Shown piece after piece: positions 1 through 64,000 of a stretch of DNA of 64,000 nt; the stretch's first letter is position 1, and each line of letters begins with the position of its first letter. The DNA is taken from assembly GCA_017507215.1 (NCBI GenBank), contig JAFWBI010000007.1, positions 20,910 to 84,909 of the forward strand, read 5' to 3'. The notes under the pieces were generated by a model that worked only from the letters and a program-made list of their open reading frames with translations, made no database searches and was not told the origin of the DNA. This stretch comes from Clostridia bacterium. GTDB lineage: Bacteria; Bacillota; Clostridia; Christensenellales; UBA1242. A program made the position numbers and the translations under genes.

Positions 1-34
1 TCTGAGCTTGTGAAAGTTGCTTAAAAATAAAATC

Positions 35-69
35 AAATCCGTTTTTTGGGATTTTGAATTTGTTATAAT
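35..69 (+). promoter_or_regulatory. Extended -10 promoter with AAATCC-N8-GGATTT palindrome in place of a -35 box
   Basis: AAATCC (35-40), 8 nt, GGATTT (49-54), 9 nt ending TGT, TATAAT (64-69); AAGGAG RBS at 81-86. Confidence 0.6.
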
Positions 70-92
70 AAGAGTGTGAAAAGGAGATAAGC

Positions 93-158
93 ATGATTAT
101 TGTTGTTATATTTTTTATTTATGTCACAATAAATTTCCTTGTTGGGCTTGGTGGTTAA
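93..158 (+). CDS. 21-aa hydrophobic micropeptide, or 5' part of a disrupted membrane-protein gene
   Basis: ATG after AAGGAG; MIIVVIFFIYVTINFLVGLGG*; a second hydrophobic ORF (179-364) follows in another frame. Confidence 0.3.
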   Translation: MIIVVIFFIYVTINFLVGLGG

Positions 159-376
159 TATAACTGAAAAACAAGCAGATGCGTTTGCTGGTTTTGATGC
201 AAAACAGCTTTAAGAGTGTGTCAATTTTTGAGTGGCTTGATGAAGTTGTTTTGAAAAACAATGCTGCTAGATTCTTTTTGCAAGTATTCATTTTTTTGTT
301 TTGGCTTGGTGGTTTGTCACATTTTCATCAAGTTATCCTACCTTCCTTTCAAATATATATCTAATGTGAAAAAATT

Positions 377-402
377 GGGCAGAAAAAATCTGCTCTTTTT
401 TT
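377..402 (+). terminator. Intrinsic terminator
   Basis: GGGCAGA-loop-TCTGCTC followed by T7, then GTGCAAAAAT. Confidence 0.6.
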
Positions 403-419
403 GTGCAAAAATGGGCTTG

Positions 420-454
420 AAATCCTTTTTTTAGGATTTGGTTTGTGTTATACT
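420..454 (+). promoter_or_regulatory. Promoter of WYL operon with AAATCC-N8-GGATTT palindrome
   Basis: AAATCC (420-425), 8 nt, GGATTT (434-439), 9 nt, TG-N-TATACT (-10 at 449-454). Confidence 0.65.
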
Positions 455-486
455 CAAAATGTGAAATTCTTTTTTAGGTGGTGTTT

Positions 487-1473
487 ATGATTAGTGAAAA
501 GAAAGGTTCAATATTGTATACTCTTGAAATTTTGAAGGCGTATTCTGATGAACAGCACTTGCTGACTTATGAAATGATTTCAGACAAGCTTTATCATGGC
601 TACGGGCTTGAAATTGAAAGAAAGACTATTGCTCGTGATATTGCCATTTTGCAAGAGTTTGGCTATGACGTTGTGAAGAAGGGCAATCGTGGACTTTATC
701 TTGGTTTTCGTGACTTTGAAGAAGGTGAGCTTTTATATTTGATTGACGCGATTTATTCATCAAAGTCAATGCCAACAAAATATGCAAAAGACCTTGTTGA
801 AAGACTTACAAAAAATCACAGCAATTATAAAAAGAAAAAATATAAATATCTTGAGAAAATTGATGATGGTGCACGAACCGACAACAAAGAAATTTTCTGG
901 ACCATTGAGCTTTTGAATGAAGCTATTGAAAAGAAAAAGAAAGTTGAGTTTCAATATGGTGCATATGGCATTGATAAAAAAATTAAGCTTAAGGGCGATG
1001 GAAAGTTTTATAAAATCAATCCATATTTCATGGTGAACAACAAAGGAAAGTATTATCTTGTTTGCAACTATGACAAATATGATGATGTTTCGAACTATAA
1101 AATTGAGTGCATTTCAAACATAAAGATTCTAGATGAAGACATCAAGCCTATCACAGAGCTTCCAAGCAACAAAGATTTTTCGGTGAAAGATTATGTGAAA
1201 GAGCATGTTTATATGGCGTTTGGGGAGTCTGTTGATGCTGAAATCAGAATTGCATCTGAAGAAAAGATTAATGACTTTATTGACTGGTTTGGCAAGGATT
1301 CGTCAATATTCAAAAAGGGCGATGACATTGTTGCAACCTTGAAAGTCAATGAAGAATCACTTATTTTCTGGGCACTTCAATATGGTCAGCACGTTGAAGT
1401 TTTGAAGCCGATTGAAACCAGAGAGAAAATTAAGAAAATTTTAAATGGTATGGTCGAAAAATATAACAAATAA
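487..1473 (+). CDS. WYL-domain transcriptional regulator (wHTH-WYL-WCX)
   Basis: N-terminal wHTH (ERKTIARDIAIL), WYL core (INPYFMVNNKGKYYLVC..YKIECISNI), WCX tail (WALQYGQHVEVLKP); ATG 487 follows AGGTGG. Confidence 0.9.
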   Translation: MISEKKGSILYTLEILKAYSDEQHLLTYEMISDKLYHGYGLEIERKTIARDIAILQEFGYDVVKKGNRGLYLGFRDFEEGELLYLIDAIYSSKSMPTKYAKDLVERLTKNHSNYKKKKYKYLEKIDDGARTDNKEIFWTIELLNEAIEKKKKVEFQYGAYGIDKKIKLKGDGKFYKINPYFMVNNKGKYYLVCNYDKYDDVSNYKIECISNIKILDEDIKPITELPSNKDFSVKDYVKEHVYMAFGESVDAEIRIASEEKINDFIDWFGKDSSIFKKGDDIVATLKVNEESLIFWALQYGQHVEVLKPIETREKIKKILNGMVEKYNK

Positions 1474-1490
1474 GAAGGTGGGAAAATATT

Positions 1491-2315
1491 ATGAATATTG
1501 AAGAATTAAAAGCTTTGTTTGAAGAAGATGTTTCATTTGAACAAATTGAAGAACTTGTTTCTGATGATGTTTTTGCCGGAGCGTCAAAACTTGGAATTGA
1601 TTATGCAGAAAAACTTGGGTTTGAAAGTTTTGAAGATGCTCCATTTTGTCTTGAGCAGGTGACTCCAGGAACGGTCAGTGTGGTTGTTGATGATGGGGTG
1701 AAGCCTGTTGTTGAACTTATGAAAAAACTTGCTAAAGAACAAAGTGACACAAAAAGAAAAAATGCAGACCATTATGAAGCTTCATTTTGTTTATATGGAA
1801 GAATGAAAGATGGAAAAATTGCAATCACAGACGGTTTTTGGGACGAAAGGGGCTATCAGCCAAATGCTTATAAATATGCAGACCCAGATTCTTTGAACTA
1901 TGGCAGTTTTTTTGCAGACTATTCAAATGTGACAACAACTTCAAGGTGGTATGACAGAAAGGTTGATGCTGTTTGTGATTCTGCAACTCCAGATGGTTCG
2001 CTAGTTGTGATTTATGGTCACACACACCCACAAACAAAAGAACTTGGAAAAGTGAATAACTATCCGTCAAGAACAGATGTTTCTCTTGCTGTTGAAGAAG
2101 CTGTTACTCGTTACACTCAAGCAAATGGCTCTTGTTCATTTTTGAATGCAATCATCAACGCAGATGGTGATTTAAACATTTTTGGATTTGATGTTGAAAC
2201 AGGAAAGTTTTTCATTTTAGATGATGTTAAATATAAAAGTGGAAAAAAGATTGCGGCATACACTGAAGAAAACTATCCTATTCAAGTTGGCCCAACTGGA
2301 CCAAGTTCAAAATAG
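1491..2315 (+). CDS. JAB/MPN-like metallopeptidase-domain protein
   Basis: YEASFCLYG...GHTHP...NYPSRTD resembles the E..HxH..S..D JAMM motif; 17 nt after the WYL gene with RBS. Confidence 0.6.
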   Translation: MNIEELKALFEEDVSFEQIEELVSDDVFAGASKLGIDYAEKLGFESFEDAPFCLEQVTPGTVSVVVDDGVKPVVELMKKLAKEQSDTKRKNADHYEASFCLYGRMKDGKIAITDGFWDERGYQPNAYKYADPDSLNYGSFFADYSNVTTTSRWYDRKVDAVCDSATPDGSLVVIYGHTHPQTKELGKVNNYPSRTDVSLAVEEAVTRYTQANGSCSFLNAIINADGDLNIFGFDVETGKFFILDDVKYKSGKKIAAYTEENYPIQVGPTGPSSK

Positions 2316-2326
2316 GGGGGGGGATT

Positions 2327-2431
2327 ATGAGCGAAAATAAAAACGAAAAAGAATCAGAAGAAGAGCTTGATGATTTGGAATTTGATGAAATGAACGACAT
2401 TTGGGACGAAATGGACGAAGAAGAACTTTAA
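2327..2431 (+). CDS. 34-aa highly acidic micropeptide (not in ORF track)
   Basis: MSENKNEKESEEELDDLEFDEMNDIWDEMDEEEL*; preceded by a G9 tract as possible SD; followed by terminator. Confidence 0.55.
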   Translation: MSENKNEKESEEELDDLEFDEMNDIWDEMDEEEL

Positions 2432-2443
2432 ATTTTTGCAATA

Positions 2444-2473
2444 AAAAAAGATAGCAAATTTGCTATCTTTTTT
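2444..2473. terminator. Bidirectional intrinsic terminator
   Basis: AAAAAAGATAGCAA-AT-TTGCTATCTTTTTT between convergent genes. Confidence 0.8.
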
Positions 2474-2477
2474 GTTT

Positions 2478-3050
2478 TTATTTTTCTTCAGTTGCTTTTG
2501 GCTGAGCATCTTCTTTTTGGGCGAGTGCACCTTTGATTTTTCCAGTGCAATAAATTGAGAAGAAACCACAAATAAGACCAAGAATGGTGTAAACTGCAAG
2601 AATTGCAAGCATAATGAAGCAATCAGACACTTCAGAAAGTGGAGCAAGAGAAGTTCCAAGACCACTAAACGTCAAGAAGATTCCGGCAAAAACACCTGTG
2701 ATTGAGTTGAGCCAAAGTTTTTCGGTTTTATCGAGCATCATCACAAGTCCATTAACAATAAACACACCAATCAAACAGCTGATGCTGATGTTTCCAAGAT
2801 TTAAATCGAACGAATTGGTGATTGACATCATCAAAAGTGCAGCAACAAAACCAACAATGACTCCGATGAAACCTTTGATTCTGTCTTTAATGCTTGCGCC
2901 ATAAAAGATTGTCCAAATTGCAAATCCAACCCACATAAACGAGCCACCGTCAACAAATAAGCCACCAATTAGTGCGTCAACAATGTAAAGTGCACTTGCA
3001 AGAACAGCAATAAGCAGTGGAATTGCAAACCATTTTAAATAAATTTTCAT
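2478..3050 (-). CDS. DUF1097-like integral membrane protein
   Basis: Several TM helices, MWVGFAIWTIFYG motif; start moved to ATG 3050 after AAGGAG. Confidence 0.6.
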   Translation of the reverse strand: MKIYLKWFAIPLLIAVLASALYIVDALIGGLFVDGGSFMWVGFAIWTIFYGASIKDRIKGFIGVIVGFVAALLMMSITNSFDLNLGNISISCLIGVFIVNGLVMMLDKTEKLWLNSITGVFAGIFLTFSGLGTSLAPLSEVSDCFIMLAILAVYTILGLICGFFSIYCTGKIKGALAQKEDAQPKATEEK

Positions 3051-3188
3051 AAATTTCTCCTTTTTGTAATCTATTTTCATTTTATAAAAACAGGAAAGAT
3101 TTTGCAAATGAATGAAAGTTATATTGCTAAATTTATTGTTAAAATCACAATGTTTATGATATTATAAGGGCATTAAAGGAGAATTTTT

Positions 3189-3605
3189 ATGATTCCAGAA
3201 TATTTGCACAAGGTGCAATACTATGAAACAGACAAAATGCAAATCACTCATCATTCAAACTATGCAAGGTTTATGGAAGAAGCTAGGCTTGATTTTATGG
3301 AAAGAATTGGCTATAGCTATGACAGAATGGAGCGAGAAGATATTTTTTCACCAGTGGTGAGCATTTCTTGTGATTTTAAAAAGCCTACAACTTATGGTGA
3401 TTTAATCAAGATTGATGTTTCAGTGCTTGAAATTTCAAGGGCAAAAATCAAGTTTGAATATATTATGAAAGTTGGTGACAACGTTGTTTGCAAGGCAACA
3501 AGCACGCATTGTTGTTTGAATAAGCAAGGCAAAATCTTGGCGCTTGGAAAAGAAAAACCTGAGCTTTATGAGCTTCTTGAAAGTTTAGTGAAAAAAGATA
3601 TTTAA
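3189..3605 (+). CDS. Acyl-CoA thioesterase (YbgC/4HBT hot-dog family)
   Basis: VQYYETDKMQITHHSNYARFMEEAR motif. Confidence 0.9.
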   Translation: MIPEYLHKVQYYETDKMQITHHSNYARFMEEARLDFMERIGYSYDRMEREDIFSPVVSISCDFKKPTTYGDLIKIDVSVLEISRAKIKFEYIMKVGDNVVCKATSTHCCLNKQGKILALGKEKPELYELLESLVKKDI

Positions 3606-3621
3606 AGGGGAGATATAATTT

Positions 3622-4122
3622 ATGTTAGAATATAAAAAGATTACAGAAGAACACAAAGAGCAACTTTTTGCGCTTATCGACAGGGTGCTTTCAAACATTC
3701 CTGATAACCATTTCATTCCTTATGAACAGTGGGAACTTGACAGCATGTTTGATGAAGAAAACTATGCGCCACTTTATGGTGCTTTTGATGGTGACAAGCT
3801 TGTGGGCATGGCTCAGCTTTATGTTTCGCAAGACATGATGGCTGGTTTTAAGAAAGATTTTGATTTGCAAGAATATTCAGTTTGTGAACTTGGTGGCAAC
3901 CTTGTTCTTCCTGAATATCGTGGAATGGGCATCACAACAACACTTCAGAAAATGGAACTTGAAATTGCAAGGGAACGTGGGTTTGACTACATTATTTCAA
4001 TGGCGCACCCAGAAAACCCTGCAAGCTGCAAAACTCTTGAAAGAGTTGGCTTGAAGTTTTATAAAACCATGGAAGTTGCCGGTGGCTTTTTGAGAAACTT
4101 ATATATGCTTAAACTTAAATAA
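3622..4122 (+). CDS. GNAT family N-acetyltransferase
   Basis: VLPEYRGMGI motif A; HPENPASCKTLERVG motif B. Confidence 0.9.
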   Translation: MLEYKKITEEHKEQLFALIDRVLSNIPDNHFIPYEQWELDSMFDEENYAPLYGAFDGDKLVGMAQLYVSQDMMAGFKKDFDLQEYSVCELGGNLVLPEYRGMGITTTLQKMELEIARERGFDYIISMAHPENPASCKTLERVGLKFYKTMEVAGGFLRNLYMLKLK

Positions 4123-4132
4123 GGAAGTGCTT

Positions 4133-4675
4133 ATGAAGATTTATGTTATGCGACATGGTGAAACCGTTTGGAATGCGAAGGGAATAACTCAAGGTCGCTC
4201 AAACAACAGGCTTAGCAAAAATGGAAAGATTCAGGCTGAGATGACGGCTGAAAAACTCAAAAGTGAAAAGATTGATTTGATTGTTTGCTCACCACTTATG
4301 CGAACAGTTCAAACTGCAAACATTATGAATCAATATCATGGCGTGAAAATTCTTAAAAATGAAAACATAAATGAAGTCGACCAAGGTATTTTCACAGGAA
4401 GGCTTTTCAAATCACTTTCAGAAGAAGAGAAAAAAATTAAAAGTCAAAGGTCTAAATCTTGTGGAATGGAATCGGTTGAAGAAGTGACACAAAGGGCAAA
4501 AAAATTTATCTTTGAGCTCAAGCAAAACTATTTAGGAAAAAAGGTTTTGGTGGTCACTCACAATTTGGTGGCTTGTGCGATTGAATCTATTGCAAAGTTT
4601 GGCGATTTTGACGATTCTTATTTTAGAAATAAAGTGAATTTTGCAAATGCAGAACTTAAAGAAATTGAAATTTAA
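4133..4675 (+). CDS. Histidine phosphatase (PGM-like) family protein
   Basis: RHGET, SPLMRTVQT, LVVTH motifs. Confidence 0.9.
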   Translation: MKIYVMRHGETVWNAKGITQGRSNNRLSKNGKIQAEMTAEKLKSEKIDLIVCSPLMRTVQTANIMNQYHGVKILKNENINEVDQGIFTGRLFKSLSEEEKKIKSQRSKSCGMESVEEVTQRAKKFIFELKQNYLGKKVLVVTHNLVACAIESIAKFGDFDDSYFRNKVNFANAELKEIEI

Positions 4676-4696
4676 CAGCAAAACTGCTGTTTTTTT
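4674..4696 (+). terminator. Intrinsic terminator
   Basis: AACAGCA-AAAC-TGCTGTT plus T tract. Confidence 0.65.
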
Positions 4697-4756
4697 CTTT
4701 TTTTGGCTCGGCGAAATTTGTCAAAAAATTGATATAAAAAAATAACAATTTGGGTA

Positions 4757-4785
4757 TTGACATATGGCTTGTTCTGTATTATAAT
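4757..4785 (+). promoter_or_regulatory. Consensus sigma-A promoter of the 4810-8158 operon
   Basis: TTGACA (4757-4762), 17 nt, TATAAT (4780-4785); AAGGAG RBS follows. Confidence 0.85.
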
Positions 4786-4809
4786 ATTGATACTTAGAAA
4801 GGAGATTTT

Positions 4810-5370
4810 ATGGAACAAATGCAAATCAACGGCGAAGTCGTTGACGCTTTTGACATTACAAATAATGAAGATTTTCCATTTGCAGATACTTGGAAAAAGA
4901 CTTATTCTGCAATAGAACAATCATTAGAAGAATTCGGTGACCTGACAGAAAAAGAGAGAATACTCAAAAAAGTTGCAGGCTTGGTGAATGTGCTCGTTCG
5001 CCATGGGTCAACTTATGAAGACATTGTTCTCGAAACTGCTCAGGTTTATGTTTTTTCTAAGGAAACTGGCATCGACCCAAATGAATTTGCAAATATTTTC
5101 GGAAAATATGTCATTCTGGGTGCCAAATGCTTAAATCAAAAACTCGATAATGAAGAAAGCATGAAATCGGTTTTTGAGAATGCAGAGATGAGATATCTTG
5201 GCAAAATCAAAATTGCTGAATATATCATTGATTTGGTTTTTAATGGCAACGATTCAAAAGAGTTACTTTTTGAAATTGATGCTGTTTTAAATAAATATAA
5301 AGATAGGACACACAAAGGTCTTGTCAAAATATTAATCACTGAATGTGATAAATTAAAGGGAGAAATTTAA
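4810..5370 (+). CDS. Degenerate RelA/SpoT-type HD-domain (Mesh1/SAH-like) pseudo-hydrolase
   Basis: ETAQVYVFSKETGIDPNEFANIFGKYV aligns by eye with AALLHDVVEDT..LEEI...FG..V, and KIKIAEYIIDL with VKLADRLHNL; HD dyad absent. Confidence 0.5.
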   Translation: MEQMQINGEVVDAFDITNNEDFPFADTWKKTYSAIEQSLEEFGDLTEKERILKKVAGLVNVLVRHGSTYEDIVLETAQVYVFSKETGIDPNEFANIFGKYVILGAKCLNQKLDNEESMKSVFENAEMRYLGKIKIAEYIIDLVFNGNDSKELLFEIDAVLNKYKDRTHKGLVKILITECDKLKGEI

Positions 5371-5372
5371 TA

Positions 5373-7208
5373 ATGGATAATGAAAGAAAAATAGAAGTGG
5401 CTGACGAACTTTTCGACAGGGTTTACAGGGGAGAACACAGAGAAAACGTTCAGCGCTTGGTGGCAAACATTAAAGCTGACCTTGAAAATATTCCGGGGGT
5501 TGAAAGTTTTGTTATTTCAAGAATCAAAGCGCCACTTTCAATTCTTCAAAAATACGACACAGAAGAAAAATATTCTGTGGGCTGGAACAGCATGAAAGAC
5601 CTTTTAGGTTTTATGGTTGTTGTTGATTCAAACCAAGACGTTGATGAAGTTTTATATTACATGGACACAAACTATCGTGGCATGAAAAACCCAAACTCAT
5701 CACAGCTTTATCGTGACTTTAGAAAGAAACCAATTCGTGAGCTTGACCCATCAAGACCAAAGATTTTTGACCAACCATCTCCAAAAGGTTATCAAATCAA
5801 CGATGGCTACAAAAACGTCAGAATTAACATGATGATTAACCCTGATGATGTCAATCAAGCAGATGGTTACCCAATCGAAATTCAAGTTAAAACAAAAGAA
5901 CAATATATCGCTCACATGGCAACTCATGACCCTGTTTATAAGGCTAAGTCAATCAGTGACTCATCTGAAGCACATAGAGTTTCTGATGCACTTTTCCCAT
6001 ATTTTGAAGCAGTTGCTCATTTGAAACTTGAAAGAGATAAAATGAAACCAGCAGAAATCGAAAGATGCAAAGCAGACATCAAAGCAATCTTCGAAAGAAA
6101 CAAAGATATTTATGAACAATATCCAGACGTTTTCAACGAAGCTTGTAGTATTTTTGCTGTGTATACATTTGTTGTTAAAAATAAAGAACGTCTTTATGCA
6201 GACGAATTTTTAGATGACTCAGTTGTAAACAACCAACTTTTGGAAAGTGAAATTTTGAGAATTTTCTATTACAAGCAAAAAGGAATGCTCACAGCTGACA
6301 AATCACTCACAGACAGTAAGTCTTACATGAAAGCAGCAGAAGAAATTATCAATATGTCTTATGACGAATTTGTTAAACTTTCAACAGAACTTGCTGGAAG
6401 CTATCGTAAAGAAAAATGTATCATTTCTGGTATCTTTGACATGATTCGTGAAAAAGATATTAAGCTTATTCAACGTTGTGCAAAGAGCTTTAGAAAGGTT
6501 ATTGTTTCTGTTTATGATGACGAGCTTGTTAAAATCTTCTTGGGTGTTGACCCAATGTATTCTGTTGAAGACAGAATGAAAGCTCTTGAAATGCTTGACG
6601 ACGTTGCTATTGTTAGCAAAGTTGACCTTTCAGGAATCGTAAGTTATAAAGACAATGTTGAACCATTCATCATTGAAGAACCACAGGGCAAGAAATATAA
6701 GATTGGTTATCTTCCAGGTGTGTTCGACATGTTCCACCCAGGTCATATTGAATATATCACTCAAGCACTCGAACTTTGTGACAAACTTATCATTGGCATC
6801 AAAACTGATGAATATTCAATGATTCACAAAAACAAAACTCCAATTCAAAATCAACAAGAACGTCTTTGCATTGCAAATGCACTTGTCGGCATTGAAGAAG
6901 TTTGTTTGACTGGTCGTGACATTCTTCCACCAATCGATGTTTTGGAAGAACTTGATGCAGCTGCAAAAGCAGGGGATAAGGTTGCAATTTTCTTAGGTTC
7001 TGACTGGATGATTGAAGAAAAGAGAAAGAAAAAGAGTCCACTCAGCCTTGCAGAACATGTGTTCTTGACAAAAGAATATCCAGACATTGTTTTAGATAGC
7101 ATTCCAAGGGGAGAAAGTGGCAGGTCAAGCACTGGCTATCGCAAACGTGGAAATGATGCTGCAAAATTCATCAATCCACACGAATTAAAAACTTTAGGGG
7201 TACAATAA
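5373..7208 (+). CDS. RelA/SpoT synthetase domain fused to two cytidylyltransferase-like domains
   Basis: SRIKAPLSILQK, KDLLG, DGYKN, PIEIQVKT, THDPVYK; then degenerate GIFDMIREKD and intact GVFDMFHPGH..GSDW..RGESGRSST (TagD-like). Confidence 0.85.
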   Translation: MDNERKIEVADELFDRVYRGEHRENVQRLVANIKADLENIPGVESFVISRIKAPLSILQKYDTEEKYSVGWNSMKDLLGFMVVVDSNQDVDEVLYYMDTNYRGMKNPNSSQLYRDFRKKPIRELDPSRPKIFDQPSPKGYQINDGYKNVRINMMINPDDVNQADGYPIEIQVKTKEQYIAHMATHDPVYKAKSISDSSEAHRVSDALFPYFEAVAHLKLERDKMKPAEIERCKADIKAIFERNKDIYEQYPDVFNEACSIFAVYTFVVKNKERLYADEFLDDSVVNNQLLESEILRIFYYKQKGMLTADKSLTDSKSYMKAAEEIINMSYDEFVKLSTELAGSYRKEKCIISGIFDMIREKDIKLIQRCAKSFRKVIVSVYDDELVKIFLGVDPMYSVEDRMKALEMLDDVAIVSKVDLSGIVSYKDNVEPFIIEEPQGKKYKIGYLPGVFDMFHPGHIEYITQALELCDKLIIGIKTDEYSMIHKNKTPIQNQQERLCIANALVGIEEVCLTGRDILPPIDVLEELDAAAKAGDKVAIFLGSDWMIEEKRKKKSPLSLAEHVFLTKEYPDIVLDSIPRGESGRSSTGYRKRGNDAAKFINPHELKTLGVQ

Positions 7209-7210
7209 TT

Positions 7211-8158
7211 TTGAATAAATTTAAAAACACAAAAGAAGTTTTAGACAACTTAAACGAACTTCCAATTTATATCGCAGGACACTTAAAACCAGACCAAGAC
7301 TCAGTTGGTTCGTGCATGGCTCTTGCGTTATATTTGAAGTCTAAAGGCAAAGACGCCTACATTCTTTTAGAAGAGTTTGACAAAGATATTCTTTCTTGGA
7401 AAGGTGATTATTCTTTGGTGAAGACAGCTGTTTCGCACGAAAAATATAATTTTGTTGCGCTCGACCTTAATGAAAAGAAGCGTCTTGGAAGTTTTGAAAA
7501 AGACTTTGACAAGGCTGAATTTAAAATCAATATTGACCATCATCAAGACAATAAATATGAAGCAGACCACACACTTTCAATTCCGGGAATAAGCTCAACT
7601 TGTGAGATTATTTATGAAGTGATTAAAAGTGAAGGAAAGCAAGTTTTTTCAAAAGATATTGCTGAATATTTGTATGCTGGCATGATGAATGATACAAACT
7701 GTTTTACCAGAAGATTGTCGAAAAAAACAATGATGATTGCTCAAAAACTCATCAACTATGGTGCAGATTATATGAGAATCATCAAAAAGACTTTCTCTGA
7801 AAGAACAATGTATTGGTTTAAAGCACTTGCGAAACTTGTTAATGAAATTCAGTTTGATGGATTCCACTATGCAGTGGTTGACAAGTCACTTCCTGAATAT
7901 AAAGACTTAACACACAACAACATTGTGAAGCAGATTGCTGAAGACCTTAGAAAAATTGACGGAATTGATGTGTTTTTGATGCTTATCAAAAACGGAGACA
8001 CCATTGTTGCAAAAGTTATGAGCAACACCAGCGAATGTGCTGACAAACTTGCAGCTGTGTTTGGTGGTGGGGGTCACAAAAAAGAAGCAGGATTCACAAT
8101 CAAAAATGTTTCAGTTGAAGAAATTGTTTCTAAAGCTAAAGAATTTTTAAATAAATAA
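7211..8158 (+). CDS. DHH-DHHA1 phosphoesterase (NrnA-like)
   Basis: GHLKPDQDSVGS, NIDHH, SSTCE, GMMNDT, FGGGGHKKEAG. Confidence 0.92.
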   Translation: MNKFKNTKEVLDNLNELPIYIAGHLKPDQDSVGSCMALALYLKSKGKDAYILLEEFDKDILSWKGDYSLVKTAVSHEKYNFVALDLNEKKRLGSFEKDFDKAEFKINIDHHQDNKYEADHTLSIPGISSTCEIIYEVIKSEGKQVFSKDIAEYLYAGMMNDTNCFTRRLSKKTMMIAQKLINYGADYMRIIKKTFSERTMYWFKALAKLVNEIQFDGFHYAVVDKSLPEYKDLTHNNIVKQIAEDLRKIDGIDVFLMLIKNGDTIVAKVMSNTSECADKLAAVFGGGGHKKEAGFTIKNVSVEEIVSKAKEFLNK

Positions 8159-8160
8159 AC

Positions 8161-8190
8161 AAAAACACCAATGATTTTGGTGTTTTTTTT
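8161..8190 (+). terminator. Intrinsic terminator closing the RelA-CT operon
   Basis: AAAAACACCAA-loop-TTGGTGTTTTT plus T tract, then GTGCAAAAATT. Confidence 0.85.
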
Positions 8191-8262
8191 GTGCAAAAAT
8201 TATTAAAATTCTATGAATAAAAATTTAGATGTGCTATAATTTTTTTGTAGAAGGAAAGACTT

Positions 8263-8913
8263 ATGAGAAATTTATTTTTAGATTTGAAAATTAAAAGAGA
8301 ATTGAAAAAGTTTGTTGCATTCAAAAACAGCTACAATTTCAAAATGAAAGAAATTGAAAAGCGTGATGACGGTGCTGTGTTTTGTGATGGAGCATGTTTG
8401 AGAGAAAATGCTGACGCTGAATGGGTGGGCGAAACTGAAAGTCTTGTGAATGTGGGATATATCATTCATGGTGCAAATCATTCAAAGGTTTTGTCTAACT
8501 TGTTTCCTTATAAGTTTTATTTTAAAGGTCACAAAATGGCTTGTGCTGAATCGGTTTTTCAAGCGTTTAAATTCAAAGACAAAAAACTTCAAAAATTTGT
8601 TTTTGAGTATTCGGCATTAAATGCAAACAGGGTTAAAGGTTGCTCAGATTATGACTGGAAAGAGTCAGGAAAGGTTTACTTTTTGGGCAAAGAATATGAC
8701 AGGCATTCAAAAGAATACGAACTTTTGCTCGATGAAATGTATGTTTCAATGCTTCAAAATCCATTATTTGTTCAAGCTCTTAAAAACGTGGGTGATAAAT
8801 ATATCATGCACGCTATGGGTGAAGAAGACCGAGATAAAACTACCTTTTCAAGAGAAGAGTTTGAAAAGGAACTCAACATTCTTAAAGCTTATGTTGTTTC
8901 AAAGCATAGATAA
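8263..8913 (+). CDS. NADAR-superfamily protein, phage T4 gp30.3-like
   Basis: LSNLFPYKF...AESVFQAFK; VYFLGKEYDRHS; QNPLFVQAL...IMHAMG...TTFSREEF; own TG-N-TATAAT promoter. Confidence 0.7.
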   Translation: MRNLFLDLKIKRELKKFVAFKNSYNFKMKEIEKRDDGAVFCDGACLRENADAEWVGETESLVNVGYIIHGANHSKVLSNLFPYKFYFKGHKMACAESVFQAFKFKDKKLQKFVFEYSALNANRVKGCSDYDWKESGKVYFLGKEYDRHSKEYELLLDEMYVSMLQNPLFVQALKNVGDKYIMHAMGEEDRDKTTFSREEFEKELNILKAYVVSKHR

Positions 8914-8929
8914 CATCTATGCTTTTTTT
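8901..8929 (+). terminator. Intrinsic terminator
   Basis: AAAGCATAGAT-loop-ATCTATGCTTT plus T tract. Confidence 0.75.
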
Positions 8930-9022
8930 GTGAAGATTTTTAAATGGGTGCTTTATTTTGGGTGACAAAATTGTGGCAAATAGTATATAATACTCGTGTA
9001 GTTTTTATGTGGCTGGTGAAAA

Positions 9023-9526
9023 ATGTATAACGAACTTACAGAAATTGATATAAAGAAAATGAAAGAAGAAATCAACCACAGGGCAAATGTGCTTCGTCCA
9101 CAGCTTTCAGATGATGTGAAAGAAGCTCGTTCGCTTGGTGACCTTTCTGAAAATGCTGAGTATCGCAGCGCAAGACGTGCATTTGGCAGAAATGAAAGCA
9201 GAATCAGGTTTCTTCAAAAAATGATTCGAACAGCGAAAATTATTTCAACGGAGTCTGCTGAAGATGAAGTTGGGCTGTTTGATAAAATCGAAGTTCTTTA
9301 TGAAGACACTGGTGACATTGAAACTTTAATGATTTCAACAACCACAAGGCTCGACCTTGAAAATGGAATCATAAGCAAAGAGTCGCCTTTTGGAAAGGCT
9401 GTTTTAGGAAAAAAAGTCGGGGACAGAATTTTTGTCAAAGTGAATCCTGAATTCAGCTACTACGTTGTGATTAAATCAATCACGAAAGGGAAAGACGACG
9501 AAAGCATACCACTTAATGGCTATTAA
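9023..9526 (+). CDS. GreA/GreB family elongation factor (second paralog)
   Basis: EARSLGDLSENAEY; ISKESPFGKAVLGKKVGD. Confidence 0.9.
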   Translation: MYNELTEIDIKKMKEEINHRANVLRPQLSDDVKEARSLGDLSENAEYRSARRAFGRNESRIRFLQKMIRTAKIISTESAEDEVGLFDKIEVLYEDTGDIETLMISTTTRLDLENGIISKESPFGKAVLGKKVGDRIFVKVNPEFSYYVVIKSITKGKDDESIPLNGY

Positions 9527-9582
9527 TAAAATTTTTTATGTGATTAAAAGTGACAAATCTTTGATAAAATTAATAAAAGGGC

Positions 9583-9611
9583 TTGCATAAATGATTTTAT
9601 TTTGCTAGAAT
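9583..9611 (+). promoter_or_regulatory. Sigma-A promoter of pflB
   Basis: TTGCAT, 17 nt, TG-N-TAGAAT. Confidence 0.65.
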
Positions 9612-9713
9612 ACTTTGGTGTGTGCGATTAAATTAATTTATTAATTTATATCATGACTCAGAAAAGTAATAACACAAACAAGCACAAAAAGTGCTTAAAA
9701 TAAAGGAGAAATT

Positions 9714-11963
9714 ATGGAAGAAATTTTTGAAAAGGCATGGAGAGGATTTCATGGTGATTCTTGGAAAGAAGAAGCTGACCTTTCAAACTTCATTGTGAGA
9801 AACTTCACAGAATATAAAGGTGACGATTCATTCCTTGCAGGTCCAACTGAAAAAACAAAAGCAGTTTGGTCTAAATGTGAAAAACTCTTAGAAGAAGAAA
9901 ACAAAAACGGGGGCTGCCTTGATGTTGAAACAAACATTTTAAGTGGCATCACAGCATTTGCTCCTGGTTATATCGACAAAGAAAACGAAGTTATCGTTGG
10001 TCTTCAAACAGACGCTCCACTCAAACGTATCGTTAATATGTATGGTGGAACAAAAATTGCTATGAAAGCTCTTGAAGCTCATGGCTACAAACTTAACGAT
10101 GAAGTTTACAAACACTTCACAACTTACAGAAAAACACATAACGACGGTGTTTTCGATGCTTACACTCCATCAATCAGACGTGCTAGAAGCAATGGTCTTT
10201 TAACAGGTCTTCCAGATGGTTATGGCAGGGGAAGAATCATCGGAGATTACAGAAGAATTGCTCTTTATGGTATCGACAAACTCATTGAATTTAAGAAGAA
10301 AGATTTAAACGGTGAATTCATTGATGAACAATACATTGAAGAAAGCATCAGACTTCGTGAAGAAATCAATGAACAAATCAGAGCTTTAGAAGCAATTAAG
10401 CAAATGGCTGCAAGCTATGGCTTTGATATTTCTAAACCAGCTCAAAACGCTAGAGAAGCTATGCAATGGGCATACTTTGGTTACCTTGCAGGTGCTAAAG
10501 AAAACAATGGTGCTGCAACTTCTATGGGAAGAAATGCAACTTTCTATGATATTTACATTGAAAGAGACCTTCAAGAAGGAACACTCACAGAAGAAGAAGC
10601 ACAAGAACTTGTTGACCAATATGTTATCAAGCTCAGACTCATCAGACACCTTAGAACTCCAGATTATGATGAACTCTTCGCTGGCGACCCAACATGGGTT
10701 ACTGAAGCTGTTGCTGGTATGGTTAACGAAAGCAAATCACTCACAACTAAAAACTCATTCAGATTCTTAAACACACTCATCAACTTGAACCCAAGTGCTG
10801 AGCCAAACCTTACAGTTTTGTGGTCTAAGGGTCTTCCAATGAACTTCAAAAAATATTGTGCAAAAATCTCAATCAAGACTGACTCAATTCAATATGAAGG
10901 CGACGACACAATGCGTCCAGGTTACGGTCATGACTACGCTATTGCTTGCTGCGTTTCAGCTATGAAACAAGGAAAGCAAATGCAATTCTTTGGTGCACGT
11001 TGCAACCTTGCAAAATCGCTTCTTTATGCAATCAACGGTGGTGTTGATGAAAAGAGTGGCAAGCTTGTTGTTGATGGACTTGAAAAGAACACTGAAGAAG
11101 TTTTAACTTATGACAAAGTTAGACGTGACTATAGCACAATGATTAAAAAGATTGCAAAAATCTATGTTGATGCAAACAACATCATTCACTTCATGCACGA
11201 TAAATATGCTTATGAAGCAAGCCAAATGGCTCTTCATGACACAGCTGTTGAAAGACTTATGGCTTTCGGTATCGCTGGTTTCTCTTGTGCAGTTGACTCA
11301 CTTTCTGCAATCAGATATGCAAAAGTTAAGCCAATTAGAAACGAACAAGGAATTGCTGTTGACTTTGAAGTTGAAGGCGATTTCCCAAAATTTGGTAATG
11401 ATGATGACAGAGTTGATATCATCGCTCAAGAACTCGTTCAAGAATTCTTCAATGCTATTGATTCACACAAGCTTTACAGAAATGCAAAACCAACACTTTC
11501 ACTCTTAACCATCACATCAAACGTTATGTATGGTCAAAAGACTGGTAGCACACCAGACGGAAGAAAAGCTGGTGAAGCATTTGCTCCTGGTGCGAACCCA
11601 ATGCATGGCAGAGATTCAAGTGGTGCTCTTGCTTCACTTAACTCTGTTGCAAAAATCAAATATGAACACTGCTGTCAAGACGGTATTTCAAACACATTCT
11701 CAATTGTTCCAAGTGCTCTTGGAAACAATGAAGATGAACAAGTTGAAAACCTTGTTTCAATCATTGATGGTTACTTTGCTCAAGGCGCTCAACACATCAA
11801 CGTTAACGTGTTTAACAGAGATTTGCTTATCGACGCTATGAACAATCCTTGGAAATATCCAAACCTTACAATTCGTGTTTCTGGTTATGCTGTTAACTTC
11901 AACAAGCTCGACAGAGCTCACCAAGAAGAAGTTATTGCTAGAACATTCCACGAAAAACGCTAA
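9714..11963 (+). CDS. pflB: Pyruvate formate-lyase
   Basis: YAIACCVS active-site cysteines; [10 protein letters not shown] glycyl-radical motif. Confidence 0.97.
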
Positions 11964-12049
11964 TTTTAATTATTAGAATTGCTCAGATAACTCTTTTTTA
12001 AAGTTGTTTGGGCAATTTTATTTAAAAATAAAAATCCAAAAGGAAAAGT

Positions 12050-12745
12050 ATGAACGGAAAAATAACTGACATTGAATCTATGGGCTCTGCTGATGGTCCG
12101 GGGGTTAGATTGGTTGTGTTTATGGCTGGTTGCAAACTTAGGTGTTTGTATTGCCACAACCCTGAAACTTGGACTGATAAAGATGCAAAAACAATCACAG
12201 CTGAAGAGATTCTTCAAAGATTCAAAAAATATGAAACATATTATGGTGAACATGGTGGCGTGACATTCAGTGGTGGTGAACCACTTTTACAGTCAGAATT
12301 TTTGCTTGAAGCAATTAAACTTTTGAAGGCAAATGGCGTTCATGTCACAATCGACACATGTGGCGTGGCTGACGGATACGACGAAGTTTTAGACCTTGTT
12401 GACCTTGTGATTTTAGACATAAAAGCTGTTGAGAGAGATGAATATAAGTTTATCACTGGCAGAGAATTTGATGACTTTGAAAACTTTTTGAAGTCTTGCA
12501 TCAGCAAAAACAAAAAGCTTTGGCTTAGGCAAGTTATTGTTCCGGGAATCAATGATGACGAAGCTCACGTGTTAAAGCTTAAAAAGTTTGCCAAAAACAT
12601 TCCAAATGTTGAAAGAATTGAACTTTTGCCATATCACTCGATGGGAAAGTCAAAATATGAAAAACTTGGAATTGAATATAGGCTTGGTGACACGCCAAAT
12701 ATGGATAAAGAGCTCACAAAAAAACTTGAAGATATGCTTAAATAA
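12050..12745 (+). CDS. pflA: Pyruvate formate-lyase activating enzyme (radical SAM)
   Basis: DGPGVR, GCKLRCLYCHNPET, SGGEP; adjacent to pflB. Confidence 0.95.
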   Translation: MNGKITDIESMGSADGPGVRLVVFMAGCKLRCLYCHNPETWTDKDAKTITAEEILQRFKKYETYYGEHGGVTFSGGEPLLQSEFLLEAIKLLKANGVHVTIDTCGVADGYDEVLDLVDLVILDIKAVERDEYKFITGREFDDFENFLKSCISKNKKLWLRQVIVPGINDDEAHVLKLKKFAKNIPNVERIELLPYHSMGKSKYEKLGIEYRLGDTPNMDKELTKKLEDMLK

Positions 12746-12770
12746 AAGAACGCAATTTGCGTTCTTTTTT
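12744..12770 (+). terminator. Intrinsic terminator
   Basis: AAAAGAACGCA-loop-TGCGTTCTTTT. Confidence 0.8.
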
Positions 12771-12815
12771 ATTGTTTTAATTGAAAAACGTATGTGTATA
12801 TTATATAATTAGTGT

Positions 12816-13010
12816 ATGGAAAATATTGAAATTGATGAAAAAGAATTAATTGAAAAACTTGAAAAAGTGGAAGCAAAAAAACAAGAAATCAACAACAAAC
12901 TCAAAAATATGACAGAAGAAGAACTTGCAAACTATATGATGCAATCTATCAACGAAAGTGTTGAGTTTGCAAAGAAAAACGATATTGAAATTGTTGAGTG
13001 TGGAGATTAA
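12816..13010 (+). CDS. Small protein, putative antitoxin; probably leaderless
   Basis: 64 aa immediately upstream of PIN gene; TTGAAA-17-TATAAT ends 6 nt before the ATG. Confidence 0.55.
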   Translation: MENIEIDEKELIEKLEKVEAKKQEINNKLKNMTEEELANYMMQSINESVEFAKKNDIEIVECGD

Positions 13011-13012
13011 TC

Positions 13013-13681
13013 ATGAAAGAATTTAAAAATGAAAATTTTCGCACGATTGTTGCAGTTGATACGAATGTGTTTTTTGCTATTGTTTCTACAAATGAAAATT
13101 TCAAGCCTAAAAAAAGTGACAAAAATGGGTTTTACAACACCATTAGGTCACTTAAAAGAAAGTGCATAAATGGCTCGCTTAAAATTGCAATTTTGCCACA
13201 AGTTTTTGAAGAAATAAAGGGTAATTTAGACAGCAGAGAGCGTGAGTTTTTGGAAAATTATTGTGTGTTTGTCGAGCCAAAAAACAAGGCTGATTTTGCC
13301 AAAAAATCGGTTGTTTTGGCGCTTGATTATATCAGAAAAGAAGCAATGGAAGATGAAAACGAAAATGGTTTTCCAACTTCAGATGCAATCATCATGGCGC
13401 AGGCTTCGGTTTCAGGATTGAATCTCGTCACATCAAATCACAAGCACTTTTTGTATTATTCAAAGTTTATAAACAAAAAGAGAAAAGAAGTTGTGAGAAC
13501 AAGAGCAGATGATATTGAAGAAATAAACTCAAGGCATGGGCTCTATTTTGAAATGAAAAATGGTGATACATTTGTGCCAAGACCATATTCGCCAGCAGAA
13601 TATTTTGAACTTTATAAAAATGGTCCATTTTATGAGCAGGGCAAATATGATGAAATTGATTTAATTCAAAAGGATTTATAG
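13013..13681 (+). CDS. PIN-domain (VapC-like) ribonuclease
   Basis: VAVDTNVF, PQVFEEI, SDAIIMAQA, LVTSNHKHF; start at 13013 after GGAG. Confidence 0.8.
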   Translation: MKEFKNENFRTIVAVDTNVFFAIVSTNENFKPKKSDKNGFYNTIRSLKRKCINGSLKIAILPQVFEEIKGNLDSREREFLENYCVFVEPKNKADFAKKSVVLALDYIRKEAMEDENENGFPTSDAIIMAQASVSGLNLVTSNHKHFLYYSKFINKKRKEVVRTRADDIEEINSRHGLYFEMKNGDTFVPRPYSPAEYFELYKNGPFYEQGKYDEIDLIQKDL

Positions 13682-13683
13682 AT

Positions 13684-14394
13684 ATGAAACTTTTACTATG
13701 TTCAGATTACTCAGGAGTTGGGTATAAATTTATAAACAAGTTTTTTGATAAAACAGAAGGGCTCACATGTTTGTTTGTTGGCTATGCTCAAGATGACCCA
13801 TATGAGCTTCAAAGTGGAACGGCTGTGAAGTTTCGAGAAATGGGTGTCAAAGTGATTTCTCTTCAAGAAGGTTATCGTTTTGAAGATGAAATTGACATTG
13901 TTTTTGTGCGTGGTGGAAACACAACAAGACTTGTTCATCATCTTTTAAAATTTAATCAATTTGAAAAAGTTAAAGAGCTTGTCGAGAAAAAGGGTGCAGT
14001 TTATATCGGCAGCAGTGCAGGGTCGGTTCTTGCAGGAAGTGACACTGAATATTGTCTTAGAAGTGAGCCTTATGATTATGATGTGAAAGGTGAGTTTGGC
14101 GAAAATGCACTCAAGGGTTTTGGCTGGATTGACAAAATGGTTTTTGTGCACACCACACCAAACAGAATGTGCTACTCAGACGAGATGCAAAATGAAAATG
14201 ATTTTTTCATCACGCCAGACACTTTTTGTTATCCGGCTCATATGGAAGAGATTGAAATTTATGACAAGTCACTTTATATTGAAATTGGAAACGAACAGGC
14301 GCTTTATGTAAGTGGAGAAGATAGAGAACTTTTAACAGATGATTGGAGCTCTCTTGAATTTAGAGTTTTAGACTATCTTCAACAACAAGATTAA
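13684..14394 (+). CDS. Peptidase S51 (peptidase E-like)
   Basis: VFVRGGNT, YIGSSAGS. Confidence 0.85.
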   Translation: MKLLLCSDYSGVGYKFINKFFDKTEGLTCLFVGYAQDDPYELQSGTAVKFREMGVKVISLQEGYRFEDEIDIVFVRGGNTTRLVHHLLKFNQFEKVKELVEKKGAVYIGSSAGSVLAGSDTEYCLRSEPYDYDVKGEFGENALKGFGWIDKMVFVHTTPNRMCYSDEMQNENDFFITPDTFCYPAHMEEIEIYDKSLYIEIGNEQALYVSGEDRELLTDDWSSLEFRVLDYLQQQD

Positions 14395-14500
14395 AAAACG
14401 CAAAATTCTTCAAAAATGCTGAAAATTTGGGGTGTTATGTGACGCATAATACCAAAAATCTGCGATTTTTTAAAAACAAAAACAGTAAAGGAGCAAATCT

Positions 14501-17500
14501 ATGAATGATAAGGCTAATGAAAAAACGCAATCAAAAAACAATCGAAAAAAAATAATTGTTTCAATTTCGGTAGCGCTTGCAGTGGTGTTGATTTCTTTGG
14601 TGTCAGCGCTTTGTTATGTGTTTGTTCCAAGAAATCCAAAAATTGAAAGTTCGAGCGTTTTGGATATTGACCCAGAAACAAAAGTGGCAACTTGTGTGGT
14701 TGATAATGAAACAGAAATGTTTTCTTTTGATGGGGTTATAAAAGTTCCAAAAAACAACGACTGGTTTTTATATAAAGACATTGAAGGCGTAGATGAAATA
14801 AAAACAAAACAAGTTGAGCTTGAGCCTGGTGACAACACTTTTTATTTGATGGTTGAAAACTCTGCTGGAAAGAAAGAATTTTATGTGGTCACAATCAGAA
14901 GAAAACCACTTTATGAAGTGACATTCAACACAAACGGTGGCTCGTTGATTAACGCACAGGAAATTGAAGAAGGGTTGACTGTTGAACTTTCAGAAATCCC
15001 AACCAAAAAAGGTTACACATTTGCAGGTTGGTTTGTTGATGAAGATTTAACAACTGAGTTTGAAGCAAATTCTGTGGTGGCAAATGATTTGATTTTATAT
15101 GCAAAGTGGAATGTTGTAGATTATTCTATCACATATCACTTAAACGGTGGCACAAATAGCGAATTGAATCCACAAACATACACAATTAATGATGAAATTA
15201 TTTTTGCAGAGCCAACGAAAACTGATAGTTTATTTATTGGTTGGTTTGCAGACAGCGATTTGACAAATCCAATTACAAAAATCGAAACTGAAACAACTGG
15301 AAATGTTGAGATTTGGGCAGGTTGGTACCATGAAAAATGTTTTGTTAGTTTTGATGCAAATGGTGGTGAAGTTGAAACAAATGAAATGCTTGTGAACAAA
15401 AATGAATATTGTGTTTTGCCGGTGCCAACAAATGCTGGGCATGAGTTTGCTGGTTGGTATAACGGAAAAGAATTGCTCACCGATATTCACGGAAACACGC
15501 TTAGAAGCATTGGTGAAAACGAAGTTTTAAATTTAACTGCGCATTGGGACGACACTTCAACTGTTACATTTGAAACAAATGGTGGAACGCCTGTTGCAGA
15601 GCTTAGTTTTATCACTGGTTCAGATATCATTTTGCCAGCAAATCCAACAAAATATGGTTATGTGTTTGACGGGTGGTTTTACGATAATGGTTATTTTTTA
15701 GAAGAATTGAAAGAAACAACGGTTATGTTAAACAAAAACATAATTCTTTATGCAAAGTGGGTTGATTACACCTTTGAAATCAAGCACTCAAACAAGGTTG
15801 CAATCAGCGTTAACGACACACTCAGCTCGGCACTTTTCGAAGCGATTGCAATCGACAATGCAGGAAACACCTTTGCTGTTTCAGTTGAAAACTTAACAGG
15901 AACGCAAAATGCAGGTGACGTTATTGAAATCAAGTTCACAGCAAATGGGCTTTATGGTGAAATTGTAACTGAAACTATTAAAAATGTTAAAGTTTATGAA
16001 AATATTGAAATAACTTATAACCGTGAAGAGTTGTTTATTTATGAAAGTGAGCAATTTGAAGACTTTGTGGTTGCAACTGACGAATTTGAAGAAGATGCAG
16101 AAATTGTTGTTCAAATCGTTGATGGTGAGTTTGCTGCAGGAAATGTTGTGACAATCAATGTGACAGCAACTGACGTGGCAGGAAACACAAAACAAAAGCA
16201 GTTCACACTTGATGTTTTATCAACTTCGCAAGTTTATGTTTCAATGTTTGATGAAGTGAATGATTTGAAATTTGACTATGAAATTATTGAAACAAATCAG
16301 GATTTTGAGCTTGGCGAATCATACGTGATTTATGACGATTCAAGCAAAATTTACACCGATGCAGAAGGAAAATCAATTCTTCAATTTGAAGGCAAGGGTT
16401 ATCGAAAAGTTTATGTTGATAATTCACGTGCAATCAAAACAGTTGAGCATTTGAAGGCAATAAGTGGGGCAACTTTAGACGGAAAAATTGTTCTTCTTGA
16501 CAACATTGACCTTAACGGCGAAGAATGGCAGCCTATTGTTGAGTTTAAAAATGGAATTTTTAATGGAAATGGGTTTGTTGTTTCAAACTTTAAAATTACA
16601 ACCGGAAGACAATGGAATGGATTTTTTGGTATAATTTCTAATTCAACAATAGAAAAATTAGGACTTGAAAACTTTGTTATTGATAATGAATATAAAAGTG
16701 GATGTGATGTTGGTGGATTAGTTGGAGAAGTTAAGTCATCAACAACCATTAAAAATTGTTATTCAACCGGAAGTATTTCAATTTCAGGAGATTATAATTA
16801 TTTTTATATTGGTGGATTAATTGGTGAAATTTTTGGTTCAAATGTTAATATAACGAATAGTTATGCTACTGGAGATGTTGAAATTTTTGTAACACAAAGA
16901 TCTGCTTTCGCAGGTGGCTTGGTGGGGTATTCTTCTTCAACATTTGAAATTTTAAATTGTTACGCTACAGGAGATGTATCTGCAGAATCTGAGCAAAGTT
17001 ATGCTTATGCAGGTGGCTTGGTTGGACATACATCCAATTCAACCAAGTCTGCCACAATAAAAAACAGTTACGCAACTGGGGAAATTTCTGCAGTCAATAC
17101 TGATTTAACAGGTTCAACTTATATTGGCAGACTTTATGCTTCTGGAAACCCTGAAGTTGTTGGTTGCTATGAATTGATGGGGGCTATAAAAATAAATGCG
17201 AAGGAAGACTTAACTAAATATTCAAATTATACTTCGGTTGTGGAAAGTTTTGAGCTTATGTCAGATATTGACTTAGAAGGTGCAGAATGGATTCCAATTA
17301 ATCTTTTAGGTGGAAGTTTTAATGGAAATGGATTTGTTATTTCAAACTTTAAAATTACAACCGGAAGACAATGGAATGGATTTTTCAGCAGTGTATCTAA
17401 TTCAACGATAAAAAATCTTGGGCTTGAGAGTTTTACTATAAACTATGAATATTCAAAATATAATTCAGCCGGATGTTTGGTTGGATATTTGTCATCATCA

Positions 17501-18151
17501 AATATCAAAAGTTGCTATGCAATTGGTGATATTTCAGTTGAAAACACTAGAACTGATTATGAAAACTATGTTGGTGGATTAATTGGAAAATCAAATTCTT
17601 CAAACATCTCAAATTGTTATACAATGGTTGGTGTGAGTGATAAATTTACTGGACAAATTTCAACTGGTTGCAAACCTTATGCAGGTGGATTGATAGGATA
17701 TGACACTTCTTCAACAATCTCAAATTGTTATGCTGCAGGCACTGTTTATTCACATGGCCAAGAAGGAATTGGTGGCAGTGATATTTATTCTGGTGGATTA
17801 ATAGGAAATGCTTCGTCTTCAATTATTATCAACTGTTTTGCAACTGGAAGTGTGACTTCATATGTTTCAAATTCAAATGCAAGACAAGATAGAACATATG
17901 CAGGTGGTTTGGTTGGTTATTCGTCAAATGTGACAATTACAAATTGTTTAAGATATGAAAATCAAGAAATTAGTGCATCTAGTGCAAATAAGACAGGCAG
18001 TTCAAGTGGGATTGTTGCAACAATCAACACTGAAGGCGTGAGTGCTTCATTGGAAGAAATTTGGGCATTTGTGAAAGAGAATTTTGATGATGAAGTTTGG
18101 AATTTATTTGATGACAAAAACCCAACTTTGAAGTTTGAAGAAAGCGAATAA
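14501..18151 (+). CDS. Large membrane-anchored surface protein with InlB B-repeats and GLUG-motif repeats
   Basis: N-terminal TM; four F.TNGG..PTK.GY.F.GW..LYAKW repeats; many GGLVG/GGLIG and N(S/C)YATG repeats. Confidence 0.85.
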   Translation: MNDKANEKTQSKNNRKKIIVSISVALAVVLISLVSALCYVFVPRNPKIESSSVLDIDPETKVATCVVDNETEMFSFDGVIKVPKNNDWFLYKDIEGVDEIKTKQVELEPGDNTFYLMVENSAGKKEFYVVTIRRKPLYEVTFNTNGGSLINAQEIEEGLTVELSEIPTKKGYTFAGWFVDEDLTTEFEANSVVANDLILYAKWNVVDYSITYHLNGGTNSELNPQTYTINDEIIFAEPTKTDSLFIGWFADSDLTNPITKIETETTGNVEIWAGWYHEKCFVSFDANGGEVETNEMLVNKNEYCVLPVPTNAGHEFAGWYNGKELLTDIHGNTLRSIGENEVLNLTAHWDDTSTVTFETNGGTPVAELSFITGSDIILPANPTKYGYVFDGWFYDNGYFLEELKETTVMLNKNIILYAKWVDYTFEIKHSNKVAISVNDTLSSALFEAIAIDNAGNTFAVSVENLTGTQNAGDVIEIKFTANGLYGEIVTETIKNVKVYENIEITYNREELFIYESEQFEDFVVATDEFEEDAEIVVQIVDGEFAAGNVVTINVTATDVAGNTKQKQFTLDVLSTSQVYVSMFDEVNDLKFDYEIIETNQDFELGESYVIYDDSSKIYTDAEGKSILQFEGKGYRKVYVDNSRAIKTVEHLKAISGATLDGKIVLLDNIDLNGEEWQPIVEFKNGIFNGNGFVVSNFKITTGRQWNGFFGIISNSTIEKLGLENFVIDNEYKSGCDVGGLVGEVKSSTTIKNCYSTGSISISGDYNYFYIGGLIGEIFGSNVNITNSYATGDVEIFVTQRSAFAGGLVGYSSSTFEILNCYATGDVSAESEQSYAYAGGLVGHTSNSTKSATIKNSYATGEISAVNTDLTGSTYIGRLYASGNPEVVGCYELMGAIKINAKEDLTKYSNYTSVVESFELMSDIDLEGAEWIPINLLGGSFNGNGFVISNFKITTGRQWNGFFSSVSNSTIKNLGLESFTINYEYSKYNSAGCLVGYLSSSNIKSCYAIGDISVENTRTDYENYVGGLIGKSNSSNISNCYTMVGVSDKFTGQISTGCKPYAGGLIGYDTSSTISNCYAAGTVYSHGQEGIGGSDIYSGGLIGNASSSIIINCFATGSVTSYVSNSNARQDRTYAGGLVGYSSNVTITNCLRYENQEISASSANKTGSSSGIVATINTEGVSASLEEIWAFVKENFDDEVWNLFDDKNPTLKFEESE
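16558..17385 (+). repeat. Internal direct repeat of 69 nt (16558-16626 and 17317-17385)
   Basis: Two mismatches; a 46-nt core is identical (TTTCAAACTTTAAAATTACAACCGGAAGACAATGGAATGGATTTTT). Confidence 0.85.
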
Positions 18152-18167
18152 AATTTAATATAAAAAG

Positions 18168-18197
18168 AAAAACACCAACGGTTGTTGGTGTTTTTTT
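18168..18197. terminator. Bidirectional terminator
   Basis: AAAAACACCAAC-loop-GTTGGTGTTTTT between convergent genes. Confidence 0.8.
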
Positions 18198-18207
18198 ATG
18201 GTGTTTA

Positions 18208-19644
18208 TTATAAATCTTCGTAAAGCTCAATATATTTATCGGCACAGTCTTTGATGTCAAAACTTTCGTCCATCACTTGTGCGATATAGCCATTGAGTCT
18301 TTCTTTGTTTTCAAAATGACGAAGTGTTCTATTGATTAGGTCGGTGAGTGTGGTTGCATCATAGTCATTGAATGTGTAGCCGTTTCCACCTTGATATCTA
18401 AAGTCGGTGAAGTTGTCTTTTAAACCACCGGTTTCAAACACGATTGGAAGAGCGCCATATTTGTTTGCGATGAGTGGGCAAAGACCACAAGGTTCAACAC
18501 TTGAAATGTTAAACAAGAAGTCTGTTCCAGCGTAAATCTTTTTAACAAAATGGTTGTCATAACCGAATTTGATTTTTACATTGTTTGGATACTTATCGTT
18601 TAAATATTTCATATAGTTTTGATATTCAGGGCTGCCACCACCGATTCCAACAAATTGAAGTTTGTTTTCTTCAAGATAAGGTTCAATAACTTGTCTTAAA
18701 AGCTCGATGCCTTTGTTCACGCCCATATATCCAACATAAGCATAAACCGGAATATTTGCGTCAACTGGAAGACCAAGTTCTTCTTGAAGTTTGAGCTTGT
18801 TTTCGCCGCGTTTGTCAAGATTATCTTTGTCGTAGGTCACATAAACATTTGGGTCGGTTGCTGGGTTGTAATATTCATAGTCGATGCCATTGATGATGCC
18901 GTGAACTTTGTAGCTCACGCTTTCAAGAATGCCTTGAAGACCGTTTCCTTGTTCGCTGTGCATAATTTCGTCTTTATAGGTTTCGCTTACAGCAACGATT
19001 GAATCTGAGCACATAATGCTTGCTTTCATAATGTTTGCTCTGCCAAAAAAGTCGAAAAGATAGGCAAATTTGTCGTCAACATTCAAAAGGTCTTTAACGA
19101 TATTAAAGTCTGCGATTCCTTGATAGGTTAAGTTGTGAATGTTGAGAACGGTTTTGATATGTTCATATTTTGGGTTTTGCCATTCTAAGATTTTTAAGAA
19201 TGTGCAGACCATGCTTGATTGCCAGTCGTTTGTGTGAATGATGTCAGGGAAGAAGTTTACAAGTGGAAGAATATCAAGCACAGCTTTGCTGAAAAAGCTG
19301 AATCTTTCAACGTCGTCAGGGTAGCCCAAAAGGTTTTCTCTTTCGAAATATTGCTTGTTGTCAATGAAATAATAGGTTATTCCATTAAACTCATATTCAT
19401 AAATTCCACAGTATTCTTTTCTCCAAGAAAGCTCAACGGTTCTTTCACCAATAAGTTTAAAGCCTTCTCTATATTTTTCAGGAATCTTTGAATAGAGTGG
19501 CAAAATAACACGAGCATTGATTTTGCCAGATTTATTCAAATATTTTGGAAGGGCATAGCACATGTCTGCAACCCCACCATTTGCGCAAAATGGAATACAT
19601 TCTGCACTTACAAATAAAACGTCAAGTTTGGTTTTTTCGTCCAT
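18208..19644 (-). CDS. glgA: Glycogen synthase (GT5), with atypical motifs
   Basis: IHTNDWQ, IHNLTYQG, GIINGID, EPCGL; ANGG replaces KTGG; adjacent to glgB. Confidence 0.85.
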   Translation of the reverse strand: MDEKTKLDVLFVSAECIPFCANGGVADMCYALPKYLNKSGKINARVILPLYSKIPEKYREGFKLIGERTVELSWRKEYCGIYEYEFNGITYYFIDNKQYFERENLLGYPDDVERFSFFSKAVLDILPLVNFFPDIIHTNDWQSSMVCTFLKILEWQNPKYEHIKTVLNIHNLTYQGIADFNIVKDLLNVDDKFAYLFDFFGRANIMKASIMCSDSIVAVSETYKDEIMHSEQGNGLQGILESVSYKVHGIINGIDYEYYNPATDPNVYVTYDKDNLDKRGENKLKLQEELGLPVDANIPVYAYVGYMGVNKGIELLRQVIEPYLEENKLQFVGIGGGSPEYQNYMKYLNDKYPNNVKIKFGYDNHFVKKIYAGTDFLFNISSVEPCGLCPLIANKYGALPIVFETGGLKDNFTDFRYQGGNGYTFNDYDATTLTDLINRTLRHFENKERLNGYIAQVMDESFDIKDCADKYIELYEDL

Positions 19645-19653
19645 AAATCCTCT

Positions 19654-21546
19654 CTAATTTTTTTGAACCTTGCGAATAAGCAAGCTTGTGTTTGCTGGAA
19701 TATTCAAACGAATTGCGTGAGCTTTTCCATTTTTGTTCATAATGCTTGAGTGAATAAGCTCGTTGTGTTCGTCAGTTCCACCAAAAAGTTCATCATCTGT
19801 TGTGAAGATTTCTTCATAAGTTCCACTTTCGTCAACGCCGATAACATAGTCGGTGATTCTAAATGGAGAGAAATTACTCACACAATATAGATAATTTCTG
19901 TTCTTGTCATAACGTTTAAACACGCAAACGCAGTTTAAATTGTCATCTTTAACAACCCATTCAAAACCTGATTTGTCGAAGTCAATTTCATACATTTCAG
20001 GGGTGTTGATGTAAAGGTGGTTGAGTGATGAAATGAATTTGCTGAGTTTTTTGTTGTTTTGAGCTTTCAAAAGTTTCCAGTTAATTGGCTCGTCGTGTGT
20101 CCACTCTGTGATTTGACCGAATTCGCTGCCCATGAATGAAAGCTTTTTGCCAGGGTGCATAAACATATAAAGATAGAATGCACGGCAAAGGTCAATTTTG
20201 GTTTTCATGTCATCGCCGTTCATCTTTTTGATGAGTGAGTGACGACCGTTTGCAACTTCGTCATGGTCAACAGGCAAGATGAAGTTTTCATCAAAACAAT
20301 AATCAAGAGTGTGAGTCAAAATCTTGTGATGATATTTTCTAAAGTGTGGGTCCATTGAAGTATATTCCCAAATATCGTTCATCCAACCAACATTCCACTT
20401 AAAGTTGAAACCGAGTCCACCGATTGTTGTTGGTTTTGTAACCATTGGCCAAGAAGAAACTTCTTCGGCAATCATGAGTGCATTAGGGAACTCGCTGAAG
20501 ATGCAGTTGTTTAAATTCTTCAAAAACTCAACACCTGCATAGTTGATGTTGTTTCCGTTGACGTTAGGAATCCACTCGTCAGGGTTTCTGCAGAAATCGA
20601 GATATAAAATCGCAACGCAAGCATCAACTCTGATTCCGTCAAAGTGATATTTTCTCATATAGAAAAGAGCACTTGCAAGCAAGAATTGAGTTACATATGG
20701 GTCTTCATAGTCAAACATTCTGGTTGTCCAAGCAAGTTGATATTTTCTGTCCCACTTTGGGCTTTCGTAAAGTGATTCGCCGTCCCAGTCCATAAGTCCA
20801 AATTCGTGGAAATCGAAGTGGGCAGGAACCCAGTCTAAAATTACGCCAATTCCAGCTTCGTGGCACTTGTCAATGAAATACATAAAATCTTTTGGTTTGC
20901 CATATCTGCTTGTGATTGCGTAATAGCCTTGAACTTGATATCCCCAAGAAATATCTCTAGGGAACTCTGAAAGTGGCAAGAGTTCAATGTGGGTGTATCC
21001 CATTTTTTTAACGTATGGAATGAGTGATGTTGCAAGTTCACGGTAGGTGTAAAAACTGCCGTCTGCATGGCGTTTCCACGAAAGAAGACACACTTCATAA
21101 ATGTTCATAGGTGTATCTAAGTGGTTTTTTTGTTCAAATTTTTCAAAATATTTTGAATCTTTCCATTTATAACCATCAAGGTCATAAATGTATGATGCAA
21201 AGTCGCCATCATGTGTTACGTTTTGACCATAAAAAGCATATGGGTCAGCTTTCACAACTTCTTTGTCGTTTTTGTCAACAACGATATATTTATATTTTTG
21301 AAGGTTTTTAGCCTTTTCAACAAAAACTTCCCACACATTTGAATTTTTGATTCGCTTTAGTGGGTGAGATTCTTTGTCCCAGTTGTTGAAATCGCCAACA
21401 ACAAAAATTTCTTTTGCTTTTGGAGCGTAAACCCTGAAGTAAACACCCGGCTTTCCGTTTTTTCTTCCAAAATGGCTGCCCAAATATTCATAAACTTTTA
21501 AATCTTTGCCATTTTGTATGTTTGAAATTCTTTCTTCTGTCTTCAT
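19654..21546 (-). CDS. glgB: 1,4-alpha-glucan branching enzyme
   Basis: SWGYQ, LDWVPAHF, DGIRVDA, IAEE, HDEV. Confidence 0.95.
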   Translation of the reverse strand: MKTEERISNIQNGKDLKVYEYLGSHFGRKNGKPGVYFRVYAPKAKEIFVVGDFNNWDKESHPLKRIKNSNVWEVFVEKAKNLQKYKYIVVDKNDKEVVKADPYAFYGQNVTHDGDFASYIYDLDGYKWKDSKYFEKFEQKNHLDTPMNIYEVCLLSWKRHADGSFYTYRELATSLIPYVKKMGYTHIELLPLSEFPRDISWGYQVQGYYAITSRYGKPKDFMYFIDKCHEAGIGVILDWVPAHFDFHEFGLMDWDGESLYESPKWDRKYQLAWTTRMFDYEDPYVTQFLLASALFYMRKYHFDGIRVDACVAILYLDFCRNPDEWIPNVNGNNINYAGVEFLKNLNNCIFSEFPNALMIAEEVSSWPMVTKPTTIGGLGFNFKWNVGWMNDIWEYTSMDPHFRKYHHKILTHTLDYCFDENFILPVDHDEVANGRHSLIKKMNGDDMKTKIDLCRAFYLYMFMHPGKKLSFMGSEFGQITEWTHDEPINWKLLKAQNNKKLSKFISSLNHLYINTPEMYEIDFDKSGFEWVVKDDNLNCVCVFKRYDKNRNYLYCVSNFSPFRITDYVIGVDESGTYEEIFTTDDELFGGTDEHNELIHSSIMNKNGKAHAIRLNIPANTSLLIRKVQKN

Positions 21547-21735
21547 AAAATCGCGAGACTCCTTGAATTATTTAAAACAAGAAAATTATAACAAATATAT
21601 AGTGTATTGTCAAACCACAGCATAACCACAATGCTAATTTCGGGGGACAAATGAGCAAAATTTGTATATATTTGTTAAAAATAAAAAATCATATGGATTT
21701 TACTTGTTTTTTAATGAAATTAAAATATAATCTTC

Positions 21736-21770
21736 AAATCCTTTTTTTGGTATATGGCGTATGTTATCAT
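21736..21770 (+). promoter_or_regulatory. Promoter with degenerate AAATCC-N8-GGATTT palindrome
   Basis: AAATCC (21736-41), 8 nt, GTATAT, 9 nt, TG-N-TATCAT (21765-70); same geometry as promoters at 35 and 420. Confidence 0.5.
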
Positions 21771-21799
21771 GAAGTTATAAATTAAAAAGGAGAAAAATT

Positions 21800-22060
21800 A
21801 TGAAATTAAAAAATGTTGAAGAAATGAAAAATTTTGATAATTATTTCAAAGCGGCAGTGATGCTAACAATGTGTAACGGTTGTGTGTCTGCTGCGTTGTT
21901 GCAAAGAAAGTTTGCAATTGGCTATTCAAGAGCTGCGAGAATAGTTGATGCTATGGAAGATTGTGGTTTTGTTGCACCATTAGACAGTGAAAAAAGACGC
22001 AAAGCACTCATAACACCTGAAAAGTTTGAAGAAATTTTTGGTGAAAAGTTTGAAGTGTAA
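21800..22060 (+). CDS. Stand-alone FtsK gamma (winged-helix) domain protein
   Basis: SAALLQRKFAIGYSRAARIVDAME..GFV; own AAGGAG RBS; no motor domain upstream. Confidence 0.85.
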   Translation: MKLKNVEEMKNFDNYFKAAVMLTMCNGCVSAALLQRKFAIGYSRAARIVDAMEDCGFVAPLDSEKRRKALITPEKFEEIFGEKFEV

Positions 22061-22144
22061 GAAGATTAAATAAGTTTGCGTTTGCTGGGCTAAAAAAGAT
22101 GATTTTTTGAGTGTGATTTGGTATACTTTTTCTAGGAGATTTTT

Positions 22145-22894
22145 ATGAAAATTATCAGTTGGAACACAAACGGGCTTCGTGCTTGCAAAGAAAAGGGATT
22201 TGATGAGTTTTTTGAAACTGAAGATGCAGACATTTTTTGCGTTCAAGAAACCAAAATGCAAGAAGGTCAAGCAGACCTTAAAAAGAAAGGGTATCATTTA
22301 TTTATGAGCTCTGCAGAAAAGAAAGGGTATAGTGGAACGCTTATCTATTCAAAAAAAGAGCCAATTTCTGTGGTTTTTGGCATCAATGAAAAATATAACG
22401 ACGAAGGCAGAGTTATCACCCTTGAATTTGAAGATTTTTATATGGTTAATGCCTATGTTCCAAACTCTCAAGAAGAGCTTAAACGCCTTGACTATCGCAT
22501 GGTTTTTGAAGACGATATTAGAAAATATTTAAACTCGCTCAGCAAAAACAAAACAGTCATCTACACCGGTGACCTTAATGTTGCGCACACAGAAATCGAC
22601 ATCAAAAATGCCAAATCAAACGAGAGAAATGCAGGTTTCACTATTGAAGAGAGAACAAAGATGACGGAACTTTTGGAATCTGGCTTTGTTGATTCGTTTA
22701 GATATTTATATCCAAACAAAATCGAATATTCTTGGTGGAGCTATCGCTTTCAGGCAAGGGCAAAAAATGTGGGTTGGCGTCTTGATTATTTCATTGTTTC
22801 AGAAAATGCAAAAAATAAGATTCGCGATTCAAAGATTTACACATCTGTTCTTGGCAGTGACCATGCTCCAATCGGGCTTGAAATTGAATTGTAA
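22145..22894 (+). CDS. xth: Exodeoxyribonuclease III / AP endonuclease
   Basis: SWNTNGLRA, QETK, GDLNVAH, WRLDY, SDHAP. Confidence 0.95.
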   Translation: MKIISWNTNGLRACKEKGFDEFFETEDADIFCVQETKMQEGQADLKKKGYHLFMSSAEKKGYSGTLIYSKKEPISVVFGINEKYNDEGRVITLEFEDFYMVNAYVPNSQEELKRLDYRMVFEDDIRKYLNSLSKNKTVIYTGDLNVAHTEIDIKNAKSNERNAGFTIEERTKMTELLESGFVDSFRYLYPNKIEYSWWSYRFQARAKNVGWRLDYFIVSENAKNKIRDSKIYTSVLGSDHAPIGLEIEL

Positions 22895-22925
22895 ATAAAA
22901 GCAGAATAAATCTGATAAAAAAGAT

Positions 22926-22953
22926 TGAAAATTTAAAAGTTTAGTGATATAAT
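22926..22953 (+). promoter_or_regulatory. Sigma-A promoter of the metK leader
   Basis: TTGAAA, 16 nt, TG-N-TATAAT. Confidence 0.7.
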
Positions 22954-22962
22954 ACGTGTATT

Positions 22963-23043
22963 CCATAAAGAGTGTGCGAGGGACAGCCCCGTCGACCACA
23001 CAGCAACCTAGCTTTCGCCAAGGTGCTAAAGGCTGACCGATGG
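22963..23043 (+). ncRNA. SAM-I-clan (S-box) riboswitch, compact form without P4
   Basis: CCAT..AAGAG, GAGGGACAGCCC, GCAACC...GGTGCT, GGCTG pseudoknot partner, closing GATGG; upstream of metK. Confidence 0.85.
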
Positions 23044-23060
23044 TTCGAGTTTTAAATTGA

Positions 23061-23086
23061 GTCCGTCGGATTACGACGGATTTTTT
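23061..23086 (+). terminator. Riboswitch-controlled terminator
   Basis: TCCGTCG-GATTA-CGACGGA followed by T6. Confidence 0.8.
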
Positions 23087-23128
23087 AATGCCTGAAATTA
23101 TGGAAAAACAAAAGATTTAGGAGAGATT

Positions 23129-24217
23129 ATGAGAAAAATTATTACAAGTGAATCCGTGAATATCGGACACCCAGACAAAACTTGTGACACCATTGCAGAC
23201 GCAATTTTAGATGCTGCTCTTGCAGGTGACCCACATTCACAAATGGCTGTTGAATGTGCAATCAAAAATGACAAATTGTTTATTTATGGTGAAGCAACAA
23301 CAAAATCAGAAATTGATTATGAAAAAATCGGCAGAGAAGTTTTGAAAGAAATTGGCTATGAAAACGAGTTTCAAGTTATCAAAGAAATTTCTATTCAAAG
23401 CCCAGACATCGCACAAGCTGTTATTGGCGAAGAAGAACTCAAAGCTAATGACCAAGGTATGGTTTATGGTTACGCTTCAAACGAAACTGCTGAATTTATG
23501 CCACTTCCAATCATCGTTGCTCACAAGCTTATGAAGAAGTATGATGAATATAGAAGAACAACTTCTTGTTATTATGCAGATGCAAAAAGCCAAGTTTCAA
23601 TCGAATATGAAGATGAAAAGCCAGTTGCAATCGCAACAGTTTTGGTTAGTGTTTCTCACAGTGACGAGCTTGAAACTGAACAAATTCAAAAAGACGTTAA
23701 AGAAAACGTTATCGACCCAGTTTTAAAAGAATATGCTGAGTTTGACCAATCAAACACAAAATTCTTAATCAACACCAGTGGAAAGTTTACCATTTGGGGA
23801 AGCTTTGGCGACAGTGGTTGTGTTGGAAGAAAAATTATTGTTGACACCTATGGTGGCGTGGGCAGAGTTGGTGGTGGTTGCTTCAGCTCTAAAAACGCAA
23901 CAAAAGTTGACAGAAGTGCTTGTTATTACGCAAGATATGTTGCAAAGAATATTGTTGCACATGGTCTTGCTGACAAGTGTGAAATTCAAGCAAGTTATGC
24001 AATTGGTATTGCTGAACCAGTGAGCCTATATGTTGAAACATTCGGCACAAACAAAGTTTCAATGGAAGAAATTTTGGAATATGTAAACAACAACTTCAGC
24101 TTCAGACTTTCAAACATCATTAACGAGCTTGATTTGCTCAGACCAATCTATAAGCAAACAGCTTGCTTTGGCCACTTTGGAAGAAATGAATTTCCTTGGG
24201 AACAAATCAAAGACTAA
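23129..24217 (+). CDS. metK: S-adenosylmethionine synthetase
   Basis: ESV..GHPDK, DQG, GRKIIVDTYGG, TKVDRS; SAM riboswitch upstream. Confidence 0.95.
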   Translation: MRKIITSESVNIGHPDKTCDTIADAILDAALAGDPHSQMAVECAIKNDKLFIYGEATTKSEIDYEKIGREVLKEIGYENEFQVIKEISIQSPDIAQAVIGEEELKANDQGMVYGYASNETAEFMPLPIIVAHKLMKKYDEYRRTTSCYYADAKSQVSIEYEDEKPVAIATVLVSVSHSDELETEQIQKDVKENVIDPVLKEYAEFDQSNTKFLINTSGKFTIWGSFGDSGCVGRKIIVDTYGGVGRVGGGCFSSKNATKVDRSACYYARYVAKNIVAHGLADKCEIQASYAIGIAEPVSLYVETFGTNKVSMEEILEYVNNNFSFRLSNIINELDLLRPIYKQTACFGHFGRNEFPWEQIKD

Positions 24218-24313
24218 GTTCAAACGCTTTAAAGATGGGTATTTTTACCCATCTTTTTATTTTGTTTGACAAATTTTCAGTGTGTGTTTAAAATTTTGAA
24301 TAGGAGAGATTTT

Positions 24314-25180
24314 ATGATTGATTTGCATATGCACACAACTTGTTCAGACGGAACTGATAGCGTTGAAAAACTCATTGACAACGTCATCTTAGAAGGGGTG
24401 ACATTTTTTTCAATCACAGACCACGACACAGCAAAAGCGTGCAGAAAAATCTTAAAAAGTGAAGAGCTCAAACAGAAAATCAAAGATGCAAACATAGCGT
24501 TTGTTCCAGGAATTGAGTATAGCTGCATTTACAAGGGCAGAAAAGTGCATATTTTGGCATATGACATTGACCCAAATTCTGACGAAGTTCGAGATTTTGA
24601 AAAAAGACTTAAACTTTTGATGAAGGAAAAAGATATATATAGATTCAAGGCGATTGAAGATGCAGGGTTCAAGTTTTCAGAGCAGTCTATGGAATTTTTG
24701 AACAGCAGAATCAATATAAGAACTCCAGATGTTGCAAACTGTTTGAAAAATGACGGTTTTTTTGAAGATATTGAAGATGCTCACGTGTTCTTAAAATCTA
24801 TCAAATATCCAAGAGATTATTTGTTTGATGCGATTGAAGTTATTTCTGAAATGTCAAAAGCAGGTGCAAAAGTGGTTTGGGCACACTCAATTTATGGAGT
24901 GAAACAAAGGCATATTCCATTTGAGCAGGTGGACGATTTTGTTTGTGACTTCAAGAAATTTGGGCTTTCAGGCTTAGAGTGTTATTATTCACTTTATGAT
25001 GAAAATGAAATTGCAGAACTTGTTAAAATTGCAAAAAAACATGGGCTTTTTGTGACTTGTGGCTCAGATTATCATGGCAAGAACAAAAAGATAAAACTGC
25101 TCGAGAGAAGTGTTGATGGCACAAAAGTTCCTGAAGATGAAATCAAAATTATCAAAACATTTAAAAATGTAATCAAATGA
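24314..25180 (+). CDS. PHP-domain phosphoesterase
   Basis: DLHMHTTCSDG, ITDHD, GSDYHG. Confidence 0.9.
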   Translation: MIDLHMHTTCSDGTDSVEKLIDNVILEGVTFFSITDHDTAKACRKILKSEELKQKIKDANIAFVPGIEYSCIYKGRKVHILAYDIDPNSDEVRDFEKRLKLLMKEKDIYRFKAIEDAGFKFSEQSMEFLNSRINIRTPDVANCLKNDGFFEDIEDAHVFLKSIKYPRDYLFDAIEVISEMSKAGAKVVWAHSIYGVKQRHIPFEQVDDFVCDFKKFGLSGLECYYSLYDENEIAELVKIAKKHGLFVTCGSDYHGKNKKIKLLERSVDGTKVPEDEIKIIKTFKNVIK

Positions 25181-25400
25181 TGAGTTTGTTTAATATAATA
25201 AGTACTGAGATTATTCTCAGTGCTTTTTTGTTTGAAAAAAATATTGTAAATTTTGAAAAATTGGGTATTGACAAACATTATAACTTATGATAGAATAACT
25301 GTAGTGAAAGAAATTTCACATTAAAAATGCAAAAAATTAAACAAAAATGTTGAAAATTTTACATTTGGAAAGTGAAATTTTTAAAAGGGGGAAATTAAAA

Positions 25401-26399
25401 ATGACAGTTTTACAAATTGTTTTGCTCAGTGTTGCAGGTGCTTTTGCCTTGGCGTCAATTGTGTTTATGATTATGTTTATTGTTGAAATCACTGTTGAGC
25501 CAAAAGAAGAAAAATTAGAAGATGTTCAAAGCGTGTTCACAGTTAATGTGATTAACAACGTCGTTAAAGATGAAGAAGATGAAGATGTTGACGCTATGCT
25601 TGCTAAGCTTGATGAAGAAACAGAAGGCGAAGAAGTAGAAGAAGAAAAACAAGAAGAAGCTAAAGAAGAAGCTGTAGTTGAAGAAGCTGTGGTTGAAGAA
25701 AAAGACACTTTGGTTGAAATCTTTGAAGAAATCGAAGAAACTCCAGCTGAAGAAGAAGTTGAAGAAAAGGTTGAAGAAGTTAAAGAAGAAATTGTTGAAG
25801 AAAAACAAGAAGAAATCGCTGAAGAAAAGGTTGAAAAGGTTGAAGAATCAAAGATTGAAGACCTTGCTGCTGTTTCTGAAGATGACGAAGATGAAACTTC
25901 TGAGCCAAGTGAAGATACTGAAATTTTGGAGTATACAGGCTTAAAAGATGAACAAGTTGACATTCAAGCAAATGGTTCAATCGACTATTCTGCAAGACTT
26001 GAAAAAATCATTGCAAGCAGAGATAAAATTGAAAGAGACCTTGCAAAGATTCAAAAAGCAATCTTGAAATATGAAAGAACAAAGAGAAGAAAAAACAGAA
26101 ACCAAAAGATGCTTGACAGACGTGCTGGTGAACTTACAAACCTTAACCTTGTTATGTATAGCGTAACAGACATCAAAAATATTGATGAAGACAAAAAGGC
26201 TAAACAAGAAGAACTCACAGCTCACATTGCTGAACTTAAAGCAAGCATTCAAGATGCTGAAGAATATATCGAAAGCAACAAAGAAAAGAACGACCACAAC
26301 GTTAAAATGGCTAAGTTCTTACTTCAAGAAAAAGCTAGATATAACGAAGAAATTGCTGAACTTCAAAAACTTACAGATGCTGAAGGCGACGCAAAATAG
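25401..26399 (+). CDS. Membrane-anchored acidic / coiled-coil hypothetical protein
   Basis: N-terminal TM, Glu-rich linker, C-terminal coiled coil; TTGACA-17-TAGAAT promoter at 25268-25296. Confidence 0.7.
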   Translation: MTVLQIVLLSVAGAFALASIVFMIMFIVEITVEPKEEKLEDVQSVFTVNVINNVVKDEEDEDVDAMLAKLDEETEGEEVEEEKQEEAKEEAVVEEAVVEEKDTLVEIFEEIEETPAEEEVEEKVEEVKEEIVEEKQEEIAEEKVEKVEESKIEDLAAVSEDDEDETSEPSEDTEILEYTGLKDEQVDIQANGSIDYSARLEKIIASRDKIERDLAKIQKAILKYERTKRRKNRNQKMLDRRAGELTNLNLVMYSVTDIKNIDEDKKAKQEELTAHIAELKASIQDAEEYIESNKEKNDHNVKMAKFLLQEKARYNEEIAELQKLTDAEGDAK

Positions 26400-26522
26400 T
26401 TAAAATATCGAAATTTAGGCAGACCGAGTGTAACACTTGGTCTGTTTTTTATTTACTAAATTTGAAAATAATGGTATTATTAAGGCACAAAAATAAAAAA
26501 CTAATAATTGTTGGGTGATTTT

Positions 26523-27386
26523 ATGTTTGATTTTTTTAAGAAAAAGAAAACTGAAGGAATTGATATTCACAAAAAGGTCAAAATTGGCTTGGCGCTTGGT
26601 GGTGGTGGCGCTAGGGGAATCGGTCACATTGGGGCGCTTAAAGCTTTTGAAGAGCTTGGCGTGAAGTTTGACTATGTGGCTGGAACAAGTGCAGGAAGCA
26701 TCATGGCTGCGCTTTATGCTTTTGGAAAATCAGCAAAAGAAATGGAAGAACTTGCAAAGGGGCTTAAAAAGAAAGATATTATGCGTGGCAGCATACCTTT
26801 TATTAAGCCGATTAACACCGAAAAACTTGAAGACCAACTCAACAAGGCATTTGGGGATATCACGGTTTTTTCTGAGATGAAAATTCCACTCACAGTTGTT
26901 TGCACAGACCTTAAAACCGGCAGAGAAATTGACTTTGACTATGGAAATGTTGCAAAGGTTGTTTCTGCAAGTTGTGCTGTTCCAGGAGTGTTTACACCAG
27001 TTGTGTATGAAGATATGCACCTTGTTGATGGTGGGGTTAGAAACAATGTTCCTGCTGATGTGGTTAAAAAAATGGGTGCAAATGTTGTTTTTGCAATCGA
27101 CGTCAACCATTTGCGTGGCACGGGAACAGATTCGCTTTCAACTGTTGGAGTGCTTTCTTCAACCATTGGAATCATGATGCAAGCAAAAGTTGATGACGTT
27201 TTAAATCAAGCAGATTTGATTTTCAAGCCTTCTCTTGAGCAATTTTCACCACTTAAATTTGAAGGCATTAATGAAATGATAAAAATCGGTTATGATACCG
27301 TTATGGCAAATAAAGATAAAATTCAAAAAATGTTAGGGCTTAATCCTAAAAAGATAGGAAAGTTTTTCACTCATGACAAGAAATAA
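26523..27386 (+). CDS. Patatin-like phospholipase
   Basis: GGGARG, GTSAG, DGG motifs. Confidence 0.92.
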   Translation: MFDFFKKKKTEGIDIHKKVKIGLALGGGGARGIGHIGALKAFEELGVKFDYVAGTSAGSIMAALYAFGKSAKEMEELAKGLKKKDIMRGSIPFIKPINTEKLEDQLNKAFGDITVFSEMKIPLTVVCTDLKTGREIDFDYGNVAKVVSASCAVPGVFTPVVYEDMHLVDGGVRNNVPADVVKKMGANVVFAIDVNHLRGTGTDSLSTVGVLSSTIGIMMQAKVDDVLNQADLIFKPSLEQFSPLKFEGINEMIKIGYDTVMANKDKIQKMLGLNPKKIGKFFTHDKK

Positions 27387-28677
27387 AATCACAAAAAGAG
27401 AAATTAAGATAAAACTTACGATTGTCTGCGTATTGCTGGCACTTGTTGTTTTGTCTTTTTTCTTTGCTGAGCATATTGAAGATTTTTTGAACCTTAATGA
27501 AACATATGCTGCAAATCAGGTTTCTGAAAGAAAAACCAAAGACTCAAAATATGAAGTGATATATCTTGATGTTGGTCAAGGCAATTCAACATTTGTGCGT
27601 TTTCCAGACGGAAAGACAATGCTTATTGATGGTGGAAACACGGTGTGTGGAACAGAGATAGTTGAGTTTTTAAAAGATAGAAATGTTGATAAAATTGATT
27701 ACATGATTGCAACGCATGCAGACTCAGACCACATTGGTGGGCTTGTAAAAGTTTTTGAAATGGTTGAAGTTAAAAATGTTTTAAGACCATTTCAGATTGC
27801 AGGCACTGGTGACAATGCAGATGAATTTGTTGCAAATGAAAGTGAAGACCTTGCAGGGGTTTATGAGTATTATCAAACGGTGACGGGCAATCGTTCAAAA
27901 ATTTCGAGAGTGACCAGTTCGGTTTATAATGAGTTTGTTGAAAGGGCATATAGTGAATATTATTTTGAAAATGGCAAAAAGATTTTCAGTTCTGTCACTG
28001 TGTTTTATGACGGATTAAAAATTTCAGGCGAAAATTATGAAATTGAATTTTTTGCGCCACTTGTTCGTGATGATGAAACAGATTTGAGTTTGATGACGGA
28101 AAGAACAGGTGGATTTGCAACTGTTGGCTATGGCGTAACTGATTCAAACAATAACTCTGCAATATTTTTGCTTTCAATTTTTGGCGAAACATTTTTCTTT
28201 TCAGGAGATGCTGCATTTTCAAGTGGTGACAAAAATGCTGAAAATTTAAGCTTTGAAGAAACTGATTTTCTTTCAAGTTTGACAAGTCTTGAGCGTGAGC
28301 ACATTTCGAATGTTTCAGTGTTTATTGCTGGGCATCACGGAAGCAAATATAGTTCAAGTGCTGCGCTTCTTAAGCTTTTAAACCCTAAGTTTGTGGTGGT
28401 TTCAGTCGGAAAGAATAATGATTATGACCACCCACATAGCGAAACGCTTGAGCGAATTTTAAAAACAGACAGGCTTGAAGAAGATTATTTGCTGCTTTCT
28501 TATAAAGCAGGGAATATTACTTTTTCAACCATAGATTCAAATTTGAAATATTCAGTTGAACTTGCTGAAAAAGATACAAGGCTAACAATTTCATGGTATG
28601 AGCTTGGAATGATTATTTTTATTTCATTAAGCTATATTGTTGTGCTTGTTAAACCAAAACAAAAAAGGCAAATTTAA
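27373..28677 (+). CDS. Metallo-beta-lactamase-fold hydrolase, ComEC C-terminal-like
   Basis: LDVGQG, THADSDHIGG, SGDA, GHHGS, YDHPH; TM at both ends. Confidence 0.85.
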   Translation: MTRNKITKREIKIKLTIVCVLLALVVLSFFFAEHIEDFLNLNETYAANQVSERKTKDSKYEVIYLDVGQGNSTFVRFPDGKTMLIDGGNTVCGTEIVEFLKDRNVDKIDYMIATHADSDHIGGLVKVFEMVEVKNVLRPFQIAGTGDNADEFVANESEDLAGVYEYYQTVTGNRSKISRVTSSVYNEFVERAYSEYYFENGKKIFSSVTVFYDGLKISGENYEIEFFAPLVRDDETDLSLMTERTGGFATVGYGVTDSNNNSAIFLLSIFGETFFFSGDAAFSSGDKNAENLSFEETDFLSSLTSLEREHISNVSVFIAGHHGSKYSSSAALLKLLNPKFVVVSVGKNNDYDHPHSETLERILKTDRLEEDYLLLSYKAGNITFSTIDSNLKYSVELAEKDTRLTISWYELGMIIFISLSYIVVLVKPKQKRQI

Positions 28678-28727
28678 TTTTATTGACATAAAATTCAAAT
28701 TTTATTATTATTAAGCTAGGAGATAGT

Positions 28728-29918
28728 ATGAGAAATTTTGACGACGAAGAATATTTTTTATTTAAAAGCTTATCAAACAGCGTGATTGCTGGGGTTTCTC
28801 CTGCGCTTGATAAACTTGCAAAACAATGTGAAAAAATCATTCTTGAAATTGAAGAAGTTGATAAAAAACTTGAAAAGGCAGAGTCTGGCGCTGAAATTAA
28901 TGAATTTTCAAAAATTTCACAAACTAAAAGAAGCGAACTTATAAGGCTTCTTGCTATTAAAAATAGAATTTCAATGCTGATAAAAAGAAATAAGGCTCGT
29001 GTTTCATATATTGAGAAAATTTTGAAGAGTGCAGGAATCTATAACGAAGCATTCGACAAAAAGAAAATTTCTGAGATTGAAAAACAAGAAGCTGAAAACA
29101 TTTCTGAAGACACGCTTAATTTAAATGTTTATGAGCAGTCTGGCGATGAACTTGAAAGCAAATTTTTTGAAGGTGAAATCATTACGCTTTTCAATGGCAA
29201 ACTTAACTTTTCGTTGCCAGAAAATAAAGATGTTTTGGCAAGGGCAGATGAAGAATATATGTCAAAAATTGTGAAGACATTTCCAGCTTCAATGTCAACT
29301 GTGACGGTTGATATGCTTGCAAACACAACGGTTAAAAAACGTGTGCTTAAAGCTATTGCGACTTATGTTATTGATGAAACCAGAAAAAAAGACATCAAAC
29401 AAGTAAACAAAGAACTTGGAAACCTTTTGGAATTTAAAACTGAAATCACAGCCACAGCTGAAGACTATGTTGCAGGTGTGACAAACATGTTCAACGTTCA
29501 AGTTAAGTCATATTTGCTTGAAAACTCGCCAGAAAAAGCAGAAGAAATCAAGGGCAAACTCAAATGCAACGAAAAGTCAGAACTTATTCCTGAATCAAAG
29601 AGAGTTGCGATTCTTGCCGGTGGTGTTGCTGGTGACATTATGCCAGAAGCAGAAGAAAGCGAAGAAATGCGTATTGCTCGTGAAAAGGAAATGCAAGAAA
29701 AGAACAGCGTTAATATGGCTGTTCAACAGGCTGAAGCCGTTGAACAAAATGAAGAAGATGATATGCTTCAAAAACTTGATGAAATTGAGCAGCTTATGAA
29801 AGAAGAAAAAGAACGCGAAAACATTGAAGAACAAAAAAAGAAAGAAAAAGCTGCACAAGAAGAATTTGAAATGGAAGAAATGCAGATGCAAATGTCTAAA
29901 AATAAATATGATGACTAG
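28728..29918 (+). CDS. Hypothetical coiled-coil protein
   Basis: 396-aa ORF with AGGAG RBS; no family recognised. Confidence 0.7.
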   Translation: MRNFDDEEYFLFKSLSNSVIAGVSPALDKLAKQCEKIILEIEEVDKKLEKAESGAEINEFSKISQTKRSELIRLLAIKNRISMLIKRNKARVSYIEKILKSAGIYNEAFDKKKISEIEKQEAENISEDTLNLNVYEQSGDELESKFFEGEIITLFNGKLNFSLPENKDVLARADEEYMSKIVKTFPASMSTVTVDMLANTTVKKRVLKAIATYVIDETRKKDIKQVNKELGNLLEFKTEITATAEDYVAGVTNMFNVQVKSYLLENSPEKAEEIKGKLKCNEKSELIPESKRVAILAGGVAGDIMPEAEESEEMRIAREKEMQEKNSVNMAVQQAEAVEQNEEDDMLQKLDEIEQLMKEEKERENIEEQKKKEKAAQEEFEMEEMQMQMSKNKYDD

Positions 29919-29929
29919 GTGAAATATTT

Positions 29930-30250
29930 ATGGAAAATGAAAAGAAATTGGCAGATTTTGAAAATGAATATTATGCCGAAATAAACAGCTATGAAGTAAC
30001 CGAAAAAGATTTGGCGTCAGTTAAGATTAGCCCTAAAATTTTAGCGTATGAAGTTTATCTTAGAAAGGCGTTTGGCGATTCGTTTGCTTCAGCTGAAGCT
30101 GTAGATGATTATAACGCTGATGCCGGCAGAAAGGTTGAGAAACTTTCAAAAGACAAACTTGACAACAGCGAACTCACAAACATTATGAATGACATCACCA
30201 CATCAGAGTTTGATGACTGTGTTGATGCGATAATCCATACAAAAAGGTAG
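29930..30250 (+). CDS. Hypothetical protein
   Basis: 106-aa ORF in operon spacing with AGGTG RBS. Confidence 0.65.
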   Translation: MENEKKLADFENEYYAEINSYEVTEKDLASVKISPKILAYEVYLRKAFGDSFASAEAVDDYNADAGRKVEKLSKDKLDNSELTNIMNDITTSEFDDCVDAIIHTKR

Positions 30251-30255
30251 ACGAA

Positions 30256-30786
30256 ATGAAACAAAACATGCTAGTTTTGAGCTATGATTATGAAAAGTCA
30301 AAACAGCTAGCTGAAAGGCTGGCTGATGCTTTTTCTATGCGTGTTTTAGATTCTGTTGACCTTTTTGAATTTGACCACATTCCATTCACATTTAAAGAAA
30401 TTTTAGAGAAAAATGGAATTGAATATGTCATGAAAAAAATGAAATCAATAATCAAGATGGAGCTTGATTTTGATGATACTGTGTTTGTTTCAAATATAAA
30501 CATGGCAGACAACTGCTTTGATTTGTTTTATAAGGTTAAGCTCAGCAATTTTGTGATACTTTTAAAGAAAAATTTGAATGACGAAATTTTTGAGCTAAAA
30601 AAGAAGGTTTATAAAACTGATGCTGAAAGAGAATTTTTCGCATCTAGCATGGCAGACTTAAAAACTAGGGAAGATTTGATTGAAAGTGACCTTGCAGACA
30701 CAGTTGTTGAAATTGATGGGCTTTCAGATGATGAAATCTTAGAGAAAATAATTGACAAAATAAAAAATTATTACTCTGTAAACTAA
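30256..30786 (+). CDS. Shikimate/NMP-kinase-like protein lacking the P-loop
   Basis: SKQLAERLADAFSMRVLDSVDLFE and ADTVVEIDGLSDDEILEKI resemble AroK; no GxxGxGKS. Confidence 0.5.
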   Translation: MKQNMLVLSYDYEKSKQLAERLADAFSMRVLDSVDLFEFDHIPFTFKEILEKNGIEYVMKKMKSIIKMELDFDDTVFVSNINMADNCFDLFYKVKLSNFVILLKKNLNDEIFELKKKVYKTDAEREFFASSMADLKTREDLIESDLADTVVEIDGLSDDEILEKIIDKIKNYYSVN

Positions 30787-30903
30787 ATTGCAGGCAAAAT
30801 TCAAAAATTGTCTAAATTTTACAAATAAAAACAGCTGGTTCAATTTATTTTGAGAGCAGCTGTGATGTGTAGTATAATCAAAGTGTGATAAGGAGGGCTG
30901 ACT

Positions 30904-31128
30904 ATGGCAAAACTTTATGACGCTGATTATATTATCAGAAAAAACAATGAATATGAAGAACAAAGAATTTACAATAGCCCTGCTGAGCTAAAACTCAGAC
31001 AAATGATTGCAGAAGCAACAAGACTTTGCGAAATTCAAAACGAAAAGTGCAGAGCACAAAAAGCAAAGCTTGAAGCGAGAAAACTTGAAAGGCAAGCTGC
31101 TGCAGTTGCTGCAATGGGCATGGAATAA
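30904..31128 (+). CDS. Hypothetical small protein
   Basis: 74 aa, AAGGAGG RBS, TATAAT upstream. Confidence 0.65.
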   Translation: MAKLYDADYIIRKNNEYEEQRIYNSPAELKLRQMIAEATRLCEIQNEKCRAQKAKLEARKLERQAAAVAAMGME

Positions 31129-31136
31129 GGAGAATT

Positions 31137-31721
31137 ATGGAAGACGCAAAATGGGTTGTTGATATTTTCACATTTATCGGTGTTTCAGTGAGCATTATTG
31201 TAACACTTATCGCTATCGTTTGGCTCACTTGCTTTTTTGTGAAGCTTTTGGTTAAAACTTTTGGCGTGAGAGTGGGCAAGTCTTATGAAATTATGATTGA
31301 AGACATCAACAAAAAAGCTGCTGCAAAACAAGAAAGAAAGGAACTTGCAAGACAAGAAAAATTTGCTCAAAAGATGGAACTTTTGAACATGAAGCTTGAA
31401 AGCAGAGCTCGCATTCACGAAATGAAGAAAACTAAACTTGAAGGCACTTTAGACGCAAAAGAAGCTGAAGCAAAAGTTAAGCTTTTTGGCGAAGATGCTC
31501 CAAACTATGTTGCAAAACCAAAGGCAAAAACTGAGCCAAAGAAAGAAATAAAGGTTGAAGAAAAGAAAGAAATTGCAGAAGAAAAGGAGAGCGAAGAAGT
31601 GTTTGAAAATATCGCAGATGTTGCAGAAATTGTTGATGGTGACGTAAACACTATTGATGCTGTGAAACCAGAAGAAACAGAGAAACAAGAAACAAAAAAG
31701 AAAACATCTAAAAAGAAATAA
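31137..31721 (+). CDS. Hypothetical membrane protein
   Basis: N-terminal TM, charged tail, AAGGAG RBS. Confidence 0.7.
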   Translation: MEDAKWVVDIFTFIGVSVSIIVTLIAIVWLTCFFVKLLVKTFGVRVGKSYEIMIEDINKKAAAKQERKELARQEKFAQKMELLNMKLESRARIHEMKKTKLEGTLDAKEAEAKVKLFGEDAPNYVAKPKAKTEPKKEIKVEEKKEIAEEKESEEVFENIADVAEIVDGDVNTIDAVKPEETEKQETKKKTSKKK

Positions 31722-31797
31722 ATCAAAGCAAAACACCACCAAACCGGTGGTGTTTTTTATTTTGCAGATTGACAATGAGATTGAAAAAGTGAGCAAT

Positions 31798-31828
31798 AAA
31801 AAAGAGAGTTTTGAAACTCTCTTTTTTT
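31798..31828 (-). terminator. Terminator of the PFOR gene
   Basis: AAAAAAGAGAGTTT-loop-AAACTCTCTTTTTT. Confidence 0.75.
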
Positions 31829-31833
31829 GTTTA

Positions 31834-34800
31834 TTATTGTTTGTTTGCGTCTTCTGCAAGGTTTTCGATAACTTCTTTTGCGTGTTCTTTTGCTCCAGAG
31901 ATGAGTCTGCTTGATTCTTCTGGGTTGGTTTTTGCAAGGGTGAAGTATCTTGCTTGAGTTTTTGTGAACTCTTCATATTCTTTGCTTGGAAGTTTTGCAT
32001 CAAATGTGAGTTTTTCGGTCGTTGGGTTATATCTATAGATTGGCCAGTAACCAGTTTCAACTGCAAGTTTTTCTTGTTGTTGAGTGTGACTCATGTCGCC
32101 ACCGTGGTTGATGCAAGGGCAGTAAGCAATGATGATTGATGGACCTTTGTTTTCTTTTGCTTCTTTAAATGCTGTGATTGTTGCTTGTGGGTTTGCGCCC
32201 ATTGCAACTTGAGCAACATAAACATTTGGATATTGACGAGCAATAGCGCCAAGGTTCTTCTTTTGTGTTTGCTTTCCACCAGCTGCAAATTTTGCAACTG
32301 AGCCCATTGGGGTTGCTTTTGATGCTTGACCACCAGTGTTTGAGTAAACTTCAGTGTCGAGAACCAAAATGTTAACGTCTTCGCCAGAAGCAAGAACGTG
32401 GTCTAAACCACCATAGCCAATATCGTAAGCCCAACCGTCGCCACCAATAATCCAAACAGATGTTTCGAAAAGGGCAGCAGTGTAGCCATAAAGTGCACGA
32501 GTGATTTCGTTTGACTTGTCTGCGTTATACATAGCGATAATGTCATTTTTGATTGAAAGTGCAAGAGCTTGTTCTTTTGTTTCTTGACTAAGCCATGTCG
32601 CAAGCTTGTCTGTGAAAGCTTTGTTATAAGCTTTGCTTTCGATTGCTTGTTTAACGGTTTCTTCAAGATGTTTTCTGTTGTTTGAAACAGCTTTCTTCAT
32701 GCCTAAGCCGAATTCAGCGTTGTCTTCAAACAAGCTGTTTGACCAAGCTGGACCAAATCCTGTTTTTGATTTTGTGTATGGGCAGGTTGGAGCTGTGCCT
32801 GAATAGATGCTTGAGCAACCAGTTGCGTTTGCAACAATCATTTCTTCGCCGAAGAGTTGAGTTAAAAGTTTAACATATGGTGTTTCGCCGCAACCAGCAC
32901 AAGCACCAGAGAATTCGAAGAGTGGTTTTTCAAATTGGCTTCCTTTAACGGTTTCTTTCTTGAAGATTGTCTTCACGTTTTCAACGTCTTTAAGTTTGTC
33001 ATAAAGCTTAACTTCTTCGTCGATGATGTCTTCTGCTTTAACCATTTCAAGAGCTTTGTTGAGTGCTGGGCAAGAGTGAACACAGTTTTCACAGCCTGTG
33101 CAATCTTTTGGTGAAATTTGAATCTTGAATGAATATCCAGGAACACCGATTGCAGGAATTGCACCAACTTCTTTTGCAAGGTCGCTGTCAGTTGGAACAA
33201 GATATGGTCTGATTACTGCATGTGGACAAACAAGTGCACATTGGTTACATTGAACGCAGTTTTCTTTAATCCATTTTGGAAGCATTGTTGCAATGTTTCT
33301 CTTTTCATACTGTGAAGTTGCTGTGTGTGATGAGCCTGTCACATCGAATGCAGAAACTGGAAGGTTGTCGCCAAGTTTGAGTTCGATTGGGCGAATGTAA
33401 TCTTTATAATATGGGTCGGTGATTGGGTTGAATGCTGGTTCGCTTGTTGCCTTGCTCCAAGAAGCAGGGTATTTAACTTCACGAAGGTTTGCAAGTGAAC
33501 GGTCGATTGCGTCGATGTTCATTTGAACAACTTTTTCACCCTTAGAAGCGTAAGTTTTTGCAGCTGCGTCTTTGATGTGGGCGATTGCTGTTTTAACGTC
33601 AAGCACGCCAGCAAGTGCGAAGAACGCAGTTTGCATAACAACGTTGATACGTCTGTTTAAGCCAACTTCTTCTGCAACTTTTTCTGCGTCGATTGTGAAG
33701 AATTTGAGTTTTTTGTCTGCAATAAATTTCTTCATTGAAGCAGGAAGTTCTTTTTCCATTTCTTCGTCAGTCCATGGCGAGTTCAAAAGGAAGGTGCCAC
33801 CAAGTTTGATTTGACTGAGCATGTCATATTTTGTTACATAGCTTTTATTGTGGCAAGCAACAAAGTCTGGGCTTTGAGTGAGATATGGCGCATTGATTGG
33901 CTTTTTGCTCATTCTAAGGTGACTTGTGGTGAGTCCACCAGATTTTTTACTGTCATAAACGAAGTATGCTTGACCGAAGAAACCTGCGTATTCGCTGATG
34001 ATTTTAATGCTGTTTTTGTTTGCTGAAACAGTTCCGTCAGAGCCAAGTCCGTAGAATCTGCATTCAACAGCTTCTTTATCTTTGAAATCAATTTTTTGTT
34101 TGCAGTCTGGAAGAGAAGTGAATGTCACGTCATCATTGATGCCAACAGTGAAGTGATTTTTTGGCTTCTTTTCAAGCATGTTTTCATAAACTGCAACAAC
34201 GTGGTTGTGTGTGTATTCTTTGCAAGAAAGACCATATCTTCCACCAAGAACACGAATGCCAGAAATTCCAGCATCGTTTAATGCTGCAATAACATCTTCT
34301 GCAAGTGGTTCATAAGTTGCACCACATTCTTTTGTTCTGTCGAGAACGGTAATCATCTTTGTTGTTTTTGGAAGTGCTTTCACAAATCTTGCAACATCAA
34401 ATGGGCGATAGAGTCTAACTTTAATCACGCCGACTTTTGCACCAGTTTTTGCAAGTGCTGAAACTGCTTGAATTGTGGTGTCTGCACCAGAACCCATAAT
34501 AACGATTACGTTTTCAGCGTCTTTTGCACCATAGTATTCAAAGATGCCATATTTTCTGCCAGTTGCTTCACCAATATCTTTAAGCACACCGTCAACAATT
34601 CCAGGAATTGCATCAATATATTTGTTGCAAGCTTCTCTGTTTTGGAAGAAGATGTCTTCGCCTTGGTTTGTGCCTTTTTGAATTGGGTTTGAAGGTGTGA
34701 ACTCGTTTGTTCTTTCATAAATATTGCCATATTTTTCAGCAAGTGCTTTCACAACTGCATCATCGATTGCTGTGATTGTGTTTACTTCGTGAGAAGTTCT

Positions 34801-35325
34801 AAAGCCATCAAAGAAGTGAACAAATGGAATTCTTGATGCGTTTGTTGCAAGGTGAGCTGCAAGTGACATGTCTTGAGCTTCTTGAACGCTTGAAGATGCA
34901 AGCATTGCAAAGCCTGTTTGACGAACACCCATAACGTCGCTGTGGTCACCGAAGATTGAAAGTGCGTGGGTTGCGATTGTTCTTGCTGCAACGTGAATTA
35001 CGCAAGGGAGCATTTCGCCTGCAATTTTATACATATTTGGAATCATAAGGAGCAAACCTTGTGATGATGTGAATGTTGTTGACTTAGAGCCAGCAGTAAG
35101 AGCTCCGTGAAGCGCACCTGCTGCACCAGCTTCTGATTGCATTTCTGTTACTTCAACAACCTTTCCATAAATATTCTTTTTGCCTTTAACGCCCCAAGCG
35201 TCAATGTTTTCAGCCATTGGTGATGATGGGGTGATTGGGTATATGAACGCTGTGTCAGAGAGCATATACGCCATACTAGCCGCGGCTGTGTTGCCGTCTA
35301 TGGTAATACGTTTTTCATTACTCAT
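31834..35325 (-). CDS. nifJ: Pyruvate:ferredoxin (flavodoxin) oxidoreductase
   Basis: YPITPSS, MQSEAGAAG, two CxxCxxCxxxCP, GACAGCGE, GGDGWAYDIG. Confidence 0.97.
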   Translation of the reverse strand: MSNEKRITIDGNTAAASMAYMLSDTAFIYPITPSSPMAENIDAWGVKGKKNIYGKVVEVTEMQSEAGAAGALHGALTAGSKSTTFTSSQGLLLMIPNMYKIAGEMLPCVIHVAARTIATHALSIFGDHSDVMGVRQTGFAMLASSSVQEAQDMSLAAHLATNASRIPFVHFFDGFRTSHEVNTITAIDDAVVKALAEKYGNIYERTNEFTPSNPIQKGTNQGEDIFFQNREACNKYIDAIPGIVDGVLKDIGEATGRKYGIFEYYGAKDAENVIVIMGSGADTTIQAVSALAKTGAKVGVIKVRLYRPFDVARFVKALPKTTKMITVLDRTKECGATYEPLAEDVIAALNDAGISGIRVLGGRYGLSCKEYTHNHVVAVYENMLEKKPKNHFTVGINDDVTFTSLPDCKQKIDFKDKEAVECRFYGLGSDGTVSANKNSIKIISEYAGFFGQAYFVYDSKKSGGLTTSHLRMSKKPINAPYLTQSPDFVACHNKSYVTKYDMLSQIKLGGTFLLNSPWTDEEMEKELPASMKKFIADKKLKFFTIDAEKVAEEVGLNRRINVVMQTAFFALAGVLDVKTAIAHIKDAAAKTYASKGEKVVQMNIDAIDRSLANLREVKYPASWSKATSEPAFNPITDPYYKDYIRPIELKLGDNLPVSAFDVTGSSHTATSQYEKRNIATMLPKWIKENCVQCNQCALVCPHAVIRPYLVPTDSDLAKEVGAIPAIGVPGYSFKIQISPKDCTGCENCVHSCPALNKALEMVKAEDIIDEEVKLYDKLKDVENVKTIFKKETVKGSQFEKPLFEFSGACAGCGETPYVKLLTQLFGEEMIVANATGCSSIYSGTAPTCPYTKSKTGFGPAWSNSLFEDNAEFGLGMKKAVSNNRKHLEETVKQAIESKAYNKAFTDKLATWLSQETKEQALALSIKNDIIAMYNADKSNEITRALYGYTAALFETSVWIIGGDGWAYDIGYGGLDHVLASGEDVNILVLDTEVYSNTGGQASKATPMGSVAKFAAGGKQTQKKNLGAIARQYPNVYVAQVAMGANPQATITAFKEAKENKGPSIIIAYCPCINHGGDMSHTQQQEKLAVETGYWPIYRYNPTTEKLTFDAKLPSKEYEEFTKTQARYFTLAKTNPEESSRLISGAKEHAKEVIENLAEDANKQ

Positions 35326-35497
35326 AATTTTTATTCTCCATATTAATTTATTATGTTATCGCCAAGAAAACTGGCATTCACATAACACAATTAAATTATA
35401 AAATATTAATTTTATTAAAGTCAAACAACGTAAGCAGTATTTTAAAATTTGGTTATTTGTGATTGAATAATTATTGGCTTTATGCTATTATTTATTC

Positions 35498-36241
35498 ATG
35501 GAAAGATTTAAACTTGTTGTTCAATATGACGGAACAGAATTTTCGGGCTTTCAAATTCAGCCAGAAAAGAGAACCATTCAAGGAGAACTTGAGAGAGTTC
35601 TTGCGTTTTTGGTGGGCGAAAAAGTGAGAATTTATGCAAGTGGAAGAACCGACACAGGGGTTTCTGCTTTTGCGCAGGTTTGTCATTTTGACACCGAAAA
35701 AGAAATTGATGCAAAAAAACTTGAAGTGAGCCTTAATGGGCTTCTTCCAGATGATGTTGCAGTTTTAAGTGTTGAAAAGGTTAGCATGGATTTTGATTCG
35801 AGATTCACAGCAAAAAAGAAAACTTATCAGTTTAGGTTTTATGTTTCAAGATATGAGCTTCCACTTTTAGAACGCTCAGCTGTTCGAATCAATGATTATG
35901 CAGATGTGAAAATGATGAATGAAGCTTGCAAATTTTTGATTGGAACATATGACTTTTCATCATTCGTTGCTGCAAAGTCTGGAAAGACCGATTTTGTCAG
36001 AACCATTTATGACGCAAAAATTGTTGAAATTGGTGACGGCATCTTTGCTTTTGAAGTGACAGGAAATGGCTTTTTATATAATATGGTTCGAATCATTTTT
36101 GGAACACTTTTAAAGGTGGCTTATGGCAAAATGAAACCAGAAGAAATGAAAGCTGTAATCGAAGCAAAAGACCGAAAAAAAGCAGGAAAAACCATGCCAG
36201 CGAAGGGGTTGCTTATGAAAAGCGTTGTTTATGATGACTAA
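35498..36241 (+). CDS. truA: tRNA pseudouridine(38-40) synthase
   Basis: YDGTEFSGFQ, SGRTDTGV, GNGFLYNMVR. Confidence 0.95.
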   Translation: MERFKLVVQYDGTEFSGFQIQPEKRTIQGELERVLAFLVGEKVRIYASGRTDTGVSAFAQVCHFDTEKEIDAKKLEVSLNGLLPDDVAVLSVEKVSMDFDSRFTAKKKTYQFRFYVSRYELPLLERSAVRINDYADVKMMNEACKFLIGTYDFSSFVAAKSGKTDFVRTIYDAKIVEIGDGIFAFEVTGNGFLYNMVRIIFGTLLKVAYGKMKPEEMKAVIEAKDRKKAGKTMPAKGLLMKSVVYDD

Positions 36242-36318
36242 TTTTTGCATTTTCTTAAAAGAAAAGTTGGAAAATTATTGACAACTTGATTTAAATGATA
36301 TAAAATAGACGAGCATAG

Positions 36319-36346
36319 GACTATGGACTTTTATGTATTCATAGTC
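36319..36346 (+). promoter_or_regulatory. Hairpin in rplM leader, possible L13 autoregulatory element
   Basis: GACTATGGA...TTCATAGTC stem between the promoter and the rplM start. Confidence 0.4.
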
Positions 36347-36386
36347 GTAATTTCGCAAAAAATATAAAAAAAGAAAGGTAAAAATT

Positions 36387-36827
36387 ATGAAAACATTTAT
36401 GCAAACTGCTGAGATTAAGTCTCAAAAATGGTATTTAGTTGATGCAACTAACATGCCACTTGGCCGTTTGGCTAGCCAAGTTGCTGCAATTCTTCGTGGC
36501 AAGAATAAGCCAGAATTCACACCAAACGAACTTTGTGGTGATCACGTTATCATCATCAACACAGACAAGGTCGTTTTAACTGGTAACAAACTTGAAGATA
36601 AGTATTATCGTTACCACACAGGCTACATCGGTGGTCTTAAAGAAATCCAATATAAAACTTTAATGAGCGAAAATTCAGACAAAGCTGTTTATCAAGCAGT
36701 TAAGAAAATGCTTCCAAAGAACGCTCTTGGAAGACAAATGCTCACATATTTGAGAGTTTACAAAGATGACAAACATGAACAAACTGCTCAAAAACCAGAA
36801 GTTTTAAATCTTGAAGGTAGAAGGTAA
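36387..36827 (+). CDS. rplM: 50S ribosomal protein L13
   Basis: [28 protein letters not shown]. Confidence 0.98.
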
Positions 36828-36832
36828 TAGAT

Positions 36833-37240
36833 ATGGCAAAGAAAACAGCAAAAGTAGAAAAAATCTGGGCAACCGGTAGAAGAAAAAAAGCTATTGCTAG
36901 AGCAAGAATTTGCGCTGGTAAAGGAACAATCGTTGTTAACAAACAACCAATCGAAGAATATTTCAAATCTGAACTTCTTCAAAACGAAGTTAAAACAGCT
37001 CTCACACTTGTTGAAGCTGCTGACAAATATGACGTTGAAATCACTGTAACAGGTGGTGGACTTTCAGGACAAGCTGGTGCTTGCCGTCATGGTATCGCAA
37101 GAGCACTCGTTCTTGCAAACGAAACTTTCAAAAAGACAATCAAATCTGCAGGTCTCTTAACTCGTGACCCAAGAATGAAAGAAAGAAAGAAATATGGTCT
37201 TAAGAAAGCTCGTAAAGCTCCACAATTCTCAAAGAGATAA
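36833..37240 (+). CDS. rpsI: 30S ribosomal protein S9
   Basis: [31 protein letters not shown]. Confidence 0.98.
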
Positions 37241-37276
37241 TTTTGGATTTACAATTACAAGCAGGGCGTTTTGCTC

Positions 37277-37969
37277 TGCTTTTTTTGTGCATAAAATTTG
37301 ACTTTGGTGTAAATTTGATGTAAGTTGATTTTGCGTGGGACAAATGTCACATATTTAGTAAAAGTTTAAAATTTAGGAGAATAAATGAAAAAGCATATTG
37401 CAAACATAATCACTATTAGTCGCATTATTGGCAGTGTTTTGCTATTATTTTTTCCTGCGTTTTCAATAGGGTTTTATATCATATATATCGCATGTGGTGT
37501 TAGTGATATGATTGATGGAACTATTGCAAGAAAGACAAAAAGTGCTAGCAAATTGGGAGCTAAAATTGATACTGTGGCAGATATTTTGTTTGTGACAGCA
37601 TCTTTGATTAAAATAGTGCCGGCTATAAATATTTATGTGTGGTTATGGATATGGGGTGTTGCAATCGCAATTATCAAGGTTGGGAATATTGTGTGGGGAT
37701 ATGTTTCCAAAAATGAGTTTATGTCTTTACATAGCATAATGAACAAGATTGCAGGATTGTTATTATTTCTTTTGCCATTAACATTGTCATTTATAGAATT
37801 GAAATATAGTGCAATTGTGATATGCTTTATGGCAACACTTGCAGCCATTCAAGAAAGTGTTTATATTGCAAGAATCTCTGAAAAGAAGTAATTAAAATTA
37901 AAGATATACTTTTAATAACAAATATAAAAAGCAAGGCAATTTGCCTTGCTTTTTTTGTGCATAAAATTT
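37277..37969 (+). repeat. Exact 23-bp direct repeat (37277-37299 and 37947-37969) flanking one gene
   Basis: TGCTTTTTTTGTGCATAAAATTT at both positions, each at the 3' side of a terminator hairpin. Confidence 0.85.
37385..37891 (+). CDS. CDP-alcohol phosphatidyltransferase family protein
   Basis: ANIITISR; SDMIDGTIARK....LGAKIDTVAD. Confidence 0.92.
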   Translation: MKKHIANIITISRIIGSVLLLFFPAFSIGFYIIYIACGVSDMIDGTIARKTKSASKLGAKIDTVADILFVTASLIKIVPAINIYVWLWIWGVAIAIIKVGNIVWGYVSKNEFMSLHSIMNKIAGLLLFLLPLTLSFIELKYSAIVICFMATLAAIQESVYIARISEKK

Positions 37970-38069
37970 CTTGTCAAAAGGCTTTCAAGTTTGGTATCAT
38001 AAAGATAATGAAAAGTGTGGGCATTTGGTTGTAAAAATGCTCAGTATTGCAGAAGATAAGGAGAGCAGA

Positions 38070-38747
38070 ATGAAATTTTTTAACAATGGTTGGGACAACG
38101 CACTGGAAGATGAATTTGAAAAACCATATTTCAAAGAACTCTTAGAAAAGGTTGATGAAGAATATTCAAAATATAAGGTTTATCCACCACGTGGAAAGAT
38201 TTTTGCGGCACTCACAAACTGTGATATTAACGACATTAAGGTTGTGATTTTGGGTCAAGACCCATATCACGAAGAAGGTCAAGCACACGGAATGTGTTTT
38301 TCAGTGCTTCCGGGGGTTGATGTGCCACCTTCACTCAAAAACATATATAAAGAAATTCAAGCTGAATATGGCTATGCTCCACCAAATCATGGTTATTTAA
38401 TGTCTTGGGCAAAACAGGGCATTCTTCTTTTAAACACAACCTTGACTGTTCGTGAACATCAAGCAAATTCGCACTCAACTTATGGTTGGCAAAAGTTTAC
38501 CGACAGGGTTATTCAAGAAGTAAACAAAAAAGAAGAACCAGTGGTTTTCTTGCTTTGGGGAAGAAATGCCATTTCAAAGCAAAAGTTTATTGATGAAAAC
38601 AAGCACTATGTTTTGACATCTGCGCACCCAAGCCCACTTTCGGCATATCAAGGGTTTCTTGGCAACGGTCATTTCAAAAAAGCAAATGACTTTTTGAAGA
38701 TGCAGGGCAAAACTGAAATAAATTGGAAAATTGAAAACATAGATTAG
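38070..38747 (+). CDS. ung: Uracil-DNA glycosylase
   Basis: GQDPYH, LLLN, HPSPLS; start after AAGGAG. Confidence 0.96.
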   Translation: MKFFNNGWDNALEDEFEKPYFKELLEKVDEEYSKYKVYPPRGKIFAALTNCDINDIKVVILGQDPYHEEGQAHGMCFSVLPGVDVPPSLKNIYKEIQAEYGYAPPNHGYLMSWAKQGILLLNTTLTVREHQANSHSTYGWQKFTDRVIQEVNKKEEPVVFLLWGRNAISKQKFIDENKHYVLTSAHPSPLSAYQGFLGNGHFKKANDFLKMQGKTEINWKIENID

Positions 38748-38753
38748 GTGAAA

Positions 38754-40187
38754 ATGAAAAAAGTTTTTGGAATGATTTTGGCTATTGCTCTTAGCATAAC
38801 AAGTGTTATGCTTGGTTTTTCGTGGCTAAAATTTGATGATGATAAGCAGACACAAGCTGCGACTCATATTGAAATTTTTGACGAAGAAGACCTTTTGAAT
38901 AAAACAGATATTTTGAATCCTGAAAAATTATATGCAACATATGCAAACCAACAATCATTAAACAAATCACCATTTGATGAAAAAACTGAAAAACTAAAAA
39001 CTGGTTACACATTTATTCCAACCGAAAATAAGAATAAGGAAGTGAATGTGGCTTATTTTGTTGAAGAATTCACCACACTTCCAGATAAATCAATTTATAT
39101 GTGGATTTTCATTCCAAATGAAGATGTTTATGCTTTCAATTTAAGTTTTGAAACAACCGAAGGCTATTCGCTTTCTTGGAGCTTTACGGCTTATGAATTT
39201 GAGCATTTAATTGAATCAAAAGCAACATCTGAGATAACGTATGGTTGGAAGTTGTTTGAATTTTGCATTGGAGACGCTAAAAAATCTGCTGAAATAACTC
39301 ATTCTTACACAGGCTATGTTTTTAACAAAATGTCTATTTCATATACAGCTGAAAGCAATGTTTATCAAGATAGCAACAAAAACAAACTTGCTTTCTATCA
39401 TGTTTATCAAGCAGACAGCTTTTCAAGCTATTCAACCATTGTTGACACAATCGAATATGCAAACTATAAAATTAAAGAAGATTTTGTGTCAGACACATAT
39501 TTTGTTGATGAAGAAATTTATTTCACAAGTGTTGTTGATATGTTTGAATATATTTACGTTGGACAAACAAACCTTTATGAAAGTTCATCAAGTTTATATG
39601 CTTGGGTGATGGAGGTTGTTGATGCAAATGGCGAAAAACATGAGAAAAATTTTGGTGAAAAATTTGTTTTCTCAAAGGTGGGAAGTCACAGCATCAACAT
39701 TACAATCTATGAGTTTAAGTCAACAGGTTCGGCTGCTGTGGTTTACATTCCAATAGTTATGCGTGTGCAAAATTTTATATTTGGAGCATTCACAGACATT
39801 GACTATAGGTTTGAGAAAGATGAACCAACAATAATTTATTTTAAAATATCAAGCTATTTCATATTTGATGAAGAATCAATTTTGGTTTTTATAAATGATA
39901 AAAAGAAAGCTGATGTCACATACTATTTAGAAGGAAACATGTGTAAAATCACAGTGACAGGGCTCAAAAAAGGAGACACATCAATATCGGTTCAAATTGA
40001 TGGCGCAAAAAGGGGTGCTTTTGAGTCTAAAACATACAAAAGCACAACAAAAATTGTGATTACTGATGAAGATGCAAAAAGTTCAGAAGAAGTGTTTGTT
40101 TGGGTACTTTTGGGCGTTTATGCTGTCGGATTTGGCATTTTTGTTGTTATTTCACTTGTAAAAGCAAGGAGAGTTGGTGTAAAATAA
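38754..40187 (+). CDS. Hypothetical extracytoplasmic protein
   Basis: N-terminal signal/TM and C-terminal TM followed by basic tail. Confidence 0.7.
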   Translation: MKKVFGMILAIALSITSVMLGFSWLKFDDDKQTQAATHIEIFDEEDLLNKTDILNPEKLYATYANQQSLNKSPFDEKTEKLKTGYTFIPTENKNKEVNVAYFVEEFTTLPDKSIYMWIFIPNEDVYAFNLSFETTEGYSLSWSFTAYEFEHLIESKATSEITYGWKLFEFCIGDAKKSAEITHSYTGYVFNKMSISYTAESNVYQDSNKNKLAFYHVYQADSFSSYSTIVDTIEYANYKIKEDFVSDTYFVDEEIYFTSVVDMFEYIYVGQTNLYESSSSLYAWVMEVVDANGEKHEKNFGEKFVFSKVGSHSINITIYEFKSTGSAAVVYIPIVMRVQNFIFGAFTDIDYRFEKDEPTIIYFKISSYFIFDEESILVFINDKKKADVTYYLEGNMCKITVTGLKKGDTSISVQIDGAKRGAFESKTYKSTTKIVITDEDAKSSEEVFVWVLLGVYAVGFGIFVVISLVKARRVGVK

Positions 40188-40217
40188 AAGTAGAATAGAA
40201 AATCACAGGGGGCAGAA

Positions 40218-41498
40218 ATGAGCTACACAGAAGGCTATGACAATAACTTTTCTAGCAGCAAAATTCCTTATGATGATATTCCAATTTCAAGACGTGCACC
40301 GAAGAAAAAACATCACAGAGTTTCATCTTCAAACTTCAAAATTTTAGTAACGATTGTCGCTGTGATGTTTATTATCAACATCGGGCTTTGTATTGCACTT
40401 GTTTATCACGTAAAGAACGCTGTCGTTAAGAATGTTGTGGTTAACCACAATAACATTTCTGCTGTGGGCGATTCTGCACTTGGAATTGCATCAGACACTG
40501 CATGGTGGAGCTCAGTCTGCGTTGCAGCTGGTGGCTCTTGTCATGACGAATCTTCGTTTTACAAAAACACAAGAAGTCGTGGTTCTGGTGTGATTTATAA
40601 AATTGATGAAGAAGAAGGTGTGGCATATTTCATAACTTGCTATCACGTTCTTGATGGACACGATAAATATTACATTTTGCTTCCAAGCAAATTAAAACCA
40701 GACATTGCTGAACTTGTTGGTTTTTCGTCATATTATGACATTGCAGTTTTGAAAATGCCTTATTCCATTGAAGACTTTGAAAGCTGCACAGCCATTCAAG
40801 TCGCAGACAGCACATATCTCACAACTGGCTCAACTGTTATTGCCGTTGGAAACTCACTTTCTGGTGGGCTTAGCGTCACCAGTGGAATCATTTCAAGAAT
40901 CAACACAATGATTCGTGTTGAAGGAAATACATTCCTTTCTCGTGAAATTCAAATTGATGCTGCCATCAATCCGGGCAACTCAGGTGGTGGGGCATTCAAC
41001 AACGAAGGCAAGTTTATCGGGCTTGTAAATGCAAAACTCAACACAACCCAATCAGGAAACACAACAATCAACGTAACTGGAACTGCTTATGCGATTCCAA
41101 GCAAATTGGTTACATCAATCGCAGATAGTATGATTTTGAACGAAGGTGCTCCTGTTTGTGTCGACCTTGGCGCTGAATTTGAGTATAACGAAAATATTGG
41201 TCCAGAACGTTATGAATTTGCAGAAAACAGATATATCGAAGACCACAGAGTGTTCGTTAAGTCGGCGGGTTCTGCGTCTAGTGGAAAACTTATTATCGGT
41301 GACGAAATCGTTTCGTTCTCATATGTTGACATCTTTGGTTTTGAGCACAAAGACGTGCAAATGTTTAATGTTTATTCATTTGATGACATTAAGTTCTTGA
41401 TTAAAAAAGGCTCAAAAATATCATTTAAGGTTAACAGAATATTTGCAGATAATCCAATAACGGTTGATGTGACTGTTACTGGCACGCAAACTTATTAA
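40218..41498 (+). CDS. HtrA-like trypsin serine protease, membrane anchored
   Basis: ITCYHV, DIAVLK, DAAINPGNSGG. Confidence 0.9.
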   Translation: MSYTEGYDNNFSSSKIPYDDIPISRRAPKKKHHRVSSSNFKILVTIVAVMFIINIGLCIALVYHVKNAVVKNVVVNHNNISAVGDSALGIASDTAWWSSVCVAAGGSCHDESSFYKNTRSRGSGVIYKIDEEEGVAYFITCYHVLDGHDKYYILLPSKLKPDIAELVGFSSYYDIAVLKMPYSIEDFESCTAIQVADSTYLTTGSTVIAVGNSLSGGLSVTSGIISRINTMIRVEGNTFLSREIQIDAAINPGNSGGGAFNNEGKFIGLVNAKLNTTQSGNTTINVTGTAYAIPSKLVTSIADSMILNEGAPVCVDLGAEFEYNENIGPERYEFAENRYIEDHRVFVKSAGSASSGKLIIGDEIVSFSYVDIFGFEHKDVQMFNVYSFDDIKFLIKKGSKISFKVNRIFADNPITVDVTVTGTQTY

Positions 41499-41566
41499 TT
41501 TTATTCATTTTGTTGCAAAATTAAACTAGATATGATACTATAAATATAGATTTTGGAGGATATAAT

Positions 41567-41797
41567 ATGGAAATGAAAGAAAAGGTAACAGAAATCATTG
41601 CAAATCAATTGTCAGTTTCTGCAGATAAAATCAAAGGTGACACAAACATCGCTGAAGAACTTGGCGCAGATTCTCTTGATTTGGTTGAAATTTTAATGTC
41701 TCTCGAAGATGAATTTGGAATTTCTATTCCAGATGAAGCAATTCCAAACATTAAAACAATTAATGATATTGTTGATTTCATTCAAAACAATAAATAA
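41567..41797 (+). CDS. acpP: Acyl carrier protein
   Basis: LGADSLDLVE. Confidence 0.95.
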   Translation: MEMKEKVTEIIANQLSVSADKIKGDTNIAEELGADSLDLVEILMSLEDEFGISIPDEAIPNIKTINDIVDFIQNNK

Positions 41798-41998
41798 GAA
41801 CAGATAAAAAGAAGTGCAAAAGCACTTCTTTTTTTGCCTAAAAATTTTTCTTTAAGCAAATTTTATAATTGTTGAAAAAATAGTGTATATTTCTTTATAT
41901 TAGTAATAAAATATAAAAATAAAAAAATTTGCTAAAGTAGTTTACAAATGCAATTTTTTGGTATACTATATGGGCAACACTGAATTCAAGGAGAATTT

Positions 41999-42562
41999 AT
42001 GGCAAAGAAATATATTAAATGTCCAAGATGTGAACTTAACTATATTTTAGAAGGTGAAGATTATTGCAACGTTTGCAAAAATGAAATGAAGCATCATTCA
42101 GAATCAGAATATGATGATGAACTTTTAGATTTTGACGATATGGAATTGTGTCCTGTTTGTGGTCAAAACTATATTAAAGAAGACCAATCAATGTGTGATG
42201 AATGCAAGAAGAAACGCAATGGTGATGGCTCTGCAAATGACGATTTTGAAGACGACGAAATGTCATCTCCAGTGTCTGACATTGATTCTGACGAAGATGA
42301 TGACGAATATAACTCAGGCTTTAGTGAAGTTGATGAAAATGGTGAAGAAATTGACCCATTTAAAGAAACATCACTCTTAGATGATGATTCTCCACTTGAT
42401 TTTGCGACAGAAGAAGATGACGAGCTTGATGATGAAATAGTTGAAACAATGAAAGATGACTTTGAAGTTGTTGATGTGTCTGATGACGATGAAGAAGATG
42501 ATGAAGACGAAGATGATGACTATGACTTCGAAGATGGAGACATGCTCGGAAAAAAGAAATAA
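41999..42562 (+). CDS. Double zinc-ribbon protein with acidic tail
   Basis: CPRC..CNVC and CPVC..CDEC, then D/E-rich C-terminus. Confidence 0.75.
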   Translation: MAKKYIKCPRCELNYILEGEDYCNVCKNEMKHHSESEYDDELLDFDDMELCPVCGQNYIKEDQSMCDECKKKRNGDGSANDDFEDDEMSSPVSDIDSDEDDDEYNSGFSEVDENGEEIDPFKETSLLDDDSPLDFATEEDDELDDEIVETMKDDFEVVDVSDDDEEDDEDEDDDYDFEDGDMLGKKK

Positions 42563-42565
42563 AAT

Positions 42566-42596
42566 AAAAAACACCAAAAATTTTGGTGTTTTTTTT
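42566..42596. terminator. Bidirectional terminator
   Basis: AAAAACACCAAAA-TTTTGGTGTTTTT; nearly identical to the 8161 terminator. Confidence 0.8.
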
Positions 42597-42605
42597 GTGC
42601 AAAAA

Positions 42606-42848
42606 TTAATTTACTTTAAGTCCATTAATCACAACATCACCACAAAGAACTTCGGTGTATGAATAAGACAACGGGCTTTTTCCTTCACCGATATTAACGG
42701 TGAAAATGCTTGGATAAACGTTTTCGATAATGCCTTGGTATTTTTCAATCTTTTTTCTGCCTTTGTTGATTTCCATTGAGATATTAGAACCTTTGAGTCG
42801 TTCGATTTCTTCAATGATGGTTGAAACACTATAATTAACTTTTCTCAT
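42606..42848 (-). CDS. veg: Veg family protein
   Basis: NKGRKK...G.IENVYPSIFTV...SYSYTEVL. Confidence 0.92.
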   Translation of the reverse strand: MRKVNYSVSTIIEEIERLKGSNISMEINKGRKKIEKYQGIIENVYPSIFTVNIGEGKSPLSYSYTEVLCGDVVINGLKVN

Positions 42849-42948
42849 AAATCTCCTTTGATTAAATTTTTGCCATGAAAATTAATTTTATTCAAAAAAG
42901 TAATATTTTCTTTTTTTGATTAATACACTACTCGTAGTGGGGGAAATT

Positions 42949-44421
42949 ATGGAAAATTTAGTTATTCAAGTAAAGAAAAATATTACACTCGACAAATTCG
43001 ATACGTCGGTTAAAATGTCGCTTTCAAGCGACATAAAGTCGATTTTAAATGTGAATGCAAAATCTGTAATTGCATCTGTTGAACAGTCTGGAAATATTGT
43101 TTCGTTATCTGGAAGGGTGTTTGTGAGTGTGCTTTATTTAAACCAGCAAAACCAAGTTCAGTCAGGTGAAACAAGTGTTGATTTCATTCAAAAACAACAA
43201 CTTCAAATTGCACTTTCAGACCTTTTTGCAAGTGATGAAACAAGTGTGAAAATTGACACATTTTCAGGGGCTGAAATCTTGTGTTCTGTCACACATAATA
43301 CCCAAATTTATGGCATTTACAAGTATGAAGTGAGTGATTTTGTTGGTGAAAACACAGCTTTTGTTGTGAACAAAAAAAGTGTTGAACTTAACAAATTTAT
43401 TGCATCTGCATCTGATGATTTTGTGGTTGCTGAAGAGCAAGAAAGCAATATTTTGAATATGCAAATTTTGAAAGCCGATGCGAAGGTTTTAAGTTTTGTT
43501 TCGCATGTGAATGTTGACAAAGTTGTTGTTGAAGGAAAGCTTTTGGTTGAGTCAATATATAAAGATTTAGATGGCATGGGATTGATTTCAAGAGAGATTG
43601 AATTTAAGCAAGAAATTGAAGCAAATGGAACATTTCCATCAATGATTTCAGATGCTGTTGTTGAAGTGCGAAATATAACTGTTACGCCAGAAGAAAAGCA
43701 AGACAAAACAAACATTGTTTATGCTATTGATGTTTTTGCAAAAGCTTATGTTTTTGAAAAGGACACTCGTGATATTGCAACAGACATGTTTTCCTTAGAT
43801 AGTGAAATTCAAAACACATATGACTATCTTGAATTCAAAAACTATTCATGCAAAAGAGAGACTTCTGATGTGATTATGAGCTTAACTGACGTTTCAACAA
43901 TCGAAAACTTTGATGATATTGTTGGCGTTTATAGTCCAAAGGTAAAAATTGAAATTGTGAATAATGACGATTTGAAAACTTATGCAGAAGGCAAAGTTTC
44001 GGCGTTTGCGCTATACAAGTCTGGGGAAGAAATTAAAAGACATGATTTTTCATATCCTGTTAAGTTCGAATGTGAAAAAGAAGCTCTTGAAATTTTAGAA
44101 GATGTGAGCGTTCAAGCTGAAATTTCATCATTTAAGGTTAAGGCAGGAAAAGACCTTGAAGTTGCTTACAAAATGTCGACAATGTTTAAGTTTGTGACAG
44201 AACTTAGTGAAACCTATGTTAAGTCTTTTGAAATCAAAGAAGAAAAGCAAAAAAATGATTATGGAATCAAGGTTTATGTCACAAAGGCAGGGGAAACACT
44301 TTTTGATGTTGCAAAAGTTTTAAGTGTTCGACCTGAAATTATTGAAGAACAAAATGAAATTGACGGCGTGTTTGAACAAGGTGAAAAGATATATGTATAT
44401 TCGCCAGCAAATTTAGCATAA
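42949..44421 (+). CDS. SPOCS (DUF3794)-LysM spore coat assembly protein, SipL-like
   Basis: Repeated DKVVVEG-type beta modules; C-terminal LysM (YVTKAGETLFDVAK); next to veg. Confidence 0.75.
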   Translation: MENLVIQVKKNITLDKFDTSVKMSLSSDIKSILNVNAKSVIASVEQSGNIVSLSGRVFVSVLYLNQQNQVQSGETSVDFIQKQQLQIALSDLFASDETSVKIDTFSGAEILCSVTHNTQIYGIYKYEVSDFVGENTAFVVNKKSVELNKFIASASDDFVVAEEQESNILNMQILKADAKVLSFVSHVNVDKVVVEGKLLVESIYKDLDGMGLISREIEFKQEIEANGTFPSMISDAVVEVRNITVTPEEKQDKTNIVYAIDVFAKAYVFEKDTRDIATDMFSLDSEIQNTYDYLEFKNYSCKRETSDVIMSLTDVSTIENFDDIVGVYSPKVKIEIVNNDDLKTYAEGKVSAFALYKSGEEIKRHDFSYPVKFECEKEALEILEDVSVQAEISSFKVKAGKDLEVAYKMSTMFKFVTELSETYVKSFEIKEEKQKNDYGIKVYVTKAGETLFDVAKVLSVRPEIIEEQNEIDGVFEQGEKIYVYSPANLA

Positions 44422-44476
44422 TTAATTTACAAAACCGTTCAAATGTGTTAAAATTTAATTAGGAAGGAAGAAAGTT

Positions 44477-45472
44477 ATGGAAAACAATATAGATAAAAAT
44501 CTTTATAACGAGAAGTCGTTATATCTTTTGAATATTAAAGAACTTCGTGATATTGGCAGAAAGTTTTGCGTGCCTTCGCCAACAACAATGAAAAAGCATG
44601 AGCTTATCGACTATATTTTGAAAGTGGTTTATGGTGAAATCAAAGCACCTGCAAGAAGCAATTATGGCAGACCAAATGTTCGTGAGTTTGAAATGGATAA
44701 ATATCTTGAAAAAATCAAGAGAAATTCAGACATGACCGACGAACTTATGAAACTTAAACTTGAAGATGATTTTTTGATTGGTGCACTTAAAGTTGCAGCT
44801 CCAAAAGAAAATGAGCCAAAAGATAATATCGAAACTCGTGTTTATGCTGAGCAAAATGGCAAGTGCCTTTTGAAAATTTATCAATTTGTGGACAGCGAAA
44901 AAGATATTGAAATAAGCTCGGAATATGCCAAAAACTTAAATCTTGAAGAACAAGATGTTTTGGAAGTTCGAATTGAAGGTGATATGTGCAAAATTATCAC
45001 CATCAATGGCGTTAGCGTGAAAAATAAATTTGAAGAGTTTGTGATAAACAGCTCAAAGATTTCAGCAGGAAGCAGAAAGGTTTTTTATGTAAGCACAAAA
45101 GAAGAAAGAGAAGAAAAAATCAAAAAAATTGAAGAAACTTGCGAAAACACTGGTTTGAAATTATTTATTTTTGCAAACAAAAAGTACACCGGAAAGTGTA
45201 CTGAATCGTTCGTTTATGATGAAGTTTTAGATTATCCTAAAATGTATAAAAAGTTTATTTCAATGTTCAGTGAGTGGGAAAGACTTGCTCTTCAAGGCGA
45301 AGACGTTGTTGTTCTTCTTGAAAACACTGAAGATGTTGATGATATGCTCAGCTCATTTGATGAAGGTGTCAACGAAAGAACAAAAAACAATGTAAAATCG
45401 CTTATAGACAGGTTCGTTTCACTTGGAAATGTGTTTATAACATTCAGACTTGAACTTAAAGTGAAATATTAA
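44477..45472 (+). CDS. Degenerate Rho-like protein lacking Walker A
   Basis: LNIKELRDIGRKF.V...TTMKKHELIDYIL (Rho N-term); DIEISSEYAKNLNLEEQD; ISAGSRKVF; ERLALQGEDVVVLLE. Confidence 0.6.
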   Translation: MENNIDKNLYNEKSLYLLNIKELRDIGRKFCVPSPTTMKKHELIDYILKVVYGEIKAPARSNYGRPNVREFEMDKYLEKIKRNSDMTDELMKLKLEDDFLIGALKVAAPKENEPKDNIETRVYAEQNGKCLLKIYQFVDSEKDIEISSEYAKNLNLEEQDVLEVRIEGDMCKIITINGVSVKNKFEEFVINSSKISAGSRKVFYVSTKEEREEKIKKIEETCENTGLKLFIFANKKYTGKCTESFVYDEVLDYPKMYKKFISMFSEWERLALQGEDVVVLLENTEDVDDMLSSFDEGVNERTKNNVKSLIDRFVSLGNVFITFRLELKVKY

Positions 45473-45735
45473 TTTGAAACGCTTGCGTTTTCGATTATAA
45501 ACTTATCAAAATCAATAGATTCAACAAAATCTCTTGGCAAAAAAACAGCATTATTAAAGTCCACATAGTTTGTTATGTGGCTTTTTAATATTGCAGGGGT
45601 TGGAATGTCAAGCTCGTGACACATTTTTTCGATGTGCGCATGAAACTTGTCTTCCACAAAATTGTCAATGCTTTCATAAATATAAGACCTTGTGATTTTT
45701 CCATCAACAACGGTTCTTGCCCAGATTCTAATCAT
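45469..45735 (-). CDS. Small hypothetical protein
   Basis: ATG 45735 after AGGAG; MIRIWAR...CHELDIPTP. Confidence 0.7.
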   Translation of the reverse strand: MIRIWARTVVDGKITRSYIYESIDNFVEDKFHAHIEKMCHELDIPTPAILKSHITNYVDFNNAVFLPRDFVESIDFDKFIIENASVSN

Positions 45736-45880
45736 AGTTTCTCCTAATAAAAGTATGATAGCAAATGGGCAAAAATTAATCAAGCAAAAGAATTTAAAAA
45801 CATTGACATTAAATTATTTTTATAATATAATACACTAGAAATTTTGAAGGCAGAATTCTCTGCTTGAAAGGAGAATCAAT

Positions 45881-46348
45881 ATGGCAGAACTTTTTATAAC
45901 TGCAGCTGGAAAGGCTGAAAAAGAAGAAAGACTTAGATATTTAAAAAATGAAAAACGTCCTGAAGTTTTGGAAAAACTTAAAGTTGCTCGTGACTTTGGC
46001 GACCTTAGTGAAAACTCTGAATATGACGCAGCAAAAAAAGAACAATCTATTGTTGAAACTGAAATTGCAACCATTGAAGAAACACTCAGAAAAGCAAGAA
46101 TCATTGAAAATGATGATGTGACAATGGACACCGTTGGTGTTGGAAACGTTGTAACAGTTTATGACGAAGATTTTGGTGAAGAAGACACATACACAATCGT
46201 TGGTGTTATTGAAAGCAATCCAGACAAAAATTTGGTTTCAAACGAATCTCCAATCGGAAGTGGTCTTATGGGCAAGAAGGTTGGTGATGTTGCTGAAATC
46301 ACAACTCCTGGTGGCGTTATCAAAATGAAAATTTTGAAAATTTCTTAA
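45881..46348 (+). CDS. greA: Transcription elongation factor GreA
   Basis: ARDFGDLSENSEYDAAK; SNESPIG; TTGACA-TATAAT promoter. Confidence 0.95.
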   Translation: MAELFITAAGKAEKEERLRYLKNEKRPEVLEKLKVARDFGDLSENSEYDAAKKEQSIVETEIATIEETLRKARIIENDDVTMDTVGVGNVVTVYDEDFGEEDTYTIVGVIESNPDKNLVSNESPIGSGLMGKKVGDVAEITTPGGVIKMKILKIS

Positions 46349-46461
46349 AAACTTTTAAGCATGGCAAAAAGCCATGCTTTTTTCATGCACAAAAAAAGCC
46401 CACTTTTTGTTTATTTCTTGACTTTAGGGCATATTTTTATTACATTATAGTTAGGGGAATT

Positions 46462-47448
46462 ATGCTAGATTATTCAAGTGTTATAAACGGTTCTAGAGCA
46501 TTTCAAACTATTGACCTTGACGTTTCAAGGTCAAGGCTTTCGCATGCTTATTTGTTTGTGAGCAGTGATGAAAACTATTTGAAGCAGTTTTCTGAAATGA
46601 TTGCAAAAAAGTTTATCAACTTAAACGATAGTGAAAATGCTGATAAGAATAATCTCAGAATTGAAAAGCGCATACACCCAGACGTTATGTTTTTTGGTGA
46701 AGAAAAAAACATTGACACCAGCACGGTTGGTGAAATTGTTGAATCGTCAAATGTGAGTCCTTTTGAAGCAGATAAGAAGATTTTTGTGCTTTTTGGAGCA
46801 GGAAAGATGAACGAGTCTGCTCAAAATAAGCTTTTGAAATCTATTGAAGAACCACCAAAAAATACCTTTTATTTAATGACGGCAACATCAACATCAAAAA
46901 TTCTTCAAACAATACTTTCACGTGTTAAACGAATTGATTTAGACGAACTTAAGTCTGAAGATATATCTAAGATGCTTGAAGCAAAAGGTGTTCAACCACA
47001 AAAAGCATTAATTTTTGCAAACTGCGCAAATGGAAATGGAACTTTTGCTGAAAAGCTTGCAACTGATGATGGATTTATTGAATTTTTCAACAACATTGTC
47101 ACATGTCTGTTTGAAGTGAATGGAAGCCGTGATGTGTTGAAATATTCAAGCATTTTTTCGGCAAAAACTGTTGATAAAGAAGAATTTATCAATGTTGCAC
47201 AACTTCTTCTTCGTGACTTGATGATGATTCTTTCGGGCAAAGAAGAGCTTGTGGTTTGCAAAAATGTTCTTGCAAAACTCAAGGTGATTTCATCTTCTGT
47301 GACTCTTGAAAGTGTGAGCTCGCTTGTGGGTTTGTGTTATGAAGAAAAGAAGAAACTTGCGTTTAATGTGAACAGCACTGCTGTTGTTGATGACTTTTTA
47401 TTTAAACTTGCGGAGGTAAAAGTAAAATGCAGAAGATTATCGGTGTAA
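46462..47448 (+). CDS. holB: DNA polymerase III delta-prime subunit
   Basis: SHAYLF, HPDV, AQNKLLKSIEEPP, TILSR; upstream of yaaT. Confidence 0.88.
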   Translation: MLDYSSVINGSRAFQTIDLDVSRSRLSHAYLFVSSDENYLKQFSEMIAKKFINLNDSENADKNNLRIEKRIHPDVMFFGEEKNIDTSTVGEIVESSNVSPFEADKKIFVLFGAGKMNESAQNKLLKSIEEPPKNTFYLMTATSTSKILQTILSRVKRIDLDELKSEDISKMLEAKGVQPQKALIFANCANGNGTFAEKLATDDGFIEFFNNIVTCLFEVNGSRDVLKYSSIFSAKTVDKEEFINVAQLLLRDLMMILSGKEELVVCKNVLAKLKVISSSVTLESVSSLVGLCYEEKKKLAFNVNSTAVVDDFLFKLAEVKVKCRRLSV

Positions 47449-48485
47449 AAAAAGCTGATGATAAAAATATATATTATTTTTCACATGGTGCAGAGCTTGC
47501 TGTTGGTGACAAAATTGTTGCAAATTTTGATGAATTTCAAACAGTTGCGACAGTTGTTCGTGTTGACCCTAAGGTGAAAGAATCTGAACTTCAAGAAATG
47601 AAAAAAATCACCAGAGTTGCAACTGAAAGTGATTTGAAAAAATATAATGAACTTCAGGCAAAAGCAAAACAAAATTTGAAAACAATCAAAACAAAATCAC
47701 TTGAGCTTGGGCTTGTTATGAAGTTTGTTGGGGCTGAATATAGCTTAGACAACTCAAAAATCATCATCACATTTTCAAGTGAAGAAAGAGTTGACTTTAG
47801 GCAATTTTTAAAAGATTTGGCTTCAATGCTTAAAACTAGAATTGAACTTAAACAAATTGGTCAGAGAGATGAAGTGAAAGTTCGTGGTGGGGTTGGCCCA
47901 TGTGGAGAGCCTTGTTGTTGTGCAAGATTTTTAAATGATTTTGAGCACGTGACAGTGAAAATGGCGAAAGTTCAAGGATTGTCACTTTCACCAACAAAAA
48001 TTAACGGAATTTGCGGCAGACTTATGTGCTGCTTAGGTTATGAATCTGAGATTTATGAAGAAATTCTCTCAAAAATGCCAAAAGTGAATTCAGAAGTTAA
48101 AACAGAAAATGGAAAGGGTGTTGTTGTTTACAACGACATTCTTCGTGAAAGGGTTTCTGTGAAGCGTCAAGCTGAAGGTGACACATTTGTTGTTGAAGAT
48201 TTTCCACTTGAAGAAGTTGAATTTCCTGGACACCCAGCAAAAAAACCAGAACCTAAAAAAGAAGAAAAAGAACCTGAAGAAAAAGAAGTGAAAGTGGAAG
48301 AAAAACAAGAAAAACCACAAAAGTTTAACAAACCACAAAAGCCACACAAAGAGTCTAATGGTGAAAAGAAAGATGAAGCAAAATCTGCTGAAAAAGAAAA
48401 TGGTTCTGCTCCAAAAAAACATCATCATTTCAGACCAAAAAACAAAAATAAACAAAAGGCATATAATAATAAAAATCAGGGCTAA
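47427..48485 (+). CDS. yaaT: PSP1/YaaT (RicT) family protein
   Basis: RVDFRQ.LKDL, RIELKQIG.RDE, GPCG.PCCC, KINGICGRLMCCL. Confidence 0.92.
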   Translation: MQKIIGVKKADDKNIYYFSHGAELAVGDKIVANFDEFQTVATVVRVDPKVKESELQEMKKITRVATESDLKKYNELQAKAKQNLKTIKTKSLELGLVMKFVGAEYSLDNSKIIITFSSEERVDFRQFLKDLASMLKTRIELKQIGQRDEVKVRGGVGPCGEPCCCARFLNDFEHVTVKMAKVQGLSLSPTKINGICGRLMCCLGYESEIYEEILSKMPKVNSEVKTENGKGVVVYNDILRERVSVKRQAEGDTFVVEDFPLEEVEFPGHPAKKPEPKKEEKEPEEKEVKVEEKQEKPQKFNKPQKPHKESNGEKKDEAKSAEKENGSAPKKHHHFRPKNKNKQKAYNNKNQG

Positions 48486-48571
48486 AATTTTTAGATAATT
48501 CAAATTTTTCTTGATATAAAATCACAATGATAGTATAATAAAAATGTAAACTTTACATAAGGAGATAAAAA

Positions 48572-48748
48572 ATGGCTTACAAAATTATTTCAGAAACATG
48601 TATTGGTTGTGGAGCTTGTGCAGGCGCTTGTCCAGTTGCAGCAATCACTCCAACAGATGATGGCAAAATGGTTATTGATGAAGAAAAGTGCATTTCTTGT
48701 GGCACTTGCCAAGCTGTTTGTCCAGTAGGGGCACCTGTAAGTGAATAA
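48572..48748 (+). CDS. 2[4Fe-4S] ferredoxin (not in ORF track)
   Basis: MAYKIISETCIGCGACAGACPV...CISCGTCQAVCPVGAPVSE*; AAGGAG RBS; overlaps next gene by 8 nt. Confidence 0.95.
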   Translation: MAYKIISETCIGCGACAGACPVAAITPTDDGKMVIDEEKCISCGTCQAVCPVGAPVSE

Positions 48749-49469
48749 TCTTTTGAAAGAAAATGAAAGATTAGATGACTTAGAGCTTGATAATTTGATG
48801 ATTATTCAAGACAAAAATGGCTACAAATTCTCAACTGATTCTGTGATTCTCGCAAACTTCGCCAAGGGAAAACCTAGCGATGTTTGTGTTGACCTTTGCA
48901 GTGGTGGTGGAGTGGTAGCCATTCTTTTTTCGTACAAAAATAAAATTCGAAAAATGTATGCAGTTGAAATTCAAGAAAAGCAGGCAGAGATGTCTAGACG
49001 CTCGATTGAATATAACAACTTAAACATCGAAGTCATCAACGATGATTTAAAGAATTTAAAAAAGATTTTGGGGTCTGAGTTTGCAGATGTTATCACTGTG
49101 AATCCACCATATAACAGAGTGGGTGAAACGAGTGAGCTTGACGAAATTGCAATCTCAACTCATGAAATCAAAACCAATCTTGATGAGATTTCAAAATGTG
49201 CATCAAACGCTTTGAAGTTTGGTGGAAAGATTTATATGGTGCACAGAGCCGACAGGCTTGCTGATATAATTTCTTCACTAAAAAAATATAATCTTGAACC
49301 GAAGGTTTTAAGAGTGGTGTATCCAAAAATCTCAAAAGAACCAAATTTGGTTTTGATTGAAGCGAAAAAAGGTGCGAAGTCTGGAATCAAGATTTTGAAA
49401 CCACTTGTGCTTAACAATGAAGATGGCACCGAAACTGAAGAATTGAAGCAAATTTACTGCAGAAAGTGA
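48741..49469 (+). CDS. tRNA1(Val) A37 N6-methyltransferase-like (YabB family)
   Basis: FSTDSVILA, DLCSGGG, VNPPY. Confidence 0.85.
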   Translation: MNNLLKENERLDDLELDNLMIIQDKNGYKFSTDSVILANFAKGKPSDVCVDLCSGGGVVAILFSYKNKIRKMYAVEIQEKQAEMSRRSIEYNNLNIEVINDDLKNLKKILGSEFADVITVNPPYNRVGETSELDEIAISTHEIKTNLDEISKCASNALKFGGKIYMVHRADRLADIISSLKKYNLEPKVLRVVYPKISKEPNLVLIEAKKGAKSGIKILKPLVLNNEDGTETEELKQIYCRK

Positions 49470-49496
49470 TACTTTTTGCAGTTTTTTTTATAAAAT

Positions 49497-50003
49497 TTAT
49501 AATATTCTGCAAAAAAAGCAAGATAAAACTGCACCAATAAAAGCACTTAGCAAACAGACAGGAATTACAAATCTCAGTTTTTTCACCTTGACGGTTGAAA
49601 GGTAAACTGCCACAACATAAAAGGTTGTTTCTGATGTGCTCATAATCACACAAGCGCATTTTGAAATATAGCTATCTGCGCCATATTTGGCAAATAGTCG
49701 TGACAACATGCCCATTGAACCAGAGCCTGTGAATGGTCTGAGTATCAAAAATTCAGTTAGTTCAGAAGGCACTCCAAACAGTTTGAAAATTGGCGATGTT
49801 GCTTGCGACAAAACTGTGGATAATCCACTTATCGACAGCAGTTCAACCACTGAAAAAATTGCAACGAGATAGGGAAAGGTGTTGATGCAAAGGTCAACGG
49901 CTTGTCTTCCACCAGAAACAAAAGAATCATAGGCATTAATTTTTTTGAAAAGACTGAAAATAAGAACAAACATGATAAATATTGGAATGATGTAAGCTGT
50001 CAT
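49497..50003 (-). CDS. spmB: Spore maturation protein B
   Basis: LRPFTGSGS, STSETTFYV; overlaps spmA. Confidence 0.92.
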   Translation of the reverse strand: MTAYIIPIFIMFVLIFSLFKKINAYDSFVSGGRQAVDLCINTFPYLVAIFSVVELLSISGLSTVLSQATSPIFKLFGVPSELTEFLILRPFTGSGSMGMLSRLFAKYGADSYISKCACVIMSTSETTFYVVAVYLSTVKVKKLRFVIPVCLLSAFIGAVLSCFFCRIL

Positions 50004-50599
50004 AGTTGTCCTTTTTTACCTTTTATTTTCTTTGAAATAAAGTGAAAAATGTAAACCAGCAAAATGGCGATTGTGGTTGAAAGAATAGAGCATAAAATTG
50101 ACGGCAAAATTATGCCTGATGGGTTTTTGCTTCCGGCATTTGAAAGCATGCCAATTATTGACGTTGGCAAAATTTGAATACTTGAACAGCTGATTGCAAT
50201 AAGCATTATCATTGGAAAAGTGATGGTGTCTTTTTTTGTGTTATCTTTTTGCATTGACTCGATGGCTTTGATTCCGAGTGGGGTGGCTGCGCCACTCATT
50301 CCGAGCAAGTTTGCAGACATGTTCATTGAAACATATTTGCGACTTTCTTCTGAAAGGTTGTTTTTGCCGAAAATTTTGTTTATAATTGGGGATAGAAGTT
50401 TGGAAACTTTTTTTGAAAGTCCACTTTGTTCTAAAATGGAAAACAACCCAATCCAAATGGCATAGATTGCACAGAGTTCAAAAGAAAGCTTCACGGCACT
50501 GTTTGAAGCTGAGAGAAGTCCTGTCAAAACTTTTGACGGTTCAGACAAACAAATTGCTAAAATGCTTGAAACAAAAAGACAAATCCAAATTTTATTCAT
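50000..50599 (-). CDS. spmA: Spore maturation protein A
   Basis: NMSANLLGMSGAATPLGIKA. Confidence 0.92.
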   Translation of the reverse strand: MNKIWICLFVSSILAICLSEPSKVLTGLLSASNSAVKLSFELCAIYAIWIGLFSILEQSGLSKKVSKLLSPIINKIFGKNNLSEESRKYVSMNMSANLLGMSGAATPLGIKAIESMQKDNTKKDTITFPMIMLIAISCSSIQILPTSIIGMLSNAGSKNPSGIILPSILCSILSTTIAILLVYIFHFISKKIKGKKGQL

Positions 50600-50640
50600 A
50601 TTAAAAAATATGATTTAAAATATAAAATTATGAGGCAAAT

Positions 50641-51402
50641 ATGATTGATACACACGCACATTTACTTTATTTTGATGATGTTGATGAAATTATAAATTCA
50701 ATGGAAAGTCAAGGACTTGAGAATATTGTCACCATTGGCACAACTGTTGAAGATTCAGCAGATAGCATAGCTCTTGCAGAAAAGCATAAAAACATCTATG
50801 CGACTGTTGGAATTTATCCTGAATATTCAAACCTTACAACAGAAGAAGATTTGAAAAAACTTAAAGAACTTGCAAAACATGAAAAAGTTGTTGCGATTGG
50901 TGAAATTGGGCTTGATTATCACAATGAAGTTTTTGATGCAGAAGCTCAAAAGAAACTTTTTATTCAACAACTTGAAATTGCAGATGAACTTGGTCTTCCG
51001 TTTTGCATTCACTGCAGAAAGGCTGTTTCTGACCTTTATGAAGTGCTTAGCACTCATAAACATTTGATTAAATATGGTGGGCTTATGCACTGCTACAGCG
51101 AAGGTGCAGAGTGGGTGAAAAAGTTTATTGACCTTGGAATGTATATCAGTTTTTCTGGCAACATAACTTACAAAAAAAGTGACAGGTCATTTTTGAAAGA
51201 CATTCCACTTGACAGAATTGTTGTTGAAACTGATGCGCCATATCTTTCTCCAGAACCAAGAAGGGGAAAAGAAAACAGACCTGAGTATGTCAAACTCACA
51301 GCAGAGCGTATTGCAGATGAACTTGAAATGAGTTATGATGAGTTTGATAAGATAGTAACAAAAAACGCAAAAAGGTTCTATTTTAAGATAAAAAACGCAT
51401 AA
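50641..51402 (+). CDS. tatD: TatD family hydrolase
   Basis: IDTHAH, IGEIGLDY, IHCR, MHCY, ETDAPY. Confidence 0.93.
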   Translation: MIDTHAHLLYFDDVDEIINSMESQGLENIVTIGTTVEDSADSIALAEKHKNIYATVGIYPEYSNLTTEEDLKKLKELAKHEKVVAIGEIGLDYHNEVFDAEAQKKLFIQQLEIADELGLPFCIHCRKAVSDLYEVLSTHKHLIKYGGLMHCYSEGAEWVKKFIDLGMYISFSGNITYKKSDRSFLKDIPLDRIVVETDAPYLSPEPRRGKENRPEYVKLTAERIADELEMSYDEFDKIVTKNAKRFYFKIKNA

Positions 51403-51413
51403 AAAGGGGTTTT

Positions 51414-52208
51414 ATGGATAAGTTTGATTTTAAGAAAAAATTTGGTCAAAATTTCTTAACCGACAAGAATTTGCTCACGCAAATCGTGGAAAAATCAGGT
51501 GTTATGTCTGACGATGTAGTGGTTGAGATAGGTGCTGGAAGGGGTGCACTCACAGAAGTTTTGTCGGCATATGCAAAAAAAGTGTATTCTTTTGAAATAG
51601 ATAAGGAACTTTTTGCGTTTTTGGGTGAAAAGTTTGATGGCACAAATGTTCAAATGATTTTCGAAGATGTTATGAAAGTGACAGATGAAGAAATCAATAA
51701 GCTAGTTGGTGGCAAGTTTAAACTTGTGGCAAACCTTCCATATTATGTTACATCACCAATCTTGACCAGATTTTTGCAAAACGAAAACATGGTGTCTTGT
51801 ACGGTTATGGTTCAAGAAGAAGTTGCTGACAGAATTGTGGCTGAACCAAAAACAAAAGACTATGGTGTTTTGACTGTTATTTGTCAAATGTTTGGTGATG
51901 CGAAAAAGGCGATTAGGGTGAACAGAAAAATGTTTTATCCGGTTCCAAATGTTGATTCGGCAGTGGTTAGAATTGATAAAAAAGAAGATTGCGTGGCTCA
52001 AAACTTTCCAGCATTTATTGAGTTTGTGAAAAAGGCTTTTTCAATGCGCAGAAAAAAACTTTCTAGCAATCTTGAAACTCAAAAGTTGAAAAAAACTGAA
52101 ATTGAAAAATTGCTTGTCGAAAATGGATTCTCTGAAATGGCAAGGGCTGAAGAGTTGTCGATTTCTGATTTTAAGAAATTCTTTGCTTTGCTTAATGACA
52201 AAATGTGA
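51414..52208 (+). CDS. rsmA: 16S rRNA dimethyladenosine transferase
   Basis: KKFGQNFL, EIGAGRG, ANLPYY, PVPNVDS. Confidence 0.96.
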   Translation: MDKFDFKKKFGQNFLTDKNLLTQIVEKSGVMSDDVVVEIGAGRGALTEVLSAYAKKVYSFEIDKELFAFLGEKFDGTNVQMIFEDVMKVTDEEINKLVGGKFKLVANLPYYVTSPILTRFLQNENMVSCTVMVQEEVADRIVAEPKTKDYGVLTVICQMFGDAKKAIRVNRKMFYPVPNVDSAVVRIDKKEDCVAQNFPAFIEFVKKAFSMRRKKLSSNLETQKLKKTEIEKLLVENGFSEMARAEELSISDFKKFFALLNDKM

Positions 52209-52342
52209 TTAATGTTGCCAAATTTGTTGATTTGCGACTTATAAACATCTTGACAAAGTGGGGTAAACATTTATAATATTATTGTAGTAAATTACTTAGA
52301 CTCGAAAACTCTATATTTTTTCGGGCGAAATATGAGGGCTTT

Positions 52343-53875
52343 ATGAAAAAGATTTTGAAAATTACACTTTCTGTTGCACTTGCTTTTGTTTGTTTATTCT
52401 CATTCACAGCGTGCAAGAAAAAGATTTCTGCAACAACTGTTGACACATCAAAAGTTGCAGCTTCAAATGGAGAATCAACCAATGGTGGTATCTCTGTTGT
52501 TCATGATGGATATTTATATTTCATCAATGGTATGAAAACCAACGATGGAACAGGACTTAGTGGCAACAAAAAGTCTGCAATTTGCAGAGTTGAATATAAC
52601 AATGGAACTATTGATGAAGACACATACGAAATTGTTGTTGATGACCTTGTTGGCTTTGAAGATGGTTCACTTTATGTTTTTGGTGATTTCTTATATTACA
52701 CAACACCATGTTCAGACAAAAACAACAAAGCAACAGTTCTCTATAACAAAACATCATTCATGCGTTATGATTTAGTTAACGAAAAATCATATGAAATCTT
52801 CACAACTGCTCAAAATGTTGCAGATGAAGCAATCACATATGCTTATTATGTTGTTGGCGACAAGTTAAACTTGGTTGTTTATGAAAAGAAAAATGCAACC
52901 ATTACAAGCCTTAATATCAACAAAAAAGTTACAACAAACTATGTTATTTCAGGTGTTGAATCTTGTGTTCTTGGTGAAAACAATGGCATTAAAGTTACAA
53001 CAGATTCTGAAAAAGATGCAAACAACTTCGTGTTCTACACAACAGGACATTCAAGCGTTGAAGAAGACAAAATTCAAACAGGAAACAAGGTTTACAGAAC
53101 TTCTCCTGTAACAAATGACTCTTCACTTATTTGCGATAATGGTTCTTCAATTTCAATCCTTATGGTTAGAAATGGAAAACTTGTTTATGCTTGTGACACA
53201 AGACTTTATGCAGAACTTATCACTGGTGCAAAAAATGAAACATTAAAGTTGGATACAGCAAATGTTATTGCTCATAACTATTCAACAGAAGCAAGCTATT
53301 TGTTTATTGAAAACGAAGATGGTTCAATTTCTGTTCTTTATTATGATTCAACAGCTTATAACTTGAACATTATCACTTGGAAGAATTCAGTCTTAGAACC
53401 TGTAACAATTCAAGAGTTCACAAAAGATGACAAGTTTGAATTCATCACAACAACCACTCTCACAGAAACTGAAGAAGCTGAAGGTGATGAACCAGCTGAA
53501 ACCCATGATGTTACATATTTAATTTATATCAACAACAAAAAACTTTATAAGATTGAAATTGCTTTAGATGGCAAATATTCAGATTCAGTTTTTGCTGAAC
53601 CAATTCAACTCACAACCACTGAAGTTACAAGTGCAACTGGTCTTTTGGTTCCAGAAGTTGTTGATGACTATGTTTATATTTTCGCACTTGATTCAAACAA
53701 GAGCACATATCTTCATAGAACAGACGTGACAATTGATGTTAACGTTTCTGAACTTGAAGAAGATGACGATAAGAAAGCTAAGTTTGTTGGAATCAAAGAT
53801 AAAGCAGATGCTGAAAAAGATGCAGAAGCTGCAAAGAAAGAAGAAGAAAAAAAGAATGAAGAAGATAAAAAATAA
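52343..53875 (+). CDS. Lipoprotein, beta-rich, unknown function
   Basis: Signal peptide with FTAC lipobox; NGGISVVHDGYLYFING. Confidence 0.75.
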   Translation: MKKILKITLSVALAFVCLFSFTACKKKISATTVDTSKVAASNGESTNGGISVVHDGYLYFINGMKTNDGTGLSGNKKSAICRVEYNNGTIDEDTYEIVVDDLVGFEDGSLYVFGDFLYYTTPCSDKNNKATVLYNKTSFMRYDLVNEKSYEIFTTAQNVADEAITYAYYVVGDKLNLVVYEKKNATITSLNINKKVTTNYVISGVESCVLGENNGIKVTTDSEKDANNFVFYTTGHSSVEEDKIQTGNKVYRTSPVTNDSSLICDNGSSISILMVRNGKLVYACDTRLYAELITGAKNETLKLDTANVIAHNYSTEASYLFIENEDGSISVLYYDSTAYNLNIITWKNSVLEPVTIQEFTKDDKFEFITTTTLTETEEAEGDEPAETHDVTYLIYINNKKLYKIEIALDGKYSDSVFAEPIQLTTTEVTSATGLLVPEVVDDYVYIFALDSNKSTYLHRTDVTIDVNVSELEEDDDKKAKFVGIKDKADAEKDAEAAKKEEEKKNEEDKK

Positions 53876-53962
53876 AACAAGGCAATTATGCCTTGTTTTT
53901 TTGTGAATAAATAAAATAAAGAAAACACCCACCAGATAGGTGAGTGTTTTTCGTTTGTGATT

Positions 53963-54211
53963 TTATTTGTGATTTTGTTTATATTCTTTGAGTGCTCTTG
54001 CAAATTGGTCTGGGCAAGAAGTTCCGTTTCTGCATTGCGTTCCTTCTAAAAGTTCGATAAGCTCATCAATTTTTCTGCCTTTTGCAAGTTTTGAAACGCC
54101 TTGAGTGTTTCCAGCGCAGCCACCATTGAATTTAACATTGGTAACGATGTCGCCATCAACTTCAAATTCGATTGTTCTTGAGCAAACACCAGAAGTTTTA
54201 AAAATTTCCAT
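53963..54211 (-). CDS. TIGR03905 TSCPD-domain protein
   Basis: GVCSR.I, GGCAGN.QG, TSCPDQ. Confidence 0.9.
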   Translation of the reverse strand: MEIFKTSGVCSRTIEFEVDGDIVTNVKFNGGCAGNTQGVSKLAKGRKIDELIELLEGTQCRNGTSCPDQFARALKEYKQNHK

Positions 54212-54215
54212 AGTT

Positions 54216-54734
54216 TTAATCTCCATCAATTAATATTTCATATATATCGGCATAAACTTTGCTGGCTGAATCGTTCCACTTTTTATAAACTTTGACAGCT
54301 TCAGCACGGTTTGCAACATTTAATGTGAGTTCAAGCTTTGTGCTTGTTGGGTCGGTTATTTTTAATTTAACGGTGTAAGTTCCGTCAATGTTTTTGAAAT
54401 AGTCTTTAAAGTACTCTTGATTTTTTTTGAAAATCCTACGATTTTTCTTAACATACGATTTAATTTCATCTCTAACTGAAAATGGAATTTTATGATGAAA
54501 ATAATGCAAACAGTTATGACCTTCTTCAGTCATTTTATAATATTTATTGTTTCCGTTTGAACACAAAACCAAAAATCTAGCGTCAACAAGTTCTGGCACG
54601 ATTTCAGCGAGTGTCATGTATGACAGCCAGTTGTTTTGACTGCAACACATATCGTTGAGTGTATCAGTTGTGACGGGGATTTCCATTTGTTCAAACACAT
54701 ATAATAAAATCAATTTGCTAATCGTGGTGTCCAT
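54216..54734 (-). CDS. DUF4364 family protein
   Basis: KLILLY N-terminus, wHTH-like Y.MTEEG; typical neighbour of TIGR03905. Confidence 0.75.
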   Translation of the reverse strand: MDTTISKLILLYVFEQMEIPVTTDTLNDMCCSQNNWLSYMTLAEIVPELVDARFLVLCSNGNNKYYKMTEEGHNCLHYFHHKIPFSVRDEIKSYVKKNRRIFKKNQEYFKDYFKNIDGTYTVKLKITDPTSTKLELTLNVANRAEAVKVYKKWNDSASKVYADIYEILIDGD

Positions 54735-54889
54735 AAAAAATCCTTAAAAAATGTACTAGCAATACTATATCATAGAAAAGAAAAAAAATAAATACTTTAT
54801 TGCCATTTTTGATTTTTTTTAAATTTAATTCGTGTGCATAAAATTTTTAGTTGTGTTATTTTTCACTGTTTGTTATATTATTAATGTAG

Positions 54890-55645
54890 GTGAAGTCTAT
54901 GACAAATGAAAAAAAGTTGCAGGAAATTCAAGGGTTTTTGGTTAGTGTCAAAAATATGCTTGAATCTAAATATATTCTGATAGACAGAAGGGTGGCAGAC
55001 ATTCTTCGCTCGATTGCAGAAACCAATGTGGTTTACAACTTGATTGCAGAGTGCATGATTAATTTTGACTTTGCGTATGAGTGGCAAAGGGCGACAGAAG
55101 GAAACTATTTGAAGTTGCCTGAATCAGACCCAAAAAGAATATCATTTATATTCTGTTTGCTTAATAATATTGACGACAGAAACATTGATGTTACTGCTGT
55201 GCTTGAAAGATTCTTTTCGTATGATATTGCATATTCGCCATATGATTTGTTTTGCAAATATGTGATTGCTGAATTTAGAAGACTTATTTTAAAGCATTTA
55301 AATATCGAAATTTCAGCTCCAAAGCATGTGAAATTTGAAGCACCTGAAGTTGATGCTCAAGTTAAAGAACCAGAAATTGATGATTATGAAAAATTATCGC
55401 TTGTTTTAAGAGATTTGGTTAAGTTTTTGGGTGAGCAGAAAAAACTCAAAAATTTGATTATGCCAAAATATGACTTGATTGCTGTTGTGTCAACTTTTGA
55501 GCAGGTGGCAAGAAATAGGCAAATTGAATATTTTTATGCGTTTTTGGTAACCTTGAACTCAGTTGCACCAAAAAATAAAGAACTTAGAACTATGCTTGCA
55601 GAAATCAACAGGCTTGCAAGCACGCTTATCTCAAAAAGAAAATAA
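54890..55645 (+). CDS. Hypothetical protein
   Basis: 251-aa ORF; no family recognised. Confidence 0.7.
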   Translation: MKSMTNEKKLQEIQGFLVSVKNMLESKYILIDRRVADILRSIAETNVVYNLIAECMINFDFAYEWQRATEGNYLKLPESDPKRISFIFCLLNNIDDRNIDVTAVLERFFSYDIAYSPYDLFCKYVIAEFRRLILKHLNIEISAPKHVKFEAPEVDAQVKEPEIDDYEKLSLVLRDLVKFLGEQKKLKNLIMPKYDLIAVVSTFEQVARNRQIEYFYAFLVTLNSVAPKNKELRTMLAEINRLASTLISKRK

Positions 55646-55655
55646 GGAGATTTTT

Positions 55656-56057
55656 ATGGCAAAAAAACAACAAATCAATCTTGCAGATTATTCTGATGAA
55701 GACCTTATTGCAACCAAAAACAGGTTGGCGATTGAATATGGTCGAATTCTTGATGAGTGCAGCACTGAAATTGCGTATTTGGTGAATGAGAAAAAGGTTG
55801 ACCCTTATTCATTTTTTGGGGAAAGAAAAATAAATAAAGTTATCACGAGATATGCAGATATGTCTTCAGATGTTCAAATTGCGATGGAAGAAATTGGAAT
55901 TGAACTTGAAAAGAGAGATAACTTTAAATATGAACAAAGTTTCATCGGTGGTAAAAAATACTTTGATGACAGCATTTCTCAAGAAGAGTTTTTGAGAAAA
56001 GAAGCTCTCAAAACTTTGAAGCATCAAAGCGCATTAAAACAAGACGAAGAAGAATAA
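55656..56057 (+). CDS. Hypothetical protein
   Basis: ATG 55656 after AAGGAG. Confidence 0.7.
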   Translation: MAKKQQINLADYSDEDLIATKNRLAIEYGRILDECSTEIAYLVNEKKVDPYSFFGERKINKVITRYADMSSDVQIAMEEIGIELEKRDNFKYEQSFIGGKKYFDDSISQEEFLRKEALKTLKHQSALKQDEEE

Positions 56058-56076
56058 AAATTTTAAAACAAAAGCA

Positions 56077-56105
56077 TTGCATTATGTCAAAAATAGTGAT
56101 ATAAT
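56077..56105 (+). promoter_or_regulatory. Sigma-A promoter of the tRNA gene
   Basis: TTGCAT, 17 nt, TG-N-TATAAT. Confidence 0.75.
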
Positions 56106-56119
56106 GCCAATGTTGATAT

Positions 56120-56194
56120 GGCATCATAGTCTAGCGGCTAGGACACACGCCTCTCACGCGTGGGACCGGAGTTCGATTCTCCGTGGTGCTACCA
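56120..56194 (+). tRNA. tRNA-Glu (anticodon CTC)
   Basis: GGCATCA/TGGTGCT acceptor stem, CACGC-CT-CTC-AC-GCGTG anticodon arm, GTTCGATT T-loop, encoded CCA. Confidence 0.95.
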
Positions 56195-56196
56195 AT

Positions 56197-56234
56197 AAAA
56201 AAAAGAGAAGAATGAAAATTCTTCTCTTTTTTTT
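56197..56234 (+). terminator. tRNA terminator
   Basis: AAAAAAAAGAGAAGAAT-GAAA-ATTCTTCTCTTTTTTT. Confidence 0.85.
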
Positions 56235-56385
56235 GTTAAAATCATTACGTTAGACACAGGAAATATAGAAAGTTAAATAGTTTTGTTTTTATAATAAAAA
56301 ATATGTGAAAACATTGATTTTATGAGCGTTTTGTTGTAAAATTGATATAATAATAGAATGAAAATATGTGCCTAAAAGGTGATTT

Positions 56386-57657
56386 ATGAAATTTGAAGAA
56401 TTAATGAAAAAATATTTTGATATTGATGATAACTATATTGAAAAACACAAAGACAAATTATCAAGAATTTCATATTTGAAAGAAGATGCAATCATCAAAA
56501 AAATTGAGTTTTATCAAGATTTGTTTGGATTTTCGAATGGAGATATGAAAAAGATTATTAGAATTGCGCCTGAATATTTGGGTGTTTCAAATGATTTGGT
56601 CATCTCAAAAATTAAGTTTTTTCAAAATTATTTTGGTTTAAGCAAAAAAGATGTTTTGAAAATGGTGAAGACGTTTCCGACTATTTTGATGTATGCAGAT
56701 GAATTTGTGAAGGGGAAAGAAAAGTTTTTCTTTGAAATGTTTGGCATTTCAAAATCTGAATTTGCAAAAATTTTAAAAATATATCCTGCCATTGTGAGTT
56801 ATTTGGAAGATAGTGTGATTTTAAAATTTGAATATATTGAAAAGACATTAGGGGTTAAAAAATCTGAATTTTCAGACCTTTTGAAGGGTTTTCCTGCAGT
56901 TTTGGGTTATTCTGAAGATGCGATTAGTTCAAAAATTAATTTTTATCAATCAAAACTTAAACTTTCTGTGGGTGAGATTGTAAAAATGGTGAAGATTTCT
57001 CCTGCAATTTTAGGATTTTCAGAAGATACTCTAAATTCAAAAATTGAGTTTTTTGAATCAGAGTATGGAATCAAGACTGATGAGTTTGGAAAGATTGTGA
57101 AAAAATATCCAACGATTCTTAACTTAAATGAAAACACAGTTCAAGGAAAAGAAAGCTTTTACAGCCGAGAATTTGGCATAAACAAGGCAGATTTTTCAAA
57201 AATGATTAAATCTAACGCTGCAATATTGGGGCTTTCAGAAGAAACTGTTTTGCTCAAAAAACAACAAATTCAAGATATGAAACTTTCGGCAAAAGATATT
57301 ATTCGTGAGCCGGCAGTGCTTACAGCTCCTGCAAATAGTTTGAAGTTTAGATATATGATTTTAAGGCAAGTTGCAACCAAAGAAGAAATTCTTTCACGAC
57401 CAAATTGGTTTATGCTTAGCCACAAAAAAACGTTTGCAAGGCTTATGGGTCTTTCGGGAAGAGAAGTGAAATTGTCACACCTTTTATGCAACGAAAGTAT
57501 ATTCCAAAAACAATTTGGAATGAGCAGTGATGAGCTTATGGAAGTTTATCCACTTAATGAAGAATCATTGAAACAAATTGTTGCTGGATTCAAAGAAGTT
57601 TCAGATGAAGAAATCTCATTAAGTGATGAAGAAATGCTGTATGCAGTTTTGAAATAA
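56386..57657 (+). CDS. mTERF-like helical repeat protein
   Basis: Seven tandem 36-aa units K..F....FG.....KM....P.IL..SE..., then SLKFRYMIL and LLCNESIF. Confidence 0.8.
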   Translation: MKFEELMKKYFDIDDNYIEKHKDKLSRISYLKEDAIIKKIEFYQDLFGFSNGDMKKIIRIAPEYLGVSNDLVISKIKFFQNYFGLSKKDVLKMVKTFPTILMYADEFVKGKEKFFFEMFGISKSEFAKILKIYPAIVSYLEDSVILKFEYIEKTLGVKKSEFSDLLKGFPAVLGYSEDAISSKINFYQSKLKLSVGEIVKMVKISPAILGFSEDTLNSKIEFFESEYGIKTDEFGKIVKKYPTILNLNENTVQGKESFYSREFGINKADFSKMIKSNAAILGLSEETVLLKKQQIQDMKLSAKDIIREPAVLTAPANSLKFRYMILRQVATKEEILSRPNWFMLSHKKTFARLMGLSGREVKLSHLLCNESIFQKQFGMSSDELMEVYPLNEESLKQIVAGFKEVSDEEISLSDEEMLYAVLK

Positions 57658-57682
57658 AATTTAAAAAGATAAATATATAATC

Positions 57683-57711
57683 AAAAACAAACCATTATGG
57701 TTTGTTTTTTT
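57683..57711 (+). terminator. Intrinsic terminator
   Basis: AAAAACAAACCA-loop-TGGTTTGTTTTT. Confidence 0.8.
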
Positions 57712-57794
57712 ATCTAAAAAATATCAAATTTGCGTTTTTTATTTTTTATATTGTTTTTGTGTGTGCTATAATATTTTAGTAAAGGAATTGGCGT

Positions 57795-58481
57795 ATGAAA
57801 AAAGTTATTTGTGTAACAGGTGGAAGTGATGGAATTGGCAGGGCAATCGCTGAGCATTTTTCAAAAGAATACACCATTGTTGCACTTGCAAGAAGTGAAA
57901 AAAAACTCAAAACCCTTCAAAGAGAATTTGGTGTGAAGTGTTATGCTTTAGATGTGACAAATTCTCGCCAAGTTGAAGATGTTATGTCACACATAATAGC
58001 CGAAAATAACGGAATTGACGTGCTTATTAATGCTGCTGGAGTGCTCTTGTCAGGAGAACTTGCAGATGTTTCATTTGATGAAATTAAGACCATGATAGAC
58101 ACAAATTTGACAGGGCTTATAAACACAACAAAGGCTGTGTCTTCTTGCATGAAAGAAAAGAAGGCAGGGCTAATCATCAACATAAATTCGCAAGCAGGAA
58201 TAGGTTCTGGAATGTCTGGCTTTTCGCTTTACAATGCTTCAAAGTGGGGTGTGACTGGCTTTTCAAAATGCTTGCAAACTGAGCTTGCAAAATATAAAAT
58301 TAAAGTGACAGATGTGTTTCTTGGAAGAACCGACACAAATATATTTCAAAAGGCTGGGCTCGAACGAGATATGAGCAAAGCGCTTAAAACGAGTGACGTT
58401 GTGAAAACTATTGAATTTTTGCTTAATTTGCCAGATGATGTGGTTGTTCCTGAAATTAGCATAAAGAATATCAACAATTAA
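57795..58481 (+). CDS. Short-chain dehydrogenase/reductase
   Basis: TGGSDGIG, INAAG, YNASK. Confidence 0.93.
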   Translation: MKKVICVTGGSDGIGRAIAEHFSKEYTIVALARSEKKLKTLQREFGVKCYALDVTNSRQVEDVMSHIIAENNGIDVLINAAGVLLSGELADVSFDEIKTMIDTNLTGLINTTKAVSSCMKEKKAGLIININSQAGIGSGMSGFSLYNASKWGVTGFSKCLQTELAKYKIKVTDVFLGRTDTNIFQKAGLERDMSKALKTSDVVKTIEFLLNLPDDVVVPEISIKNINN

Positions 58482-58511
58482 TATACATAAAGAAAAAACT
58501 AGGAGAAATTT

Positions 58512-59906
58512 ATGAACAAGTGGGTTAAGAGATTTGAAGAAATTATGTCGATTCCAAGACCATCGGGAAAGGAAGAAAAAATTGCTGATTATCTTTGTGA
58601 TTTTGCAAGAAAAAACAAGCTTAAAAGGTTTAGAGATGAACTTAACAATGTGATTATCAAAAAAGATAATGGAAGTCAAGAAACCATTATTTTGCAGGCG
58701 CATACAGACATGGTTTGTGTTGCAGATAAAGGCATGATTCACAACTTTAATGAGCAGGGAATCAACTGGGTTGTTGAAGACGGTTTTATAAGAGCAAAGG
58801 GCACAACACTTGGCGCTGATAATGGAATTGGAATGGCTGTGATTTTGGCACTTTTAGAAGAAGACGTTCAAGGTATGCCAAACATTGAAGCTGTTTTCAC
58901 TGTTCAAGAAGAAACCACAATGGCTGGTGCAAAAGCTCTTGACTATTCAAAGCTTGAAGGAAAAACACTTTTAAGCTTAGATGGTGACAGAGAAGGTGTT
59001 TTAGAAGTTTCAAGTGCTGGAATTTGTGACCTTTTGTTTGAAAAGAAACTAAAGGAAATTAAGCAAAAAGATGGAACGTCTGTGTATAGTGTTGAAATTT
59101 CAAATCTAATTGGTGGTCATTCTGGCGAAGATATTAATAAAAAACGATACAATGCGATTGAAATTTTGGGCAAGATTTTGAAAGAAATCAATCCTGTGGG
59201 CATTGTGTCAATTTTTGGTGGAGAGCGAAGCAACGTTATTCCGAGCACAGCCAGCTGTGAATTTGTTTCTGAAAAATCAATGGGTGAAATAAGCTTTATT
59301 TGCAGCAAGTTTAGAGAACTTGAAGAAGAAAATGGCAACCACCCAACAATTTTGGCAAGCAAGCTTGAAGACCGAAAATGGGTGATTTATGACGAAGACG
59401 AAATGGTGAGTTTTATCAATAATTTTGAACATGGAGTGCTCAGATTTGTTGATGGAAATCAGCCAATAACTTCTGAAAATATGGGTATTTTAAGACTTTC
59501 AGATGGCAAAATAAAAATCAGAGCGAGCCTTAGAAGTTCGGATAAGGGTGACGAAGAAAAACAGTTGAAACTTTTAAAAGCACTCGGAAAAATTCACGGA
59601 TTTTCATTTGAACTTCTTTGTCAAAATCCTTTCTTTGAGTGCAAGGGAAGTTCAAAACTTCGTGACTCATTAAAGTTTGTTTATGAAAAATTATATCAAA
59701 AGCAAGTGAGAGAAAAGCATATTCACGCAGGTCTTGAAGGTGGTGTTTTTGCTGAAAATATCGAAGACCTTGATGTTTGTGTTGCTGCAGCAGATATTTA
59801 TGACCTTCACTCAACCAAAGAAAGAGTGGATATTGCTTCGGTTGAAAGAACTTATGAATGGGTGAAGCAGGCGCTTATCAACTTTGCAAAAGAAAAACTT
59901 ATGTAA
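58512..59906 (+). CDS. pepD: Aminoacyl-histidine dipeptidase (M20C)
   Basis: LQAHTDMV, TTLGADNGIG, QEET, GGHSG, IHAGLE, DLHS. Confidence 0.9.
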   Translation: MNKWVKRFEEIMSIPRPSGKEEKIADYLCDFARKNKLKRFRDELNNVIIKKDNGSQETIILQAHTDMVCVADKGMIHNFNEQGINWVVEDGFIRAKGTTLGADNGIGMAVILALLEEDVQGMPNIEAVFTVQEETTMAGAKALDYSKLEGKTLLSLDGDREGVLEVSSAGICDLLFEKKLKEIKQKDGTSVYSVEISNLIGGHSGEDINKKRYNAIEILGKILKEINPVGIVSIFGGERSNVIPSTASCEFVSEKSMGEISFICSKFRELEEENGNHPTILASKLEDRKWVIYDEDEMVSFINNFEHGVLRFVDGNQPITSENMGILRLSDGKIKIRASLRSSDKGDEEKQLKLLKALGKIHGFSFELLCQNPFFECKGSSKLRDSLKFVYEKLYQKQVREKHIHAGLEGGVFAENIEDLDVCVAAADIYDLHSTKERVDIASVERTYEWVKQALINFAKEKLM

Positions 59907-60008
59907 CAAAATAACTTGTTTTGTAAAAATGAAAAAATTTTATAAAAATCATTTTGTTAATGGCTTGCAGGTTGATTATAATTGTGGATATGAATAAAGG
60001 AGAACTTT

Positions 60009-60896
60009 ATGAGAAAATTTGAAATATCAGCAGATTCAACCTGCGATTTATATAAAGACGAAGCACAAAAACTTGGAGTTTATATTGGCAGACTCAATTT
60101 TGTTATTGAGCAAGGAAAAGAAACAGAAGAGTTTTTGGACGACTTTTCTTCAGAAGAAGAATATGTGGCGTTTTTTCAAAAACTTAGAGAAGGGGCTGTT
60201 GCTAGAACCAGCATTTTAAACCTTCAAGCACATGTTGATTTGTTTACAAAAATGGCAGAAGATGGCGTTAAAAATGCACTCCATTTTTCGCAGTCTAAGG
60301 GGCTTAGTCCAACCATTGACAATGCTGTGAAGGCGATTGAAATTGTTAAAGAAAAGTATCCTGACATCAACTATTTGGCAGTTGAAACAAACACAACCAC
60401 TGTTGGCGAAGGCATGCTTGTAAAACTTGCTTGCAAGCTTCGTGACCAAGGCAAAACAAATGCAGAAGTTAAAGAAATTATTGAAAATGAAAAGAATCAC
60501 ATTCAACATTTCATTTTGGTTGATGACCTTATGTATTTAAGGCGTGGTGGAAGAATTGGTGCAGTTTCAGCAGTGTTTGGAACGGTTTTAAACATTAAGC
60601 CAATAATTGAATTCACCAAAGAAGGAAAGCTTGAAGTTGTTCGAAAAGAAAAGGGCACAAAGAAAGCTATGAAATCTATTGTTTCAGAATTTTCAAAGTT
60701 CACAAAGAGCGAAAATTTTGACATTGTGATTGTTCATGCAGACAACCTTCCACTTGCAACAGAACTTCAAGAAATGTTTGAAAAAGAGTATAACATCAAG
60801 CCAGAAATTCGAATTATGGGTCCAATTATCGGCGCTCATGTTGGACCAGGAATGGTTGCATATGCTTTTATCAGCAACGAAGAAAGACCTTATTAA
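60009..60896 (+). CDS. DegV family fatty-acid-binding protein
   Basis: ADSTCDL, SKGLS, L.YLRRGGRI, GAHVGPG. Confidence 0.93.
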   Translation: MRKFEISADSTCDLYKDEAQKLGVYIGRLNFVIEQGKETEEFLDDFSSEEEYVAFFQKLREGAVARTSILNLQAHVDLFTKMAEDGVKNALHFSQSKGLSPTIDNAVKAIEIVKEKYPDINYLAVETNTTTVGEGMLVKLACKLRDQGKTNAEVKEIIENEKNHIQHFILVDDLMYLRRGGRIGAVSAVFGTVLNIKPIIEFTKEGKLEVVRKEKGTKKAMKSIVSEFSKFTKSENFDIVIVHADNLPLATELQEMFEKEYNIKPEIRIMGPIIGAHVGPGMVAYAFISNEERPY

Positions 60897-60912
60897 TAAA
60901 TTTATGCAAAAC

Positions 60913-60940
60913 AAAAACCAGCAAAATTGCTGGTTTTTTT
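60913..60940. terminator. Bidirectional terminator
   Basis: AAAAACCAGCAA-AA-TTGCTGGTTTTT. Confidence 0.8.
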
Positions 60941-60956
60941 GATGGGCAAAATAAGA

Positions 60957-61508
60957 TTATTTATCTTTTAATTGCTTTTTATATGCGTCGATATAAGATT
61001 TGATTTCTTTGCAAGTTTCATATGGCATCAAAACGTGGTTGAAACGATAACCACTAGCACCACTTCCACCAACAGGGCTTGCAGCGCTGCCAAATGACAA
61101 CGAGCCAGTATTTTTCTTCATGATTTTGTCAAGAAGGCTAACATAAACGTCGATGGCTCCAATCATCGACATATCTAAACTTTTATAGTCGACGCCGAAG
61201 ATTCCTGAGCGAATGATGACACGTTTGTTTGAATAAGCATAGTAAACATTTTTATAATGAAGGGCAGTAAACAGCATTAAAAATGCGAATATAACAACAT
61301 AAAGCCCGATTGGAATAAGGACATAGATTTTGTTGATGGTCATGCCTTCTTCAGGAACCAAAACGGCAATGATTCCAAACATTAAAAACCAGAATGACCA
61401 CATAAAGTTCAAAACAATCGAAGACAAAAACAATTTGCCTTTGTTTGGTTTAAAGACCTTAATGATTTTTTCATCGTCATCTAAAATGTGCGAAAATAAG
61501 TTTTCCAT
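60957..61508 (-). CDS. Membrane protein with bacterial PH domain
   Basis: Two TMs, then YAYSNKRVIIRSGIFG. Confidence 0.8.
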   Translation of the reverse strand: MENLFSHILDDDEKIIKVFKPNKGKLFLSSIVLNFMWSFWFLMFGIIAVLVPEEGMTINKIYVLIPIGLYVVIFAFLMLFTALHYKNVYYAYSNKRVIIRSGIFGVDYKSLDMSMIGAIDVYVSLLDKIMKKNTGSLSFGSAASPVGGSGASGYRFNHVLMPYETCKEIKSYIDAYKKQLKDK

Positions 61509-61624
61509 AAGCACTCCTTATATCGAAATTATAGCAAAAATCGTTAAATTTTACAAATATAATGAGAAATTTATTATAAATTTTGATTAAAACAGACAGG
61601 TGTTGTATAATAGGCATATTACAA

Positions 61625-63166
61625 ATGAAGAAAATTATGAATTTTAGACCACTTGTTTTATTTGCTGTGTCGCTGATTTTGGGAGTTGTTTTGGCGACAT
61701 TCGTTTTTGTGAGCGAAAATTTGAAACTTGTGTTTTTGATAATGTTTCTTTTGGCGTTGGTTTGCTCAATTATTTTAATCGTGATTTTTAAGGCGAAGTT
61801 TTTGAAATATTTGGCAGTGAGCATTGCACTGATAGTTTTTGCAGTTGGATATATGTTTGGCGTGCAACACAAAATTAATAATTTGGCAAAATATAACGAA
61901 ACCGAAGTTGTGATTTCTGGCAGAATCTGCTCGAATTACAAATTTACAAATTCGGGAAAATTGGGTTTTCTCATTGACAATGTTTGTGTTATTGACGAAA
62001 ATGGCAGGAAAGAAATCGATGGCAAAATTCAAGTTTATGTGAGTCCTGACAACTTTGATTTATCTAGCTTGAAAATTGGAAAATATATTTCGTCACTTTC
62101 AACGTTATATGTGAACGACCTGACCGACAAGTCAGGGTATGCACTGTCGGCGATTTCTAACAAAGTTTATGCTTCTGGTTTTTTGGAATATCAATCGTTT
62201 AAGTTTGATGATAAATTCAAAATTTCTATTGACGAAAGGGTTAGGCAAAGCGTTTATAACAAATTAAAGTCATATGACCTTGACTATGCAGATATTGGAT
62301 ATGGAATGCTGTTTGGTGACTCAAACATGGTTGACAAAGATGTGGTTTCGGCGTTTAGAACCACTGGAATTGCACATATTCTTGCCGTCAGTGGTCTGCA
62401 TGTGTCGATTCTTGCAATGCTGGTTAGCTTTGTTTTGAAACTTTTGAAGTGCTCAAACAAAACAAATGTGATTTTAATGGCAATAATTTTGCTTTTATAT
62501 TGTTATTTGTGTGACTTTTCGGTGTCGGTGGTCAGAGCCAGTTTGATGACGATTATGTTCTTATATTTCAAATTGAAGGGAAAGTGTTATGACAGGCTTT
62601 CAGTTCTTGCACTTTCTGCCTGCTTGATTTTGATTATATGTCCGATAAAACTATTTAATGTTTCATTTGTTTTAAGCTTTATGGCTGTGCTTGCAATAAC
62701 TCTTTTGTTTGATGTGTTTGAATGGCTTTTTGACAAGTGTTTTCACAAAAAATTATCAGGAAGTTTGGCACTTATTTTTGCTGTTCAAGTGGAGCTTGTT
62801 TTCGTTCAGCTTTATTTCTTTAAGAATTACACGCCACTGAGCATTGTTTGCAACTTCATATCAATTCCAGTTTCAATTTTGGCATTTGACTTGCTGATTA
62901 TTGGTTTGTTGATTTCGGTTATTTTTCCGTTTATGTCATTCTTGATGGGTGGATTTGATTACTTAATGGGGCTCGTTGTTAAGTTTAACTACACGATTTC
63001 AAAGGTGGGGTTTGCCATCAGTGCAACTAGCTTGAGTTTCTTGATTGTGATTTTTGGAATTGCAATTATGCTGCTGCTTAGCAATTTTGTTTTTATCAAA
63101 AAGAGATATAAGGCAGTGGGAGTGTCGTTATTTATGGTTTTAAGCACAATTTTGATGCTTCTGTGA
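61625..63166 (+). CDS. comEC: ComEC/Rec2 competence membrane protein without MBL domain
   Basis: GIAHILAVSGLHV, SVVRASLM, SFVLSF; upstream of holA. Confidence 0.9.
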   Translation: MKKIMNFRPLVLFAVSLILGVVLATFVFVSENLKLVFLIMFLLALVCSIILIVIFKAKFLKYLAVSIALIVFAVGYMFGVQHKINNLAKYNETEVVISGRICSNYKFTNSGKLGFLIDNVCVIDENGRKEIDGKIQVYVSPDNFDLSSLKIGKYISSLSTLYVNDLTDKSGYALSAISNKVYASGFLEYQSFKFDDKFKISIDERVRQSVYNKLKSYDLDYADIGYGMLFGDSNMVDKDVVSAFRTTGIAHILAVSGLHVSILAMLVSFVLKLLKCSNKTNVILMAIILLLYCYLCDFSVSVVRASLMTIMFLYFKLKGKCYDRLSVLALSACLILIICPIKLFNVSFVLSFMAVLAITLLFDVFEWLFDKCFHKKLSGSLALIFAVQVELVFVQLYFFKNYTPLSIVCNFISIPVSILAFDLLIIGLLISVIFPFMSFLMGGFDYLMGLVVKFNYTISKVGFAISATSLSFLIVIFGIAIMLLLSNFVFIKKRYKAVGVSLFMVLSTILMLL

Positions 63167-63228
63167 TAAAAATGAACTAGACAAACAAGTGTCACTTTGC
63201 TATAATAAAAATGCTTGGAGCAACCCAG

Positions 63229-64000
63229 ATGAAATATATTGAATTAAAAGCGAGTTTGAAAAATAAAGTTGAAAATGCCTATCTGATTTTTGGTGATGAT
63301 AGGTATTTGTGTTATGATGCACTCAAAAAAATTGAAGACTCACTTTCAATCACAATCAAAGATATGAATTCAGTTGTGATTTCGGGTGAGCAGACATCGG
63401 CAAAAGATATTGTTGATTCTGCAAACATGTATCCATTTGGTGATGCGAACAGGTTGGTGGTTGTGAAGAATTTTGCACCACTCAAAAACAAAGAAGAATA
63501 TAAGGTGATTGAAAACTATTTAAAGCAACCACTTGGCTCAACCGTTATTGTGTTTTTCAACCCCGATTCATCGGAATTTTTCAAAGGTATGTCAAACATA
63601 ACACCTGTTGATTGCTCAAAAATTGAGCCTAAAGTGATTTCTGCGTTCGTGAAAAATTCACTTGCAAAAAATGAGATTCAAGCCAACGAAGAAGCTGTTG
63701 ATAAATTGATTTTGTTCTGCGACAGCGACATGACACGAATCACAAATGAGCTTGAAAAACTTATTGCTTATGTGTCTGACACAAAGGTTTTAACACCTGA
63801 CATTGTTCAAGATTTTGTTGTGCAAGACAAAGAATATCAAATTTATGAGCTCGCAGAGTTTATTGCAAAAGGAGATAGCAAAAAGGCAATCGACCTTGTT
63901 GACAGCTTCATGGTGAAGCCAGGCTCAGCATTTGTGATTTTGTCGCCACTTTTTAATAATTACAGAAGGGCGCTTTTTGTATCAATCAACAAAGAAAAGA
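63229..64000 (+). CDS. holA: DNA polymerase III delta subunit, truncated by window end
   Basis: AYLIFGDDRYL, MYPFGDANRLVVVK, NELEKL; conserved comEC-holA synteny. Confidence 0.88.
   Translation, partial: MKYIELKASLKNKVENAYLIFGDDRYLCYDALKKIEDSLSITIKDMNSVVISGEQTSAKDIVDSANMYPFGDANRLVVVKNFAPLKNKEEYKVIENYLKQPLGSTVIVFFNPDSSEFFKGMSNITPVDCSKIEPKVISAFVKNSLAKNEIQANEEAVDKLILFCDSDMTRITNELEKLIAYVSDTKVLTPDIVQDFVVQDKEYQIYELAEFIAKGDSKKAIDLVDSFMVKPGSAFVILSPLFNNYRRALFVSINKEK

Follow-up and report, generated by a model that had tools for sequence, protein, structure and literature searches.

A position-locked palindrome as the probable operator of an island-borne WYL-domain regulator in gut Clostridia

The palindrome AAATCC-N8-GGATTT, which lies at a fixed distance ahead of extended -10 elements, is probably the site of a homodimeric WYL-domain protein encoded beside it (WYL-A), predicted to activate, in the manner of DriD, a few sigma-A promoters without a -35 element. 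The sequence-only reading of this DNA had named the palindrome as the operator of WYL-A; this assignment is well supported by comparative genomics (co-occurrence, location ahead of the WYL-A gene or operon itself, and sister clades tracked by a palindrome of their own with different outer bases), with binding itself a prediction. A WYL-type on-switch for island genes appears likely because, in dozens of promoters of uncultured gut Clostridia, the distance to the promoter core is fixed and the outer letters of the site change with the WYL sub-family. The features discussed below lie in the window, the whole 64,000-nucleotide stretch that was analysed, in the source genome (G000; other G numbers denote relatives):

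1..24, + strand: 3' end of an 81-aa FtsK-gamma-like ORF (G000 C1:20688-20933; PF09397)
35..54, + strand: operator-like palindrome 1, exact AAATCC-N8-GGATTT
61..69, + strand: extended -10 of promoter 1 (TG-T-TATAAT; hexamer 64-69)
93..158, + strand: 21-aa hydrophobic micropeptide ORF with RBS (Kyte-Doolittle maximum 2.82, 17 residues)
420..439, + strand: operator-like palindrome 2, in the promoter of the WYL gene, exact AAATCC-N8-GGATTT
446..454, + strand: extended -10 of promoter 2 (TG-T-TATACT; hexamer 449-454)
487..1473, + strand: WYL-A, 328-aa wHTH-WYL-WCX transcription factor, presumed binder (Pfam, Foldseek)
1491..2315, + strand: 274-aa ORF, 17 nt after WYL-A, no Pfam match
21736..21755, + strand: operator-like palindrome 3, two mismatches, both in the right arm (PWM 34.6 bits)
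21762..21770, + strand: extended -10 of promoter 3 (TG-T-TATCAT; hexamer 21765-21770)
21800..22060, + strand: 86-aa FtsK-gamma-only protein (Pfam; 56% identity with the gamma domain of the host FtsK)
22145..22894, + strand: xth, with its own TG-G-TATACT at 22119-22127

All three copies of the palindrome described in the sequence-only reading were recovered, as was their fixed position, each ending 9 nt before the -10 hexamer and 6 nt before its TG. The exact palindrome occurs twice in the window and in none of 100 shuffles, whereas at two or fewer mismatches the count (8, against a shuffle mean of 6.3) is not above chance, so that the third copy rests on its T-tract and position rather than on the palindrome; sites occupy the equivalent place in G003 and G010. 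Motif promoters share a TCC-N8-GG(A) core whose centre falls at the -35 position and whose left arm begins 29 nt before the sigma-A -10. The left arm and T-rich spacer are kept (in palindrome 1 the 8-nt spacer covers -35 to -28); in the right arm, which is degenerate, variable bases follow GGA. The claim that these promoters have no good -35 also held: a match to TTGACA at 4 or more of 6 positions, with spacing 16-18, is present in 46 of 80 background extended -10 promoters of G000 but in none of 45 motif promoters, an outcome that the T-tract in part forces. The -10 elements themselves are near-consensus with TG and could function unaided, which counts against an activator. Together this geometry supports assignment of the motif promoters to a DriD-like activator type.

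Six motif promoters are present in G000, all on one contig. Three lie in the window; the others (C1:19503, 20628 and 14489) are upstream of it, in a tmRNA-linked island. In a PWM scan of this genome the six scored 29.9-45.2 bits, palindrome 1 highest, and the next match 9.9; the assembly is 56% complete, and the evidence is partly circular because the 40 non-G000 training sites were seeded from the same motif. A scan across genomes, put forward by the sequence-only reading as its own check, found the motif enriched at promoter position, the genus having 30 strict sites, spread over 14 of the 21 genomes, and the control none. All 11 genomes that encode a WYL-A-type protein (identity 51% or above) have a strict match, although in G016 the sole match has a poor -10, the WYL promoter there having a degenerate right arm. 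When a -10 was not required, 29 of 47 matches had TAnnnT at a distance of precisely 29 nt from the left arm (about 2 expected, by estimate), and when loci were gathered by protein alone, 40 of 84 unique core matches had a -10 at that distance, against 13 at the runner-up spacing; four autoregulatory sites lie at 30-31 nt. In the family sample the strict pattern occurs in 16 of 201 genomes, several singletons looking like chance, and a loose position-locked pattern over the same 201 was swamped by chance matches. Two further comparisons are uninformative: the plain palindrome at one mismatch exceeded its backwards control in most of 61 genomes whether or not WYL-A was present, and DNA contigs of four sequencing runs had no difference inside two sites among the differences listed, the strains being ~99% identical.

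WYL-A has the wHTH, WYL and WCX domains of a WYL-domain transcription factor, as judged by Pfam (WYL 39.2 and WCX 28.5 bits, above cut-off; HTH_11 22.5, below), a structural model and Foldseek; NCBIfam assigned no family to it or to its sister paralogue WYL-B, encoded 4.7 kb upstream (G000 C1:16593-17624). The best Foldseek matches of the model are PafBC, at the top, and DriD (E ~2e-11), with BrxR/CapW at 6.6e-8 and weaker, TM-scores of all these matches being only ~0.3; by sequence, too, DriD is the WYL structure that matches best (E 1e-3). The ssDNA pocket appears conserved in part. Over the aligned region, which leaves DriD Y168, R176 and R178 outside, three contact residues count as kept (Y192 to Y190, W206 to Y204, R207 to K205) and three are changed (K202 to D200, R204 to S202, Y240 to A244). 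The R204 position is A/S/G/T/Q in all 56 aligned WYL rows, Y189 and Y190 are invariant in all 56, and the invariant Y157 may correspond to DriD Y168.

Comparison of 80 WYL homologue loci points to an operator code that follows the protein. Upstream of 31 loci of the WYL-A clade were 29 AA(A/G)TCC sites and no xTG site, four loci lacking any site, whereas 49 loci of other clades, that of WYL-B included, had 14 (A/T/G)TGTCC, one ATATCC and no AA(A/G)TCC, with spacing unchanged; clades were assigned from a quick tree with three fragments left out, and many rows are near-duplicates. HTH residue Y28 (21/21 against 0/10) and wing residue G65 (20/21 against 0/10) separate A-clade from B rows. G001 departs from this pattern, having TTGTCC and TTATCC sites, yet an A-type protein as the sole WYL found. 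Three of 66 sites are B-type palindromes with a -10 at 29 nt on both strands, which is what a symmetric dimer would give.

Micropeptide genes, the WYL operon, genes for FtsK fragments (gamma-only or motor-only) and other island genes follow the sites, at 1-9 accessory promoters per genome under a patchy, island-borne regulator. Within the window, the identities earlier given to the micropeptide, WYL, FtsK-gamma-only and xth genes were confirmed. Comparable 20-22-aa ORFs follow sites in G003, G008 and G020, and further hydrophobic ones of 20-23 aa in G002 and G034. A counterpart of palindrome 2 was also found upstream of WYL-A orthologues, and the 274-aa ORF is possibly co-transcribed with WYL-A. 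Its HTH-P...PS-x-x-D motif we take to be JAB/MPN-like, Prok-JAB being at most a lead (46% of one cluster), and the ORF is unrelated to the gene at the equivalent position in G010. The protein at 21800-22060 has neither membrane anchor nor motor but the gamma domain alone, with the recognition-helix motif IGYSRAAR retained; full-length FtsK is encoded on G000 contig C3. The 81-aa ORF matches PF09397 just below cut-off (E 8e-7; 29.1 against 30.6 bits), and its promoter, outside the window, has the degenerate site at C1:20628. Among non-core FtsK-gamma matches in the genus, 13 of 16 are preceded by a site (12 seen, one inferred across a contig break). One FtsK fusion has a weak FtsZ_C match (26.9 bits, cut-off 27). 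A KOPS/SRS-like skewed octamer was indistinguishable from coding-strand bias.

The putative on-switch likely serves a small set of such island genes and not core DNA-repair genes. A DNA-repair response like those of DriD and PafBC, implied by the sequence-only reading, found no support: recA and uvrA of G000 have no site (best PWM scores 4.5 in the 3 kb before recA and -7.8 in the 1.5 kb before uvrA), xth has its own -10, and two basic ssDNA-contact residues of DriD (K202 and R204) are not conserved. In five genomes recA is operon-internal. No repair gene was identified among targets in the annotated portion of the matches; one lexA, in G034, was. We rejected xth as a regulon target on its own promoter and on the lack of a site upstream in four relatives with 1.5 kb of flank, and regard it as probably a neighbour, save for possible read-through.

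Several described WYL regulators resemble this arrangement. DriD of Caulobacter crescentus is likewise a homodimer-type wHTH-WYL-WCX protein of ~327 aa. Its palindromes lie across the -35 position of promoters without a -35 element, always equally far from the -10, and its small regulon includes the small protein didA and one bidirectional site (PMC13004042; PMC9186387). DriD differs in sharing only ~15-18% identity with WYL-A, in its site (CGAC-N7-GTCG, common to DriD and DdaA), in not being autoregulated, and in targeting recJ, dnaG and bapE and binding the recA promoter. DdaA of the Moraxellaceae is a WYL activator in a LexA-less lineage with a palindromic motif discovered via comparative genomics, control of the small membrane-anchored division inhibitor AciT and of defence genes, and one pocket arginine replaced by alanine (PMC12392091; PMC13010146), but it acts globally (recA, ssb, uvrA/C, gyrA/B, ruvAB). 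The actinobacterial PafBC and SiwR are HTH-WYL-WCX activators, SiwR recognising a palindrome of 19 bp that lies ahead of the -10 in adjacent genes (PMC10693628). In contrast to the present sites, that of SiwR extends from -35 to -10, with DinB-superfamily genes under its control, and the heterodimer PafBC uses a site that is not palindromic and lies downstream of the -35.

Rather unlikely, in our estimate, is a reading in which WYL-A is a BrxR/CapW-like repressor that occupies the -35 region in extended -10 promoters until ssDNA releases it, which would de-repress island and defence genes. As with BrxR/CapW, the gene is island-borne, and the site stands before the WYL gene itself in many relatives; BREX follows WYL-A in G016 and G115, though not generally, other neighbours are defence-like (UzuA-like, HEC-05-like, SMODS 4TM effector), and the extended -10s are strong on paper. 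WYL-B's own promoter, moreover, has its palindrome reversed and ~8 nt further upstream, with an arm at the -35 position. Fixed spacing over promoters of unrelated genes together with loss of the -35, however, is what an activator requires, and Foldseek ranks PafBC/DriD above BrxR/CapW. In partial sources BrxR binds downstream of its own promoter (PMC9122601) and RWHVR is the repressor signature in place of WYL (PMC11662680), whereas WYL-A lacks RWHVR and has KYYLV instead; for BrxR/CapW those sources describe no multi-promoter regulon at fixed distance.

It is highly improbable that the sites belong to another island-borne factor (an FtsK-gamma wHTH, an XRE/LexA-like repressor or an alternative sigma factor) with WYL hitch-hiking. 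FtsK-gamma, itself a DNA-binding wHTH, recurs beside sites, and sites also occur in a few genomes that lack a WYL-A match (3 of 10 such genus genomes, G007, G014 and G019, 86-93% complete; G072 and G101 in the family sample); but FtsK-gamma was rejected as the binder on G015, G016 and G020, which have sites and WYL-A with the core FtsK gamma match alone and no non-core one. LexA is patchy within the genus (not found in G000, G002, G003, G010, G015 or G020), the -10 is of sigma-A type, and the outer bases change with WYL clade. We give least credence to a regulator-free origin of the shared sequence, as a duplicated promoter or a repeat at cassette boundaries, an idea to which the clustering of five of the six G000 sites within 7 kb and the GTGTAAAGGAG-like sequence shared downstream of some sites lend a little colour: conservation falls to ~0-0.3 bits at positions -21 to -18, between site and -10, yet persists at the right-arm A, T-17 and the TG, unrelated genes are headed by sites in several genera, and a second palindrome keeps identical spacing.

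If WYL-A is an activator, its two wHTH domains, placed astride the -35 position, would each read one of two half-sites (TCC and GGA) separated by a helical turn, and would recruit RNA polymerase to promoters having an extended -10 alone, with the outer bases (AAA/AAG against xTG) conferring paralogue specificity. The predicted output would be the WYL operon, peptides of 20-40 aa and gamma-only FtsK proteins, and in the case of the sister paralogue motor-only FtsK ATPases together with an AAA-M41 protease operon. Most speculatively, ssDNA or some related nucleic acid may act as the signal, and the output may slow chromosome segregation or division, or handle invading DNA. A broader scheme, which we offer tentatively and hold to be doubtful, is that mobile WYL activators of Christensenellales-type gut Clostridia, with paralogue-specific operators, drive membrane micropeptides and a split FtsK toolkit (gamma-only DNA readers and motor-only ATPases, sometimes fused) as an ssDNA-triggered checkpoint or anti-invader response, hitherto undescribed, that would jam or redirect chromosome translocation and division in bacteria that lack a core LexA.

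Literature searches, confined to open-access papers, listed no description of the motif or of a WYL-controlled FtsK-gamma gene. In the papers drawn on here, Proteobacteria provide the documented cases of DriD-type activation at the -35 position, and Actinobacteria those of related WYL activation; WYL-A and its palindrome are a Bacillota candidate for such activation, with a defined operator. Because two paralogues with different outer bases share one genome, both the WYL recognition code and the question of activator versus repressor are open to direct test. Orphan FtsK-gamma proteins, which are common in databases and for which no function was found, would thereby become linked to a stress-type regulon.

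The palindrome AAATCC-N8-GGATTT is a real feature of the window, which was placed at C1:20910-84909 of the source genome (G000; 0.68 Mb, 56% complete). The copies in the window are:

35-54, exact palindrome AAATCC-N8-GGATTT
420-439, exact palindrome AAATCC-N8-GGATTT
21736-21755, palindrome copy with two mismatches

Two exact copies arose in none of 100 shuffles; with two mismatches allowed, the number of copies does not exceed chance expectation (8 versus 6.3). A TG-extended -10 hexamer begins 9 nt past the end of each copy, bearing out the sequence-only reading, whose description of the downstream genes also matches: a micropeptide gene (93-158), the WYL gene itself (487-1473, encoding WYL-A) and, before xth, a gene for the FtsK-gamma domain alone. 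Elsewhere in the window, a 611-aa protein (5373-7208) combines a RelA_SpoT-like domain with cytidylyltransferase-like domains.

Genome-wide, G000 holds only three exact palindromes, all inside 1.9 kb. Five AAATCC sites combine a T-tract with a -10 whose start lies 29 nt from the left arm, and a sixth (C1:14489) bears an ATGTCC left arm. Scored with a PWM trained on 40 sites, none of them from G000, the six reach 29.9-45.2 bits, against 9.9 bits for the next-best genome match; this ranking is partly circular because the training sites were themselves found using this motif. Across the genus, a scan for palindrome plus position-locked -10 revealed enrichment, with 30 strict matches in 14 of 21 genomes and none for a backwards control. 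When the -10 was omitted from the pattern, TAnnnT still fell at the 29-nt spacing in 29 of 47 matches (hand count), and most of the remainder are background, since the control gave 13. In a set of 80 WYL loci whose selection used protein similarity alone, the -10 lies at this spacing for 40 of 84 unique core matches, the next spacing accounting for 13. The profile of 45 sites, in which the search itself had fixed the left arm and part of the T-tract, reads AA(A/G)TCC-N-TTTTTT-N-G(G/T)A, a variable tail, then T-17 and TG-n-TAnnnT; the palindrome spacer occupies -35 to -28. A 4/6 match to TTGACA occurs in 0/45 motif promoters versus 46/80 background extended -10 promoters of G000 (shuffled, 12.8); the absent -35, as previously claimed, is therefore a real difference in this genome.

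The site co-varies with WYL clades. Strict matches occur in 11/11 genus genomes with a WYL-A-type protein and in 3/10 of the others, and the motif clusters within the WYL-A-containing clade on a quick tree of 79 rows, from which 3 fragments were omitted. Sites upstream of the 31 loci of this clade are AA(A/G)TCC (29 sites; 27/31 loci under two site-calling rules combined), and those of the other 49 loci are xTGTCC or ATATCC (15 sites in 15 loci) at identical spacing, with no cross-over among the 80 loci, near-duplicate rows inflating these counts. Residues Y28 and wing G65 of the WYL protein track the WYL-A clade. This co-variation supports the proposal that the palindrome is the putative operator of the 487-1473 protein; against it stand G001, with B-like (xTGTCC-type) sites and only an A-type WYL found, and G007, G014, G019, G072 and G101, with sites and no WYL-A match. 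FtsK-gamma is an unlikely binder, as is LexA, which exceeds cut-off in 7/21 genomes of the genus, with none found in the incomplete G000.

Five of the six G000 sites sit in an island downstream of smpB-tmRNA. Besides WYL-A and a second WYL protein (WYL-B, 46% identical to it), this island encodes two peptides (the micropeptide and one of 38 aa), two FtsK-related products (a motor-only ATPase and a gamma-like ORF), an AAA-M41 protease, a metallophosphoesterase and a GIY-YIG protein. The remaining site lies ahead of the gamma-only gene, which sits between glgB and xth. The GIY-YIG protein (L001:10549-11430) matches PADLOC UzuA models (E 7e-50). Downstream of WYL-A, a 274-aa ORF (window 1491-2315), for which Prok-JAB is an atlas lead only, has a histidine motif that we take to resemble JAB/MPN. 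The B-type palindrome upstream of the window (C1:14489-14508; L001:6490-6509) has a -10 at the 29-nt spacing on both strands, heading a protease, metallophosphoesterase and WYL-B operon one way and the motor-only ATPase (230 aa) the other; G008 has two further bidirectional sites, with a similar arrangement on C63. At the promoters of WYL-B genes themselves (L033, L030, L031, L032) the palindrome is reversed and its distance from the -10 is greater by about 8 nt, with the TGGACA arm taking the -35 position, possibly for autorepression.

First genes or operons after sites encode WYL itself, two kinds of peptide (a 20-22-aa hydrophobic family and a conserved one of 33-39 aa), FtsK proteins made up of gamma alone or containing it, a HAD hydrolase and unknown proteins. 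The 33-39-aa peptide (L001:11564-11680, C1:19563-19679, plus six relatives; seven genomes) has an invariant N-terminus, always lies near the start of motif-headed operons, and gave no Pfam or PHROG match. Of the 16 non-core FtsK-gamma matches from the genus, 12 lie behind a site, one does so by synteny over a contig break and three do not; a custom gamma HMM matched in 25/80 WYL loci, Pfam confirming 10 of 13 re-checked. Four of eight extra FtsK-ATPase matches follow a B-like site, and of the other four, two were checked, neither following a site. Motor and gamma are fused in one locus, where L181:1922-3805, upstream of the WYL gene, joins FtsK ATPase, a weakly FtsZ_C-like region and gamma; related loci have split forms without motor (L178:1814-2830; L182:3-944). 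In G007 C104 (L049) and G014 C93 (L050), homologous motif promoters precede a shared stretch without clear ORF, possibly a small RNA or element end, close to recombinase or integrase genes. In G016 and G115 (L062, L065) a WYL-A-type gene, itself preceded by a YspA-SLOG gene, lies directly ahead of a BREX operon, and YspA-SLOG also lies ahead of WYL in G034, G178 and G104.

The implied DNA-damage regulon is unsupported in G000, where the PWM scan found no site at recA or uvrA, and xth has its own -10. As a target xth was rejected, the site also being absent upstream in four relatives; no terminator was found between the gamma-only gene and xth. A site directly precedes an island-borne lexA in G034 (L051:2905-3498; TIGR00498 above cut-off). 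Sites upstream of lexA-like island genes elsewhere (L048, L078, L079; G016, G005, G017) are reversed or decayed.

If it binds, WYL-A probably activates. This is favoured because the site geometry is DriD-like, DriD sites overlapping the -35 position, with a constant separation from the -10, at promoters without a -35 (PMC13004042, in part); because BrxR binds elsewhere, downstream of its promoter (PMC9122601, in part); because the RWHVR motif of CapW/BrxR (PMC11662680, in part) is absent from WYL-A; and because the AlphaFold model (pLDDT 76.6, pTM 0.46) most resembles PafBC and DriD, at low TM-scores. Repression, though less likely, would fit the strong extended -10s, the BREX genes that neighbour WYL-A-type genes, and the site ahead of the regulator's own gene, whereas DriD does not autoregulate. 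As to the signal, the DriD ssDNA contacts Y192, W206 and R207 align with conserved Y190, Y204 and K205 of WYL-A, and K202, R204 and Y240 (all six from part of PMC9186387) with D200, S202 and A244. Because DdaA, too, lacks one contact arginine (PMC12392091, in part), ssDNA sensing is plausible, at about even chances.

Searches of an open-access literature library yielded no description of this motif. By site or regulon WYL-A is orthologous to neither DriD, which it seems to work like, nor DdaA, and by motif it is not a BrxR/CapW member. The analysis establishes the site, its spacing, its co-variation with WYL clades and the genes behind it; a WYL dimer would bind half-sites one turn apart and recruit sigma-A polymerase. 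Nucleic-acid stress would then, speculatively, trigger peptides perhaps acting like DidA or AciT (PMC9186387, PMC13010146, both in part), together with gamma-only proteins, which may be in competition with FtsK/SpoIIIE over its orienting sites or may stimulate Xer recombination; isolated gamma domain activates XerD (PMC3130261, in part).
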